Part shown: piece after piece, positions 1 to 53,907 of the stretch
How positions within the stretch are numbered: the first letter of the stretch is position 1
Layout: each line of letters opens with the position of its first letter
DNA from: an uncultured bacterium
GTDB taxonomy: Bacteria > Fidelibacterota > Marinisomatia > Marinisomatales > UBA1611
Length of the DNA stretch: 53,907 nucleotides
Direction: 5' to 3'
Assembly (NCBI GenBank): GCA_964404235.1
Contig: CAYOJL010000004.1
Coordinates: forward strand, 1-53,907
Notes under the pieces: generated by a model
What the model was told of the DNA's origin: nothing
The model's database searches: none
Seen by the model: only the letters and a program-made list of their open reading frames with translations
Position numbers and translations under genes: made by a program

Positions 1-32
1 AACTCTTTCTATAGGTTGAAAAGGGAAACCCA

Positions 33-836
33 CTATACAGTAAACAGCATAAAACGCATTATTTCATCATAATTATCAGTATCAAACTGTACGGTCTTTG
101 CATCGATCAAAGTAGCACCATTGTATTGAGATGCTCTATATGCAGATTGTTGCTTGATATAGCGGATACGAAGAACAAAGGATCCAGGATGTTTCCAAAC
201 GCAAGACTTCATATCACCTTTGAGCGCATCCGTGACCTTCTTTTGAATCATATTTCTTGATTCTTCAGGCTGAATACTTATGGTAGAATCGCCAACACCG
301 ACCATGGTTGCATGAGTGGTTGTATTGGGACTCACCTCTTTGACCTCTTCACATAGTCCAGCATCGCCAGACACAAATACAAGTGGCACACCATGCTTCC
401 CTGCTATATTACCATGGAGAAAGAATTCTGATGTTTGCTGGTCATTGATAAATACAGAATCAAGCTTGGATGATGACATGGTATGTGCAAGCGGATTACC
501 ACCCTGTCCAGCCATTGAGTGGTATCCTACCATCATTAGCGCATCAAAACTACTATCTAATTCCTGGACCATAGAATATGGGTGACCACTCCATCCACGA
601 ATGAGTTTTACATTCGTTGGCAAGTATTCTGATAGGATATTTCTTCCAGAATAATGTGCATCTTTAACCCAGATCTCTGTTGCACCAGCATCATTCGCAC
701 CATTACAGGCAGCTAGGACCTCTTTGGTCATACGATCTTGGAATTGAGTGTAGGATGATGGTTTGTTATGCTCTACCTCATCCCAATGTGTAACCCCTGT
801 GATACCCTCCATATCTGCGCTGATATATACTTTCAT
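33..836 (-). CDS. dppA: D-aminopeptidase, peptidase M55 (DppA family)
   Basis: N-terminus MKVYISADMEGITGV and overall length (267 aa) are typical of DppA/M55 aminopeptidases. Confidence 0.85.
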   Translation of the reverse strand: MKVYISADMEGITGVTHWDEVEHNKPSSYTQFQDRMTKEVLAACNGANDAGATEIWVKDAHYSGRNILSEYLPTNVKLIRGWSGHPYSMVQELDSSFDALMMVGYHSMAGQGGNPLAHTMSSSKLDSVFINDQQTSEFFLHGNIAGKHGVPLVFVSGDAGLCEEVKEVSPNTTTHATMVGVGDSTISIQPEESRNMIQKKVTDALKGDMKSCVWKHPGSFVLRIRYIKQQSAYRASQYNGATLIDAKTVQFDTDNYDEIMRFMLFTV

Positions 837-882
837 TTAATTAGACCCAGATTATTTTTTATAGTAGACCAACCATATAACA

Positions 883-921
883 CCTAAAAGTATCTATATC
901 AAATATATAGATACTTTTAGG
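883..921 (-). terminator. Perfect 17-bp stem / 5-nt loop hairpin just downstream of katG
   Basis: cctaaaagtatctatat (883-899) is the exact reverse complement of atatagatacttttagg (905-921). It lies 23 nt after the katG stop. There is no clean U-tract, so terminator function is inferred. Confidence 0.45.
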
Positions 922-943
922 GTAAAACTATTCTATGATTCGA

Positions 944-3082
<2,139 letters not shown>

Positions 3083-3090
3083 TTACTCCC

Positions 3091-3477
3091 TTATTCAGTA
3101 TGTTTATTACATGTACCAATAAATGTTATTTCTACATCTGATACTTCAAAATCATATTTTTTCTTAACCGTCCTATTAAGCTCATCATTGGATAGATGCA
3201 CATCAATGAGATTGCCACAGACAGTGCATTTTAAATGATCATGCGAATCCAAGTTCCAATCATATCTCGCTATACTGCCATCATATAATATTCTAATAAA
3301 ACCTTCATCGGTTAACTGCTTTAAATTTCTATATACTGTACCAAGACTTATATTTGGCACCGAACTTTTTACCTGGTTATAGACCCAATCGGCTGTTGGA
3401 TGTGAATTGGTTGACTGAACAACTTTCTTTATCAATTCTCTTTGACGACTAAAACGCACATATGAGATTAAAAACAA
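3091..3477 (-). CDS. Fur-family transcriptional regulator, PerR-like by context
   Basis: QRELIKKVVQSTNSHPTADWVY...LGTVYRNLKQL winged-helix region, an HDH metal-site motif and a CTVCG zinc motif. It is adjacent to katG and divergent from a peroxiredoxin operon. The start is uncertain: TTG at 3477, with an in-frame GTG at 3459. Confidence 0.8.
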   Translation of the reverse strand: MFLISYVRFSRQRELIKKVVQSTNSHPTADWVYNQVKSSVPNISLGTVYRNLKQLTDEGFIRILYDGSIARYDWNLDSHDHLKCTVCGNLIDVHLSNDELNRTVKKKYDFEVSDVEITFIGTCNKHTE

Positions 3478-3481
3478 ACAG

Positions 3482-3499
3482 TAATAATTCCTATTATTA
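3482..3499. promoter_or_regulatory. Candidate Fur/PerR-type operator (7-4-7 inverted repeat)
   Basis: TAATAAT-tcct-ATTATTA lies in the divergent intergenic region between the Fur-family gene and the Cys-rich/peroxiredoxin genes. It resembles AT-rich Fur/PerR boxes, but the genome is AT-rich, so a chance occurrence is possible. Confidence 0.35.
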
Positions 3500-3578
3500 G
3501 TTAAAGTATTATACTATTTGTATGAATGTCTTTAAGTTTTTGGATAACTAGTTAATCATTTTTAAAAAGGAATGAACT

Positions 3579-3776
3579 ATGGCAAAATATGAATGTGAAC
3601 ACTGTGGTATGGGAGTAGCAGATATGAAATGTGCTAAATGTGGGGAATCTCTCGTACATGACCATATCACTAAAGATGATGGCTCCAAGGTTGCAGTTTC
3701 AAAATGTCCGGATGGTTGTGGAAAAATAAAATCCCCCATGTGCTGTGGACATGATATGAGTTGTGACCTTAGTTAA
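3579..3776 (+). CDS. Small cysteine-rich metal-binding protein (9 Cys in 65 aa), unknown family
   Basis: ATG preceded by aaaaaggaa (SD-like). It has CxxCG-x8-CxxCG knuckles, then CPDGCG, CC and C. It lies directly upstream of the peroxiredoxin on the same strand. Confidence 0.6.
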   Translation: MAKYECEHCGMGVADMKCAKCGESLVHDHITKDDGSKVAVSKCPDGCGKIKSPMCCGHDMSCDLS

Positions 3777-3816
3777 TAACTAATTGTTTTAAATATATGA
3801 AAAGTTGCAACACTTT

Positions 3817-4284
3817 ATGCTAAGTGTAAATGATATAGCGCCCGAATTCACTCTGAAGAATACAAATAGAGAGGATGTCTCCCTCTCTGACCATAGCGAT
3901 AAAACAGTTGTTTTAGCATTCTACCCTGGTGCATACACAGGAGTATGTGATACAGAAATGTGTACTTTACAGGATAACCTTAATGCCTTCAATGACCTAA
4001 ATGCTACTGTATTAGGAATAAGTGTTGATTCGCCATGGGCAAATGGAGGATTTTCTAAGCAGTATAAATTAGAGTTTGACCTCTTGTCCGATCTAGATAG
4101 AAAGGTCATTAAAGATTATGATGTTCTTTTTACAGGTCTAGGCGGAGTTGAAGGTTATACATGCGCCAATCGAGCAGTATTTATTATCAAGGATGGTTTG
4201 ATCAAATACAATTGGGAAGCAGAACCAAATCCAGGTGTGGAGCCCAATTACGATGAGATCAAAAGTACCCTAGAAAACCTTTAA
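3817..4284 (+). CDS. Peroxiredoxin (AhpC/TSA family, CxxxxC as in BCP/PrxQ)
   Basis: VVLAFYPGAYTGVCDTEMC peroxidatic-Cys motif. The ATG at 3817 (MLSVNDIAPEF) is preferred over the TTG at 3805. Confidence 0.85.
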   Translation: MLSVNDIAPEFTLKNTNREDVSLSDHSDKTVVLAFYPGAYTGVCDTEMCTLQDNLNAFNDLNATVLGISVDSPWANGGFSKQYKLEFDLLSDLDRKVIKDYDVLFTGLGGVEGYTCANRAVFIIKDGLIKYNWEAEPNPGVEPNYDEIKSTLENL

Positions 4285-4298
4285 GGTGCTTTTCTAAA

Positions 4299-4327
4299 CC
4301 CCCTCTTTATCTAGAGGGGGTTTTTTT
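4299..4327 (+). terminator. Rho-independent terminator (usable from both strands)
   Basis: The ccccctct / agaggggg stem (4299-4306 / 4313-4320) is followed by TTTTTTT (4321-4327). It sits between the convergent peroxiredoxin and EamA genes. Confidence 0.7.
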
Positions 4328-5212
4328 ATCAATAATTAAATAATATTCCTTCAGAATCCCTCGCCCAATCACTCCCAATAGGACCAAAAAACCTCCCAAC
4401 TGCGCAGTGCTACTCATTGCTTCACCAAGAAAAATAAAAGCAAGCATAGGATTAAATATAGGCTCTATTACTGGGTAGATAATTGCATCAAGTGCTGAGA
4501 CATTTTTTATAGCAGTACTGTATAGTATATAAGCAACTCCAAGTTGTATTATGCCAAGAAAACTGATCAATAGCCAATGATTAGGATCATATGTCAGGCC
4601 CTTAAAGTAAAATGGAGAACAAAATAAAAAAGTTATAACATTACCGATCAATACAGAATCTATAGGTCTTGCATTTTTTTGTTTGCGCATAAATAAGGTT
4701 AAACCTGCGAAACCAAAGCCAGATAATAATGCTAACATGTTGCCCCACAGTTCATTAAAGGTAAGATCCTCTAAAAAGAAGCATCCTAATCCAATTAGTA
4801 TTATTAAGATAGCTAGCCAATCTATTTTTGTGGAACGCTCTCCAAGAAATGAAAATCCAAATAATGCTACATAAACCGGAGCTGCATATTGTATCAATAT
4901 CACATTCCCAGCTGTGGTCATTTTGTTCCCCATGACAAAACAAATCACCATTAAAGCATAGCATAAAGCGCCAGCCCAAGTATTAGCACCAAATTTGAAT
5001 TTACTGGGTTTACTATATAAAAATATTATAAGCGTAGTAAACCCGCTTCTTAATCCAGCAATTGCCAAAGGGGGCCATGGAATTAATTTTATTATAAACC
5101 CGCCAGTACTCCAAATGACCCCTGTAAGAATTAGAAGCCATATGGCAGATCTACGATTCAAATCAGATCCTTCAAAAATGGTTTCGCAATATGACCTATA
5201 ACGGCGAGACAC
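4307..5212 (-). CDS. EamA/DMT-family transporter
   Basis: About 10 hydrophobic helices in a two-repeat layout typical of EamA. The start is uncertain. The start at 5212 overlaps the HPP gene by 55 nt, whereas an in-frame TTG at 5161 would give a 4-nt TTGA overlap. Confidence 0.7.
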   Translation of the reverse strand: MSRRYRSYCETIFEGSDLNRRSAIWLLILTGVIWSTGGFIIKLIPWPPLAIAGLRSGFTTLIIFLYSKPSKFKFGANTWAGALCYALMVICFVMGNKMTTAGNVILIQYAAPVYVALFGFSFLGERSTKIDWLAILIILIGLGCFFLEDLTFNELWGNMLALLSGFGFAGLTLFMRKQKNARPIDSVLIGNVITFLFCSPFYFKGLTYDPNHWLLISFLGIIQLGVAYILYSTAIKNVSALDAIIYPVIEPIFNPMLAFIFLGEAMSSTAQLGGFLVLLGVIGRGILKEYYLIIDKKTPSR

Positions 5213-5628
5213 AATACACTAATAAGAATGGCTGTAGCGGATGTACTACTATAAGCTATTAATGTCATACCCAAGGCCGTACCAGCAGCAGGTGGGTGTT
5301 CAACATCTAATACAACCATTAACAGTATTGTGATCCCAACGGATAAAGAGAACCAAATCGCTTTAAAGAATACAATGTTCATGAATGGAAAAACCGCAAA
5401 ACAAGACCCTATAAAAAAACCTAGAAAATGTCCACCAATAATCCTTTTTGGGTCAGCGGAAATATTATTTGGCATTGCAAAAACAATGAATGCAGTTGCT
5501 CCTATACTAGCAATTATGACTGGGTTATCAGATAATATGAGCGTAATAATGAACACTGTGAAAGCAGCAAAAGAACTCTGTATAATATACTGTTTCCAAT
5601 ATGGGGAAAAATTAGGATCTATTTTCAT
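5158..5628 (-). CDS. HPP-family membrane protein
   Basis: VEHPPAAGTALG motif and four hydrophobic helices. Confidence 0.7.
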   Translation of the reverse strand: MKIDPNFSPYWKQYIIQSSFAAFTVFIITLILSDNPVIIASIGATAFIVFAMPNNISADPKRIIGGHFLGFFIGSCFAVFPFMNIVFFKAIWFSLSVGITILLMVVLDVEHPPAAGTALGMTLIAYSSTSATAILISVLCLAVIGHIAKPFLKDLI

Positions 5629-5660
5629 TAAAATTTTTATTTAGAGTCATAAAAATAAAA

Positions 5661-5685
5661 AGCCCCCTATATAAAGTAGGGGGCT
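5661..5685 (-). terminator. Rho-independent terminator after the PuuD-like gene
   Basis: agcccccta / tagggggct 9-bp stem, followed on the minus strand by TTTTATTTTT. Confidence 0.65.
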
Positions 5686-5711
5686 TTCTTATTACAATAT
5701 AAAAAGAACAG

Positions 5712-6494
5712 TTAAAAACCTTTTATTTTTGCAGATTTTTTATAGAGCTGAAAAACAATATGCCAACCTAGAATAACTATGACCATTAGGAGGATCCAAG
5801 AGAATTCTGATGGAATTCCGAGTGTTGTTGGTGCAGTCACATGATGTTGATTATGCATTGTCCAGATCAGTGGTACAGACATATAAGTATTATGCTTTGA
5901 TCTTAGCCCCGCAAGTGCAAGCAGATCGCCATCAGGTGCATCACCATTTTTGATCGCCTTAATTATCTTTTGCTGCGCAGGCCAAATTCGGAACCAAACA
6001 TTAAACGCCATATTTGTTCCAAAGAGTGCACCCAAATGCATATTGTAAGACCTATAACTAAAACCGGCCCAATCTTTCATCACTACTACAACTAAGGTCA
6101 GTAGAACAAAACTTACAACTGTAACAGCTCTAACATTAGATGCTAATGGTGATTTGTACAGTGCATCATACGCAAAGACCCCAAGAAAAGTTATTGCAAC
6201 CATTAAAAAGAACTCTAAACCATAGCCACTTGTTGCTGGATCCTCAAATGTTAGACCTCCATGGTAATATATGACCGCTAGAAGTATTACACCGGTTGCC
6301 CAAGTCCATGCCGCACCCCATCGAAACCAATAAAGAGTTCTTGGCATCAGCTCTGGAACAACTTTCTGTTTTGTATCACCATCCATGGTAGGTGCGAATG
6401 CAGTGTTAACAAAGTTAAAAAAGTACAGTAGCCCTATCCACATGATCCCAGCAATCACATGAAGCCATTTAAAAAGTGGATGAATTAATTCCAT
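5712..6494 (-). CDS. Membrane protein resembling the N-terminal membrane domain of urate hydroxylase PuuD (no cytochrome c domain)
   Basis: KWLHVIAGIMWIGLLYFFNF matches, from memory, the RWxHxxxGIxWIGxSFYF signature of that domain. It is a multi-pass membrane protein. Confidence 0.5.
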   Translation of the reverse strand: MELIHPLFKWLHVIAGIMWIGLLYFFNFVNTAFAPTMDGDTKQKVVPELMPRTLYWFRWGAAWTWATGVILLAVIYYHGGLTFEDPATSGYGLEFFLMVAITFLGVFAYDALYKSPLASNVRAVTVVSFVLLTLVVVVMKDWAGFSYRSYNMHLGALFGTNMAFNVWFRIWPAQQKIIKAIKNGDAPDGDLLALAGLRSKHNTYMSVPLIWTMHNQHHVTAPTTLGIPSEFSWILLMVIVILGWHIVFQLYKKSAKIKGF

Positions 6495-6547
6495 GATATT
6501 TGTCTCTCTCCCTTAAGATTATTATTTATTTTTTTAAATATTAGGTT

Positions 6548-7780
6548 CTACCCTTCCCTTAGGTTATATGCGCTATGAACTCTATCTATAGCAACCATAA
6601 AAGATGCGATCCTCATCGGAACATTTTTTTCCTTTTTGATCGAATAGACCTCATCAAATGCATGTACCATTTTCTCTTCAAGTTTCTTATTGACCTCGTC
6701 CTCCGTCCATTTGAATTGTTGCAAATTTTGGACCCATTCAAAATAAGATACCGTCACACCGCCAGCATTTGTCAAAATATCTGGGATAATGGAAATTTTC
6801 TTATCCCAAAGTTTATTCGCAGCATCGCCAGTAACAGGGCCATTCGCAGCCTCAACGATCACCTTACAATTCAATGAATCAACATTTGAATCATTGATTG
6901 CGCTACCCAATGCTGCTGGAATTAGAAAGTCACACTCCAGCGCAAGTAATTCCTCATTTGTGATCTTCTTTCCCTGTCCAAAGCCATCAATGGTCCTATT
7001 TTCATAATTATGTTCAAATAGTGAAGGGATATCGAGTCCATCTGAATCATATAATCCCCCTGTAACATCACTTACAGCAATGATCTTACAACCATATTCA
7101 TCTAAAAATTTTGCTGCATATGACCCAACATTCCCAAAACCTTGAATGACCACTTTACAATTTTTAAGATCTATACCCCACTTATCAGCTGTCTCACGAG
7201 TGATGACTGCTGTGCCTTTACCAGTAGCTGCCTCTCTTCCAGCAGAGCCTCCTAATTCTAAAGGCTTACCAGTGACAATTGCAGGTGAATAACCATGGAT
7301 CTGGCTGTATTCATCCATAAACCAACTCATAACTTGTGCATTAGTATTCACATCTGGTGCAGGAATGTCAACATTGATACCGATCACAGGATCAATTGCA
7401 CGAAAAAACCTTCTAGACATTCTTTCTAATTCAGTTTTACTATATTTACTTGGATCCACTCCTATGCCACCTTTTCCACCACCATAGGGGATATCTAATA
7501 AGGATGTTTTCCAGGTCATTAGGGTCGCAAGAGATCTTACTTCATCGATGTCCACATGTTGGTGATATCTAATACCACCCTTAAATGGACCTCTCGTATT
7601 ATTATGTTGGACCCTAAATCCAACCACACTTTCCAATTCACCATTATCCCTTCTAAAAGGGACTTCCACTGTTAACTCACGGTCTGGCAATTCGAGGGCT
7701 TTTGCAATATTAGGCTTGAGACCTAATTTGTTAACTGCTTCACTATATGCTGATGAGGTTGGGTCAGTACTTGATGACAT
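6548..7780 (-). CDS. gdhA: Glutamate dehydrogenase
   Basis: KGGIRYH, the catalytic motif PYGGGKGG, and the Rossmann motif GFGNVG. Confidence 0.95.
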   Translation of the reverse strand: MSSSTDPTSSAYSEAVNKLGLKPNIAKALELPDRELTVEVPFRRDNGELESVVGFRVQHNNTRGPFKGGIRYHQHVDIDEVRSLATLMTWKTSLLDIPYGGGKGGIGVDPSKYSKTELERMSRRFFRAIDPVIGINVDIPAPDVNTNAQVMSWFMDEYSQIHGYSPAIVTGKPLELGGSAGREAATGKGTAVITRETADKWGIDLKNCKVVIQGFGNVGSYAAKFLDEYGCKIIAVSDVTGGLYDSDGLDIPSLFEHNYENRTIDGFGQGKKITNEELLALECDFLIPAALGSAINDSNVDSLNCKVIVEAANGPVTGDAANKLWDKKISIIPDILTNAGGVTVSYFEWVQNLQQFKWTEDEVNKKLEEKMVHAFDEVYSIKKEKNVPMRIASFMVAIDRVHSAYNLREG

Positions 7781-7913
7781 AACTACTCCATTTATATCTT
7801 AGGTTATAGAAGTTAAATCTAATGATCATTATAATAACTACAAACCACACAATCTAAATCAATAATTGTTCTTTTTACCTTTAAGTCCTTAGATAATTAG
7901 TTATAAAATTGTT

Positions 7914-8798
7914 TTATTTAACAATTAAAATAGGACAATTACATTTTTCCATTACATTCAGTGGTTTACTTCCCATAAAAAATTTAGCTATAGGGGATTG
8001 GCTAGATGCACCCATTATTATAATATGGTTACTATCTGCAGTTTCTATTATAGTATCTACTGGATTTCCAGTTTTAAACATTGTTTCTGCTTCTACTCCA
8101 CTTCTCCGCATCATTTTGGCTGCATTATCCGATGCCTTTTTATACCCGTCTTCCAAATGTTCATCCTTGCTAATAGTTATCAGGTCAACTTTGATATTGA
8201 ATGCCTGAGCAACCCTGACACCATATTTGACAGCTTTTGCGGTTCCAGGAGAATCATCAACAGCTAGCAGAATCTTATAATTTTCATTTTGATTAAAATT
8301 ATTTACAATAAAGATCGAACTATCAATATATTGGATCATATCATGGGCCATACTACGCTTTCCACTTCCCCCAATAATTGTAAGGTCATATTCATAGGTA
8401 TGTACCTCATCTCTCAATTCTTTAATGATATCCCCATTCCTTAAGATCAAAGATAAATTTTCTAGAGCTGAACCTTTTAATAGTACCTCAGCTCGACCTG
8501 AGCCACTTTCAATAAGAACATTCTTAGGGAAACCATCTTTGATTGCCTGTTCTTCAATAAATTGGTTCTTTGAAAGATAATTATAGGCCCATTCTAATAC
8601 ATCTACACCAGGCCTATCTATATCCCAGGATTCCATGACCTCATTGGCCATACTCACATCCTTGAGACTAAACTCACTGATCTTTTGACCTACATCCACA
8701 ATGGTAGTAGAAGATCTAAGAGCACGGGCAATATTCATACCAACATCTAGGGTAGGACCTGAGTATTCTTTACTGCTAATTGCGATTAAAATTTTCAT
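7914..8798 (-). CDS. Tandem-domain universal stress protein
   Basis: Two USP repeats, ending in the typical NCPILIVK. The ATG at 8798 gives an ATGA overlap with the SLC13 stop and is preferred over the TTG at 8813. Confidence 0.8.
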   Translation of the reverse strand: MKILIAISSKEYSGPTLDVGMNIARALRSSTTIVDVGQKISEFSLKDVSMANEVMESWDIDRPGVDVLEWAYNYLSKNQFIEEQAIKDGFPKNVLIESGSGRAEVLLKGSALENLSLILRNGDIIKELRDEVHTYEYDLTIIGGSGKRSMAHDMIQYIDSSIFIVNNFNQNENYKILLAVDDSPGTAKAVKYGVRVAQAFNIKVDLITISKDEHLEDGYKKASDNAAKMMRRSGVEAETMFKTGNPVDTIIETADSNHIIIMGASSQSPIAKFFMGSKPLNVMEKCNCPILIVK

Positions 8799-10210
8799 AA
8801 TAATATTGGCCAATAAAACGTTGAGATCATCAAAAGCACCACGACGGAAATAATGAATAGTTTCCAGCCCGCTTTAAAATAATCACTTGAAGTAATAAGA
8901 CCAGTGGAATGTATAATCATACACGTAGGTGATGCCACAACAGTTAAATAAGCAAAGGCAGATGCAATAGATGTCATAATTCCCATAATTATAGGATTGC
9001 CACCCATATCTAGAATGATAGGACCAAGTACAGCTACAGTGGCGGCATTGCTTAATAGATTCGTTAATATTCCTGTTATAATAACAGATACAAACCATCT
9101 AACGACAGCAATATCTTGAAATATAAGTTCTAAATAATAAAGTGTCTCTTCAGCAACCCAAAGTGCCGCTCCGGTCTCTTTCATCTGTATACCTATAGAT
9201 ATTGCTGAACCAAATAATAATATCACACCCCAATTGGTATTTCTATTTATCTCTTGCCACTCAACCAGGCCAAAAGAAAGATAAAGAAAGACCCCACTCA
9301 ATGCTACAATACCAAGTCCAATAATGGGGCTTAGGAAGACCCAACCCAGAAAAACAAATATGAATATGACAATCGCCATTATTTGATTCGCTGTCAATTT
9401 CCCGGTCTTTGCAACTTTTACCTTTAATTTTCTAACAGATGAATCCATCATCTTTTGTTCAGGTGTAAATGTAAACCATAGGATCAATGCAACGATCGGG
9501 ATCTCTATAATTAACATAGGATAAGCAAACTTCATCCAGTCGAGATAAGAAATTTCGGCCATACCAAATTCTGATAAATAGCCTATCATAATTACATTTC
9601 TTCCCCCACCAGAAGGCGTCCCAATAGAACCAACAGCACAACCATATGCTATAGAAAAAAGGAGCAATGTAGAAAGTTTGGTGTTTTGTGTGGTACTTAA
9701 ACCGGCATTTCGAATTAGTGCGAGTGCAACCGGTAACATCATGGCCCCAACAGTATGTTCGCCAATAAACGAGGATAGGAAAGCTGAAATAGCTACAAAA
9801 CCAAGTACAATCCGCCAAGTTTTATTTCCTGTAATATTTATAACTAAAAGAGCTAATCTCTTATCGAGACCCTGATGGACAAGGGATACAGCCAGCATTA
9901 AAGAGCCCATAATAAAGAATACAGCATCACTCATAAAAGATGATGCCACACCATCTGCAGTATCAACTCCAAGTATGACCTCCATTATCAATATTAAAAT
10001 AGCCACACCTGGTAGAGGTATTGATTCACTTATGATCAATATCAATGCTACAAGAACAATGATCAATGTGCGGTGTCCTTCAGGTGAAAGACCATCTGGT
10101 GAAGGAACATAAAAAAAGGAAATACTAAGTAAAAAAGAAAGAATTAGCCACTTTTTACGAGTGACCCAGAATAATATATTTGAGACCGAGCGTGCCGAAA
10201 AACCAAACAT
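8795..10210 (-). CDS. SLC13/DASS-family anion permease (sulfate / di-tricarboxylate type)
   Basis: 471 aa and highly hydrophobic, with the inverted-repeat layout and SNAATVA / SFIGEHT-type hairpin motifs typical of SLC13/CitMHS permeases. Confidence 0.75.
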   Translation of the reverse strand: MFGFSARSVSNILFWVTRKKWLILSFLLSISFFYVPSPDGLSPEGHRTLIIVLVALILIISESIPLPGVAILILIMEVILGVDTADGVASSFMSDAVFFIMGSLMLAVSLVHQGLDKRLALLVINITGNKTWRIVLGFVAISAFLSSFIGEHTVGAMMLPVALALIRNAGLSTTQNTKLSTLLLFSIAYGCAVGSIGTPSGGGRNVIMIGYLSEFGMAEISYLDWMKFAYPMLIIEIPIVALILWFTFTPEQKMMDSSVRKLKVKVAKTGKLTANQIMAIVIFIFVFLGWVFLSPIIGLGIVALSGVFLYLSFGLVEWQEINRNTNWGVILLFGSAISIGIQMKETGAALWVAEETLYYLELIFQDIAVVRWFVSVIITGILTNLLSNAATVAVLGPIILDMGGNPIIMGIMTSIASAFAYLTVVASPTCMIIHSTGLITSSDYFKAGWKLFIISVVVLLMISTFYWPILL

Positions 10211-10237
10211 TGGTATTCGGAATTTATTGATTAAAAG

Positions 10238-10654
10238 TTATTGGTGTGTACAATCACTTGGCACCTTTGTCCCATCTTTATGAATAGCCCATTTCCAAAT
10301 AGGAACCTTTCGTTTAAGCTCTGATATAAAATAGGTCATGGCATCTAACCCTTCTTTTCGATGCTTGGACCATATCACAACATGCAGACTTACTTCACCC
10401 ACTTTTACTTTACCAACACGATGCTTACAAAATAGATCATGGATAGAAAATTTATTAATGGTCTCTTCAGCAATTATCTTTAACTCTTTTTCAGCCATCC
10501 CATCATATTGTTCATATTCGAGATCTGTTATCTCTTTATCATCCTCTATTGATCTGACCCTTCCATTAAAAGTAAGTTCAGCTCCTTCATCTGTCCGTTC
10601 ATTATCAGCTGGAAAAGGAAATATGGGACCTTTTATAATCTCAACTTTGACCAT
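10238..10654 (-). CDS. moaE: Molybdopterin synthase catalytic subunit
   Basis: MoaE-like sequence with a C-terminal VPIWKW motif. It lies immediately after moaD. Confidence 0.9.
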   Translation of the reverse strand: MVKVEIIKGPIFPFPADNERTDEGAELTFNGRVRSIEDDKEITDLEYEQYDGMAEKELKIIAEETINKFSIHDLFCKHRVGKVKVGEVSLHVVIWSKHRKEGLDAMTYFISELKRKVPIWKWAIHKDGTKVPSDCTHQ

Positions 10655-10900
10655 TTATCCACCCTGCACTGGAGGAATTAGGACAACCTCATCACCATCT
10701 TTTAATTCTTTATCATCCTTAACATATTCCTGATTTATGGCTATACGGAGTATAACATCGTCTAATTTATTTGCTGAACTACGACGTACTATACTTTCAA
10801 ATTCAGAAGATGTTGTACCATTTTCTAATTCAAAGGTCATCTCATCAGTTCCTAAAGCATATTTAACCTGAGAAAAACATTTTAATTTGACCTTTATCAT
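10655..10900 (-). CDS. moaD: Molybdopterin synthase sulfur-carrier subunit
   Basis: 81 aa, a ubiquitin-like protein ending in GG. Confidence 0.85.
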   Translation of the reverse strand: MIKVKLKCFSQVKYALGTDEMTFELENGTTSSEFESIVRRSSANKLDDVILRIAINQEYVKDDKELKDGDEVVLIPPVQGG

Positions 10901-11871
10901 AATTTGATCGTTTGTGTTGTATGATTCATCCCATCATATAATAGAAGTTTTCCTACTAGATTTGGCTTTATATCTAAAATGAGTTTTACCGTCTCAAGTG
11001 CTTGAATATTACCAATGATACCAGGCAACATTCCTAAGATACCTGCTTCTGAACAAGTCTCTGCACTTGATGGCTCAATTGGAAATAATTCACTGTATCC
11101 ACCACTACCATTTGCATTTAAAATTGCCACCTGACCTTCATACCTATATAGAGCACCATAGATCATGGGTATATTTGATCTCTTACATAATTTATCAACC
11201 AATTTTCTAGTTGAAATATTATCAGTCGCATCTATTACAACAGTTGCATCCTCAATAAGCTCAAAGCCATTGTCCTCATCTAAAAAAGAATGGACTGGTT
11301 CAATTAATGCCTCCTTGGATAGATTTTGTAGACTATCCTTAGCAGCATGAACCTTCATTCTTCCAATATCTTCAAATCCATATAATGGCTGTCGGTGAAG
11401 ATTGCTTAACTCCACGACATCTCCATCAATTATCCTTAGTGTTCTTATTCCACATGCAATAAGTGATTGAGCAACAGGACAGCCAAGTCCACCCATCCCT
11501 ACAATAACAACATTAGAATCCATTAATTTTTTTTGGCCTTCTAATCCAACCTCTTTCAGAATTGTTTGCCGAGACCACTGACTCATATCTCTTTTATCTG
11601 AATGGAAAGCATTCCACGCTTCGATTCCACCTAATAGACTAAAAGTATCCTTTAAATTATTTTCAATAATAATTCCCTCTGTAACAATTCCAAATTGGCA
11701 CATTAATACTAATTTATTATTTGTTTCTGGTAAAGAGCGTGCGTCTGCGACCACATGATCGACCCCTGTAATGGTGCAATTCTTTATCTGATCTACTTCA
11801 CGGATATCAACAGCTATAAAAGAATGATCATTATCGATCCAATTTTGTAATTCTTTTGGGGTAATGATCAT
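10897..11871 (-). CDS. moeB: Molybdopterin-synthase adenylyltransferase with an N-terminal rhodanese-like domain
   Basis: Residues from about 100 onward are a ThiF/MoeB E1 fold (SRQTILKEVGLEGQKKL...VVIVGMGGLGCP, ETCSEAGILG). Residues 1 to about 95 look rhodanese-like, with candidate active-site loop MCQFGIVT. Confidence 0.85.
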   Translation of the reverse strand: MIITPKELQNWIDNDHSFIAVDIREVDQIKNCTITGVDHVVADARSLPETNNKLVLMCQFGIVTEGIIIENNLKDTFSLLGGIEAWNAFHSDKRDMSQWSRQTILKEVGLEGQKKLMDSNVVIVGMGGLGCPVAQSLIACGIRTLRIIDGDVVELSNLHRQPLYGFEDIGRMKVHAAKDSLQNLSKEALIEPVHSFLDEDNGFELIEDATVVIDATDNISTRKLVDKLCKRSNIPMIYGALYRYEGQVAILNANGSGGYSELFPIEPSSAETCSEAGILGMLPGIIGNIQALETVKLILDIKPNLVGKLLLYDGMNHTTQTIKL

Positions 11872-13091
11872 TTGAGTTCAGCCCAAGGTAAAAGATTAAT
11901 CTGTATAGAATCTCCTTCTAAAAGATCGTCAGAACCTGGATCGGCTCCTAATATACAATTTGCACCTAATGCAGATGTTAGCATATGTGATCCAACCTTA
12001 GTGGATGGGCTGCATAATATTTTCCCTTTCTCTATCCAAGCATTGCCAAATAGATATCGAAATTTTATTTTATCTCTTTTGAAAGATTCTTTGAGGATCC
12101 CAATTAAATATGGATCTTCAAAATGCCCCATCATCTGTCCGACCACCGGCCAAACCCATTCCATAAATCCGATGAAAGAAGAAATAGGATTACCTGGCAG
12201 ACCAAAGATCAATTTATTTTTTTTTGATCCAAAAAAGAGTGGTTTACCTGGTTTTTGAGCAACTTTCCAAAAAGATTCCTTTACTCCTAGCTCCATGAAT
12301 ACGTCTCGTACATGATCATATCTCCCCATCGACACACCGCCAGAAGAAATGATCAGATCGCAATTTTCTAAAGCCTCTGATAAGTATGAGTGCAATGCGC
12401 TTTTATCATCTTTAACCACGTCTTGCATTACAACCTTTCCACCTGCTTTTCGAACTAGCTCTGAAAACATATAAAGATTAGAGTTATATATCTTACCCTC
12501 TTTTAATTTTTTACCTGGCTCTATCAACTCATTCCCAGTTGCAAAGATAGCAACCTTTGGTTGCTTTAAAACATTAATATTACTTTGACCAAATGCAGCA
12601 CAAACACTTAACTCACTTGGAGTAATACGTGTTCCTTTTTTGATCAGAATATCTCCTTTTTTGATCTCTTCTCCTTTTAATCGAATATTCTTTCCAGGAT
12701 AAACATCAGCCATTATTTCTATCATTTCATTATCCGAATATCCACTCGTCTGTTCAACCATGATAACTGCATCAGCTCCATTAGGTATCTTCGCACCTGT
12801 CATGCATTGAATACATTCCCCGGGTTTCAATTTAAGTGAGCTTGGAGATCCTGCTGCACTTGAACCAATATTTTTCAACGATACGGGAGTCTGTTGAGAA
12901 GCTTCATGTGTGTCACTTGAACGCACAGCAAAACCATCCATGGCTGAGTTATCAAATCTTGGAGAAGGAAATGTCGCTATTACATCGTGGTCAATGATTC
13001 GGCCACTTGAATCACTTAATAAGATCCTCTCCGAATCTAATTGAAAGATATGTTCAGATATGATCCCTTTTGCCTTTTGAACAGATATCAA
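11868..13091 (-). CDS. moeA: Molybdopterin molybdenumtransferase
   Basis: FDNSAMDGFAV motif and MoeA length and domain order. Confidence 0.93.
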   Translation of the reverse strand: MISVQKAKGIISEHIFQLDSERILLSDSSGRIIDHDVIATFPSPRFDNSAMDGFAVRSSDTHEASQQTPVSLKNIGSSAAGSPSSLKLKPGECIQCMTGAKIPNGADAVIMVEQTSGYSDNEMIEIMADVYPGKNIRLKGEEIKKGDILIKKGTRITPSELSVCAAFGQSNINVLKQPKVAIFATGNELIEPGKKLKEGKIYNSNLYMFSELVRKAGGKVVMQDVVKDDKSALHSYLSEALENCDLIISSGGVSMGRYDHVRDVFMELGVKESFWKVAQKPGKPLFFGSKKNKLIFGLPGNPISSFIGFMEWVWPVVGQMMGHFEDPYLIGILKESFKRDKIKFRYLFGNAWIEKGKILCSPSTKVGSHMLTSALGANCILGADPGSDDLLEGDSIQINLLPWAELK

Positions 13092-13828
13092 AACATTTTC
13101 CCTAATAAAAATATAATCGCGATCAGAATGATAATCCCCATGATCTTTTGTATACTGTTTGGGTCATATTTGGTTGCACCAAAATATGAGCCAAGAGATC
13201 CTCCAATAATAACAGATAGAACAGAAGGCAGGATCATATCATATTCAAATCGTAAATACTGATAGCGTGCAGCTAGACCAGCAAAAGAATTTGAACAAAC
13301 AAAAATTGTACCTGCTGCTGCAGCTTCTTTCTCTGATCCTAATCCTAAGATAATTATAAGTGGAATAAGATATATTCCCCCTCCGATACCAATTGCTCCT
13401 GCAATAAATCCAAGTAATGAACCAATAGATATAATTGCGAACCATTTTTGTACTTTGGTTAATTGAACGGAAAGCACAAGATCATTCATGATATAAATTC
13501 TTATTGCAATAAGTATGAGCGTTATTAAAAGAATGATCTGAAAAATAAATTCATTTAATGTTATTGACCCTGCAAAATATGCCATGGGAATAGATGTTAT
13601 TAAAAATGGGAAGACCAGACTAGATCTACCATATCCAAACCGCCAAAAATTGACCATCCCAAAAAATGTTACTAAAAGATTGAGCGTTAACGATATAGGA
13701 GGTATGATCTGATAACTGACTCCAGAGATCGCCATAATTGCTGTGTATGAAGATCCACCACCCAGCCCTACACTCGAATAAATAAATGAAACAAAGAAAA
13801 AGGAAAATGGAATGAGATATTCCATCAA
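13088..13828 (-). CDS. TauE/SafE-family (DUF81) anion permease
   Basis: SSVGLGGGSSY and AIGIGGGIYLIPL repeat motifs, about 8 TM helices. It has 4-nt overlaps with both neighbouring Moco genes. Confidence 0.8.
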   Translation of the reverse strand: MMEYLIPFSFFFVSFIYSSVGLGGGSSYTAIMAISGVSYQIIPPISLTLNLLVTFFGMVNFWRFGYGRSSLVFPFLITSIPMAYFAGSITLNEFIFQIILLITLILIAIRIYIMNDLVLSVQLTKVQKWFAIISIGSLLGFIAGAIGIGGGIYLIPLIIILGLGSEKEAAAAGTIFVCSNSFAGLAARYQYLRFEYDMILPSVLSVIIGGSLGSYFGATKYDPNSIQKIMGIIILIAIIFLLGKMF

Positions 13829-14766
13829 TGTTTTTCACCTTTGATCATATGGAATGAATGGAATATAGTGGGGATCAACACATTTAATGCATCTTTTGCA
13901 GCACCCTTGCTTCCAGGTAAGCAGATCACAATCGTATCCTTGATCACACCAGCAGTTAACCGTGAAAGCATAGCTGTTTTTACTTTATTACGTCCATACG
14001 CATGAAGAGCTTGTTCAACACCAGGTAGTTTAGAATCGAACATTCCATCTAATACTTTTATTGTAAGGTCTCGCTCACCAAGACCTGTACCTCCAGTAGT
14101 AACGATCAATTCAACACCATCATCGATCCAATCGTTTATCAAAGGCACTAATTCCTCTGAACCATCTGGCAATACTTTTTGATGGTCTACATTACACCCT
14201 GACCCAATGAACCCTTCTATGAGTAGTGGCCCTGAAACATCCTTATTTTTTCCTGCTGACACACTATCACTTAATGTGATAACACCAACCTTTGGACGAT
14301 ATTCAGTAGAATATGTAGATCTTCCTCCTTCTTTTTCTAGGAGTTGTATATCCTTGACCACCATGGTCTTATCAATGGACTTACACATATCATAAATCGT
14401 TAGAGCAGCATTTGAAACAGCAGACAGGGCTTCCATTTCAACGCCTGTTGCTTCCTTGGTCTTTACCGTTGATCTAATAGATATATGATCCGGCATGATT
14501 GAGAATTCTATATCCACATAGGAAAGATTTAACTGGTGACACATAGGAATAAGCTCTGCTGTCTTTTTAGCCGCTTGTATACCAGCTATCTTTGCGGTAG
14601 TGAACACATTACCTTTTGGAAGCTCATCATCTTGTATTGCTGCAATGGTCTCGTGTTTCATAAAGATCATTCCTTCTGCTTTCGCGATTCGTAAGGCATT
14701 GATCTTATCTGTTACATCTACCATTCGCACATTTCCTTTTTTATCTAAATGAGAAAGATCACTCAT
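13825..14766 (-). CDS. moaC: Bifunctional MoaC (cyclic pyranopterin monophosphate synthase) / MoaB-Mog-type domain fusion
   Basis: The N-terminal half is MoaC-like (MVDVTDK...IPMCHQL...GVEMEAL). The C-terminal half is a MogA/MoaB fold (VGVITLSDS...TTGGTGLGERD). Confidence 0.9.
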   Translation of the reverse strand: MSDLSHLDKKGNVRMVDVTDKINALRIAKAEGMIFMKHETIAAIQDDELPKGNVFTTAKIAGIQAAKKTAELIPMCHQLNLSYVDIEFSIMPDHISIRSTVKTKEATGVEMEALSAVSNAALTIYDMCKSIDKTMVVKDIQLLEKEGGRSTYSTEYRPKVGVITLSDSVSAGKNKDVSGPLLIEGFIGSGCNVDHQKVLPDGSEELVPLINDWIDDGVELIVTTGGTGLGERDLTIKVLDGMFDSKLPGVEQALHAYGRNKVKTAMLSRLTAGVIKDTIVICLPGSKGAAKDALNVLIPTIFHSFHMIKGEKH

Positions 14767-14769
14767 TAA

Positions 14770-15816
14770 CTAACCTCCTATCTGGGTCATGGATTCCCTG
14801 CTTTCATTCCCTTGACGCTGAGCAGTCCAACCATCGATCATTTTTTCACCCATTGCTTTACGTATCATATCTTTGATCAGGTCATTAGAAAGGCCTTGGC
14901 GAATTGCATCTCTAATATTTGTTTCTATTTTACTGTATAAACAGTTTAATAGTTTTCCATCTGCTGTAATTCTAATTCTATTGCATTTTGCACATAGAGT
15001 GCGTGTATATGAAGGAATCACTGCTACTCGCCCTTTATATCCTTCAATTTGGAATATGTGGTGTTCAGTGCTAGAGCCAGATATCGGTCTTAATAGTTTG
15101 ATATTTGCTCTCAGGTCAGCTAAGATCCTATCAGCACTATAATATTTTCCTGTTCGCCATATCTGATGTGAATCAAATGGCATTAGTTCAATAAATCGTA
15201 CTGTAATGTCATTCGTCTTGGTCAATTCAACGAAATCAAGGATCTCATCTTCGTTAAAATCTCTCATAGCAACTACATTCACTTTAATATTCTCTATATT
15301 AGACAAGACAGCCTCATTCAATCCTTTCATAACATTCTGAAATTCATCACGACGTGTGATCTTTTTAAATTTCTCAGCATCCAAGGTATCAAGGCTGATA
15401 TTAATTCCGGTTAGACCTGCCTGTTGAAGTTGATCTATATACTTTGATAATAGAAGCCCGTTTGTGGTGATATGGACTGATTCAAAAATTGATCTTTTCG
15501 ATGAGTATTCGATCAGATCTATAATATCCTTACGTAATAGAGGCTCACCTCCTGTAAAACGGACCTTATTTACGCCTAGGTCTGACATGATCTGCAAAAT
15601 ATTTTTTATTTCAGTTGTGGATAAGAGTTGATCCTGCCCAAGAAAAGACACACCTTCTTCAGGCATGCAATAGACGCACCTTAGATTACAATGCTCATTT
15701 ACTGCTAGCCTGAGATAATTGAAAGTTCTACCGAAATGATCGGTGATGGGTGGGTCCAAGGATATACCTTGGTTGGCCGCCAATGGGTGGATATGTGTAT
15801 TATTTTCTTTTCTCAT
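14770..15816 (-). CDS. moaA: GTP 3',8-cyclase (radical SAM)
   Basis: CNLRCVYCMP radical-SAM motif, a C-terminal CAKCNRIR second cluster, and it ends in GG. Confidence 0.95.
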   Translation of the reverse strand: MRKENNTHIHPLAANQGISLDPPITDHFGRTFNYLRLAVNEHCNLRCVYCMPEEGVSFLGQDQLLSTTEIKNILQIMSDLGVNKVRFTGGEPLLRKDIIDLIEYSSKRSIFESVHITTNGLLLSKYIDQLQQAGLTGINISLDTLDAEKFKKITRRDEFQNVMKGLNEAVLSNIENIKVNVVAMRDFNEDEILDFVELTKTNDITVRFIELMPFDSHQIWRTGKYYSADRILADLRANIKLLRPISGSSTEHHIFQIEGYKGRVAVIPSYTRTLCAKCNRIRITADGKLLNCLYSKIETNIRDAIRQGLSNDLIKDMIRKAMGEKMIDGWTAQRQGNESRESMTQIGG

Positions 15817-15834
15817 TCCAAGTCATTCTGTTTT

Positions 15835-15925
15835 TTTAGAAATCGGGAGCAGATCCTAACGTTTCCATGAGAACCGTATCGGCCTCGAGCCATATCCAAA
15901 TCATTATGGACTTAGGCTCTTTGGC
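15835..15925 (-). promoter_or_regulatory. Candidate Moco (molybdenum cofactor) riboswitch in the moaA leader
   Basis: The intergenic region upstream of moaA is 206 nt. The minus strand reads ...AGAGCC-hairpin-GGCUCGAGGCCGAUACGGUUCUCAUGGAAACGUUAGGAUCUGCUCCCGA. From memory this resembles the conserved CUCCGAGCC / GGAAAC / GCCUCCC blocks of the Moco RNA motif, and the stems are nested. Confidence 0.5.
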
Positions 15926-16022
15926 TAAGAGAAGATTATTGGTTTAAATCTATTGCTTTAATTTTCTATAAACAATATCAGCTATTTTATTATTTATTGT
16001 AAATAAGACAAACCTAGATTGT

Positions 16023-17654
16023 TCATGTGATATTAGGCTTGGTCCTTAGCTTGGGTAAAAAATACAATCCGAAACAAATAACTATTTCAAATGCAATAAA
16101 AATAAAAAGATTTCTAGCAACACCATCATCAAATCCATAACTGTGTAGACCCACTTGAAGAAGATTGACACCAAACCAGGCAAGTGCAACAATAATATTA
16201 TTTAAGCCCATACCCAAAGCAAACTCTGAACGCTTTGCAATACCAGAAAGGCGCATATGGATCATCATTAATTGCCATAGTACAATAAGCAATGCTCCAT
16301 TTTCCTTTGGGTCCCAGCCCCAAAATCTTCCCCATGACTGATCGGCCCAGATACCACCCAATATCGTTCCAAATAATGTAAAGAATAATGCAACAAGCGT
16401 TATTCCATATAAATTATTAAAAATACTCTTTAGCCGTGGTTCATCCTTAGGATACCTTAATGACTGAAGTAGATACAAGTGTGCTACGCAGCCTGCCATA
16501 AGAGAAGCGCCATAACCCATCGTAATGGTCGTGACATGGGTTGCTAACCAAAAATTCGAGTTCAAGACAGCAACTAACATACCTAAAGTATCACCATCAG
16601 ATGCATAGCTAAATCCAATATAATGAAATAACGATCCAGTGACAGTCCCTATGAAGATTCCAAGACCATCTTTCCGAAAATATTCTAAAATAAGCGAGAA
16701 TATTATTATGATAAATGAAACAAAAATAATTGATTCATATAAAGTTGAGACCGGTGGTCTTCCCATGATCAACATCCTAAGAATTATTCCATATCCATGG
16801 AGTAGAGCCCCAGATACTAACAATACAAAAGAGATCCTATTTAGCCATAATGGCTGGGTCATCCAACTTAAAGCTAGAATAATAAAGGCCATTATATAAC
16901 ACCCTAAACTTATATAAAAAAGGTTGACCTTATTCATCCAAGTCTCTTTTTCCAATGTATCAATTTCAAAATCTTTATTAGGGAATGATCTAAGAGCATT
17001 CTCATAATCCATTAGCGCTATTCGCATTGTTTGTTCTTCTCCAGCCAGTCTACCTGCCAAATAGCTCTGAAGTGAACCCAATAATTTTTCTTGTGACTGA
17101 TCCATTGGCATACCAGTTAGAATAAAATCATATGGTGACAACCATTCGTCACTACTATCCTTATTCCCCGGCGGTATCAGTTTTAATGCTTTTAAATAGC
17201 TGATCTCTTCAAAACGCAAAGCATTCCTGCTAAGCTCTAAAAGCTGTTTTTCAAATACCGTTCTATTTTCATTTGGCTTTTGATCTATGCCTGCAAGCAT
17301 TGCAGATTGACCAGTGAGCCCTGGTGCAATTTCATTAAAACTATATTTATGCTCTGTGCTCCACTCAAGTAAGAGACTCGTTATTACATCTGGATTTCTT
17401 ACGTTAAAGATCTTTTGTTTTCTTCCATTATGTGGATCTAGGATCAAATTCATAAGCCAGTCAGTTGCTGTAAGGTCTAATTCTTTAATAGACCTTTTAC
17501 CATAGAATGCTAATAGGTGGTTACGGGCGAAAGTATCTAAAGGCTTTATCCGGCCTTCATCTTGAACTGGGATGTCTTTTATCTCAAATCCAGAAGCTAC
17601 CTGAACAAAGATGATAATCAATAAATAAAATATAGATCTAACGAATGAATTCAT
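16023..17654 (-). CDS. ccsA: Cytochrome c biogenesis protein CcsA/ResC (System II haem handling)
   Basis: WGRFWGWDPKENGALLIVLW tryptophan-rich haem-handling motif, with a large N-terminal periplasmic region. Confidence 0.9.
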   Translation of the reverse strand: MNSFVRSIFYLLIIIFVQVASGFEIKDIPVQDEGRIKPLDTFARNHLLAFYGKRSIKELDLTATDWLMNLILDPHNGRKQKIFNVRNPDVITSLLLEWSTEHKYSFNEIAPGLTGQSAMLAGIDQKPNENRTVFEKQLLELSRNALRFEEISYLKALKLIPPGNKDSSDEWLSPYDFILTGMPMDQSQEKLLGSLQSYLAGRLAGEEQTMRIALMDYENALRSFPNKDFEIDTLEKETWMNKVNLFYISLGCYIMAFIILALSWMTQPLWLNRISFVLLVSGALLHGYGIILRMLIMGRPPVSTLYESIIFVSFIIIIFSLILEYFRKDGLGIFIGTVTGSLFHYIGFSYASDGDTLGMLVAVLNSNFWLATHVTTITMGYGASLMAGCVAHLYLLQSLRYPKDEPRLKSIFNNLYGITLVALFFTLFGTILGGIWADQSWGRFWGWDPKENGALLIVLWQLMMIHMRLSGIAKRSEFALGMGLNNIIVALAWFGVNLLQVGLHSYGFDDGVARNLFIFIAFEIVICFGLYFLPKLRTKPNIT

Positions 17655-18781
17655 TTAGATCTCTTTGAAGTTCTTTTAAGCATTTTAGGCAGATTGAATA
17701 AAAGATGTATCAATAAACCAATGCTCATTATAATACTTGAAATATATGGGAACATTCTACCATAATTCTTTACCGTTGCTAAGACGGTGGTCTCCTTATC
17801 TAGCCCTTCTACAAAGGACGCTTGGTAAAAGGTATATCCTTTATGCCTAAGTGGTTCATTCATTTGGATAAGGACTCTACGCGGGATCTTATCTTCAATC
17901 AAATTGACCTCTGAGCTGAAACTTTTTGCAACATTTGTACCAGGGTGCATAACCTTTTTAAAATCTAAAAGCTCAATAGCAAATGGTAGATAGGTTCTTT
18001 TTCTTCGAAACTCAGCAAAAAATAATTCACCACCTATCTCAAATGTATCTGGGACTCTTTGTCCTAAGAATGCACCATAAATACCATCAGTTTCTTTACC
18101 GGTTCCAGCTAATTTAAAAATTAATCCTGGACGATTTTGAGTATTCTCTTTATCTGGCTGTTTTGGAATAATTACAAAATCATCTAGAAATCCCTTATAG
18201 ATCGAATCAGCTGGAGATATCCTACTCTCAATTCTCACATTCTTTATATGGTCTATAATATCAATTTGAATCCCAAGTTTATCATATTTTATGCTACTCC
18301 CTTCACCCAATAATGGAGCATCAAAAATAGTATATTCCAAACTATCCTCAAGAGAAGTATTTACAAAGGCAAGCTCCATATCATGGTAATCATCTACATG
18401 ATCAGAGCTTTCTCCCTCTTTAATGACCATATTCCCTTCTGCACTGAACTTTGCCGTAATACCACCTCCTATCAACAGCAGTAAACCGCCTACATGAACA
18501 ATGATTATACCCAATTTTTTCATTTTCCATAGATTCTTATTAAATAGGCTTGATGCTAGATTGATCGTCATAATAATAATTGTGATCCTACCACCAGGAA
18601 GAGGTAAAAAACCGGCAAAGAGAAAATAATAAGATGAAAAATACTTTACTTGTGAAGCATACAGTCCTACATCTTTTTGAGCGATCGTGCCAAAAAATAC
18701 AAGTACGATCAACCATACAACCGTGTATGAGAATACTTTTGGACTACTAATGAACTTTATCAATTGTTTTATATCACTCAT
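17651..18781 (-). CDS. ccsB: Cytochrome c biogenesis protein ResB/CcsB
   Basis: ResB layout: N-terminal TM helices, a large loop, then MNEPLRHKGYTFYQASF and a C-terminal TM helix. It has a 4-nt overlap with ccsA. Confidence 0.85.
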   Translation of the reverse strand: MSDIKQLIKFISSPKVFSYTVVWLIVLVFFGTIAQKDVGLYASQVKYFSSYYFLFAGFLPLPGGRITIIIMTINLASSLFNKNLWKMKKLGIIIVHVGGLLLLIGGGITAKFSAEGNMVIKEGESSDHVDDYHDMELAFVNTSLEDSLEYTIFDAPLLGEGSSIKYDKLGIQIDIIDHIKNVRIESRISPADSIYKGFLDDFVIIPKQPDKENTQNRPGLIFKLAGTGKETDGIYGAFLGQRVPDTFEIGGELFFAEFRRKRTYLPFAIELLDFKKVMHPGTNVAKSFSSEVNLIEDKIPRRVLIQMNEPLRHKGYTFYQASFVEGLDKETTVLATVKNYGRMFPYISSIIMSIGLLIHLLFNLPKMLKRTSKRSK

Positions 18782-19329
18782 TCCGGTATATATATAGATT
18801 CACAGAATGATCTGAATTCAGATTCGATCTCACTTATCCCACCACCATTGATCGAAAGCTTCACGAAAACCGTTCTATCTTTAAGTTGAAAGATCGAAGC
18901 AAGTATCGCATTCTCTTTCTGATACTCATTGATCAATTTGAAATATTGATAATCACCTAACTTTCCTCGGCTAGTTAAAGAAAGTTTTTGAATTTCAATT
19001 AAAGATAATGGTTCCAATTCAATCTGGCCAAGCCAACGGTTCACATTTGCCTCTACACCACCACTTATTCCAGAAAAAGTTGTGATCGATAGGTCACCTT
19101 TCCCTTTTGTGGTTGGAACACTAAAACTAGCTAACCTCATAGAATGCCCCTGTACTTCGGTCCACATTTCAGGTGTTTCCCATTTTAAGATAAACTCATT
19201 CTTATCCTTTATAGTATTATCCAAGGGTTGCTCTTGTTTCGGTAAACGGTATGTACGAATATGATCTCCTGAATCGCAGGACATAATAAATAGCGTGTAA
19301 GATAAGAGAATGATTATGATCTTGTACAA
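18778..19329 (-). CDS. Lipoprotein of unknown function
   Basis: The signal peptide ends in a lipobox (LFIMSC). There is a 4-nt overlap with ccsB. I recognise no motif. Confidence 0.55.
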   Translation of the reverse strand: MYKIIIILLSYTLFIMSCDSGDHIRTYRLPKQEQPLDNTIKDKNEFILKWETPEMWTEVQGHSMRLASFSVPTTKGKGDLSITTFSGISGGVEANVNRWLGQIELEPLSLIEIQKLSLTSRGKLGDYQYFKLINEYQKENAILASIFQLKDRTVFVKLSINGGGISEIESEFRSFCESIYIPE

Positions 19330-19427
19330 AATGGAGCTCTATTTAACTAGTAGAAATTTGCGATCGATCCAGAGTTTAGTTCAAATTACTTTTTATCTTA
19401 GGGATATAACGAACAATAAGAATTATA

Positions 19428-22265
19428 TTATTTTAAATAGAATTGATCTTCTTGAGGTGTCAATGGTCTTCCCATCCATAACGGTCGACGCAATCCATTT
19501 GGATGAGTTTCCCTCTTTTTTGCCCATTCATTCCACTTTTTAAAATGCTCGAAGGATCTATTAGTATCAACAAAAATATCACCATATCCTTCATTTGGAC
19601 CAGGTTTTGAGATACTGACCTTTTGTAACCAACAATGAGCTCCGGATATTGGGTCAGGGTTGGCTGCGTGTGTGATATTTTGATGAACACCACCATCTCG
19701 CCACCATATTCTATTCGTGTCCGGATCATTCGTCTGCCAAGATTCAACTCCTTTTATGGTACTCATTTTCCATTTTCCATCGCCTAAGTTCTTTATATCA
19801 ACAGTATTGGTCATAAATCGATTCCCTTCATCCTGCTGTCTTCTCCATCTACCAATATGATGAGAGCATGCAACTACACCAGGCTTGATGGCTTCGGTCA
19901 CCCATACTTTATCAACAAACCACCCTATCTCTGTTTTGACCTTAAGAAGGTCACCGTTATCTACGCCTATTCTTGCAGCATCCTTCGTATGGATCCATAT
20001 TGGATTACGATGAGCGATCTCAGTGAGCCACTTTGCATTGGCTGAGCGAGAATGGATATGGGTTGGTAATCTAAAATTAGGTAATAGAATGCACTCATTT
20101 TTTTCTTTATCCATTTCATCTAGGTGCACATGGCTTTTGATCCTATATCCAGGTGTGGCATGTTCTGGATATCCAAAATCAGACATGGTCTGTGAAAATA
20201 TTTCCTGCCTCTTAGATGGTGTTGGAAATCCCTTATATTTCTCACCATTTACTTCAATACCTACAATATTGTCACCTTTTATAACCTGTCCATTTGGCCT
20301 TACAGTTGTTTCTAGATCATCTATAGGATCTTCATTATTTTTATATACATTATCATCAACAAGAAAGGCTCCATACTTACGCATGTATTCTAATGGTGTC
20401 ATATCTTCCTTTCCTGCTACATCAGTTAAACCTTCCGTATGCTCAAAGATATATTGATAATATTCATCTATATTGATCTTCTCATTATCTCGATAAGGAC
20501 TCATAAAATGTTTTCGTATGCCCAGATCCTCATTTTTATCGATCTGCCAAGATAATTCGATCCAAAATTCATCTTCCTCCCAAACTTCACCAGGGTTAAC
20601 CTCATAAGTGAATTTCACTTCTTTACCATCCCTGCGAGCTTTTTCACGCAATACAGGTTGTCTAAAAGCGATCCAAATACCAGCCTGAGTTTCATAAGAA
20701 TTTATATCATGACGCTCTGAGGCATGCCCCATAGGTAATACGTAATCCGCGAAAAAAGCCGTTTCATTCCAAGTTGGTGTAAGTGCAATATGACATCCCA
20801 CCTTTTCCATATCAGAAAGCATTTCAATCCAAGTAAATCCATCTGGATAGGTCCACACTGGATTAAAAACACGAGTGAAATAAACATCTATTGAACCTCT
20901 ATTATCTTTTAAAAGATGAGGAAGGATCTGACTCATCTCATAGTGTGCTAAGGTGTACTCTTTTGGCCAATTCAATTCATTCCAAGCATCTGGACCGGGA
21001 GGTGAATCAAAAAATTCTGGATGAAATTTATTCCAAGCACTAGGAGATGTTCCTCCCTCTGTACCAACTGAACCAGTTAGTACATTCAACAAATGCAAAG
21101 TACGTGATACTTGCCATCCACCTAGATTACCAATTGATGGTCCTCTCCATACATGTGTAGATAATTTTGAGCCTGCCTTACCGATCAACTTTGCTACACG
21201 AATAATCTGATCTACCTCTATTTGAGCTTCTTTAGCAGCAAATTCTGGTGTATACATTTTCCATTCTTCAGCCAATCGTTTTATGAATTGATCGAATTCA
21301 ACTGGATCGGAAGGATGAAGGTTCTTTAAATAGTCATCCCAGTTTACCCAGTTTTCCAAATAATCCCTGTCATATAATTCCTCATCCAAAATGATCTTCG
21401 CGATCGCCATGTACACAGCGGGTTCACTACCAGGATATGTAGGCATCCACTCATCTGCCATAGAAGCAGTATTTGAAAGTCGAGGATCCATGACAATAAG
21501 CTTTGCACCTTTCATCATCCCTTCCATTATCCGTTGTGCATGGGGATTGAAATAATGGCCTGTTTCAAGATGCGATGATGCTAAAAGGATCACTTCTGCA
21601 TTGGTATGATCTGGACTTGGTCGATCGTATTTATGCCAGAGTGCATATCCGGTTCGTGCACCGGCAGAACAAATATTAGTGTGGGAATTATGCCCATCAA
21701 CTCCCCAAGCTTTTAAAACTCGTTCAGCATAACCTTCATGTCCTGGTCTTCCCACATGATATACTACACCATCTTTTCTTTTACGGATAGATGATGCTAT
21801 CTTTTCAGATATTTCTTCTAATGCTTTATCCCAGCTAATGCGTTCCCATTTACCTTCACCTCTCTTGCCAACACGTTTAAGAGGATACAATATCCGTTCT
21901 GTATCGTTGATCTGATTAATAGTGGCAGGGCCCTTCGCACAATTACGTCCCCTACTTCCGGGATGATGAGGATTCCCTTCAAATTTACGTAGTTTATCTG
22001 TCTCTTTATCAATATAGGCCAATAATCCACATGCGGATTCACAATTAAAACAAGTAGTAGGAACAATAGAATAGTGGCGATCTTTTTTTTCAGGCCAAGC
22101 TAAAGGATCTAATTCCACAAAGTCATTCCACTCGCTTGGATCAGGATATTTATAGAGCTCTCTTGGACCACTCATAGCGAATTCTTCAGACCAATCAGGT
22201 CGGTCCGATATTTTAGGTATCAATCCTAATGATTCGGAGAATGTTTCTATCCAAGATCTCTTCAT
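19428..22265 (-). CDS. Molybdopterin (bis-MGD, DMSO-reductase family) oxidoreductase catalytic subunit with no Tat signal
   Basis: CFNCESACG-x28-C FeS0 motif (C-x2-C-x3-C-x29-C), about 945 aa, and HTNICSAG as a possible Cys Mo-ligand. The N-terminus MKRSWIETFSE lacks a twin-arginine motif. ATG is at 22265 and an alternative TTG at 22271. Either start abuts or overlaps the upstream stop. Confidence 0.9.
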   Translation of the reverse strand: MKRSWIETFSESLGLIPKISDRPDWSEEFAMSGPRELYKYPDPSEWNDFVELDPLAWPEKKDRHYSIVPTTCFNCESACGLLAYIDKETDKLRKFEGNPHHPGSRGRNCAKGPATINQINDTERILYPLKRVGKRGEGKWERISWDKALEEISEKIASSIRKRKDGVVYHVGRPGHEGYAERVLKAWGVDGHNSHTNICSAGARTGYALWHKYDRPSPDHTNAEVILLASSHLETGHYFNPHAQRIMEGMMKGAKLIVMDPRLSNTASMADEWMPTYPGSEPAVYMAIAKIILDEELYDRDYLENWVNWDDYLKNLHPSDPVEFDQFIKRLAEEWKMYTPEFAAKEAQIEVDQIIRVAKLIGKAGSKLSTHVWRGPSIGNLGGWQVSRTLHLLNVLTGSVGTEGGTSPSAWNKFHPEFFDSPPGPDAWNELNWPKEYTLAHYEMSQILPHLLKDNRGSIDVYFTRVFNPVWTYPDGFTWIEMLSDMEKVGCHIALTPTWNETAFFADYVLPMGHASERHDINSYETQAGIWIAFRQPVLREKARRDGKEVKFTYEVNPGEVWEEDEFWIELSWQIDKNEDLGIRKHFMSPYRDNEKINIDEYYQYIFEHTEGLTDVAGKEDMTPLEYMRKYGAFLVDDNVYKNNEDPIDDLETTVRPNGQVIKGDNIVGIEVNGEKYKGFPTPSKRQEIFSQTMSDFGYPEHATPGYRIKSHVHLDEMDKEKNECILLPNFRLPTHIHSRSANAKWLTEIAHRNPIWIHTKDAARIGVDNGDLLKVKTEIGWFVDKVWVTEAIKPGVVACSHHIGRWRRQQDEGNRFMTNTVDIKNLGDGKWKMSTIKGVESWQTNDPDTNRIWWRDGGVHQNITHAANPDPISGAHCWLQKVSISKPGPNEGYGDIFVDTNRSFEHFKKWNEWAKKRETHPNGLRRPLWMGRPLTPQEDQFYLK

Positions 22266-22267
22266 GA

Positions 22268-23875
22268 TCAACTTAAAGGTATCATTTGTGGTACTCTTAT
22301 ACGCACAAACTCTGTTAAAAAAATTCCGATCAGTGCCATAACACCTGCTACGAGTTCATGGCCTGTACTTACAGTTAAGATCAAAAAAGGCAGTAGACTT
22401 CCTAGAACAACACCAGGCCAAAAATATCTCGAATAATAGCCATTTGTCATCATCTGTATTGCTTTTTTACTGTCTGGAGTATCGTGAGGTATGAATACCT
22501 CTTTTAGAATAATAAATACATTTAATAAAATGGAGAAATATAGTATGCTTCTCATTATGCTCGTTGACCCTGTGTCGATCATGATCATAATTACCGATCC
22601 TGCAATAATTGCATGAACCAACATATGTATTGCACCTATCCATGGCGTTTGCCAGAGATCTCGTCCCCTTGCTTGATTAAAAAGGAATGCTGTATAGATC
22701 GCTCCGAGAACAGCAAAGACTGCCCCGATACTCCATGCCCATTTAAGTCCAAGATCAAAATAATGATCGATCAGTAGTAAAACTACCATTCCTCCAAAGA
22801 TCGTAATGATGTATGCACCTCGCACCAACCATGATCTCCATTGAGGGCGCAATAGAACATACAAGAATCGGTCTGGCCTATCTAGATCTTTGACCAATAA
22901 TGCCCCTGTTAGGCCCATAAAGATCAAAGATGTATATAACCCACTTATTTCAACGGTACGATCTAAAGGGCCATTCATGAACTGATAGATGGCCATCATT
23001 AAGAATGTTCCCGTTGCAATTGCTTTTGTCCATACATAGGATGTGACCTCCCAACCCCAAAGCACACCCTTACTTGGAGAATCATATACTCTACGCGCTT
23101 TATTTTCATCCACATCTTGCTGTATCTCTTTTGCAACTTGATCGATAGACCGTTGGTCAATAGGGTTCCCACTACGAGCAGAGTTTTCCATTGCGAGTTG
23201 TATTAATAAATTCTCTGTATCTGATTCATTTACTCGGTTATCAGCATATTTTGCATAATGCCCTACTCCCTTTGACTGCTCTGACCAAACATATTCCCAA
23301 TCTGCCTCGGTTTGATTTGGGTCTAACATTTCATTTGTACCATTTATATAGTAAAGATTAGGCTGTGTCATTTTCTCTGGCTTTCTGGCCATAACATTTT
23401 CGTTGGCTAATAGATCAGAGATCTTTGAATTATTATCATCCATATCTCCAGATATGATCGCCTCTACTGGACAGACTATTACACATGCTGGTTCATATCC
23501 ACCATCAAGGCGATGGGCACAGTAATTGCACTTTGCGGCCGTATTTGTATCTGGATCAATATAAAGTGCATCATATGGACAGGCTTGCATACATGATTTG
23601 CATCCAATACATCGGTCATTATCAAAATCTACAATACCATCAGAACGTGTGAACAGGGCAGTAGTCGGACATATCTCTACACATGGTGCATTTGCACAAT
23701 GATTACAACGATGGACCGAAAATTCTCTGCTACTATTTGGGAATATGCCCTTTTCAATATATTTTACATGGGTACGGTTCACACCAATAGGTACATCATG
23801 CTCACTTTTGCAAGCAACGGTGCAGGCATGACAGCCAATACACAAACGATTATCTATAATGAATCCGTAATTCAT
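22268..23875 (-). CDS. Fusion protein: 4x[4Fe-4S] ferredoxin-type (PsrB/DmsB/SoeB-like) domain plus NrfD/PsrC-like 8-TM quinone-interacting membrane domain
   Basis: Four Cys clusters: CIGCHACTVAC, CNHCANAPCVEICP, CIGCKSCMQACP and CNYCAH...CVIVCP. An acidic linker and 8 hydrophobic helices follow, beginning WGWEVTSYVW. The start is placed at MNYGFIIDNRLCIGC (23875), because the longer ORF to 23953 would leave 2 nt before divergent mobA. Confidence 0.85.
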   Translation of the reverse strand: MNYGFIIDNRLCIGCHACTVACKSEHDVPIGVNRTHVKYIEKGIFPNSSREFSVHRCNHCANAPCVEICPTTALFTRSDGIVDFDNDRCIGCKSCMQACPYDALYIDPDTNTAAKCNYCAHRLDGGYEPACVIVCPVEAIISGDMDDNNSKISDLLANENVMARKPEKMTQPNLYYINGTNEMLDPNQTEADWEYVWSEQSKGVGHYAKYADNRVNESDTENLLIQLAMENSARSGNPIDQRSIDQVAKEIQQDVDENKARRVYDSPSKGVLWGWEVTSYVWTKAIATGTFLMMAIYQFMNGPLDRTVEISGLYTSLIFMGLTGALLVKDLDRPDRFLYVLLRPQWRSWLVRGAYIITIFGGMVVLLLIDHYFDLGLKWAWSIGAVFAVLGAIYTAFLFNQARGRDLWQTPWIGAIHMLVHAIIAGSVIMIMIDTGSTSIMRSILYFSILLNVFIILKEVFIPHDTPDSKKAIQMMTNGYYSRYFWPGVVLGSLLPFLILTVSTGHELVAGVMALIGIFLTEFVRIRVPQMIPLS

Positions 23876-23955
23876 AAAATCAGGGTCAAAGAAAGCCTTT
23901 GAAAATAATAAATCAAATGATATGTAATTAATCTTTCTAGTATGGAAATTCAAAT

Positions 23956-24534
23956 ATGATACCTGCTACAGCTTTTATATTGATTGGCGGAGTTAGTCAA
24001 CGCTTTGGCACACCCAAATGGCAAGCAATTATTGATGGGGAAACCGTTCTTGATCGTATATGGAACTCATGTGATAAGTTTCAAGAAAGATATATTATTG
24101 GTAAAAATCAACATAGAGACAAAAAAAAACCTTTCCTAATGGATGAGCTAGATATAGAAGCACCGATCAATGGTCTATATACTGCTCTTGTTCATACCAC
24201 TAGTGATTGGATATTATTGCTTTCTTGTGATCTTCCATTAATGGATCAAGATACTATTGCTCATTTATGGTCTTATGTAAAATCAGGAAAAGAGATCATT
24301 GTACCAGAGATAAATGGAGAATTACAACCTACTTGTGCACTCTATAATAAAAGACTTAAAGACCCCGTCTTTGAACAAATAAACAATAACAGATTGAGTT
24401 TAAAAGAATTAATCAGTAAAGTGGATTATCATTCGATCGATCTAAATGAACGATCTGATTATTTTCTAAATATGAATACAAAAAGTGATATGAGCAGAGC
24501 AGAAAAAATATTAAGCTCAAAAAGTTCCAAGTAA
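23956..24534 (+). CDS. mobA: Molybdenum cofactor guanylyltransferase
   Basis: The N-terminal motif LIGGVSQRFGTPKW is typical of MobA-like NTP transferases, and the length is about 190 aa. Confidence 0.85.
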   Translation: MIPATAFILIGGVSQRFGTPKWQAIIDGETVLDRIWNSCDKFQERYIIGKNQHRDKKKPFLMDELDIEAPINGLYTALVHTTSDWILLLSCDLPLMDQDTIAHLWSYVKSGKEIIVPEINGELQPTCALYNKRLKDPVFEQINNNRLSLKELISKVDYHSIDLNERSDYFLNMNTKSDMSRAEKILSSKSSK

Positions 24535-24549
24535 ATCATTATCATAATT

Positions 24550-25071
24550 ATGTTAAATGCAGTTATAGATAAACTGAAAGAATTTTCAAAAGAAGACTTT
24601 CCAGTTCCGGAAGTGTCATCCTATTTACTTGATCTGAATATCGATCAGAAAGAACTGAAAAAATATTTATTACGTGAAAATGATCACTATACCAGAAATC
24701 TAATTCATAGAGATAGTGATTTTGAAATAATGATTATTTGCTGGCCACCAAATACTGCGGCACCGATCCATGGACATGAAGGTGAAAAATGTTGGGCTAG
24801 AGTTCAAGATGGAAATCTTCAAATATGCAATTATGAAGAGATCTCTTCCAAGCCACTAAAATTAAATATGGTACAAGAATTATCATGTGCACCAGGATTT
24901 TTAGATGGCCCAGCTGATATACATTCTGTAGAAAATATAACTGAAGAATTTGCAACCAGCCTGCATGTATATGCCAAACCATATGATGCATGCGATATAT
25001 ATGATATTGAAAAAGGAACGATCGATCGAATAAAACTAAGCTATCATAGTATTGATGGCATTCTATGTTGA
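24550..25071 (+). CDS. Cysteine dioxygenase type I (cupin), Arg-type
   Basis: It aligns without gaps to mammalian CDO blocks: YTRNL, IMIICW, PIHGH, EKCW, DIHSVEN and SLHVYAKPYDAC. Confidence 0.85.
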   Translation: MLNAVIDKLKEFSKEDFPVPEVSSYLLDLNIDQKELKKYLLRENDHYTRNLIHRDSDFEIMIICWPPNTAAPIHGHEGEKCWARVQDGNLQICNYEEISSKPLKLNMVQELSCAPGFLDGPADIHSVENITEEFATSLHVYAKPYDACDIYDIEKGTIDRIKLSYHSIDGILC

Positions 25072-25076
25072 TAGCA

Positions 25077-25514
25077 CTACAGATCTAATTTAGCAATTCT
25101 GCGCTCGTGTCTGCCCCCTTCGAATGGTTCTTCAAACCATAGCTCGATGATCTTATATATCTCTTCCTCTGACATGAACCGTGCTCCCAAAGATAAAATA
25201 TTTGCGTTGTTATGCTCCCGTGATAATTTAATTATCTCTTCCGGACCATTATAAAAAACCGCAGCCCTTACTCCTTTCACTCTATTTGCTGCCATTGCCT
25301 CACCTTGGCCCGACCCACCAAGTATTATTCCTCGACTAGATGAATCTGCTGCTACAGCACGAGCACAAGGAAAAATAAAATCTGGATAGTCATCTAAGGC
25401 ATCATATTCATGTGCACCATGGTCTGTGACATCATATCCTTTGCCCAAAAGAAATTCTTTTATAGTATTCTTTAACTCAAGACCTGCATGATCAGTCGCT
25501 AAATGTATTTTCAT
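25077..25514 (-). CDS. rpiB: Ribose-5-phosphate isomerase B
   Basis: MKIHLATDHAGLELK...GGSGQGEAMAANR is typical of RpiB/LacAB. Confidence 0.93.
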   Translation of the reverse strand: MKIHLATDHAGLELKNTIKEFLLGKGYDVTDHGAHEYDALDDYPDFIFPCARAVAADSSSRGIILGGSGQGEAMAANRVKGVRAAVFYNGPEEIIKLSREHNNANILSLGARFMSEEEIYKIIELWFEEPFEGGRHERRIAKLDL

Positions 25515-27538
25515 AGCAAAGTGTCCAAATGAGATCTTATTTTTTCTTCTACTTTTTCTGCTGTGAAACCAAATTCATTTGCTAGGTCTTTTCCAGGAGC
25601 AGATGCACCGTAATGATCAAGTCCAATTGCTAGTCCATTAAGACCTGAATATTTTTCCCATCCAGCTGTGATGCCTGCTTCAATTGTTATCTTCAAGCAA
25701 CCACGCTTTGGTATAAGCTTATTTTTATAATCGTCAGATTGTTTATTAAATATTTCCATACAAGGCATACTAATTATTCGAATTTTTTTATCGGACATTA
25801 ATTCTGCTGTGTCAATTGCCAACGATACCTCTGAGCCTGTTGCAATGAATATAAGCTCAGGACTATTGTCACAATCCTTTACGATATAAGCTCCTTTTCG
25901 TACATTAGCTTCTAGGTCTTTATAATCTTGATCCAGAACAGGCACACCTTGCCTTGTTAAAAGTAATGCACTAGGACTATTTTTATTCTCCATCGCCAGT
26001 CTAAAACAAACGGCTGTCTCTTTAGCATCAGCAGGACGAAAAACATTAAGATCAGGTATGGTCCTTAATGCCATAGCATGCTCAATGGGCTGATGAGTGG
26101 GACCATCCTCTCCTACAAAGAACGAGTCGTGTGTAAACTCATGTATGACCCTTACTTTCTGTATTGCTCCTAGACGAAGTGCTGGACGTTCATAATCAGC
26201 AAATACTAAAAAGGTACCTCCAAAAGGTATGATGCCTCCATGTAATGCCATACCATTCATCATTCCAGCCATAGGAAACTCACGGACTCCAAAAGGGATA
26301 TTACGACCTGACTGATCAGCCACACTAAAGTCCAAATATGTTTTAGCGAAATTACCTGTATAATTAGATGGCTCAAGATCCGCAGAACCTCCAATCAGAT
26401 TTGGAAGATCTTTCGCAAATTTATCGAGTGTAGCACCAAATGCTTTCCTGGTTGCCAGTGATTCACCACCATTGAAATTTGGATAAGTGGTCTCTGGCAA
26501 TTCATTATCTAAACAGATAGATAATAAAGGTCTTATCTTATCGTTTGTATCAAAATGCGAGCGATCCTTTTTCCATTGTTCAGCTGCATTCTCAAGTTCA
26601 GGAAACCTTTCTTGAAAATATTCTTTAACTTCTATTGGATAATAAAATTTATCAGGTGGTAGACCGAGCTTATCTTTTGTTCTATCTATTTCCTCTTGTG
26701 GTAATGGAGCTCCATGAGTGTTGTGGTCTCCTTCCATATTCGCTGTACCCTTTGCCATAATGGTCTTACCAATAATAATACTAGGTCTATCACTTTTTTT
26801 TGCACTTAAGATCGCATCATTGAGCTGATCATGATCATGGCCATCTATCTGTTGGACATGCCATTTAAATCCTTCAAATACAATTGCATAATCGGTTGAG
26901 TCAGAGCGATTTGTATTACCAGAGATCTGTGCTTCATTAGCATCATAAAATACTATCAGCTTGGATAGTCCTAAATGACCTGCAAGAGATGCAGAGCCTA
27001 ATGCTACTGGCTCCTGAAGATCGCCATCACTAGCAAGAACATATGTAAAATGATCCACCAACCCACTAGCTTCTTGATCGGTCGAAATAAATAGATTTCG
27101 TAAATATGCTTCAGCGTGTGCCATGCCAGTCCCCATCGCAAAGCCCTGACCAAGGGGACCAGTTGTACATTCTACACCAGTGATCTCTACCTCTGGATGC
27201 CCTGGGGTTTTACTATGTAACTGCCGAAAATTCTTTATATCATCAAGATCAAGCCAACCAATAAATAATAATAATGAATACTGCAGCATTGACATATGTC
27301 CACCTGACAGAATGAATCGGTCTCGGTCGAACCACTCCGGGTCTTTTGGATCAAAATTCAAATGATAACGATATAATAAATAGGCGAAATCTGCACACGA
27401 CATTGGGCCACCTGGATGTCCACTATTTGCTTGTCTTGTTGCATCCATGACCAAGCCTTTCATCACAGAGATAGTATACTGATCTTTTTCTTCTTTTGAC
27501 CAATTTGAAAAATTGGCCATATCTTTATAGGATTTCAT
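25511..27538 (-). CDS. tkt: Transketolase
   Basis: SGHPGGPMS and GDGDLQEP-like (SDGDLQEP) ThDP motifs. 675 aa. Confidence 0.97.
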   Translation of the reverse strand: MKSYKDMANFSNWSKEEKDQYTISVMKGLVMDATRQANSGHPGGPMSCADFAYLLYRYHLNFDPKDPEWFDRDRFILSGGHMSMLQYSLLLFIGWLDLDDIKNFRQLHSKTPGHPEVEITGVECTTGPLGQGFAMGTGMAHAEAYLRNLFISTDQEASGLVDHFTYVLASDGDLQEPVALGSASLAGHLGLSKLIVFYDANEAQISGNTNRSDSTDYAIVFEGFKWHVQQIDGHDHDQLNDAILSAKKSDRPSIIIGKTIMAKGTANMEGDHNTHGAPLPQEEIDRTKDKLGLPPDKFYYPIEVKEYFQERFPELENAAEQWKKDRSHFDTNDKIRPLLSICLDNELPETTYPNFNGGESLATRKAFGATLDKFAKDLPNLIGGSADLEPSNYTGNFAKTYLDFSVADQSGRNIPFGVREFPMAGMMNGMALHGGIIPFGGTFLVFADYERPALRLGAIQKVRVIHEFTHDSFFVGEDGPTHQPIEHAMALRTIPDLNVFRPADAKETAVCFRLAMENKNSPSALLLTRQGVPVLDQDYKDLEANVRKGAYIVKDCDNSPELIFIATGSEVSLAIDTAELMSDKKIRIISMPCMEIFNKQSDDYKNKLIPKRGCLKITIEAGITAGWEKYSGLNGLAIGLDHYGASAPGKDLANEFGFTAEKVEEKIRSHLDTLL

Positions 27539-27626
27539 AAATGCGGTATTTATTAATGGATCTTTAAGATCAAATAACTTGAATCAATATAATATTGAAG
27601 AATTAAGGTATTGGATTTTAATTCAG

Positions 27627-28295
27627 TTATTGTGTGGAAAGTTGATAAAAATCTTTGATAGTATCAATTGGGGAATCAGACTTAAAAACTTCTGAACCCG
27701 CAACCAAGACATCTGCACCAGCATCCATGACCTGCTTTGCATTATGCAATTTTATACCTCCATCCACTTCAATAAGAACACGGTCTAAACAATTCTCTTT
27801 TAAAAAAGATCTTATCTGTTTTATACGTTCATTTGATCCGGGTAAATATCCTTGACCTCCAAAACCTGGTTCAACACTCATCACCAATACAACATCAACC
27901 TTATCTAGTATAGGGAAGATATCTTCTAAGGGGGTTTTTGGTTTAATAGATACACCAACCTTACTACCACAAGACCTTATGAGATCAATGATCCCATCTG
28001 GATCATTGGTAGCTTCTATATGAAATGTAATATTGTCAGCACCAGCCTTTGCAAAAGGTTCAACCAATTCTTCAGGATCAATTACCATCATATGTACATC
28101 TAAAAATTTTTCTGTGATAGGACGTATTGATTTGACCACGGGTGGCCCAATGGTCAGATTAGGCACAAACTGATTATCCATCACATCAACATGAATCCAA
28201 TGTGCACCTCCTGCATTACATATATCTAGAGCTGACCTTAGATCAGAGAAATCTGCAGATAAAATTGACGGTGCTAGTTTAAATCCTGATTGCAT
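27627..28295 (-). CDS. rpe: Ribulose-phosphate 3-epimerase
   Basis: APSILSADF...HVDVMDNQFVPN...MSVEPGFGGQ. Confidence 0.95.
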   Translation of the reverse strand: MQSGFKLAPSILSADFSDLRSALDICNAGGAHWIHVDVMDNQFVPNLTIGPPVVKSIRPITEKFLDVHMMVIDPEELVEPFAKAGADNITFHIEATNDPDGIIDLIRSCGSKVGVSIKPKTPLEDIFPILDKVDVVLVMSVEPGFGGQGYLPGSNERIKQIRSFLKENCLDRVLIEVDGGIKLHNAKQVMDAGADVLVAGSEVFKSDSPIDTIKDFYQLSTQ

Positions 28296-28323
28296 TTCTA
28301 TACTATGAACTTATTAATAAATG

Positions 28324-29490
28324 CTATTTAGTTACTTCCATAAATACTCTTTTAAAATTTCCCCCAAGTATTTTTTTCACATCCCTTACTGAATATCCTC
28401 TTTCAATCAATTTTTCAGTTATAATGGGCATCTTTCCAATATGCTCTATACCTTTTGGTAATGCTTCAACACCATCCCAGTCGGCTCCGATCCCTACATG
28501 ATCAACACCAATAAGATCTTTAATATAATCAATATGATCAATTACATCATTTAAGTCTGGAACGATCTCATCATAATATGAACGCAATAATTCACTTTTC
28601 TTATAATAACCGATCGTTGAATTCTCCCCATAAAGGTCATCGACTGAATCCAATAGAGCACTATGTAATTCTTTTAGACCCTGCTCTTTTTTGAAAAAAG
28701 TAGAATCTATGAAACCAGGATAAAAGTTGACAAAAACAACGCCACCATTGTCTTTTATAGCGAAGAGTTGTTCATCTTTAAGATTTCTAAATTGTGGACA
28801 TAAACTATAGACAGACGAGTGTGAGGCTATGATCGGTTTTGTTGTAATCGATAATATATCTAATACAGTTTGCTCACCCGCATGCGATATGTCTATCATG
28901 ATCCCAAGCTTATTGCATCTACGTATCACATCTTTACCAAATTCAGTTAAACCAATAAACTCTAATGAATCTTTATTCTTAGTCTCATCTTTTGCTGAAG
29001 TAGCCCATTCATTTGAATTATTCCAGGTCACACCCAGATATCGCATGCCTCTTTTATACAAAGCTTCTAATTTTGCCAAATCATTTTCTATCATGTGCCC
29101 GCCTTCAACTCCGATCATGCATGATAAGATATTTTTCTGATCATAATAGACAATATCCTGATAATTGAATGGGATCGCCCATTGATCAGGCACCCTTGAA
29201 CAAAGATATTCAAGCTGATCGATCATTACATTGGCTTGTTGATAGTATTGACCTTTGAATTCTGTGGGATCCACATAGATGGAAAAGACCTGAAGATCAA
29301 CTCCTCCTTTTTTAAACTTTGGAAGATCAGAGTGGCTTTCAGGAAGATCGGTGAGGATATCTCGTCCAGTAAGCGAACGCAGTAGAACATCATTATGAGT
29401 ATCTGCAACAAATGCTGATTCATGAATTTGGCTGGTATCTGATTCACAAGATATGAAAAGAATGATAAAGATCAGTAAAATATTCTTCAT
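28324..29490 (-). CDS. Membrane dipeptidase (peptidase M19), predicted lipoprotein
   Basis: Lipobox FISC, and ADTHNDVL plus later His/Asp motifs of the renal-dipeptidase family. There is a 4-nt overlap with kmo. Confidence 0.88.
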   Translation of the reverse strand: MKNILLIFIILFISCESDTSQIHESAFVADTHNDVLLRSLTGRDILTDLPESHSDLPKFKKGGVDLQVFSIYVDPTEFKGQYYQQANVMIDQLEYLCSRVPDQWAIPFNYQDIVYYDQKNILSCMIGVEGGHMIENDLAKLEALYKRGMRYLGVTWNNSNEWATSAKDETKNKDSLEFIGLTEFGKDVIRRCNKLGIMIDISHAGEQTVLDILSITTKPIIASHSSVYSLCPQFRNLKDEQLFAIKDNGGVVFVNFYPGFIDSTFFKKEQGLKELHSALLDSVDDLYGENSTIGYYKKSELLRSYYDEIVPDLNDVIDHIDYIKDLIGVDHVGIGADWDGVEALPKGIEHIGKMPIITEKLIERGYSVRDVKKILGGNFKRVFMEVTK

Positions 29491-30815
29491 TGGATTGGAG
29501 TTAATTGGCTTAAAATATTTTCATATAATTTAGACTCTGTGATATCTCCTGACAAATAGTCATCCATCATCTTAAGTTGAAGTAAGCCCCTTTTATAAAC
29601 TTCCGTATAGGGCATAGTATGGAATGAGACCATGGAATATCTAGGAATAAATCTGTCTCTGAATTGTGTTTCTAAACTGAATTCTAACTCTCTTCTATTC
29701 TTATAGACCGGGTCATTGACAGAATCTCTCATTTCCAGATAATTCTCCAATGCCATATCTGCTATAGCATGACCATTTGGAACATGATTCTTTGAAAATT
29801 CAGAAAATATCATCCCCCAATCACCATGAAATTCTTCTATCAAGTTATTGATCACCGTACAATCTTGGAATGAGGCATTCATCCCTTGTCCAAAAAATGG
29901 AACGATCGCATGGGCAGCATCTCCAAAAATAACCAACTTGTCCTGGTAATTCCATTTATCACAATAAACCGTAGCCAGAGAACCAACAGGATTTTGTTGA
30001 TATTCCTCCACTAGATCTGGAATCAGATCAATTGTATCTGAAAAATAGGAATTAAAAAGATCATATATCTGATCATCGGATGTGATACTTGAAAAACTGG
30101 TATTACCATCCATTGGGAAGAATAATGTACAAGTAAAAGAACGATCCATATTTGGCAAAGCAATGAGCATGAAATCTCCTCTCGGCCATATATGCAATGC
30201 CTCAGGATCCATCTTGAAGTCCCCATCAGCAGTGGCAGGGATTGAAAGTTCCTTATAGCCATGCCCTAATGGTTTCTTTTGAAAATTAATCGAAGACCAT
30301 TCATTAATGCAATTTCGTATACATGAAGAGGATCCGTCAGACCCCATAACTCTATTGAAAGAAACCCTTTTATTATTCTTAAAAATGAGTTCTGAATTAT
30401 TAAGATCAATATTTTTAAGGGTATGGTCAAAATAGATCTTAACATTTCCAGATTCTTCAATATGGTCCATCAAACTCATATTAAGATATCCACGAGATAC
30501 CGAATAGATGACCTCATCTTCTGTCTGCCCATATGATTGTAGATGTGTCTTACCATCCAGATCATGGATCATGCGGCCTTTCATAGGCAACAATTGAGAT
30601 TGAATTTCTCTAAAAATACCTATGTCCTTAAGCGCTTCTATTCCTCTTTTTGATAATGCTAGGTTGATAGAACGTCCTGCTGATTGTTGTATAACTCTCA
30701 TATCTGGACGTCTTTCATAAATATCTACTCTATACCCATGATCTGATAGGTATTGTGCCATAACCGGACCTGCTAGCCCTGCACCAATTAATGAAATATG
30801 TTCCTTATCGACCAA
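29487..30815 (-). CDS. kmo: Kynurenine 3-monooxygenase (FAD)
   Basis: ISLIGAGLAGPV...YERR dinucleotide fold, FGDAAHAIVPFFGQGMN, and KMO length. The start codon is TTG. Confidence 0.9.
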   Translation of the reverse strand: MVDKEHISLIGAGLAGPVMAQYLSDHGYRVDIYERRPDMRVIQQSAGRSINLALSKRGIEALKDIGIFREIQSQLLPMKGRMIHDLDGKTHLQSYGQTEDEVIYSVSRGYLNMSLMDHIEESGNVKIYFDHTLKNIDLNNSELIFKNNKRVSFNRVMGSDGSSSCIRNCINEWSSINFQKKPLGHGYKELSIPATADGDFKMDPEALHIWPRGDFMLIALPNMDRSFTCTLFFPMDGNTSFSSITSDDQIYDLFNSYFSDTIDLIPDLVEEYQQNPVGSLATVYCDKWNYQDKLVIFGDAAHAIVPFFGQGMNASFQDCTVINNLIEEFHGDWGMIFSEFSKNHVPNGHAIADMALENYLEMRDSVNDPVYKNRRELEFSLETQFRDRFIPRYSMVSFHTMPYTEVYKRGLLQLKMMDDYLSGDITESKLYENILSQLTPIQ

Positions 30816-32046
30816 TTGCTTTCTTTAATATTTCAACAAATTCAAATACTTCAGTAAATGTATTAAATAAGGGATGAGGTGCCACACGGATGACATCAGG
30901 ATTTCGCCAATCACAGACCACACCTTGTTCTGAAAGATGATCAAATACATCTTTTCCACCTGGCACCACGATAGAAAGTTGACAACCTCTAGCTTCAGGT
31001 GTAATGACATCCACGTTTGTAAGATATTCTTTGATCAAATATTCCATATAAGATGATAGCTCTTTACCTTTATCACGTATAGCATTCATTCCAACTGTAT
31101 CATAGATCTCCATAGAAGCTAATAAGGGTGCCATTCCCATAACTGGTGCATTACTGACCTGCCAGCCTTCAGAAGTTAAAATTGGATCAAAGACCGATGG
31201 CATCTGAAATCTTGAATCTTTATTGTGACCCCACCAACCAAGAAACCTAGGTCCATCCCAATCATGATGACGTTCATGGATAAAAACACCCGATGGACTT
31301 CCTGGACCAGCACAAAGATACTTATATGTACACCAAGCAGAAAAATCTATATCCCAATCATGCAACCTTAAAGGTAGATTACCAACACTATGAGCTAGAT
31401 TGAATCCAACGATGGCTCCTTTTGAGCGACCAACCTTTGTTATCTCTTCCATATCAAATGCTTGACCGGTATAATAATTCACGCCACCTAAATAGATGAG
31501 GGACAGTTCATCCCCATGATCATGAATAGAAGAAAGAATATCCTCATGACGTAAGATCTTTTCATCTTTCCTTGGTTCAAGTTCAATCAAGGCCAACTCT
31601 GGATCATATCCATGGAATCTTATCTGACTTTGTATGGCATAATGATCTGAAGGGAAGGCATCTTTTTCGATCATGATCTTATATTTTTTTTCATTAGGCT
31701 GATAAAATGAGACCAATAAGAAATGAATATTGACTGTCAGAGCATTCATTACAACTACCTCTGGAATCAAAGCGCCAACTAATTTTGCGGTAGACCCTGC
31801 AAGCCTTTCATGAAATGCTATCCATCGGGTTTCCTGACCAAGGACACCCTTTTCGGCCCAAATGGATAACTCTTTTGTTATGTGAGAAGGAACTGTTTTC
31901 GGTTGAAGTCCTAGTGAATTACCACAGAAATAGATCAGATCTTTACCACTACTATCTTTTGGATAATTGAATTGATCACGGTATTCACTTAGTCCATCCT
32001 GTTGGTCTAGAGAATTTGCAAATGATCTTGAATCCTCGTAGTTCAT
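30805..32046 (-). CDS. kynU: Kynureninase (PLP)
   Basis: YFCGNSLGLQP...CTYKYLCAGPGS, typical of kynureninase. Confidence 0.92.
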   Translation of the reverse strand: MNYEDSRSFANSLDQQDGLSEYRDQFNYPKDSSGKDLIYFCGNSLGLQPKTVPSHITKELSIWAEKGVLGQETRWIAFHERLAGSTAKLVGALIPEVVVMNALTVNIHFLLVSFYQPNEKKYKIMIEKDAFPSDHYAIQSQIRFHGYDPELALIELEPRKDEKILRHEDILSSIHDHGDELSLIYLGGVNYYTGQAFDMEEITKVGRSKGAIVGFNLAHSVGNLPLRLHDWDIDFSAWCTYKYLCAGPGSPSGVFIHERHHDWDGPRFLGWWGHNKDSRFQMPSVFDPILTSEGWQVSNAPVMGMAPLLASMEIYDTVGMNAIRDKGKELSSYMEYLIKEYLTNVDVITPEARGCQLSIVVPGGKDVFDHLSEQGVVCDWRNPDVIRVAPHPLFNTFTEVFEFVEILKKAIGR

Positions 32047-33050
32047 TTAAAGTGGTCGTATGGCAGAGCTAACCAATCCAAGGCATTCTTATATAATAAA
32101 TTATCTCGCACATTCTTGGAAAGACTTGATGATTCTATCAAAAGTCCAGGTTCGGTTTCACCAAGAGGAAACGGGTAATCTGAACCCAAGGCGATCTTCT
32201 TGTCACCTATCTTATCAATAAGATAGTTCAACATATCAATATCATGCACCAATGAGTCAACCCAGAATTTTCCTACATAGTCTATTGGAGCCACCTTATT
32301 GTCAATTGCACAAAGATCTGGACGAACATCAAACCCATGTTGGATCCTACCTATTGTTGTAGGGAATGCTCCTCCTCCGTGAGCAAAGGCCACCCTTAGT
32401 TCAGGCAATCTTTCAAATACACCACCAAAGATCATTGAACAGATAGCCCTACTTGTTTCAGCCGGCATACCAACTAACCAAGGAAGCCAATATCTTTCCA
32501 TTTGCTCTTTACCCATTATATCCCATGGATGAATAAAAATAGATGCACCTAGATCTGACGCTGCTTCAAAGATATGAAAGAAGGCTGGGTCACTTAAATT
32601 ATTACCATTAATGTTTGATCCGATCTGTACACCAGCTAAGCCGAGATCATTTATACACCTCTCCAATTCACTGATTGCTAACTTTTCATCCTGCATGGGT
32701 ATGGTACCCAATCCAATGAACCGGTTTGGATATTGATCAACTGTCTTTGCTATATCATTATTCAGTATCTTTGATAGCTTATGAGTATGTTTTGATTCTG
32801 CCCAATAGCTAAACATCACTGGCACAGTAGAGAGTACCTGTATATCTACGTTATCATCATCACAATCATTTATCCGAGCAAGAGGATCCCAACAATTGCA
32901 TTCAACGATACGAAAACACTCTCCATTCTTCATCATACGTGCAGTACCTTCTGAGGCGTGATCTAAACTGATCCAACCACCATATCCAAATTCACTCTCC
33001 AGATCTGGACAATGCTCTGGAAGGATATGAGTATGAATATCAATTTTCAA
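32043..33050 (-). CDS. 2-amino-3-carboxymuconate-6-semialdehyde decarboxylase (amidohydrolase_2)
   Basis: MKIDIHTHILP, the ACMSD-like length, and its position in the cluster. Confidence 0.85.
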   Translation of the reverse strand: MKIDIHTHILPEHCPDLESEFGYGGWISLDHASEGTARMMKNGECFRIVECNCWDPLARINDCDDDNVDIQVLSTVPVMFSYWAESKHTHKLSKILNNDIAKTVDQYPNRFIGLGTIPMQDEKLAISELERCINDLGLAGVQIGSNINGNNLSDPAFFHIFEAASDLGASIFIHPWDIMGKEQMERYWLPWLVGMPAETSRAICSMIFGGVFERLPELRVAFAHGGGAFPTTIGRIQHGFDVRPDLCAIDNKVAPIDYVGKFWVDSLVHDIDMLNYLIDKIGDKKIALGSDYPFPLGETEPGLLIESSSLSKNVRDNLLYKNALDWLALPYDHFK

Positions 33051-33056
33051 AACAGA

Positions 33057-33572
33057 TCAATTTGGAGGGTCTTGCACTGTTCCGCATGATTCGCAGGTTC
33101 TTGCATTTATATTGTTCCAGTAGGTATCGAACAAAGGTGGAAGCTGAGTAACAATATCCTCCAGATCTAAGGCCACCTCATGAAGCAGCTGATCACAATG
33201 ATCACAGTACCACTGGAAGGCATCCAATGCCCCTTCTTCTCTTTTGTATTCAATAACTAGTCCAACCGTATTCTCGAATCTTTGCGGTGAATGTGGAATA
33301 TTTTTAGGGAGCAAGAATATCTCACCTTCTTTGATCGATATATCGATCTTTTTCCCATTTTCAATAATTTTTAGGACCATGTCCCCTTCTAACTGATAGA
33401 AGAACTCTTCTACTGGATCTACATGATAGTCTTTTCGTGAATTAGGTCCCCCAACAACCATGACCATAAAGTCACCATCATCATAGACAACCTTATTACC
33501 AACTGGAGGCTTTAAAAGATGACGATTTTCCTCGATCCAATTTTTAAAATTAAGTGGAGAATTCAATTTCAT
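33057..33572 (-). CDS. 3-hydroxyanthranilate 3,4-dioxygenase
   Basis: Cupin HVDPVEEFFYQLEGDM...PHSPQR, plus a C-terminal rubredoxin-like CDHC...CESC site as in bacterial HAO. Confidence 0.92.
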   Translation of the reverse strand: MKLNSPLNFKNWIEENRHLLKPPVGNKVVYDDGDFMVMVVGGPNSRKDYHVDPVEEFFYQLEGDMVLKIIENGKKIDISIKEGEIFLLPKNIPHSPQRFENTVGLVIEYKREEGALDAFQWYCDHCDQLLHEVALDLEDIVTQLPPLFDTYWNNINARTCESCGTVQDPPN

Positions 33573-33574
33573 CT

Positions 33575-33997
33575 CTATTCACTGTCAATGGTTGCTATAC
33601 ACTTTAACTCGATCGCAATAGGAGTAGGAAGAGATGTGACCTCAACCGTTGTTCTACAGGGTTGGTTATCTTGGAAGTAAGATGCATAGATCTCATTATA
33701 AATATCAAAGTCTCTCTTCATATTTGTTAAGAAAACAGTTACATCAACAAGGTTATCCCAGCTACTGCCTGCCTCTTCCAATATGAGCCTGATATTTTCA
33801 AATACAGAGTGGCACTGTGCCTCTATATCATGACCTAGCGCATTACCTTGTCCATCCATCATTACACCTGGTATCACATTAGTGCCTGGTCTTCTTGGAC
33901 CCACACCTGATAAGAATAACAAATTCCCTACTTTTCTTGCGTGAGGGTAACTCCCAACAGGATCAGGAGCTTTATTTGTCTTGATCTTATCATTCAT
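33575..33997 (-). CDS. RidA/YjgF-family deaminase (2-aminomuconate deaminase by context)
   Basis: RidA fold motifs (PCRTTVEV...ELKCIA) and its position in the kynurenine operon. Confidence 0.8.
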   Translation of the reverse strand: MNDKIKTNKAPDPVGSYPHARKVGNLLFLSGVGPRRPGTNVIPGVMMDGQGNALGHDIEAQCHSVFENIRLILEEAGSSWDNLVDVTVFLTNMKRDFDIYNEIYASYFQDNQPCRTTVEVTSLPTPIAIELKCIATIDSE

Positions 33998-34365
33998 GAT
34001 CTTGAATCTCTAATATCTTGTAATTCTTTCCAAGTTGCTTCATTAGCACAAAGTCGATCTACTACTCCATTATTAATGATCGATGTTTCAAAGATCTCAT
34101 CAACATCTTGAACCTTAACACGAGTATACCAAATATTATCTGGATAAATTACAACAGCTGCTCCCAATTCGCAGACATCCAAACAACCACTTTTGTTTGC
34201 CCTTACTTGTCCTTTTAATCCATGCTGATTGATCAGTTGCACAAATCTCATTCTAATATCCATACCACCACATCTATGACAATCACCCCTTGGGCTATCC
34301 TGAGGACGTTCATTCGTACAAATAAATATATGTTTATTATATTTGGGTGTCATACAGGCATACAA
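33994..34365 (-). CDS. Thioredoxin-like [2Fe-2S] ferredoxin
   Basis: HIFICTNER...CHRCGG...SGCLDVCELGAAVVIYP Cys pattern. It overlaps both neighbouring genes. Confidence 0.7.
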   Translation of the reverse strand: MYACMTPKYNKHIFICTNERPQDSPRGDCHRCGGMDIRMRFVQLINQHGLKGQVRANKSGCLDVCELGAAVVIYPDNIWYTRVKVQDVDEIFETSIINNGVVDRLCANEATWKELQDIRDSRS

Positions 34366-35792
34366 ATATTTTTCTGTTCTGTAAAAAATTTGAGCGCATC
34401 ATCGCCCCCTTCCCTTCCTAAACCTGAATTTTTCATACCTCCAAAAGGTGTTCTCAGATCTCGTAATAACCAGCAATTGATCCAAATAACGCCCGCATCG
34501 ATCCTTTTTGCAACCTTTTCTCCTTTTTCAATATCATTTGTCCAAACAGTTGCAGATAATCCATAATCAGTATTATTAGCCAGATCAATGGCGTCAGCTT
34601 CTGAATCAAAAGGTTGTAAGGTCACCACCGGGCCAAAGATCTCTTCCTGATTTACTCTACTTGAAGGGCCTAGATCTTCCACTAAAGTTGGTTCAATAAA
34701 CCATCCATTACTGCATCGACCTTCCAATTCTACTGTTTTCCCTCCAGCTATGATCTTACCACCTTCTTTTTTTGCCAATTCAATATAACTAACTACCTTT
34801 TGAAGATGATCTTCCGAGGAAATAGATCCAAATTGAGTCTCAATTTTTGAAGGATCACCTATTAGAAGTTCCGAAACTTTTATAGAAAGGTCCTTTTTAA
34901 ATTTTTCATAGATCGTTTGTTGAATCAAAAGGCGCGAACTGCATAAACAGATCTGGCCTTGATTTGAAAATGATGACCTAATAATATTATCTAGCATTGA
35001 TTCATAATCACAGTCATCAAAAATAATAGCTGGATTCTTGCCTCCCATCTCCAGTGATAATTTTTTAAATGTATTCGATGCATTCTCAAAGATCAATTTA
35101 CCAGTGGCCGTTCCTCCTGTAAAAGAGATCGCTTTGATCTCTTCATGTTTGACCAATAGATCTCCACAGGTATTCCCCCTACCATTTACAATATTTAAAA
35201 CACCAGGAGGTAGGCCTGCTTCTTTACATACATCTCCTAATATATACGCGGTGTAAGGTGCTAGCTCTGATGGTTTTGCGATAACCGTATTACCCGCGAT
35301 CAACGCAGGCGCGATCTTCCATGTAAATAAATAAAGAGGCAAATTCCAAGGTGAGATACATGCCACAACCCCAAGAGGGGTTCTTTTGATATGATTTTGT
35401 GATGCTCCGCTATTTAGATGAGAATTGAACTCAAAATTCTCACCATGTTCAGCAAAAAATTTAAAATTAAGAACTGATCTTGGGATATCAAGAGACCGCG
35501 AAAGTGAAATAGGCTTCCCAGTATCTCTGGATTCGAATTCTGCAAATTCATCTAACCTCTTTTCGATACCTTTAGCAATATTATTTAAATGAACCGCTCT
35601 TTCAGATACGTTTAGATCTGACCAAACAGGAAATGCCATCTTTGCAGATATGACCGCATGGTCTATATCATTTGCATTTGAATCCTTCAACTGACCGTAT
35701 ATCTCTCCAGTTGCTGGCTCATATATATCTATAAATTCACTTGAATCACTAGGAACATGCTGACCATTAACAAAATTTTGGACCAGTTCCAT
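34350..35792 (-). CDS. Aldehyde dehydrogenase (2-aminomuconate semialdehyde dehydrogenase by context)
   Basis: ALDH motifs SLEMGGKNP and FSNQGQICLCSSR (catalytic Cys). 480 aa. Confidence 0.85.
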   Translation of the reverse strand: MELVQNFVNGQHVPSDSSEFIDIYEPATGEIYGQLKDSNANDIDHAVISAKMAFPVWSDLNVSERAVHLNNIAKGIEKRLDEFAEFESRDTGKPISLSRSLDIPRSVLNFKFFAEHGENFEFNSHLNSGASQNHIKRTPLGVVACISPWNLPLYLFTWKIAPALIAGNTVIAKPSELAPYTAYILGDVCKEAGLPPGVLNIVNGRGNTCGDLLVKHEEIKAISFTGGTATGKLIFENASNTFKKLSLEMGGKNPAIIFDDCDYESMLDNIIRSSFSNQGQICLCSSRLLIQQTIYEKFKKDLSIKVSELLIGDPSKIETQFGSISSEDHLQKVVSYIELAKKEGGKIIAGGKTVELEGRCSNGWFIEPTLVEDLGPSSRVNQEEIFGPVVTLQPFDSEADAIDLANNTDYGLSATVWTNDIEKGEKVAKRIDAGVIWINCWLLRDLRTPFGGMKNSGLGREGGDDALKFFTEQKNICMPV

Positions 35793-35847
35793 CTTTATAT
35801 CAAGTATTCAAAGTTTTTGATATGCCAACTATACGTGCCCATTCTCA

Positions 35848-36636
35848 TCAAGCACCAAATCTTCCACCATCAACAGATAGATTATGTCCTGTTATATATC
35901 CGGATTCATCGGATGCCAAGAATGCTACTGTATTTGCTATTTCTTCTGGTGTTCCTAATCGTTTTAGTGAAGTGTTCTTTGCCCATACCTCACGTATCTC
36001 TTGAGGCGTAACGCCTAAAACCTCAGCTTTACTATTGGCCAGGTCTTGAAGTCGTGCTGTTGAAGTATATCCAGGTAAAATATTATTCACGCAGATACCA
36101 TATTCACCCAATTCAATCGCAAGTGTCTTACCCCACTGTGCCACACTACCTCTGATGGTATTGGATACACCAAGACCTGGGATCACTTGTTTTACTGAAG
36201 TGGAAATAATATTAATGATACGTCCTGCACCTTGTTCTCTCATTCCTGGAAAAACGGCTTTTGCCATTATTTGGTTACATATCAATAAACGCTCAAAAGC
36301 GATCCTGAATTCATTTTCATCAGCTTCAATGATTGGCCCACCATGAGGACCGCCAGAGTTATTGACCAGAATATCTACTGTTTTACCTAATGATCCTATA
36401 TGCGAGGTCACCCTTTCTTTTACTTTTTCTGGCTGATCAAAATCAACACATACAGTTTGATGTTGCTGTCCTTGCTTAGTATTTAGCTCTAATAATGTAG
36501 AATCAAGTTTTTCCTGGTCCCTAGCAACTAGAGTGACTTCACACCCTCGCTGTGCCATTATAATTGCGGATGCTTTTCCAATTCCATCCGAACTACCACA
36601 AACGATAGCATGTTTATTTTCTAATGATAAATTCAT
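35848..36636 (-). CDS. Atypical SDR-family oxidoreductase lacking the canonical Tyr/Lys catalytic pair
   Basis: VCGSSDGIGKA cofactor motif and NNSGG are present. The YxxxK position reads SNTIR in a gap-free alignment with FabG. Confidence 0.85.
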   Translation of the reverse strand: MNLSLENKHAIVCGSSDGIGKASAIIMAQRGCEVTLVARDQEKLDSTLLELNTKQGQQHQTVCVDFDQPEKVKERVTSHIGSLGKTVDILVNNSGGPHGGPIIEADENEFRIAFERLLICNQIMAKAVFPGMREQGAGRIINIISTSVKQVIPGLGVSNTIRGSVAQWGKTLAIELGEYGICVNNILPGYTSTARLQDLANSKAEVLGVTPQEIREVWAKNTSLKRLGTPEEIANTVAFLASDESGYITGHNLSVDGGRFGA

Positions 36637-37718
36637 GATTTAAAGTGATACCCCAGATTTTGTTTAATATGTTCAGGTAATTCAGGTAGAGCGGATCGTG
36701 GTATAAAGAATGTTGATAGATCTGCCAATTCAGCGAACACTTTATAACGCTCTGCTGTTGCTTGTAAATAGGCGTGCCCTGATGAACCACCCGTTCCTAT
36801 CTTCGCACCGATCATTCTTCTGACCATAAGTGCATGGCGCTGCCTCCAAGTTGTGAAAAGTTCATCCATATCCATGAGTCGTGATAAAAAATTAAATGGT
36901 GAATGAAGAATGGGTTCATCGCGATATAAAAAGATCAACAGCGCTGCCTGGGTTGCTTTATGAGATAAACGCTTTTTATTCTTTTCAACCAATTGATCAT
37001 GTTTTTTTGGATCGATCATAGCTTCAAAAGAGTCTACCGCACGTTGATGCTCCAATAAATGATATTCGATCTCACTATCTGAATAATTAGGATTACTTTT
37101 AATAACTTCCTTTTCTTTTTCAAGCATCGATCTAACAGCATCACTATACTGCTCCCAAAAATCAAACCCTTCAAATGATAGAAAAGGTGTACGTTCTAGC
37201 CAGTTCTCAAGTAATTCAAATAAAGACCTTTCATTTTCTGATCGCTCTACCTTTTCCTTTTCTTTATCTATTATTGCAGTTTTATAATCATTCCTGCCAT
37301 AATTGATCCTATGCCCTTGTGGGAGTCCTAGTTTATTCTCAAGGAGTCTAAATTGTGCACTTTGAAAACCAGATGAGGGGAAAAGATCATCCCTGAACTC
37401 TAGAAAATCCATGGCTGTCATGGTCTCTAGGACACGGACCTGATCGATCAATATCTTTTGTATCTCAATGATCCGGTCTAACCTTGCAACCGCAAGACTT
37501 ACATCTGATTCCACAACAGATCTCTTTTCAAAGATCACCAAAACAGAATTAAGTTCATGAATAACTTGTTTGAACCAAAGCTCGTAGACCTGATGAATAA
37601 TAATGAATAACATCTCATCATGAGCAGGAGTGCCACGTTCTGCACTTTTTAGTTCCTGACTATTTAAAATATCTTCCAATTTTAAATAATCACTGTAGTT
37701 TAATAGTTTTTTATTCAT
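36633..37718 (-). CDS. kynA: Tryptophan 2,3-dioxygenase
   Basis: YSDYLKLEDILNSQ...HDEMLFIIIHQVYELWFKQ...GTGGSSG is typical of TDO. Confidence 0.93.
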   Translation of the reverse strand: MNKKLLNYSDYLKLEDILNSQELKSAERGTPAHDEMLFIIIHQVYELWFKQVIHELNSVLVIFEKRSVVESDVSLAVARLDRIIEIQKILIDQVRVLETMTAMDFLEFRDDLFPSSGFQSAQFRLLENKLGLPQGHRINYGRNDYKTAIIDKEKEKVERSENERSLFELLENWLERTPFLSFEGFDFWEQYSDAVRSMLEKEKEVIKSNPNYSDSEIEYHLLEHQRAVDSFEAMIDPKKHDQLVEKNKKRLSHKATQAALLIFLYRDEPILHSPFNFLSRLMDMDELFTTWRQRHALMVRRMIGAKIGTGGSSGHAYLQATAERYKVFAELADLSTFFIPRSALPELPEHIKQNLGYHFKS

Positions 37719-37724
37719 TATCGA

Positions 37725-38066
37725 TTAATCCCACTCAAATCCGGAAACACTATCCGACCTTGCGCTTATCTCTATTGTATTATAGTCCTGCATCTCCGAA
37801 ATATAATAGTAGAGAAATTTTGTAGATTCTTCATCATCCAGCCATACAGAATCTGGGAAACCAAAGGTATCAAGTACATCCTTTTCGGAAGGATTTTCTT
37901 TCAGGAATTCCCATATCTCATACGCAGACATATAACCAAGGGTGTAGACGGTCTCTTGATTAGGCTGAGAGGCTGATGTTTTTGTTGGAGGCATTAAAAT
38001 TGGCTTAAGTTGGGGTGGTGTAGCACATGAAATAAAGAATCCAATTAATAATATGTGAAAGTACAT
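37725..38066 (-). CDS. Small lipoprotein, unknown function
   Basis: Lipobox FISC. It is the first gene of the co-directional kynurenine array. I recognise no motif. Confidence 0.5.
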   Translation of the reverse strand: MYFHILLIGFFISCATPPQLKPILMPPTKTSASQPNQETVYTLGYMSAYEIWEFLKENPSEKDVLDTFGFPDSVWLDDEESTKFLYYYISEMQDYNTIEISARSDSVSGFEWD

Positions 38067-38186
38067 TAGCTAAAAATACCTAGATTAAAATAATCCTACC
38101 AATAGATTATATCTATGATAATCTAGGCTTTCTTGACAAAAAGAAAAGTTTTACTTTTATATTCACATACAAGAGGAATAAATAGT

Positions 38187-38999
38187 ATGTCAAAAATTGA
38201 TGATAAAGATCGATTCTATTACAATACAGATTTTCTTGGTAGTCCATCAGGAAGATCTGTAAGGATCCTATCTGAATATTATGGGCCACTCCAAAAATTG
38301 CAACGCAATAAGATCTCTGACACCATTGTTTTTTTTGGTTCAGCAAGGACCCCTTCCAAAGAGGATGCAGAACAGGCACTAAAAAAAGCTCCAAAGAATA
38401 TTGATAAACAAACAATGAATCGACTCAAAATGGATGTGAAGATGAGTCGTTATTATGAAGATGCTAGAGAATTGGCAGGTAAATTCACAAAATGGAGTAA
38501 AAGTTTAAAAGGAACAAAACACCGCTATATTATATGTTCTGGTGGTGGCCCTGGGATCATGGAAGCTTCTAACCGAGGTGCGTCAGAGGCAGGTGGTATT
38601 AATGTGGGCCTCACTATATCACTTCCTTATGAATCATCTGGTAACAAGTGGATATCTGATGACCTGAGCATGAAATTTCATTACTTTTTTATGCGTAAGT
38701 TCTGGTTCCTATATTTGGCAAAAGCCTTGATCGTCTGGCCAGGGGGATTTGGAACTCTCGATGAGGTGATGGAATTATTGACCTTGATCCAAACAGAAAA
38801 GATCAAAAAGCGACTGCCGATAGTGCTATATGGAAAAGAATTTTGGGAAAAAGTGGTGAACTGGGATTACCTTGTAGAAATAGGTACAATATCTCCTGAG
38901 GATCTTGACCTGTTTCATATTTCTGATGATGTGAATGATACTTTCAAATTTGTTACGGACTTCTTAAAAAAGAATCAACTTAAAGGACCAAATTTTTGA
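38187..38999 (+). CDS. LOG-family (TIGR00730-type) nucleotide phosphoribohydrolase
   Basis: GGGPGIMEA and PGGFGTLDEVMELLTLIQT motifs. The ATG at 38187 is preceded by aagagga. Confidence 0.85.
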   Translation: MSKIDDKDRFYYNTDFLGSPSGRSVRILSEYYGPLQKLQRNKISDTIVFFGSARTPSKEDAEQALKKAPKNIDKQTMNRLKMDVKMSRYYEDARELAGKFTKWSKSLKGTKHRYIICSGGGPGIMEASNRGASEAGGINVGLTISLPYESSGNKWISDDLSMKFHYFFMRKFWFLYLAKALIVWPGGFGTLDEVMELLTLIQTEKIKKRLPIVLYGKEFWEKVVNWDYLVEIGTISPEDLDLFHISDDVNDTFKFVTDFLKKNQLKGPNF

Positions 39000-41900
39000 T
39001 AGCTCGATCTATATATATGATCTCATTGATCACGGCTCTAAAAGCACAGACAGAGCCTGTAAAGGATATTCACAGGAATGATCCACGTGTCTGGGCCTTA
39101 AGCCATGCTATGGTACACACAGAGCCTGGAGATTCTATTAAAGATGCTACCATTATTGTAAGGGATGGCAGAATCGAAAAAGTAGGTCGATATATTCAGA
39201 TCCCTTTAGACGCTTATGAGATCGATATGGAAGGAGCCCACATATATGCTGGATTCATAGATGGCTGGCTTCAAATAAAAAAAGATGAAAAAACAAAAAG
39301 CCCTGATGACCATTGGAATGAAAAGATCAGAGCAGAGTATAGAGCAAAGGATGATCTAAAGCTCAAGAAAAAAGATCTAAAGGCACTTCATTCTATTGGG
39401 ATCACAGCAGCACATGTTGTTCCTGAAAAAGGTATTTTTAAAGGAAAATCTGATCTTGTAGTTCTAAATGATGATATGGTATCTATTGCAAAGGATGTGT
39501 CACAAGTATTAGAGTTCAAAACGACAGGATGGTCTGATAGAGGATATCCTAATTCTTTATTGGGTGTGATCGCAGTAATGAGGCAGACCTTCATGGATGC
39601 AGATTGGTATCTTAGGTCACTTGAGATCATTAAAAAATTTCCTGAAGAGAATGAGGCCATCCCCTTAAATCCTTCCCTTTCAGAATTAGGTAGATACCAT
39701 GCCAATAGATTACCAATACTATTCATGACCAAAGAAGAGCATGGCGCCTTGCGATCATTAAAGATCGCTGAAGAGTTCAATCTCAATCCGTGGCTTCTTG
39801 GTAGCGGATATGAATACAGAAGATTGAAGGAGATCGCTAAGTTCAATCCATTCATTATTTTCCCTCTTGATTTTCCGAATAAACCAAAAGTGAATGATCC
39901 TCATATTGCCTTGCAATTCTCAAATGAACAACTAAAGCATTGGGATATGGCACCGGACAACATAAAAAAAGTATTTGATGCAGACCTTCGCTTTAGCCTT
40001 ACATCTGGAACCCTAAAGAATAAAAAAGATTTTAGAAAGAACCTTCAAAAGGTCATTGACCGTGGACTATCACAGGATGTTGCATTGGCGGCACTGACCA
40101 CATACCCAGCTGAGGCAATGGGAGTCGACAAGGTACTAGGGAAGATCCAACCGGGCTATATGGCGAACTTAGTTGTAACAGATGGGAATTATTTTGATGC
40201 AAGATCAAGGATCACATCGATCTGGCTTGCAGGCAAAGAAAAATATATCACAGATCGCCATAAACCAATTGTTGCAGGAAAGTGGGAGCTGGAAATAGAA
40301 AAAGACACCTACGATCTAGAATTTTCAGTTCCTAGTACATATAAAAAGACCAATGATCTAACACAGAAAGCGTTGGCGACCAATAAGCTGGAAGGTAAGA
40401 TCAAAATAGGTGATGAGATCTTGAACCTGATCGATCTCAGAGTTTCTAATAAAGTAATTGAATTCAAAGTAGAGGGGACTTTACTTGATATAGATGCAAT
40501 GCTGGCATTCAAAGGCCAGATCAAGAAAGATCAGTTCAAGGGTAAGGTCTATGATGGATCTAAAAAAGATCTTACTTTCAAAGCAAAACGAACTGTTGAC
40601 ATAAAGCCTATTGTTCGGACAAAAGATATAGCAAGTGATCTAGAGCTCTATCATCCTGAAGGTGCATATGGACTAAATAAGGATCTATTATCACCAAATG
40701 CGATACTAATTGATAATGCTACCATTTGGACCTGTGGACCAAAAGGAATTGTTGAGGAATGGGATATTCTTTTTGTTAATGGTAAGGTTGATAAGGTTGC
40801 ACCCGATATTAGTGTTCCAATGGGTAGTGCCCTTTTAATTGATGGTACAGGAAAATATGTGACCCCAGGGCTTATAGATTGTCATAGTCATTCGGCTGCA
40901 TCTTCCATCAATGAAGGGGCCCAAGCTGTAACTGCTGAAGTGAGAATACGAGATGTATTATTTGCTGATGATGTTAATATTTATAGACAACTAGGAGGCG
41001 GATTGACCACAGCAAATGTGTTACATGGATCAGCAAATCCTATTGGTGGTCAAAATGCGGTCATAAAACTGAGGTGGGGCTCAACTCCAGAGGATCTAAT
41101 ATTTAAAAATGCACCAGAGGGAATCAAATTTGCTCTAGGCGAAAATGTAAAACAAGCCAATTGGGCAGGAACAGGGCGTTACCCGCAGACCCGTATGGGT
41201 GTAGAGCAAGTTATCAGGGATGCTTTTCGTGCTGCACAGGATTATAGACATAGACATAAAACATATGATAGGAATTCAAAGGCTCAAAGAAAGATCATAC
41301 CACCAAGAAAAGACCTGGAACTTGAGGCTTTAGCTGAAATATTAGAAGGGACCCGCCTTTTACACTGTCATTCCTATCGTCAAGATGAAATATGGATGTT
41401 AACACGTATCGCTGAAGATTTTGGATTCAAGATCGCTACGTTTCAACATGTTCTTGAAGGTTATAAAGTAGCTGAACGTCTTGCCGAGCATGGTGCAGGA
41501 GCATCTACTTTTTCAGATTGGTGGCAGTATAAATATGAAGTGATCGATGCGATTCCCTACAATGGAACTCTAATGGCAAATAATGATGTCCTTGTCTCAT
41601 TTAACTCAGATGATGCTGAATTAGCAAGACGAATGAATACAGAGGCCATGAAAGCAGTAAAATATGGTGACCTATCTGAAGAAGAGGCTTTACACTTTGT
41701 GACCATCAATCCTGCAAAACAATTGAAAATAGATAAATGGGTTGGGTCATTAGAAGAAGGGAAACATGCAGATTTTGTGATCTGGGACGGACCACCTTTA
41801 TCTATATACTCTAAGGTACAAGAGACCTGGATCGAAGGTACTAGGTACTGGTCAATTGATGAGAATGATCAATTAGAAGATCGGGATAAAACAGAGAGGA

Positions 41901-42040
41901 AAGATCTAATTCAAAAAATATTGTCTTCTAAGACCTCCTCTTTCGGTAGAGATATGAAACCAAATAGTGGTACACCACAACACCATCATAACTGTTTGAT
42001 GGATGATAATGAACTAATGGGATCAGAGGTGATCAAATGA
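38996..42040 (+). CDS. Large secreted amidohydrolase-family protein (two amidohydrolase-like modules)
   Basis: Signal-peptide-like N-terminus if the TTG at 38996 is used. The C-terminal module has an intact PGLIDCHSHS metal motif. The N-terminal module has AGFIDGWLQ instead. Confidence 0.85.
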   Translation: MIARSIYMISLITALKAQTEPVKDIHRNDPRVWALSHAMVHTEPGDSIKDATIIVRDGRIEKVGRYIQIPLDAYEIDMEGAHIYAGFIDGWLQIKKDEKTKSPDDHWNEKIRAEYRAKDDLKLKKKDLKALHSIGITAAHVVPEKGIFKGKSDLVVLNDDMVSIAKDVSQVLEFKTTGWSDRGYPNSLLGVIAVMRQTFMDADWYLRSLEIIKKFPEENEAIPLNPSLSELGRYHANRLPILFMTKEEHGALRSLKIAEEFNLNPWLLGSGYEYRRLKEIAKFNPFIIFPLDFPNKPKVNDPHIALQFSNEQLKHWDMAPDNIKKVFDADLRFSLTSGTLKNKKDFRKNLQKVIDRGLSQDVALAALTTYPAEAMGVDKVLGKIQPGYMANLVVTDGNYFDARSRITSIWLAGKEKYITDRHKPIVAGKWELEIEKDTYDLEFSVPSTYKKTNDLTQKALATNKLEGKIKIGDEILNLIDLRVSNKVIEFKVEGTLLDIDAMLAFKGQIKKDQFKGKVYDGSKKDLTFKAKRTVDIKPIVRTKDIASDLELYHPEGAYGLNKDLLSPNAILIDNATIWTCGPKGIVEEWDILFVNGKVDKVAPDISVPMGSALLIDGTGKYVTPGLIDCHSHSAASSINEGAQAVTAEVRIRDVLFADDVNIYRQLGGGLTTANVLHGSANPIGGQNAVIKLRWGSTPEDLIFKNAPEGIKFALGENVKQANWAGTGRYPQTRMGVEQVIRDAFRAAQDYRHRHKTYDRNSKAQRKIIPPRKDLELEALAEILEGTRLLHCHSYRQDEIWMLTRIAEDFGFKIATFQHVLEGYKVAERLAEHGAGASTFSDWWQYKYEVIDAIPYNGTLMANNDVLVSFNSDDAELARRMNTEAMKAVKYGDLSEEEALHFVTINPAKQLKIDKWVGSLEEGKHADFVIWDGPPLSIYSKVQETWIEGTRYWSIDENDQLEDRDKTERKDLIQKILSSKTSSFGRDMKPNSGTPQHHHNCLMDDNELMGSEVIK

Positions 42041-43356
42041 GGAATCTCACTCTATTGTTCTTTATCTCACTGGTCTTATCAAATGATCAGATCCCGGGTA
42101 CAGATCAGAAAAGACCTATTCTATTACGTGGTGGGACTCTCCATACAGTATCAGGCGATGTTCTAGAAAAGTATGATCTCTTGTTTGCAGAGGGAAAGAT
42201 CATCACTATTGATGAACAGATCCAGCCTTCACCTGAGACCGATGTTTATGAAATTTTTGGAAAACATGTGGTTCCTGGCTTTGTTGCTGGGTACACTAGA
42301 ATTGGCCTCACTGAGATCTCAGCTGTAAAACAAACGAATGACCATTCTGAGACCGGGGATATAAACCCCAATGTCAGAGCGAATGTCGCTTATAATCCAG
42401 ATTCAGACCTCATTCCAGTAACCAGGTCAAACGGTGTTTTAGTAGTTAATTCTGCACCTTCATCAGGCAGGATAGCAGGACAATCTTCAGTTATGATGAT
42501 GGATGGATGGACATGGGAAGATGCAACTATGAAGCATCCAGCTGCTTTGAATTTGAACTGGCCTAATATGAATTTTGATTTTAGAAAAAATATTAAAAAA
42601 ACTTATAAAATACAGCTAGCAGAGTATAATGAGACCATAAGAAAAATTGATCTTTTAGTTCGTAATGTTCGTGCCTATCACCATAGACGAAATGCAAAAG
42701 AAAGGAGAGCAGAGCACAAACAAGAATCAGACCTTAGACTAGAATCTATGATCCCGTTTATTATTTATAAAGAACCTATCCATGTAAAAGCAAATGATAT
42801 TCGGCAGATAGAAGCAGCGGTCAACTGGGCTAATGACCAAGATCTGAATATAGTGATCGTGGGTGGCAGGGATTCTTGGATCAATCCAGAACTACTAGTA
42901 AAAAATAATGTCCCTGTAATATTACTAGGTGTGCAGGTGACTCCTAGACGAAGATTCGAGCCTATTCATCTTCCTTATAAACTGCCTTCTATATTATATG
43001 AAGAGGGCGTTCATTTTTGTATTTCGCTAGATCCTGGGTATCCTATGGATGGGCATGTTAGGACACTACCTGATGAAGCTATGAGAGCTCTATCATGGGG
43101 ATTAACAGAGGATCAAGCTTTAAGATCTATTACCTTATCCGCAGCTGAAATATTAGGTGTGGATGAACAAATTGGTTCACTTGAGCCTGGTAAAGATGCC
43201 ACATTCTTTATAGCAGAAAGTGAACCATTAACCCAAACAACAAATCCGGTTAAAGCATTTATTCAAGGTCGTGAGTTGGATCTTTCAGATCGCCAAAAAA
43301 ATCTTTGGGAAAAGTATAAAGAAAAATATCGTCGCCTAGGAAGACTGAACGAATAA
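42037..43356 (+). CDS. Secreted amidohydrolase-like protein with a degenerate metal site
   Basis: The overall layout is that of imidazolonepropionase-like amidohydrolases, but the HxH position reads VPGFVAGYTRIG. There is an ATGA overlap with the preceding gene. Confidence 0.8.
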   Translation: MRNLTLLFFISLVLSNDQIPGTDQKRPILLRGGTLHTVSGDVLEKYDLLFAEGKIITIDEQIQPSPETDVYEIFGKHVVPGFVAGYTRIGLTEISAVKQTNDHSETGDINPNVRANVAYNPDSDLIPVTRSNGVLVVNSAPSSGRIAGQSSVMMMDGWTWEDATMKHPAALNLNWPNMNFDFRKNIKKTYKIQLAEYNETIRKIDLLVRNVRAYHHRRNAKERRAEHKQESDLRLESMIPFIIYKEPIHVKANDIRQIEAAVNWANDQDLNIVIVGGRDSWINPELLVKNNVPVILLGVQVTPRRRFEPIHLPYKLPSILYEEGVHFCISLDPGYPMDGHVRTLPDEAMRALSWGLTEDQALRSITLSAAEILGVDEQIGSLEPGKDATFFIAESEPLTQTTNPVKAFIQGRELDLSDRQKNLWEKYKEKYRRLGRLNE

Positions 43357-43359
43357 GAA

Positions 43360-43746
43360 TCAGATCGTTCGTAGACTAATTATATAACCGGTACCTGTTG
43401 CAGCTCCAATGATGGTCATAGCTTTGATCAATACCATACTATCGGGTATACCAAATAATACTGAAATCGATACAAAGACCCACATACATGTTATTGCCAT
43501 GTACTTAGCTTTTTTTGGCATACCCCTGCCTTCTCGAAAATTCTTAACATGATGTCCATAATATTTATTATTTAAGACCCAATTATATAATTTTTCAGAA
43601 CTACGAAAAAAGCACGCTGCCGAAAGAATCATTATTGGGGTGGTTGGCAACCCAGGTACTATAATACCAATTAGACCAATCGTAGATAGTAATATGCCTA
43701 TTACAAGCCAAAAGTATCTAATGACTGAATTATTATTAATATTCAT
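43360..43746 (-). CDS. YbaN-family (DUF454) inner membrane protein
   Basis: PGLPTTPIMILSAACFFRSSEKLYNW signature. Confidence 0.8.
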   Translation of the reverse strand: MNINNNSVIRYFWLVIGILLSTIGLIGIIVPGLPTTPIMILSAACFFRSSEKLYNWVLNNKYYGHHVKNFREGRGMPKKAKYMAITCMWVFVSISVLFGIPDSMVLIKAMTIIGAATGTGYIISLRTI

Positions 43747-43783
43747 ATATCAATTCATCTAAAGTATAGATATTGATTTTGAT

Positions 43784-44206
43784 CTAATTGAATGTTGCAT
43801 CCATATCAATGGTAATATCTGGAGTATCTTGTGATACATCTATGACCTCTATATGACTACCAATTAAACTATAATTAGAACCTGCAGTAGCATATCCAAG
43901 CGACCAATAAGTGACAGTAATGGCATCATATGATCTAAAAGAAAGATCAGGAAAGCTATAATTATATGCACCATTTGAGACCTCATCATTTGTAATATAG
44001 GCAAAAGCTGCTGGAGGACCTTGTGGAGGGTAGGACGTATCTAATGTAATTAATACCTCACCACTATCTGGCCATGATCCGCTAAAGGTTACAGTTCCTG
44101 ATACAGAGCCGAACTCAGGTAGGACTTCTTCATTAGTATCATTGTCTTCACAAGAAACTATTATTAAAAAAAATGACGCTATTATTAGTCTGGTAATTTG
44201 TCCCAT
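43784..44206 (-). CDS. Small lipoprotein partnered with the TonB-dependent receptor
   Basis: Lipobox IVSC and a beta-rich sequence. It lies 11 nt downstream of the receptor gene. Confidence 0.55.
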   Translation of the reverse strand: MGQITRLIIASFFLIIVSCEDNDTNEEVLPEFGSVSGTVTFSGSWPDSGEVLITLDTSYPPQGPPAAFAYITNDEVSNGAYNYSFPDLSFRSYDAITVTYWSLGYATAGSNYSLIGSHIEVIDVSQDTPDITIDMDATFN

Positions 44207-44217
44207 GGGTGATTCCT

Positions 44218-46380
44218 TTAATGCATTGGTTTGTTAATCGATATTTCAAAATTTCTTCTGGGCATTGGATAATGTTGAATCATAACGTAGTCTATATCAA
44301 ACAGATTTTTAATTTTTATAGTTAGATCATATTCCATTATAGTTTTGGAAATACTAGCATCTGTGATGATCGTCTCAGGGAGAGTTTCCAATGGAAAAAT
44401 GACTGTATTGTTCTCAATTGGATGATCATCATTTAAGAAATCTTCATATAATTGAGTACTCGTGTACTTGGTTGAGACCAATATATCAGCAATAGGCGTC
44501 TTTTGTAATAAAGTAAATCTTATCTTATGTTTTGGACGGTATAGCAATGGAGCAGCTGAATTAATATTTTCCATATCTAAATAACTATAAGTGAAATTTA
44601 TATTTGACCCAATGGGATCTATGGCAATGTTTGAACCAAATTCAAAGCCTAATCCATTTACCACTTCTCGATTTACAGATCTGACAGGAATGGTATAAAT
44701 AAAATCGATCATATCTGTATAACGATTTAAGAAAACATTACTAAACAGTGAAAAATTCTTTTCTCTTTGATACTTTATTCCTGCTTCAATATTCGTTAAT
44801 GATTCTGCTTTTAGAGTTGGATTACCTAACAGCAAGAGTCCGTAACTACTTTCGTATTCTAAAAATAATTCTGAAATAGAAGGTGCTCTAAATCCCCGGT
44901 TCAATGATATATAAGTTGTAGATGTTGAATTAAATTTATAGAATAGACTTAATTTTGGAGAAAATGCCTGAAAGGCTTTAACACTATATCCTTCGCCTCC
45001 TGTTACTTCTCTATTATCATACCTTAGTCCTAGATCATACATTAATTTATTTGAGATCGGTTTTCTAAATTGTGCAAAACCTGCAATTGTAAATTGTTCT
45101 GGTTGGGTATATATATTTCTCAAAACATTTGACCTAGAATGGTCTATCGATATTTCTGTACCTATCGTCAAATTAGCTCCCCCATCAAAAAACCTCTGCC
45201 ACTGGCTTCTCATTATGTAACTCTCATCCCTATAATGTGTCTTACCTTGTATTTTTTCCTCAGGAGCATCATCGCGATCATTATAATCAGTTTTAAATTG
45301 GTTTGTAGCCAAGGAAAACGATAATAAAGACTTAGCCAAAAGGCGTTTATAATAAAACTGAAGGTAGCTACTGATACGTTTAGATTCTCTATATGATATA
45401 AGTCCTGGATTATCTGGATAGATAAAACCAGGTTGCCCATTAAAGCTATTAGAATTGATAAAAGACAATTGGATCTGTTGGTCATTCTTGAAGGATCTAT
45501 TGACCTTAAGGGATAGTCGTGCCTGCTCATAACCAGAATTGAATCTGTGTCCATTTGAACTACCATAACCTAGTGAACTAATAAAATTAGTTTTATCAAT
45601 ATTACCAATATAGGATAATGATAGTGCCTGTGAACCATAGCTACCAAAACGTAGCTCGGGATACCATTTATTTAAATTTTCACCAGACCTTGTAACAATA
45701 TTGATCACGCCACCCATAGAATTATGACCATATATAGAGGAAGCAGGGCCTCTAACTATCTCAATATGTTTTATAGTCTCAAATGGGATAGCATTCCAAT
45801 CTGATGAGCCAGAATTCGGTATCGAGACAGGAAAACCATCAAGCAATAATAAAACTCGATTATTATATCCCCCGGGTTTGAAATCAGAGGAACCTCTAAT
45901 TGAAATATTCACATTACGACCATATTCATGAGCACTTTGAACCTCAATGCCATGAAGATTACTTAGTAACCCAGAAAGAGTTTCTTGATCTGTATTATTT
46001 GTTTTTTTTGTTTCAACTATTTCAGTTATCTCTGGTGAATGCTTAGAAGGTATCAATCCCATTACATTAATGGCTTTCCATTGAATGGGGTCTTTATGAA
46101 GAGAGATAGTTATAAATTCTCGGTCATTATCTTTTAATTGAAATCTTTTAGAAAATGTTTTGTAACCGATCATCGAAAAGAAAAGCTGAGAATTTCCAAG
46201 AGGCAAATTCTCAATTATAAAATTTCCTTCTTTATCAGTGGTTGACCCTATATCAGAATCATTCACAATTATATTCACATTTTCTAGAGATTTATTTGTT
46301 TCTGCATCTTTGATAGTGCCTGATATGGATATCCCACTAACAAAAGATGTGAGCATCATAATAAATATTATATGGTACAT
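44218..46380 (-). CDS. TonB-dependent receptor with an N-terminal carboxypeptidase-regulatory-like domain
   Basis: ISGTIKDAETNKSLENVNI... (CarboxypepD_reg-like), plug motifs IEIVRGPASSIYGHNSMGGVINIVTR, and a long beta-barrel. Confidence 0.9.
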   Translation of the reverse strand: MYHIIFIMMLTSFVSGISISGTIKDAETNKSLENVNIIVNDSDIGSTTDKEGNFIIENLPLGNSQLFFSMIGYKTFSKRFQLKDNDREFITISLHKDPIQWKAINVMGLIPSKHSPEITEIVETKKTNNTDQETLSGLLSNLHGIEVQSAHEYGRNVNISIRGSSDFKPGGYNNRVLLLLDGFPVSIPNSGSSDWNAIPFETIKHIEIVRGPASSIYGHNSMGGVINIVTRSGENLNKWYPELRFGSYGSQALSLSYIGNIDKTNFISSLGYGSSNGHRFNSGYEQARLSLKVNRSFKNDQQIQLSFINSNSFNGQPGFIYPDNPGLISYRESKRISSYLQFYYKRLLAKSLLSFSLATNQFKTDYNDRDDAPEEKIQGKTHYRDESYIMRSQWQRFFDGGANLTIGTEISIDHSRSNVLRNIYTQPEQFTIAGFAQFRKPISNKLMYDLGLRYDNREVTGGEGYSVKAFQAFSPKLSLFYKFNSTSTTYISLNRGFRAPSISELFLEYESSYGLLLLGNPTLKAESLTNIEAGIKYQREKNFSLFSNVFLNRYTDMIDFIYTIPVRSVNREVVNGLGFEFGSNIAIDPIGSNINFTYSYLDMENINSAAPLLYRPKHKIRFTLLQKTPIADILVSTKYTSTQLYEDFLNDDHPIENNTVIFPLETLPETIITDASISKTIMEYDLTIKIKNLFDIDYVMIQHYPMPRRNFEISINKPMH

Positions 46381-46404
46381 ATATAATTAAAATCTATTTT
46401 ATAA

Positions 46405-47001
46405 TTAATTATTTATCTTTGGATCTGTGATCAATTCATTCAAAAGATTCTCAACATCCTTATTAGTAACTGGCTCTTTTCTATCACCCATAAAGACCAG
46501 ACCCATAAATAGACCACCAAGAGCTTTGAACATAAGCTGTGGATCTACTTTAGGGAATTCACCTTTTTTGACACCATCCTCTAAAAGTCCCTGTATAACA
46601 GCATAGAGCCGGTGCTGATAATCTTTCCATGGTTGTTTATCTAGTTTAATTGCTTTTGGAACATTGAAAAGGAATTCAAAAAGACCGGGTCGATCTTGTG
46701 CATTCTCAGCTATTTTGATGAGCACATTAACAAATGTCTTTCTAGGTGATTCTTGCTCTGCAATTACAGGCTCAAGGGATTCCCATATATTCTGCCAACC
46801 ATCTTCTAAAATAGCAGATAATACTTCCTCTTTAGATTTAAAATAATAGTAAAGGGTGGCTTTGCCAAAACCAGAGGCGTTCGCGATCTCATCCATGGTC
46901 GCGCCATCTAGACCCTTATCTTTGAAAACAGTAAGGGCACCAGCAAGAATACGTTCCTGGCGCATTTTTCTTTCTTCTAATTGTCTTTCAGAAATTGACA
47001 T
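46405..47001 (-). CDS. TetR/AcrR-family transcriptional regulator
   Basis: HTH motif GATMDEIANASGFGKATLYYYFKSKEEV. Confidence 0.9.
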   Translation of the reverse strand: MSISERQLEERKMRQERILAGALTVFKDKGLDGATMDEIANASGFGKATLYYYFKSKEEVLSAILEDGWQNIWESLEPVIAEQESPRKTFVNVLIKIAENAQDRPGLFEFLFNVPKAIKLDKQPWKDYQHRLYAVIQGLLEDGVKKGEFPKVDPQLMFKALGGLFMGLVFMGDRKEPVTNKDVENLLNELITDPKINN

Positions 47002-47021
47002 AAAATTAAGATTTATAAAAA

Positions 47022-47042
47022 AGTTCGAATCCCAGTTCGAAA
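47022..47042. promoter_or_regulatory. Candidate TetR operator (two GTTCGAA palindromic half-sites)
   Basis: aGTTCGAAtcccaGTTCGAAa lies about 20 nt upstream of the tetR start codon. The assignment is purely positional. Confidence 0.25.
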
Positions 47043-47185
47043 TTTAAAACGTAATTACTGTTGATACAAAACGAATCAAATAATAATTAAATGATTTTCT
47101 GTTAATTTTGATGGTAGATAAGAGACCACATAATGAATAATAGAGCAACAATAATTATTCGTTGTGTCTAAAAAGGAAAGTAAAT

Positions 47186-47611
47186 ATGAACAAAGAAAAA
47201 GTTCTCAACTCCTTAAATACAATATTAGAGCTTGAATTAGCTGGAGTTGTAAAGTACACACACTATGCATTTATGGTACAAGGACCCTACCGCTTGTCTG
47301 TTGTAGAATGGCTCAGAGAGCAAGCACAAGAATCTTTAACCCATGCAGAAGCAGTAGGTGAGCATATAACCAGCCTTGGAGAACACCCTACTTTAAAAAT
47401 AAGTGACCTCCTTGAAACTCATAAACACTCTACTGAAGATATTTTGCATGAGTGTTTAGACCATGAAAAAGAAGCGATCAGGTCATATTATGAACTATTG
47501 AAAAATGTAGATGGTGGTTCGATTATGTTAGAAGAATTTGCTCGTACACAGATCGCTTTGGAAGAGATGCATGAGGCTGAACTGAAAAAAATGCTAAGGG
47601 ATAACTTCTAA
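47186..47611 (+). CDS. Ferritin-like four-helix-bundle protein (bacterioferritin/Dps-like)
   Basis: It aligns gap-free with the Bfr helix A/B region (LELELAG..KYTHYAFM...THAE..GEHI..LGEHP) and has EEMHEAE (ExxH) near the C-terminus. The ATG at 47186 is preceded by aaaggaaag. Confidence 0.7.
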   Translation: MNKEKVLNSLNTILELELAGVVKYTHYAFMVQGPYRLSVVEWLREQAQESLTHAEAVGEHITSLGEHPTLKISDLLETHKHSTEDILHECLDHEKEAIRSYYELLKNVDGGSIMLEEFARTQIALEEMHEAELKKMLRDNF

Positions 47612-47631
47612 GGTGTTGAATATCAAATATT

Positions 47632-48060
47632 CTATTTATCTAAACTATCGTATAAACTAAGTCCATCTTCAATGGGGAAAGTTTCTAGATAACCGTAACC
47701 TCGCATTACACCTTCTATTTGCATTGATAGTCCTGACTGATAATAGTCTACTAAATAATCTAGCCTCTTAACAGAAACCGATTCGGTGTCTAATTCATTT
47801 ACCCTCATTGCAGCATTTTTTACTGGGATAAGTTCAGGATTATTACTGGAAGATAGTGCGGCTAATAATTCATTAAATGCCTTATCTATATCGCCCTCTT
47901 CCTCACCTATCATTATATGTAATTGGTGGTGGTATTTGCTTAAGAACTGAAAAGCCTTGATCTTTTGCTCAAGCATATGACGTTCATCTATTTTAGTGTC
48001 GGTGTTACTGCTACAACAAAAAAGAATTAATGGAATTAAAGTTATAATGTATCTGGTCAT
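47632..48060 (-). CDS. Lipoprotein, unknown function
   Basis: Lipobox-like ILFCCSS. I recognise no motif. Confidence 0.5.
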   Translation of the reverse strand: MTRYIITLIPLILFCCSSNTDTKIDERHMLEQKIKAFQFLSKYHHQLHIMIGEEEGDIDKAFNELLAALSSSNNPELIPVKNAAMRVNELDTESVSVKRLDYLVDYYQSGLSMQIEGVMRGYGYLETFPIEDGLSLYDSLDK

Positions 48061-48076
48061 CTTATTAGCTTAGATA

Positions 48077-48373
48077 TTAATTTGACATCAATGATTTGAA
48101 TCCAAATTTTTCCACCATTACTAATTGTACTGCTTTGCATAATTGTAAAAATTCAGATAGAGAAATTATTACCCTTAGTTCTTCCCTGACCAACAATAAT
48201 TCTACTTGATTTTTAGAACTATTTAAACTTTTACTCATGCCCATCAAATAATTATGAAATATTCTAAATTGACAAGGATTCAAACTCATTTTAACATTGC
48301 AAAATTCTACTTTTATTCTGTTTTTACTGTTAATAGATATTGATATCGGTTTTTCATTATAAAGAGATAACAT
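48077..48373 (-). CDS. Hypothetical 98-aa cytoplasmic protein
   Basis: An ORF with no competing gene, 16 nt upstream of the lipoprotein gene. I recognise no motif. Confidence 0.35.
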   Translation of the reverse strand: MLSLYNEKPISISINSKNRIKVEFCNVKMSLNPCQFRIFHNYLMGMSKSLNSSKNQVELLLVREELRVIISLSEFLQLCKAVQLVMVEKFGFKSLMSN

Positions 48374-48580
48374 TATTATATATCCATAAAATAGAGATTA
48401 GGTTGATATGATATTAAGTAGTTGAGACTGAATCTCATTTGCAATATTATATATAATTTTTATTTTTATCAAGTAAACACTTAATACTTTTATTGGATGG
48501 AATGAATACATAGTTTGGTAATATACTCTCCACTTAATCTGTTAAAAACACCATCTATTTGATAAAAAATAGAACACAAA

Positions 48581-49576
48581 ATGAAAAATGATTATATAGA
48601 TAGTAATAAGAAAATAGGTGTGCTTATCTCCAATCTAGGGACACCTGAATCACCATCTAGAAAAGACCTAAAAAAATATCTGAATCAGTTTTTAATGGAT
48701 AAAAGAGTTATCGATCTTCCAAGACTGCTGTGGGTTCCTATACTGAAATTAATTATACTAAATATCAGACCAAGAAGATCGGCAAAACTTTATAAAGCTA
48801 TATGGACTGATGAAGGATCACCACTCATGGTCTTTTCAAAAAATATTTTAAAAAAACTATCAAATAGTACAGTAGATGATAGAATTACCGTAGCACTTGG
48901 AATGCGTTATGGTTCACCCTCTATTGAAGAAGCAATGGATATATTTAGAATAGAAAAAATATCTAAGATTTTAGTTTTACCTTTATATCCACAAGCCGGG
49001 TCACCAACAACATCAAGCACATTTGATGCCGTTGCTGATTATCTAGAGAATATTTCATGGATGCCAGATCTAAGATTTGTTTCAGGATACCATGACCGTA
49101 TTGGCTATATCAGTGCCTTGGTCAGATCAATAAAAGATAGTTTTAATGAACATGGAACACCAGATAAACTGATATTCAGTTTTCATGGAATGCCATATCG
49201 CTACTTAGAAAAAGGTGATCCATACTACTGTTTTTGCCATAAGACTGCACGTTTGACTGCAGAAAAGTTAAACCTTGATGAAAATTCTTATGAGGTTGCC
49301 TTTCAGTCTAGGTTTGGATCAGATAAATGGCTAGAACCCTACATTGATAAACTATTGGTCAATGAAGCTACTAGTGGCACAAAACATATTCAGGTTATTT
49401 CACCAGGCTTTGCAGTCGATTGCCTAGAAACATTGGAAGAAATAAGTATACAATATCGTGAACTATTTATTACTAATGGCGGTGAAAGATTTGAATATAT
49501 ACCATGCCTGAATGATAGTCAGGATCAAATCGATCTCATTAGATCGATCATAGATGATTGTATAAATGGCTGGTAA
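48581..49576 (+). CDS. hemH: Ferrochelatase
   Basis: GVLISNLGTPESPS...YLNQFLMDKRVID and the HemH length. Confidence 0.93.
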   Translation: MKNDYIDSNKKIGVLISNLGTPESPSRKDLKKYLNQFLMDKRVIDLPRLLWVPILKLIILNIRPRRSAKLYKAIWTDEGSPLMVFSKNILKKLSNSTVDDRITVALGMRYGSPSIEEAMDIFRIEKISKILVLPLYPQAGSPTTSSTFDAVADYLENISWMPDLRFVSGYHDRIGYISALVRSIKDSFNEHGTPDKLIFSFHGMPYRYLEKGDPYYCFCHKTARLTAEKLNLDENSYEVAFQSRFGSDKWLEPYIDKLLVNEATSGTKHIQVISPGFAVDCLETLEEISIQYRELFITNGGERFEYIPCLNDSQDQIDLIRSIIDDCINGW

Positions 49577-49585
49577 CCATATCAA

Positions 49586-50917
49586 TTATAATAGTTTATT
49601 TATAACCGAACGTGCCTGCATAAAAATATCATGAGTATGAATATATCTGAACTGTGCACTTCGGCCGATAGTATACATATTCTCAAAATTGTCTAAGTAA
49701 GAGAATATTGGCTCCAGAAGATCTTCGATACCTGTCTCAAGAATAGGGTATGCATATTTTGCATCCATAATCTTATGACCTATTATTTGTTCTCTTTTGA
49801 TAAATTTATTCTTAATAAGGATATTGCTTATCATCTCAAATATTTCTTTTTTTGATATAGGACCGGGTAAAGTTTCATGGTCATATGGTGTTTCAACAAC
49901 AATACATGTTTTATCCCTTGGTGCCATTTTATTACTGCGATTCTTTGGCTCATAAATACGTGTAAATGGGAAGATGGATTCAGGAAAATAAATAGAAGCA
50001 TTCTCCGTAAATGAGGGGATATCCAAATAGATCACGCAAAGGTTCAGATCCCTATATTTAATATGATTAACAATATTCTTTATACTTTCTGGAGGAGACG
50101 GTTCCATAGAATTGATTAATACACTAACTGGTAATGTACTTATAGCCTTATCTATATTAGTAATTCTAGAATTACCACAGACCAGCTCTACTATCTTTCT
50201 TCCATCATGAACTATTTTTGTGACTGGAGAATTAAATCGGATACTACTCTCACCAATATAATCCTTCATTCTTTCAAATATGGTGCCAAAACCATATTTT
50301 GGATAATAAAAGGAACCATCAAGATGATCCGCATTATCAGTTTTAAATAATAGTTCTCTAAACAATGTAGCCATATTAAGGTTATTTAATCTATTACCTG
50401 ATATATTGACATCTAGAGTATCAGCTGGTCTTCCCCATAATTTCTCAGTGTAATTGGTTAAAAAAAGCTCTGAAAGTGTCTTGCCATATATTTGATAGGC
50501 TAAGTCTTTAAAATTAGTTGGCTTATCGGAATGTTTGGAAATTTTGAATATGTTCTCTGTTAGAATCTTTATGATATCTACCCCACCTAAATTTCTCAAT
50601 ACACTTGATAGGCCCAATGGAAAATCGAACATACTATTCTTTGAAAATATCATACTAGGTGAGTTGACCTTTAAAAGATCATCACCTATCAAATCTCTTA
50701 CCTCTTTTGTTGCATAATCAAGCTTATCATGGAACCTATGAGCACCTGTATCATATCTATAATGACCATCAACAATAGTTTTACAATTGCCACCAACACT
50801 ATTTGAACTCTCATAAAGCATTAAAGGTATTTTACTTTTTTTTGCGTAATAGGCTGACGTTAATCCAGCTGGGCCTGCACCTAGGATATGCAATAAAGAA
50901 TTATTCTTTAAAGACAT
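49586..50917 (-). CDS. FAD-dependent oxidoreductase (amine-oxidase / HemY-like fold), unknown substrate
   Basis: HILGAGPAGLTSAYY...YESSNSVGGNCKT...DTGAHRFH. The start is placed at the ATG at 50917 (MSLKNN), directly before the dinucleotide-binding motif. Confidence 0.75.
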   Translation of the reverse strand: MSLKNNSLLHILGAGPAGLTSAYYAKKSKIPLMLYESSNSVGGNCKTIVDGHYRYDTGAHRFHDKLDYATKEVRDLIGDDLLKVNSPSMIFSKNSMFDFPLGLSSVLRNLGGVDIIKILTENIFKISKHSDKPTNFKDLAYQIYGKTLSELFLTNYTEKLWGRPADTLDVNISGNRLNNLNMATLFRELLFKTDNADHLDGSFYYPKYGFGTIFERMKDYIGESSIRFNSPVTKIVHDGRKIVELVCGNSRITNIDKAISTLPVSVLINSMEPSPPESIKNIVNHIKYRDLNLCVIYLDIPSFTENASIYFPESIFPFTRIYEPKNRSNKMAPRDKTCIVVETPYDHETLPGPISKKEIFEMISNILIKNKFIKREQIIGHKIMDAKYAYPILETGIEDLLEPIFSYLDNFENMYTIGRSAQFRYIHTHDIFMQARSVINKLL

Positions 50918-52343
50918 TTGAATTCTTATATAATCTATATGTATGGATACTTGGCCACATTCTATTAACATATGGGTTATGAAAATATGTGGTCTCAGGT
51001 ATAACGGAATAATTATTTTCAAATAGCCCTTGAAAATTTCCAATAATTAGAGCTTGATCATTTTCAGAAGAATTAAATCTACTTATTTGATCTTTATCTT
51101 TTATGTTTATAAAATTACTTTTAACAGCATGTCTTTGCATATAATAGTTGATAAGAGGTGTACTAATTATTGTGCCTGCATCATGGCTTAGTATTATGCT
51201 GTCCTTTAATCTAGATACTGCTGTAGGGTTTTTATGTTGTGTCACGAGGGTTAATGTGACCGTTGCTAACGCAATAAAGAATGCTCCTAGTAAAGTATTA
51301 TATAAAATGGCTTTAGGCTCAGCGACATATTTTTGTCCTATTGTTACTAATAAAAATACTATAATGAGTATAGGTAGGATATGTCTTGTCTTATATATCA
51401 CATTTTGAAAAAAGAATATCCATAGTATATAGAGCGCTATACAATAAATGATCATGACAAAGTTCTTATCATACTTTAAATATTGCTTTGATCCAATATA
51501 TCCTAGATAAAGAAAATAAGCATAGGACACAGATAAGAAACCAGTCTGCCATGCTCTTCCTGGCCAATATCCGCCTAATCCATCAGCCCATATTGATCTT
51601 AATAAATTTAAAGATCTAAAATATAAGTTATTATCAGTGAGCACAGTCCCACCATAGTCAGTGAAATGGCCTACGGTTTGTTTACTTGCAGCTAAATATA
51701 AATTTTCATATCCAGTGATATATATTAATGGTATAAACCAAACCAAAATTCCAAGACAGCATGATAGGAAAAGATAGACCCTTTGATCATTTTTTATAAG
51801 GTGATAGATAAATGGAACGATTATAAAAGGAATATATGAAAGACGAACACCAATTAAGAGCCCAATAAAAATATAGCCGTAGATCAAGTTTTTTGTATTA
51901 TTACTATTTTCTGTTAAATAGTAAATGCATGAAACTGCAATTGCCAATCCCATTAGATCTGGCATATAGCGATTACTCATTAGCCAAAGCAAAGGATTAA
52001 AGAATATCATTAAAGAGCAAAATATACCAATGCGATTATTTATTTCTATTTTGCTGATCTTTAAAATGTAATAAATAATGGTAAAGATAGAGAATGCGCC
52101 GATCAATGAAAAAGATGCCGCCTTACTTCCAGTGATTGATAATAGTAGTTTAGCTATATAACAAAATACAGGATATCCAGGAAAATGAGGCTGCAACTTG
52201 GTAATACTATAATCATCTAAACTTAGAGCAAACCTTAGACTATCGATATCTTCAATATAATAAATACTTGTAGCAAGCCGTGATATGATACATACCAATA
52301 ATAATAGCAGATAAGACTGGTTTTTAGTGAGTTTTTTTAACAT
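50901..52343 (-). CDS. Polytopic GT-C-type glycosyltransferase (ArnT/PMT-like)
   Basis: 480 aa with more than 10 TM helices. An acidic first-loop motif (YYIEDIDSLRF) follows TM1, as in GT39/GT83-like enzymes. The call rests on recall only. Confidence 0.5.
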   Translation of the reverse strand: MLKKLTKNQSYLLLLLVCIISRLATSIYYIEDIDSLRFALSLDDYSITKLQPHFPGYPVFCYIAKLLLSITGSKAASFSLIGAFSIFTIIYYILKISKIEINNRIGIFCSLMIFFNPLLWLMSNRYMPDLMGLAIAVSCIYYLTENSNNTKNLIYGYIFIGLLIGVRLSYIPFIIVPFIYHLIKNDQRVYLFLSCCLGILVWFIPLIYITGYENLYLAASKQTVGHFTDYGGTVLTDNNLYFRSLNLLRSIWADGLGGYWPGRAWQTGFLSVSYAYFLYLGYIGSKQYLKYDKNFVMIIYCIALYILWIFFFQNVIYKTRHILPILIIVFLLVTIGQKYVAEPKAILYNTLLGAFFIALATVTLTLVTQHKNPTAVSRLKDSIILSHDAGTIISTPLINYYMQRHAVKSNFINIKDKDQISRFNSSENDQALIIGNFQGLFENNYSVIPETTYFHNPYVNRMWPSIHTYRLYKNSNVFKE

Positions 52344-52365
52344 TAACTACATTAATAGTTAAAAA

Positions 52366-52396
52366 ATAAGGGGTCTTAATATTTAAGACCCCTTAT
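52366..52396 (-). terminator. Rho-independent terminator (14-bp stem)
   Basis: ataaggggtcttaa / ttaagaccccttat is a perfect inverted repeat, flanked by an A-run (a U-run on the minus strand). It lies 28 nt after the stop of the 52424-53698 gene. Confidence 0.7.
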
Positions 52397-52423
52397 TTAT
52401 CTAGATTAATATATTAAAGTATA

Positions 52424-53698
52424 CTACCAATTTGCCATGTGCTCATCATCAAAACCATAAGCAGCTTGGAGCAAGCTTTTTGCAGTGCCAACTAAACCAC
52501 CATGGTAACCATAGTAAGCTCCATAACCGTCAGCAGGATAAACTGGTGCAGTACCCATCGCTGTAAGGACAGCCTCTAGGTCAGAGTCAGTTATCACTTT
52601 AAAATCATTATACTGTAATGCATGCGCATATGCTCTCATTTCAGCCCAATGATTATTATAATCTGCAGATAGTTCAGATAATGGACCAGCAGTTGAATCA
52701 GCTGGATATAAAGCCATCATATCAGCATTCACATCATTGATATAGTGTATCGTTACAGCAGCAACCACTTTTTCCCATGTGTTTAAGATGATATCTCTTT
52801 GAACCAAGATATCTTCAAGAGGTGCTTGGTTATGGATTAGGGTTCGACCTTCAAGATATGCGTCCATAATCGTTTTTGTAAAATCATAATCAACTGAAGC
52901 CTCAACCACATCTCTTTTAGCTGCAGTTACTGCCCATCCTAGATTATACTCTGATAAAAAATCAATAGCCCCATCACCATTTGAATCATGATAAGGGTCG
53001 CTTTTTCTATCACTATCATCAGTGTAACCAGTATTATAATCGCGAGCGGCTCCAAAGTAACCGAACGACTCATCCCAATGATGTTCCATTGCTGTCCATG
53101 GGTCACCATCATCAGAAACAGAATTATCATCATCTGGTATCTTTGACATATACTTGGATGTTCCTTGCCAATATGATACAGCACCCCATAGTGTCTTTTG
53201 GACCATTTGGTCAAGTCGAAGGCCATCTGCATTTGTTTTACCATTATTTACAAGATCAGTGACCCATGCAGAAATGAGATTGCCCGCATTATCATTATAA
53301 CCGACAACAGTATAATCAGCAACCGCAGATAGTCTATCATTCAAATGACTGGATGATATAGATCGATATGTTGATTGAACAGATGCAGGAGTTGTAGTAG
53401 TTAAAATAGTCCTACTTTCATCATCATTTGCCATCATGCTAAGCAGAGTAGAAGCATCGCCTGAACCAGCATCTGTCCCACACTGGGTCTTGATGTCATT
53501 GATCAAAAGCTGTCTCACAATCTGACCATTATAGTAGACACTATTCTCTCCTTCTGAAAAACGACTTTCAAATACATATTCTGCTGGAGTAGATATGGAA
53601 TTATCCTCTTCTGTAGCTGTATCATCATTATCCTCACAACCAATCATCAGCATTAGCGTAAAAGATAGGATATATAGTAGTTTGTTGTTATTTATCAT
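52424..53698 (-). CDS. Secreted lipoprotein, unknown function (possibly DUF4856-like, a family seen beside TonB/imelysin iron loci)
   Basis: Lipobox MIGC and an acidic linker. The block SVYYNGQIVRQLLINDIK resembles DUF4856 proteins as I remember them. Confidence 0.6.
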   Translation of the reverse strand: MINNNKLLYILSFTLMLMIGCEDNDDTATEEDNSISTPAEYVFESRFSEGENSVYYNGQIVRQLLINDIKTQCGTDAGSGDASTLLSMMANDDESRTILTTTTPASVQSTYRSISSSHLNDRLSAVADYTVVGYNDNAGNLISAWVTDLVNNGKTNADGLRLDQMVQKTLWGAVSYWQGTSKYMSKIPDDDNSVSDDGDPWTAMEHHWDESFGYFGAARDYNTGYTDDSDRKSDPYHDSNGDGAIDFLSEYNLGWAVTAAKRDVVEASVDYDFTKTIMDAYLEGRTLIHNQAPLEDILVQRDIILNTWEKVVAAVTIHYINDVNADMMALYPADSTAGPLSELSADYNNHWAEMRAYAHALQYNDFKVITDSDLEAVLTAMGTAPVYPADGYGAYYGYHGGLVGTAKSLLQAAYGFDDEHMANW

Positions 53699-53907
53699 TT
53701 TGTTTTCCTTATTTTAATTTATTTTTAAGTGATATTAAGTCTCAATTGCATTTATTTCATAGCACACTACTCCTTGGGTAAAATATTCTCATGATTATTT
53801 AAGATCTAGAATGAGTACTCTAGCCCTAGATTGACCTGCCTCCTAGGTCCAGGGATGATCCCTGAACTTATATTTGCTTCTTTCTGCCCTGGATTAGAAT
53901 GCAATCT

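Follow-up and report, generated by a model that had tools for sequence, protein, structure and literature searches.

In the SoeABC enzymes of Allochromatium vinosum and Aquifex aeolicus, the A subunit is a Mo-bisMGD protein of about 950 aa that carries an FS0 cluster and lacks a Tat signal; its partners are an FeS subunit with four clusters and a haem-free NrfD anchor. The predicted orientation of these enzymes is cytoplasmic and they are tied to cytoplasmic sulfite production, there by reverse Dsr. The soeABC genes are universal in genome-sequenced purple and green sulfur bacteria, according to a review summarising Dahl et al. 2013 (PMC8232776), and the reported range of KEGG-defined SoeC is limited to Proteobacteria, Aquificae and a few Clostridia (PMC8076601). 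PsrABC and PhsABC have the same CISM architecture and are periplasmic, Tat-exported and reductive.

Loci of the type described here were published for marine SAR406 (Marinimicrobia) by Wright et al. 2014 (PMC3906813) as psrBC-psrA with pentose-phosphate and Moco genes; in fosmid FPPP_13C3, psrB and psrC are fused and psrA encodes no Tat signal, and the locus has the pentose-phosphate genes, adjacent Moco genes and close MGII relatives. The fosmid carrying this type of locus was from oxic water at 10 m, and in the published tree the SAR406 PsrA homologues grouped with a proposed sulfite oxidiser, the cytoplasmic PSR found in green sulfur bacteria. The paper favoured polysulfide metabolism and makes no mention of CDO, YeiH, permeases or PDO contexts (PMC3906813). 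A metatranscriptome study also read these genes as polysulfide reductase: some SAR406 clades expressed psr under anoxic to sulfidic conditions, and the psr transcripts of Arctic96B-7 peaked at depths without detectable H2S (PMC5688066).

In animals, cysteine dioxygenase (CDO), aspartate aminotransferase and sulfite oxidase convert cysteine to cysteine sulfinate, sulfite and sulfate, with a molybdoenzyme of the SUOX fold as the last step. In Bordetella pertussis, excess cysteine induces the CDO genes and yeiH, whose product is a putative sulfite exporter, and yeiH is required for coping with it (bioRxiv 10.64898/2026.04.22.720190); YeiH gives sulfite resistance in Salmonella (PMC12880088).

The DNA analysed here (the window) is a stretch of 53,907 nt from a SAR406 genome; it has a GC content of about 37% and belongs to another lineage than fosmid FPPP_13C3 (32.8% GC). 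An initial annotation had described positions 7914-25071 as a 17-kb supercluster forming a possible module from cysteine through sulfite to sulfate. All gene families that it named were found by Pfam and NCBIfam searches (Table 1), confirming the co-localisation of CDO, mobA, the Mo enzyme, the moa/moe set and the TauE and SLC13 permeases. The trio of lipoprotein, ResB and CcsA genes between the Mo enzyme and moaA had been left out. Promoter and terminator scans gave scores no better than those of shuffled sequence, so that transcription units are not readable from these scans.

Table 1. Genes of the region 7914-25071 and the adjacent dehydrogenase gene.
Feature	Position	Strand	Basis or remark
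Glutamate-type (ELFV) dehydrogenase, GDH	6548-7780	-	Pfam; just outside 7914-25071
USP x2 (tandem-USP gene)	7914-8813	-	Pfam Usp; overlaps DASS/SLC13 gene
DASS/SLC13 permease	8795-10210	-	TIGR00785, 231.6 bits (cut-off 198.6)
moaE	10238-10654	-	Pfam
moaD	10655-10900	-	Pfam
moeB/ThiF	10897-11871	-	Pfam
moeA	11868-13091	-	Pfam
TauE/TSUP permease (TauE/SafE family)	13088-13828	-	Pfam PF01925, 82.3 bits
moaC-moaB fusion	13825-14766	-	Pfam
moaA	14770-15816	-	Pfam
CcsA-like gene	16023-17654	-	Pfam PF05140 + PF01578 for ResB/CcsA pair
ResB-like gene	17651-18781	-	Pfam PF05140 + PF01578 for ResB/CcsA pair
Lipoprotein, lipobox LFIMSC	18778-19329	-	No Pfam or NCBIfam match
Mo-bisMGD catalytic subunit, 947 aa (PsrA/SoeA-like)	19428-22271	-	Pfam PF04879, PF00384, PF01568
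Fused 4x[4Fe-4S] ferredoxin (PsrB/SoeB-like) and NrfD anchor (PsrC/SoeC-like)	22268-23953	-	Pfam Fer4_11, NrfD
mobA (Moco guanylyltransferase)	23956-24534	+	Pfam PF12804, NCBIfam MobA models
CDO (CDO_I, Arg-type, with Cys-Tyr pair)	24550-25071	+	Pfam PF05995, 70.6 bits

No twin-arginine motif was found within residues 1-70 of the Mo subunit, whose N-terminus is conserved among homologues, or within residues 1-60 of the FeS subunit, and the fused FeS-NrfD protein has no signal peptide. The NrfD domain has the FeS domain fused straight onto its N-terminus; its K/R-rich loops are on the side of the FeS domain and the loop charges fit the positive-inside rule. The earlier description of a cytoplasm-facing Mo enzyme thus holds at the sequence level, the predicted protein being a membrane-anchored CISM enzyme with its catalytic parts on the cytoplasmic side. 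Homologues align with the FeS-NrfD protein from residue 27-28 onward, which indicates that the true start is probably M27, near position 23875.

These features are shared with SoeABC, as are the size of the A subunit, its FS0 cluster, the haem-free NrfD anchor and the association with sulfite production in the cytoplasm. Unlike in SoeABC, the B and C subunits are fused in one polypeptide, as they are in 70 of 80 related loci; the genes stand in the order BC-A, the sulfite would come from CDO or a persulfide dioxygenase and not from reverse Dsr, and the hosts are heterotrophs (SAR406, MGII, Bacteroidota, Actinomycetota) outside the reported range of SoeC (PMC8076601). The label "Soe-like" refers to architecture and context and not to a comparison with a characterised SoeA.

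The best solved relatives of the CDO product are the mammalian enzymes (E 1e-18). The equivalents of rat Tyr58, Arg60, His86, His88, Cys93, His140 and Tyr157, which include Arg60 and the Cys93-Tyr157 pair of the animal enzyme, are invariant in five homologues. Judged by these residues, the protein is predicted to be a genuine Arg-type cysteine dioxygenase with all cysteine-specific residues kept. The mobA gene is located 16 nt upstream from CDO, in the same orientation, and the pair is divergent from the Mo-enzyme operon, leaving CDO back to back with the enzyme genes; the pair was kept in 17 of the 24 SAR406 loci in which the enzyme adjoins CDO. No cysteine-sulfinate-active aminotransferase or desulfinase was found in the window, and the postulated conversion of cysteine sulfinate to sulfite has no gene there.

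Comparison with related genomes showed that the 17-kb block varies even among relatives with Mo subunits 86-87% identical. Over the block as a whole the orthologues are not syntenic, and the "supercluster" is a patchwork and not one conserved module; several pairwise gene links of the block recur in independent lineages. The sole element conserved everywhere was the fused FeS-NrfD gene with the Mo subunit. The enzyme has Moco genes as neighbours repeatedly in SAR406 and also, as a separate occurrence, in Flavobacteriaceae, and to this extent the proposed association of the enzyme with its cofactor genes was upheld.

The case for either permease as part of the module is weak. The order of moaA and moaC-moaB was identical in six further loci. 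In seven SAR406 loci the gene between moaC-moaB and moeA was the TSUP permease; three of these have the operon next to ACIII and no Soe-like enzyme nearby. The TauE-type permease is a fixed part of the SAR406 moa operon whether the enzyme is near or not. The DASS-USP pair, whose permease family had been noted to include sulfate carriers, followed moaE in four loci, came directly after the Mo subunit in six others, and followed CcsA in loci without the enzyme: this pair is backbone synteny that persists in the absence of the enzyme.

The same applies to other neighbours. GDH occurred alike in SAR406 loci with and without the Mo enzyme and is a backbone gene. The lipoprotein gene directly adjoins CDO in such loci and is SAR406 backbone, outside the module. 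The ResB/CcsA genes (system II cytochrome c biogenesis) occurred in SAR406 loci without the enzyme but in none of the 80 Mo-enzyme loci from other lineages, and are unrelated housekeeping backbone. The stable SAR406 backbone consists of CDO-rpiB-tkt-rpe and GDH-USP-DASS-CcsA-ResB-Lipo; between the halves are variable genes, namely the enzyme, YeiH, a sulfatase, an MBL-fold hydrolase and nucleases.

This organisation bears on the meaning of the CDO-enzyme adjacency. The enzyme may be a sulfite (S-oxyanion) dehydrogenase that stands beside CDO merely through inherited gene order at a variable site, with no dedicated pathway. CDO would then serve general cysteine homeostasis, and the enzyme would take sulfite from any available source, for example persulfides, sulfonates or cysteine. 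Besides the stable backbone, this account has in its favour that 25 of the 50 informative SAR406 CDO loci are without the enzyme, about half, and CDO is thus not dependent on it. One locus (L168) has mobA and the enzyme with a PemK toxin pair at the place of CDO, and two (L167 and L005) have PDO-rhodanese upstream and no detected CDO. The adjacency within SAR406 could also represent one ancestral arrangement with differential loss, which would leave few independent events. Inherited order has difficulty, however, with the distribution of YeiH: among 80 SAR406 CDO loci, 33 had the enzyme adjoining CDO, 23 had PF03601/YeiH divergent from CDO and none had both, a split that is difficult to account for unless both are linked to sulfite. 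The close spacing of mobA and CDO on one strand also argues against it, as does the independent adjacency in Planctomycetota. CDO was found at a distance of less than 10 kb from the enzyme in the window, in two other SAR406 loci and in two loci of Planctomycetota; in the latter it is convergent with the Mo-enzyme operon and not co-transcribed, and in one a GDH lies between the Mo subunit and CDO. The CDO-enzyme link, adjoining in many SAR406 lineages and in these two planctomycetes, was thus corroborated, and we consider inherited order alone rather unlikely.

The neighbours of the Mo enzyme were surveyed in 80 genome loci. An MBL-fold persulfide dioxygenase (PDO) with two rhodanese domains lay directly upstream in 25 of them, including SAR406 L005 and an MGII locus, and SulP+STAS directly downstream in 28; other neighbours were rhodanese (19 loci), YeeE halves (10) and SQR-like genes (10). 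L005 also has ArsR and DsrE near the enzyme, and in another locus PDO-rhodanese and mobA-CDO both flank the operon. In other phyla the enzyme is flanked by persulfide dioxygenase-rhodanese, SQR, rhodanese, YeeE, DsrE/TusA and SulP permease. On plasmid pRHL3 of Rhodococcus jostii RHA1 the fused pair is surrounded by ArsR, three MBL-fold genes, DsrE, TusA and thioredoxin, and in Thermomicrobium roseum a CsoR/RcnR-type regulator is directly upstream. These results support the view that the conserved cross-phylum neighbours make sulfite or handle sulfane sulfur; PDO-rhodanese fusions are able to give thiosulfate instead of free sulfite. Carriers include R. jostii, T. roseum, Flavilitoribacter, Lutibacter and surface-ocean MGII, which we take to be aerobes.

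The substrate could be another compound: cysteine sulfinate or hypotaurine, oxidised to the sulfonate, or thiosulfate, polysulfide or a non-sulfur oxyanion. The Mo subunit has relatives of 59-87% identity in SAR406, MGII archaea, Bacteroidota, Planctomycetota and Acidobacteriota, and fell below every NCBIfam cut-off, the best being PhsA (204.9 bits against 694). Its identity is 26% to PhsA and 30% to an Arx-type enzyme, and the best solved relatives, ArrA, acetylene hydratase and PsrA, match part of the length only. The sequence does not reveal the substrate, as has been stated for Psr, Phs and Sre (PMC8359478). Against another substrate, sulfite is the one product common to both alternative upstream partners, the CDO route and PDO, and YeiH, the protein found in place of the enzyme, is tied to it as well; arsenic and selenium genes were absent from every Mo-enzyme context examined. 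We regard this alternative as improbable. The published annotation, a polysulfide, sulfur or thiosulfate reductase for anaerobic respiration, agrees with the resemblance to Psr/Phs, the nearest named models by score, and with expression under anoxic to sulfidic conditions, but is very improbable for a cytoplasm-facing enzyme without Tat signal whose neighbours are O2-dependent dioxygenases (CDO, PDO), whose carriers include the presumed aerobes above, and for which an oxic-water fosmid and transcript peaks away from H2S are on record.

The interpretation that we favour, with a probability of about one half, is a composite of five units with SoeABC-like sulfite oxidation fed partly by CDO-derived sulfite. 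The units would be the two-gene enzyme operon, with the fused FeS-NrfD subunit first and the Mo-bisMGD subunit second; the mobA-CDO pair, transcribed divergently from it; the three backbone genes for lipoprotein, ResB and CcsA; the SAR406 Moco-biosynthesis operon, always with the TSUP permease; and the backbone DASS-USP pair. The Mo enzyme would most likely convert cytoplasmic sulfite to sulfate, and its four FeS clusters would carry the electrons to quinone at the NrfD domain; an exit route for the sulfate is presumed. One source of sulfite in SAR406 would be cysteine, which CDO would convert to cysteine sulfinate; a general aminotransferase encoded outside the window would give 3-sulfinylpyruvate, yielding pyruvate and sulfite, and GDH is a possible helper regenerating 2-oxoglutarate. 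In other lineages persulfide dioxygenase-rhodanese may replace CDO as sulfite source, and in SAR406 without the enzyme a YeiH-type sulfite-resistance protein takes its place beside CDO. The initial interpretation is thus partly supported: CDO, the Mo enzyme, their adjacency and the Moco link find support, and whole-block conservation, both permeases as module parts and a gene in the window for the sulfinate step do not.

The proposed route would parallel that of animals, with the difference that the last enzyme would be membrane-bound, quinone-reducing and of the DMSO-reductase family. As in B. pertussis and the YeiE/YeiH system of Salmonella, CDO would be coupled to sulfite disposal, and SAR406 loci without the Mo enzyme have the same CDO-YeiH pair as B. 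pertussis, arranged divergently; where they have the putative exporter, the window has an enzyme that would oxidise sulfite, conserving electrons. Heterotrophs also detoxify sulfide with modules built of SQR, PDO-rhodanese, BigR/CstR regulators and TauE-type exporters, and in Bacteroidota, Actinomycetota, MGII and SAR406 L005 the enzyme family is found inside such modules, whereas the window has no SQR, PDO or persulfide-sensing regulator. The SAR406 Mo enzyme most likely oxidises sulfite, and the presence of CDO beside such a cytoplasmic molybdoenzyme points to a new function of genes that have long been annotated as "polysulfide reductase".

The genes of the 7914-25071 region were identified from the open reading frame listing and by profile searches (Pfam and NCBIfam). 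Every gene that the initial annotation had named there was recovered; the lipoprotein, ResB-like and CcsA-like trio had been absent from its list. Homologues of the fused ferredoxin/NrfD protein aligned only from residue 27-28, so that its start is probably M27, which would leave approximately 80 nt of divergent intergenic DNA before mobA. Between 7500 and 25600, scans for promoters and terminators yielded as many matches as in shuffled sequence, and operons were not called from these scans.

Genes of the 7914-25071 region, with cysteine dioxygenase abbreviated as CDO
Gene or gene set	Position	Strand	Remark
Fused four-cluster ferredoxin/NrfD gene	22268-23953	-	First in transcription order
Mo-bisMGD subunit, 947 aa	19428-22271	-	
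Lipoprotein, family not recognised	18778-19329	-	
ResB-like	17651-18781	-	
CcsA-like	16023-17654	-	
moaA, moaC-moaB fusion, TauE/TSUP permease, moeA, moeB, moaD, moaE	15816 down to 10238	-	
DASS/SLC13 permease	8795-10210	-	Overlaps tandem-USP gene
Tandem-USP gene	7914-8813	-	
mobA	23956-24534	+	Divergent from ferredoxin/NrfD gene
CDO homologue	24550-25071	+	16 nt after mobA

The first two genes of the table encode the Mo enzyme, known in the SAR406 literature as psrBC-psrA. The Mo subunit matched Pfam PF04879, PF00384 and PF01568, comprising the FS0 cysteine motif and both molybdopterin domains, and residues Cys74, Cys77, Cys81 and Cys111 as well as the HTNIC201S motif were invariant in 12 homologues. 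The partner protein carries the Fer4_11 and NrfD domains (Pfam), with the FeS domain joined to the N-terminus of the NrfD domain without a signal; its sole C..CH match, at residue 38, belongs to the ferredoxin cysteine cluster and is not a haem site. No RR motif was present in the first 70 aa of the Mo subunit or the first 60 aa of the FeS subunit, and the N-terminus of the Mo subunit is conserved across phyla, with an RR motif in none. Crude hydropathy analysis, made with no dedicated predictor, located K/R-rich loops of the NrfD part on the ferredoxin side. These sequence-level features place the catalytic parts of the enzyme, by prediction, facing the cytoplasm.

The Mo subunit scored below every curated NCBIfam cut-off, the best model being that of PhsA (NF012032, 204.9 bits versus 694), and was 26% identical to plasmid-borne PhsA. 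Its best solved relatives were ArrA, acetylene hydratase and PsrA, all with partial-length matches only. The enzyme therefore falls short of the curated family cut-off for Psr/Phs and, in contrast to these systems, whose catalytic subunit is Tat-exported and periplasmic, has no twin-arginine motif. The defining architecture of SoeABC was found instead: a DMSO-reductase-family subunit with FS0 and bis-MGD, a four-cluster ferredoxin and a haem-free, NrfD-type anchor of the quinone-binding kind, with no Tat signal on the A or B subunit of either enzyme. The difference from SoeABC is that the B and C subunits are fused, whereas the characterised enzymes have three subunits. A cytoplasmic orientation, opposite to that of Psr and Phs, has been proposed for SoeABC (PMC8076601), and a published tree links the SAR406 PsrA homologues indirectly towards SoeA (PMC3906813).

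A representative search and cluster look-ups returned no named SoeA relative, and few full-length relatives below 50% identity; neither an NCBIfam model of SoeA nor a solved SoeA structure was found among the Mo-subunit matches. The homologues of P0124, a 39%-identical protein, formed a clade from Acidobacteriota, Actinomycetota, Chloroflexota and Dormibacteria, again with no named SoeA. A 30%-identical match on plasmid pAZKH of Azoarcus sp. KH32C (locus L161) has FeS, NrfD, Mo-subunit and TorD as separate genes, with a PhnD-like binding protein, a histidine kinase, a sigma-54 regulator and ACR3 as neighbours; its layout suggests an Arx-type arsenite oxidase and not a Soe enzyme. From architecture and gene context we infer that the Mo enzyme of the window probably works like SoeABC.

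Mo subunits 59-87% identical to that of the window occur across SAR406, MGII archaea, marine Bacteroidota and many soil phyla, with 86-87% identity in the genome loci from Marinimicrobia/SAR406 MAGs. By tblastn against plasmids, the same family was detected in haloarchaea, Thermomicrobium roseum and Rhodococcus jostii. Cultured, tractable carriers of the fused pair (loci L162, L163, L045 and L072) have Mo subunits that are 50-62% identical. The MGII archaeal copies (L007-L017) share 65-70% identity, and in L167 and L168, where the Mo subunit is 86-87% identical, the moa genes are only 57-72% and the DASS permease 52% identical. Such high identity of the Mo subunit suggests either that it is under exceptionally strong constraint or that it was recently transferred among marine plankton.

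Synteny was analyzed for 80 genome loci centred on the Mo subunit. The fused ferredoxin/NrfD gene and the Mo subunit were the sole universal pair. Directly upstream from the enzyme, 25 of the 80 loci carried an MBL-fold dioxygenase with two rhodanese domains (PDO-rhodanese, PDO being persulfide dioxygenase), and directly downstream SulP+STAS was found in 28; other recurring neighbours were rhodanese (19 loci), YeeE halves (10), SQR-like genes (10) and Crp (5). On plasmid pRHL3 of R. jostii RHA1 (L162) the fused pair lies among ArsR, three MBL-fold/PDO-like genes, DsrE, TusA and thioredoxin, and on the megaplasmid of T. roseum (L163) directly behind a CsoR/RcnR-type regulator. In the MGII locus L008 a TauE-family gene directly follows the Mo subunit, and in L011 a relative of this gene lies beside the Mo subunit on the opposite strand. 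An anion permease (SulP, DASS or TauE) immediately after the Mo subunit recurs across phyla, an arrangement compatible with a possible export of sulfate. As described for SoeABC, the enzyme is associated in the genome with cytoplasmic sulfite-generating enzymes, here in the PDO-rhodanese and CDO loci.

The CDO homologue belongs by profile to the cupin-fold CDO family, matching PF05995 with 70.6 bits, against a cut-off of 23. His74, His76 and His125 align with His86, His88 and His140 of the 3-His iron site of the rat enzyme, and the YTRN motif aligns with rat Y58-T-R60-N, its arginine being invariant in five homologues. Cys81 and Tyr141, the equivalents of the rat Cys93-Tyr157 cross-link pair, are also invariant, so that the counterparts of rat Tyr58, Arg60, His86, His88, Cys93, His140 and Tyr157 were kept in all five aligned CDOs. 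Arg60 binds the cysteine carboxylate, and 3-mercaptopropionate dioxygenases have glutamine at this position. By this Arg/Gln rule the aligned sequences are marked as putative cysteine dioxygenases rather than 3-mercaptopropionate dioxygenases. The Cys93 equivalent is present in CDOs of free-living marine SAR406 and Planctomycetota (the window, L001, L003, L031 and L040).

A second synteny analysis was centred on CDO and comprised 80 metagenome loci, all of which look like SAR406, since CDO is followed by rpiB-tkt-rpe. The Mo enzyme adjoined CDO in 33 of them, and about half of the SAR406 CDO loci were without the enzyme. In 23 loci (L086, L095 and members of the L105-L134 series, for example L110:6720-7805, minus strand) a membrane protein of approximately 360 aa of the PF03601/YeiH family was divergent from CDO at a distance of 130-240 nt. 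Enzyme and YeiH were never found together beside CDO (0 of 80); the other loci were too short to judge or had the lipoprotein gene directly beside CDO. In L092 the enzyme operon was flanked by both PDO-rhodanese and mobA-CDO. No operator motif common to the CDO-upstream regions of enzyme-type and YeiH-type loci was found; only some 55 nt next to mobA were shared (L119 versus L108 and L111). Gene content varies among SAR406 lineages in the stretch from the backbone lipoprotein gene to CDO: between the lipoprotein and YeiH genes of L110, L120, L124 and L132 lie, depending on the lineage, a sulfatase, an MBL-fold hydrolase, endonuclease/exonuclease/phosphatase-family proteins, a saccharopine-dehydrogenase-like protein or a PETase-like hydrolase.

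Salmonella owes its resistance to sulfite chiefly to YeiH (PMC12880088). In Bordetella pertussis, excess cysteine induces two CDOs and a yeiH-family putative sulfite exporter, the gene of which is required to cope with excess cysteine (bioRxiv 10.64898/2026.04.22.720190). This pairing of CDO with a putative sulfite exporter is the same as that of the SAR406 loci without the Mo enzyme.

The 17-kb supercluster proposed by the initial annotation was not borne out as a conserved unit, since close relatives already differ in gene order. In L001, rpe-tkt-rpiB and CDO-mobA precede the enzyme operon, and genes for a TonB receptor and SusD come after it; in L003 CDO is directly divergent from the enzyme operon, which DASS directly follows; and L005 has ArsR, DsrE, PDO-rhodanese and the enzyme operon, followed by DASS-USP-DASS. 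The two permeases had been read as parts of a possible sulfite/sulfate module, and context assigned both elsewhere. The TauE/TSUP gene (PF01925, 82.3 bits versus a cut-off of 32.6) sits between moaC-moaB and moeA, overlapping moeA, in every SAR406 moa operon examined (L164 and L166-L170). In L166, L169 and L170 the moa operon adjoins alternative complex III, with no Soe-like enzyme within 9 kb; this fixed place, kept even with no such enzyme nearby, ties the gene to Moco synthesis and not to sulfite. A conserved TauE partner of the enzyme was likewise rejected, as BLASTP detected no similarity between the TauE protein of the window and that following the enzyme in MGII. An exact-sequence look-up of the window protein gave no match; its called start codon probably differs.

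The DASS permease matched TIGR00785 (231.6 bits versus 198.6) and Pfam Na_sulph_symp and CitMHS. Besides sulfate, members of the DASS/SLC13 family transport di- and tricarboxylates. Three locations were seen for the DASS-USP pair, namely after moaE in the window, L164, L167, L168 and L170, directly after the Mo subunit in several loci, and after CcsA in loci without both the enzyme and the moa block; it therefore represents backbone synteny, being present also without the enzyme. The lipoprotein/ResB/CcsA trio was rejected as a part of the module, because none of the 80 Mo-subunit-centred genome loci contained it and SAR406 loci lacking the enzyme did; no haem-binding motif was found in the three proteins. 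GDH adjoins the block in the window, and in L031 it is flanked by the Mo subunit and CDO; in SAR406 it is also a backbone gene.

The Moco set of the window is complete (moaA, moaC, moaB/mogA, moaD, moaE, moeA, moeB and mobA, by Pfam and, for MobA, NCBIfam), and moa genes occur near the enzyme in nine Flavobacteriaceae loci. Profile searches of the window found no molybdate ABC transporter (modABC). Speculatively, the molybdate importer that these streamlined genomes seem to lack may be the SAR406 TSUP permease or the product of the DASS gene behind moaE.

The main argument for a SoeABC-like function is that sulfite is the sole metabolite common to the CDO route, persulfide dioxygenase and YeiH, the protein that replaces the enzyme at CDO; the assignment remains contextual. 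The adjacency of CDO and the enzyme within SAR406 may come from a single ancestral arrangement; in Planctomycetota (L031 and L040) CDO lies beside the enzyme in convergent orientation, unlike the SAR406 arrangement. The cysteine to sulfite to sulfate pathway proposed earlier is supported in part. The transamination step found no counterpart in the window: the search for a cysteine-sulfinate aminotransferase gave only kynureninase, which has the class V fold and is part of the tryptophan pathway.

We consider it possible, with a probability of roughly 0.4, that the genes named "polysulfide reductase" form one unrecognised clade of energy-conserving cytoplasmic sulfite dehydrogenases, which in heterotrophs would take the last step from the sulfur of cysteine and persulfides to sulfate, and that SAR406 bacteria choose between oxidation and export. 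Such a clade would span SAR406, MGII archaea, marine Bacteroidota and many soil phyla. At a single genomic site, SAR406 populations would follow one of two strategies, oxidising sulfite through the Mo enzyme and its Moco operon or exporting it through YeiH.

Amino-acid catabolism is abundant in the window, which holds CDO, GDH, two peptidases and, at 28324-37718 (minus strand) beside the pentose-phosphate genes, a complete eukaryote-like kynurenine pathway for tryptophan breakdown. This set comprises an M19 dipeptidase, a KMO-like flavoprotein, kynureninase, an ACMSD-like amidohydrolase, 3-hydroxyanthranilate dioxygenase, an aldehyde dehydrogenase, an SDR and tryptophan 2,3-dioxygenase. An oxidative-stress set at 944-4284 (catalase-peroxidase KatG, a Fur/PerR-family regulator and an AhpC/Prx peroxiredoxin) lies close to a Urate_ox_N membrane protein at 5712-6494; L164 and L170 have comparable genes behind DASS-USP. 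The HPP-domain (5158-5628) and EamA-transporter (4307-5212) ORFs, both on the minus strand, overlap by 55 nt, and L164 has a single 438-aa HPP+EamA gene in their place; the two-ORF form may reflect a frameshift or a genuine division of the gene.

The same type of locus was described on a SAR406 fosmid by Wright et al. in 2014 (PMC3906813), with pentose-phosphate genes, a psrBC fusion, a Tat-less psrA and adjacent Moco genes. That study reported close relatives in MGII archaea and pointed to the cytoplasmic PSR of green sulfur bacteria, earlier proposed to oxidise sulfite; CDO and the permeases were not mentioned. The polysulfide reading was kept in a later paper (PMC5688066), and another called the function an open question (PMC8359478). 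Our literature search found no paper linking CDO with SAR406. The locus type, the SoeABC concept, the chemistry from CDO through sulfite to sulfate (in animals) and the CDO-YeiH pairing (in Bordetella) are already known; as far as the searched literature goes, the coupling of CDO to the enzyme, its either/or relation with YeiH at one SAR406 site and the sulfur-oxidation context across phyla are new.

Claims of polysulfide respiration by the abundant SAR406 clade in oxygen-poor water depend on what its "psr" genes do, a question under discussion since 2014. Gene context points to an aerobic, cytoplasmic oxidation of sulfite derived from cysteine or persulfides instead of polysulfide respiration. 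The question can be tested, since the same enzyme pair occurs in cultured R. jostii RHA1, T. roseum, Lutibacter, Flavilitoribacter and Natrinema. If the sulfite reading is true, metagenomic surveys reporting SoeABC as rare or absent would have undercounted sulfite oxidation, and organic sulfur would be turned back into sulfate by SAR406, MGII archaea and marine Bacteroidota, which would gain respiratory electrons in the process.

Follow-up and report, generated by a model that had tools for sequence, protein, structure and literature searches.

Two adjacent genes on the minus strand, one encoding a molybdoenzyme without a Tat leader and the other a fused iron–sulfur and membrane subunit, raise the question of which side of the membrane such a pair faces and which substrate it acts on. 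They come from a genome of SAR406 (Marinimicrobia) and lie in what is here called the window, the whole stretch of DNA analyzed (53,907 nucleotides). The genes directly abut in the order BC-A. According to its ORF, Pfam, and homologues, the BC fusion gene (22268..23875, minus strand) encodes 535 aa comprising a ferredoxin domain, a linker, and an NrfD/PsrC-type membrane domain. The listed ORF spans 22268..23953 in full; the gene itself begins with the ATG at 23875 (MNYGF...), which gives a length and a start matching those of ∼120 homologues. The catalytic Mo-bisPGD subunit A (19428..22265, minus strand, identified by Pfam) has 945 aa when read from its ATG (MKRSW...) at 22265, or 947 aa when read from a TTG (19428..22271), and cannot be extended upstream because the TGA stop of BC overlaps this TTG codon. 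Within the single BC protein, Pfam recognized Fer4_11 (1.7e-22) and NrfD (2.5e-15), and within A Molybdopterin and Molydop_binding together with an N-terminal Molybdop_Fe4S4 domain (E-values 1.2e-17, 8.1e-16, and 7.6e-11), all well past chance level.

The FeS domain of BC (residues 1-175; 23351..23875, minus strand) is PsrB/TtrB-like by NCBIfam and PDB match and contains 16 cysteines in four CxxCxxCxxxC-type groups, which predicts four [4Fe-4S] clusters, as in a four-cluster ferredoxin. It matched the NCBIfam model TtrB (5.6e-53) only from profile position 43 onward, leaving uncovered the start of the profile, where we take the Tat leader to be located. The best PDB match was Thermus PsrB (2vpw_B, 2.6e-47). 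The linker (residues 176-270; 23066..23350, minus strand) is acidic (18 D+E versus 10 K+R) and conserved within Marinimicrobia; AF2 placed helices there with low confidence. For the NrfD/PsrC-like domain (22271..23065, minus strand), eight TM helices were predicted at residues 275-531 with a pLDDT of ∼90, and the model superimposed on Thermus PsrC (2vpw_C) with a TM score of 0.78 at a Foldseek probability of 1.00. Pfam, AF2, and Foldseek together point to a haem-free membrane subunit with 8 TM helices. The initial annotation, which had read this gene as an FeS–linker–NrfD fusion devoid of a signal peptide, was borne out by the 16 cysteines, the ∼95-aa acidic linker, and the 8 helices.

In subunit A, the FS0 [4Fe-4S] motif C-x2-C-x3-C-x29-C (21930..22052, minus strand) starts at residue 74 of the 947-aa ORF as CFNCESAC-x29-C, and its four cysteines are invariant in the family alignment (A4). 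Cys201 of HTNICSAG (codon at 21669..21671, minus strand) aligns with the cysteine of HSSVC in ArrA (6cz7), which we take to be the Mo ligand of that structure. As Cys201 is also nearly invariant across the family, it is the predicted Mo-ligand cysteine of A, of the kind expected for a protein-ligated Mo/W-bisPGD; both sites had been named in the initial annotation and are retained by the relatives. The AF2 model of A (pLDDT 85) had ArrA, PsrA, and acetylene hydratase as its top PDB matches (E down to 2e-42), with TM scores of 0.73-0.76 at 18-19% identity to the ArrA and PsrA structures. Judged by sequence and model, A is a member of the Mo/W-bisPGD (DMSO reductase) superfamily. No NCBIfam equivalog was reached at cutoff; the best models were PhsA, DmsA, ArrA, and TtrA, all far under their cutoffs. 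Against the curated PhsA model, A scored 204.9 bits versus a cutoff of 694. In IMG, proteins of the A family carry COG names only, neither SoeA nor PsrA.

These matches bear on whether the substrate contains sulfur at all. ArrA and acetylene hydratase being among the top sequence and structure matches, and the family having no curated assignment, a cytoplasmic oxidoreductase that acts on arsenite/arsenate, selenate, or nitrate, or else on an organic compound in the manner of acetylene hydratase or transhydroxylase, has to be considered. However, A is only 18-19% identical to ArrA and acetylene hydratase, and arsenic, selenium, and nitrogen genes are not recurrent neighbors at the inspected loci, whereas sulfur genes recur across phyla. 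A non-sulfur substrate therefore appears very improbable.

The orientation of the enzyme could be predicted from both genes. The N-terminus of A has neither an RR motif nor a hydrophobic stretch, its maximal 12-aa hydropathy being 0.73 versus 1.8-2.0 in Tat-bearing relatives, and a simple motif and hydropathy scan (not TatP or SignalP) found a Tat-like leader in 0 of 120 close homologues. Nor was a signal peptide found in BC. By the positive-inside rule, the FeS domain is cytoplasmic in 58 of 58 fused proteins, which carry 13.4 K+R on the FeS side versus 1.6 on the opposite side; the corresponding numbers for BC itself are 13 versus 3. Its NrfD domain has the N-terminus, the C-terminus, and the K/R-rich loops on the FeS side, and the bias is reversed in the NrfD subunits of the Tat-type sisters. 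An N-in/C-in topology with the FeS domain facing the cytoplasm is thus a well-supported prediction, and since the FeS domain would lie on this face, the Mo subunit would be there too. For SoeABC, too, a location on the N-side and an inverted orientation of the NrfD subunit have been predicted (PMC8076601). A Tat-exported, periplasm-facing A of the PsrABC/PhsABC type was rejected, given the lack of a Tat leader and the cytoplasmic charge bias. The initial annotation's claims of an N-terminus without a twin-arginine motif, closed off upstream by the stop of the preceding gene, and of a cytoplasm-facing enzyme thus agree with these results.

Its further claim, that no B-C fusion had been described, was wrong, so that of its overall interpretation the orientation stood but the novelty did not. 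The same fusion was reported for green sulfur bacteria, as PSRLC3, in 2008 (Frigaard & Bryant, as cited by PMC3906813), and a psrBC fusion accompanied by a PsrA devoid of a TAT signal was found on a Marine Group A fosmid, next to Moco and pentose-phosphate genes, in 2013 (Wright et al, 2013, ISME J, PMC3906813). This fosmid, FPPP_13C3 (SAR406), comes from the same phylum and has the fused psrBC upstream of psrA. Compared by its published description, not by its sequence, it resembles the window in the PsrA lacking a TAT signal and in the adjacent Moco genes and Rpe, RpiB, and transketolase, pentose-phosphate genes that the window also carries. The closest relatives of its operon are in MGII archaea, which matches the NJ tree obtained here (bootstrap 200/200 for Marinimicrobia plus MGII; 147/200 for the core clade). 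PSRLC3 likewise combines a Tat-less PsrA-like with a fused PsrBC-like protein (Frigaard & Bryant, 2008; Gregersen et al, 2011, as far as these are cited), and the Chlorobium loci considered here were matched to it by architecture, not by published locus tags. By fusion, missing Tat leader, and close relationship, the pair belongs, at the level of sequence, to the PSRLC3/Marine Group A psrBC-psrA family. Its architecture is already known, and its function is an inferred one.

In the genome survey proposed in the initial annotation, 64 of 80 loci had a fused BC ORF upstream of A, separated from it by an additional gene in three of them; 13 of the 16 loci where none was seen have no upstream flank. 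The two-gene format occurs in hundreds of genomes, among them Marinimicrobia, MGII archaea, Bacteroidota, Chlorobium, Acidobacteriota, Chloroflexota, haloarchaea, and Rhodococcus. Cultured carriers include Flavilitoribacter nigricans, Lutibacter aestuarii, Rhodococcus jostii RHA1 (pRHL3), Thermomicrobium roseum, and Natrinema. Over its full length, A is 65-70% identical to its counterparts in Poseidoniales and 58-59% to those in Chlorobium, and the format still holds in Rhodococcus RHA1 and in relatives of ∼40% identity. All Tat-bearing relatives inspected have separate B and C. A Tat-bearing sister group (P0128/L085, P0150, and P0162; more distantly, Azoarcus KH32C pAZKH) forms one clade with the fused family (P0128, P0150, and P0162; NJ bootstrap 200/200) and shares the gene order B-C-A, but it has an RRxFLK leader on A, separate B (∼212 aa) and C (∼287 aa), an NrfD subunit with the charge bias typical of periplasm-facing enzymes, and, downstream, a TorD/NarJ-like chaperone as well as a Fer4 protein of 360 aa. 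Sulfurovum mangrovi, which is outside the tree, has the same gene layout as this group.

With its four-cluster ferredoxin and 8-TM NrfD/PsrC modules, BC-A belongs, by sequence and model, among the complex iron–sulfur molybdoenzymes anchored by an NrfD-type subunit (Psr/Phs/Ttr/Arr/Soe type). Among characterized systems, Thermus thermophilus PsrABC (2vpw) and PhsABC/TtrABC/ArrABC have the three-module design in common with BC-A. They are, however, Tat-exported, periplasm-facing, and made of separate subunits, whereas BC-A is Tat-less and B-C fused with an inverted charge bias, and A is ∼180 aa longer at 18-19% identity. SoeABC (Allochromatium vinosum, with SoeA D3RNN8, Aquifex aeolicus, and Ruegeria pomeroyi) combines Mo-bisPGD, four-cluster FeS, and NrfD modules as BC-A does, and its catalytic subunit, at ∼950 aa, is similar in size to A. 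Canonical SoeABC is encoded by three separate genes in the order A-B-C; in this pair, one polypeptide comprises both B and C, and the order is BC-A. NCBIfam holds no SoeA model, and in PLSDB SoeA was not found above the PhsA level. A SoeABC-like reading is plausible and gains from the gene context, and the pair probably works like SoeABC.

The genomic neighborhood bears on the substrate. Divergent from BC is mobA for Mo-bisPGD maturation (23956..24534, plus strand; conserved in L001 and L002), followed by a type I cysteine dioxygenase gene (24550..25071, plus strand; Pfam CDO_I 1.4e-19). In the PDB, the latter matched mammalian CDO best (1.4e-18), in an alignment that pairs the motifs YTRNL, H-x-H...C, H, and H-x-Y, so that by sequence it is eukaryote-like; a copy of 76% identity occupies the equivalent position in L001. 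A co-directional Moco set (MoaA, MoaC-MogA, MoeA, MoeB/ThiF, MoaD, and MoaE; 10238..15816, minus strand) has a TauE/SafE-family permease gene embedded (13088..13828, minus strand), and as read from the sequence, a dedicated Moco pathway accompanies BC-A. A DASS (Na_sulph_symp) anion transporter (8795..10210, minus strand; Pfam 1.7e-52) is a candidate sulfate or sulfite carrier; a copy of 59% identity lies directly downstream of A in a Neomarinimicrobiota locus (L004), which reads TusA-DsrE2-Rhd/PDO-BC-A-DASS. Elsewhere, the arrangement is Rhd/PDO-BC-A in MGII archaea (L006 and L014) and PDO-Rhd, Sulf_transp (twice), BC, A in a Myxococcota genome, and the Chlorobium homologues, with the fusion directly upstream (A 58-59% identical), adjoin DsrE2-Rhd-TusA. 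Within flanks of at most 8 kb per side, 29 of 50 well-flanked loci had sulfur genes near BC-A (PDO-like 19, SulP 15, SQR-like 10, Sulf_transp 6, DsrE2 5, and TusA 5; raw counts without a background rate), and 21 had none of those searched for.

Two sulfur-based alternatives to sulfite oxidation have to be weighed against this context. In one, BC-A would reduce polysulfide, sulfur, or thiosulfate in the cytoplasm, or run in reverse as a sulfide/polysulfide oxidase. PhsA, PsrA, and ArrA are the nearest characterized families of A by profile and structure, the domains of BC are nearest to PsrB and PsrC, and the neighboring rhodanese, TusA, and DsrE2 carry sulfane sulfur; for the fosmid, polysulfide reductase or sulfide oxidase was proposed (Wright et al, 2013, PMC3906813), and in Saanich Inlet Marinimicrobia 'psr' genes were read as polysulfide reductase (Hawley 2017, PMC5688066). 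Yet A scores 205 against the PhsA cutoff of 694, has no Tat leader, and has a predicted cytoplasmic active site. Moreover, the family is found in Flavobacteriaceae, Saprospiraceae, MGII, and Rhodococcus, which are mainly aerobic heterotrophs, and its recurrent neighbors include the O2-dependent, sulfite-making persulfide dioxygenase and sulfate-type permeases. The psr label has been judged unsafe in a review (PMC8359478), and we consider this assignment rather unlikely. In the other alternative, BC-A would act on other cytoplasmic sulfur species made by PDO/rhodanese instead of free sulfite, for example on thiosulfate or on a protein-bound thiosulfonate brought in by TusA/DsrE2, which it would oxidize or cleave. 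PDO-rhodanese fusions, Sulf_transp (YeeE-like), and TusA/DsrE2 are indeed frequent neighbors. The window, however, has CDO, TauE, and DASS, while rhodanese, TusA, and PDO are absent from its 54 kb; SulP and DASS point toward sulfate as the product, and we know of no precedent for a Mo enzyme of this kind. This second possibility is improbable, more so than the first.

Taken together, the gene context (PDO, SulP/DASS, TauE, SQR-like, TusA/DsrE2, and CDO) favors sulfite:quinone oxidation over the "polysulfide reductase" label. Observations on the other side are the best profile matches of A (PhsA, DmsA, ArrA, and TtrA, all far under cutoffs), the COG-only IMG names, the three genes of SoeABC, and the 21 of 50 loci without sulfur genes. 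Sulfite-dependent quinone reduction by BC-A is a putative activity, and it is gene context that backs it. With reasonable though not strong confidence, we regard BC-A as a cytoplasm-facing molybdoenzyme of the PSRLC3/Marine Group A psrBC-psrA family that is most likely a sulfite:quinone oxidoreductase, as SoeABC is. A cytoplasmic sulfite-oxidizing role has also been inferred for PSRLC3 in the passages that cite it (PMC6338057, PMC9324843). Sulfite would be oxidized to sulfate in the cytoplasm at the predicted Cys-ligated Mo-bisPGD site of A. Its source may differ among members of the family: in the green sulfur bacteria it would be Dsr, reverse Dsr having been proposed for PSRLC3, and in other relatives persulfide dioxygenase, whereas in this organism cysteine dioxygenase or organosulfur catabolism would supply it, the likely origin being cysteine, by way of cysteine sulfinate from the adjacent dioxygenase. 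The sulfate formed would leave the cell through carriers of the DASS, SulP, or TauE type.

The initial annotation had described two abutting genes on the minus strand, and the open reading frames of the window agree with that description. The fused FeS and NrfD/PsrC-like protein, BC, is encoded by an open reading frame extending over 22268..23953 (minus strand), the real start of which is the ATG at position 23875 (535 aa, beginning with MNYGF); this start and length match those of ~120 database homologues, and no Tat or Sec-like leader was found in the 26 codons 5′ of the ATG. BC comprises, on one polypeptide, a Fer4_11 four-cluster ferredoxin domain (Pfam; 1.7e-22) and an NrfD domain (2.5e-15). 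The NCBIfam model for TtrB matched BC at 5.6e-53, but only from profile position 43 on, thus leaving the start of the profile uncovered, which is where we take the Tat leader of TtrB to be. The FeS part, for which Thermus PsrB is the best solved relative (2.6e-47), contains 16 Cys in four motifs and is followed by an acidic linker (residues 176-270; 18 D+E, 10 K+R). AlphaFold2 placed eight transmembrane helices in residues 275-531 with a pLDDT of around 90. As phmmer yielded no meaningful match of the NrfD domain in the PDB, a fold comparison was needed, in which the membrane part superposed with Thermus PsrC (2vpw_C; TM 0.78, probability 1.00). The FeS domain of the fusion was modeled with a pLDDT below 30, and the model is therefore silent on how the domains dock.

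Directly 3′ of BC lies the gene for the catalytic Mo-bisPGD subunit, A (19428..22265 from an ATG, or 22271 from a TTG; minus strand). Because its start overlaps the stop codon of BC, upstream extension of A is not possible. A carries the Pfam domains Molybdop_Fe4S4, Molybdopterin, and Molydop_binding and an FS0 motif of the form C-x2-C-x3-C-x29-C; the Cys in its HTNIC motif aligned with that of HSSVC in ArrA, which is presumably the Mo ligand there. The structures most similar to the AlphaFold2 model of A (pLDDT 85) were those of ArrA, PsrA, and acetylene hydratase (18-19% identity), and A reached none of the curated NCBIfam families (PhsA, 205 bits vs a cutoff of 694).

The central novelty claim of the initial annotation, that no described B-C fusion was known, was wrong, because the fusion was on record from Wright et al (2013; PMC3906813) and from Frigaard and Bryant (2008). 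In psrBC-psrA of Marine Group A, Wright et al found BC upstream of A, PsrA without a TAT signal (leading to a predicted cytoplasmic location), and Moco-biosynthesis and pentose-phosphate genes nearby, a neighborhood shared by the window (MobA, RpiB, transketolase, Rpe, and the Moco set). They also reported the B-C fusion from MGII fosmids, Haladaptatus, and Caldilinea, and, going by their citation of it, Frigaard and Bryant (2008) described that of green sulfur bacteria.

The already described architecture is very widespread. Scanning species-representative genomes yielded more than 551 loci encoding relatives, of which the best 80 (56-87% identical over the full length) were analyzed. Their hosts are Marinimicrobia, MGII archaea (Poseidoniales), Saprospiraceae/Lewinellaceae, Flavobacteriaceae, Chlorobium, Planctomycetota, Acidobacteriota, Chloroflexota, and further groups; among them are isolates, namely the cultured carriers Flavilitoribacter nigricans DSM 23189, Lutibacter aestuarii, Gaetbulibacter sp. 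S0825, and Chlorobium sp. N1. Plasmid records add Halomarina and the cultured carriers Natrinema species, Thermomicrobium roseum, and Rhodococcus jostii RHA1. Among plasmids, tblastn retrieved nothing beyond family members, two relatives of the Tat type, and matches at the level of PhsA; a search starting from the related A protein P0124 (39% identical) led to the same family only, under generic names. In marine metagenomes, single clusters at 90% identity hold ~2,600 and ~2,500 member sequences, and IMG names the family by COG only. In 64 of these 80 loci, A was preceded by a fused BC reading frame. Among the other 16, 13 had too little upstream sequence, and in three (L005, L023, and L069) BC was absent within 8 kb upstream of A, which means that the pairing is not absolute. 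Three of the 64 had an insertion between BC and A, namely an SQR-like gene in L028 and L043 and a gap of ~2.3 kb in L037. The BC fusions of MGII (L006, L007, L009-L014, and L065) are only ~470-490 aa long, with ~6 instead of 8 predicted transmembrane helices in the NrfD part, and keep the C-terminal PQMEPLL tail.

The fusion was also present in Tat-less relatives of only ~40% identity, whereas B and C were separate in every Tat-bearing relative inspected. In most of the latter, genes for a TorD/NarJ-like chaperone and for a Fer4 protein of 360 aa follow downstream. In this Tat-exported sister family (L085, encoding P0128; L081, Azoarcus KH32C pAZKH; L082, Sulfurovum mangrovi; and L089), the order is mostly B, NrfD, A (with RRxFLK), chaperone, and poly-ferredoxin; L089 is without the last two, the A gene of S. 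mangrovi is apparently in two pieces, and L085 has a cytochrome c gene upstream. In a neighbor-joining tree, the fused Tat-less proteins and the Tat-bearing P0128, P0150, and P0162 formed one clade against PsrA/PhsA-like sequences (200/200), with no firm branching order inside it; the core of at least 56% identity received 147/200, and the sequences of Marinimicrobia and MGII clustered together (200/200). One Tat-less relative of 1220 aa (P0125, in L087) has lost Cys residues in its FS0 region (TAAGGHPNACG), yet a fused BC precedes it.

The initial annotation had the FeS domain and the Mo subunit facing the cytoplasm, and two lines of evidence agree with this orientation. The 73 residues preceding FS0 of A contain neither an RR motif nor a hydrophobic stretch, the maximum 12-residue hydropathy being 0.73, compared with 1.8-2.0 in Tat-bearing relatives. 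A Tat-like leader was found in 0 of 120 close homologues, so its lack is no accident of assembly; an artefact hiding an RR leader was rejected, the Tat-less state being common to all 120 and to loci from many phyla. Furthermore, 58 fused proteins, drawn from many phyla, were aligned and examined by the positive-inside rule. The loops of the NrfD domain carry on average 13.4 K+R on the FeS side vs 1.6 on the opposite side, with a difference of at least 6 in every protein (BC of the window, 13 vs 3). In three Tat-type relatives, the NrfD subunit of which is separate, the bias was reversed or absent (2 vs 7, 3 vs 14, and 4 vs 5). From the Tat-less A and the charge bias toward the FeS side, the FeS domain and the Mo subunit are predicted to be cytoplasmic and, judged by sequence, the NrfD module of BC to be inverted relative to PsrC. 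SoeC is expected to be inverted likewise (Calisto & Pereira; PMC8076601). If true, the strict association of the lost Tat leader with the B-C fusion and the inverted NrfD charge bias would offer a clean natural example of a respiratory module that has switched sides of the membrane.

As to the substrate, the window itself contains a cysteine dioxygenase gene beside MobA (24550..25071, plus strand), the product of which matched the mammalian enzyme (1.4e-18) better than that of Bacillus (1.2e-9) in the PDB and has the aligned YTRNL substrate-Arg motif, three His, and the Cys/Tyr pair. A copy 76% identical adjoins MobA in the same position in the closest relative locus, L001. Cysteine sulfinate, after transamination, gives rise to sulfite. 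Downstream of A, on the same strand, the genes of a full Moco pathway enclose one for a TauE/SafE-family permease (13088..13828, minus strand) and are followed by a DASS (Na_sulph_symp) transporter gene (8795..10210, minus strand) plus a Usp gene; in the Neomarinimicrobiota locus L004, the DASS-Usp pair is directly downstream of A. A persulfide dioxygenase (PDO) gene is absent from the window. The region between A and the Moco genes (16023..19329, minus strand) encodes System II cytochrome c biogenesis proteins (ResB-like and CcsB-like) and a lipoprotein-like 183-aa reading frame without family match, none of them conserved as neighbors in related loci. Farther away (29487..37718, minus strand) is a complete-looking kynurenine pathway cluster, with genes for tryptophan 2,3-dioxygenase, SDR, aldehyde dehydrogenase, RidA, 3-hydroxyanthranilate dioxygenase, an ACMSD-like amidohydrolase, kynureninase, and a KMO-like flavoprotein. 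Scans for promoters (22 vs 21 expected) and terminators (2 vs 3.2 expected) stayed at chance level.

Among the family loci, 50 have flanks of 4 kb or more upstream and 3 kb or more downstream, and 29 of these had at least one sulfur gene in the flanking sequence of up to 8 kb per side (raw neighbor count). Most frequent was a metallo-beta-lactamase/rhodanese (Rhd) PDO-like gene (19 loci), ahead of SulP (15), an SQR-like flavoprotein (10), Sulf_transp carriers (six), and DsrE2 and TusA (five each). Representative neighbors were checked by Pfam. The arrangement is TusA-DsrE2-Rhd/PDO-BC-A-DASS-Usp in L004 (A 75% identical to that of the window), Rhd/PDO-BC-A in the MGII loci L006 and L014, and Sulf_transp (two copies)-BC-A-SulP-SulP-PDO-SQR-like in Gaetbulibacter; Chlorobium has DsrE2-Rhd-TusA downstream of A, and a Myxococcota contig carries a sigma-54 regulator, PDO-Rhd, two Sulf_transp, BC, and A. 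In R. jostii RHA1 (pRHL3, L083) the order is DsrE-like-TusA-BC-A-Mrp, accompanied by MBL-fold hydrolases, ArsR/SmtB regulators, and thioredoxin. The Mrp/NBP35 Fe-S cluster carrier gene, directly 3′ of A there, may encode a dedicated cluster-insertion factor; a ParA/Mrp-like gene lies upstream in the Tat-type L085.

On account of this gene context, a SoeABC-like sulfite:quinone oxidoreductase is favored with some confidence, and the SoeABC-like reading of the initial annotation is plausible. Electrons would pass from Mo via FS0 and the four clusters to a cytoplasmic-side quinone site, and the sulfate formed would leave the cell. The main rival, and the reading of the literature, is that BC-A is a polysulfide reductase or sulfide oxidase. 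This rival is less compatible with the predicted cytoplasmic orientation, with the context of PDO and sulfate permeases, and with host lineages that we take to be mainly aerobic. In contrast to SoeABC, three separate subunits are lacking here, which places the family with PSRLC3 of green sulfur bacteria and psrBC-psrA of Marine Group A; it probably works like SoeABC. PSRLC3 is cited, in two papers, as an inferred sulfite-oxidizing system (PMC6338057, PMC9324843), and one review already labels the psr name unsafe (PMC8359478).

Probably, then, an abundant marine enzyme is mislabeled as polysulfide reductase, the name under which ecological models of SAR406 routinely report the family. We see about an even chance that psrABC of SAR406 and its relatives in MGII and Bacteroidota are instead a cytoplasmic sulfite:quinone oxidoreductase providing mostly aerobic marine heterotrophs with respiratory electrons, in which case sulfite might come from cysteine dioxygenase, PDO, or organosulfur catabolism. 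The cultured carriers make the function of BC-A directly testable. If it is indeed a cytoplasmic sulfite dehydrogenase, the ecological models would change, as would the account of the fate of sulfite for heterotrophs with SQR and PDO, and, for the “cryptic sulfur cycle” of oxygen-minimum zones, the place given to SAR406 would have to be revised.
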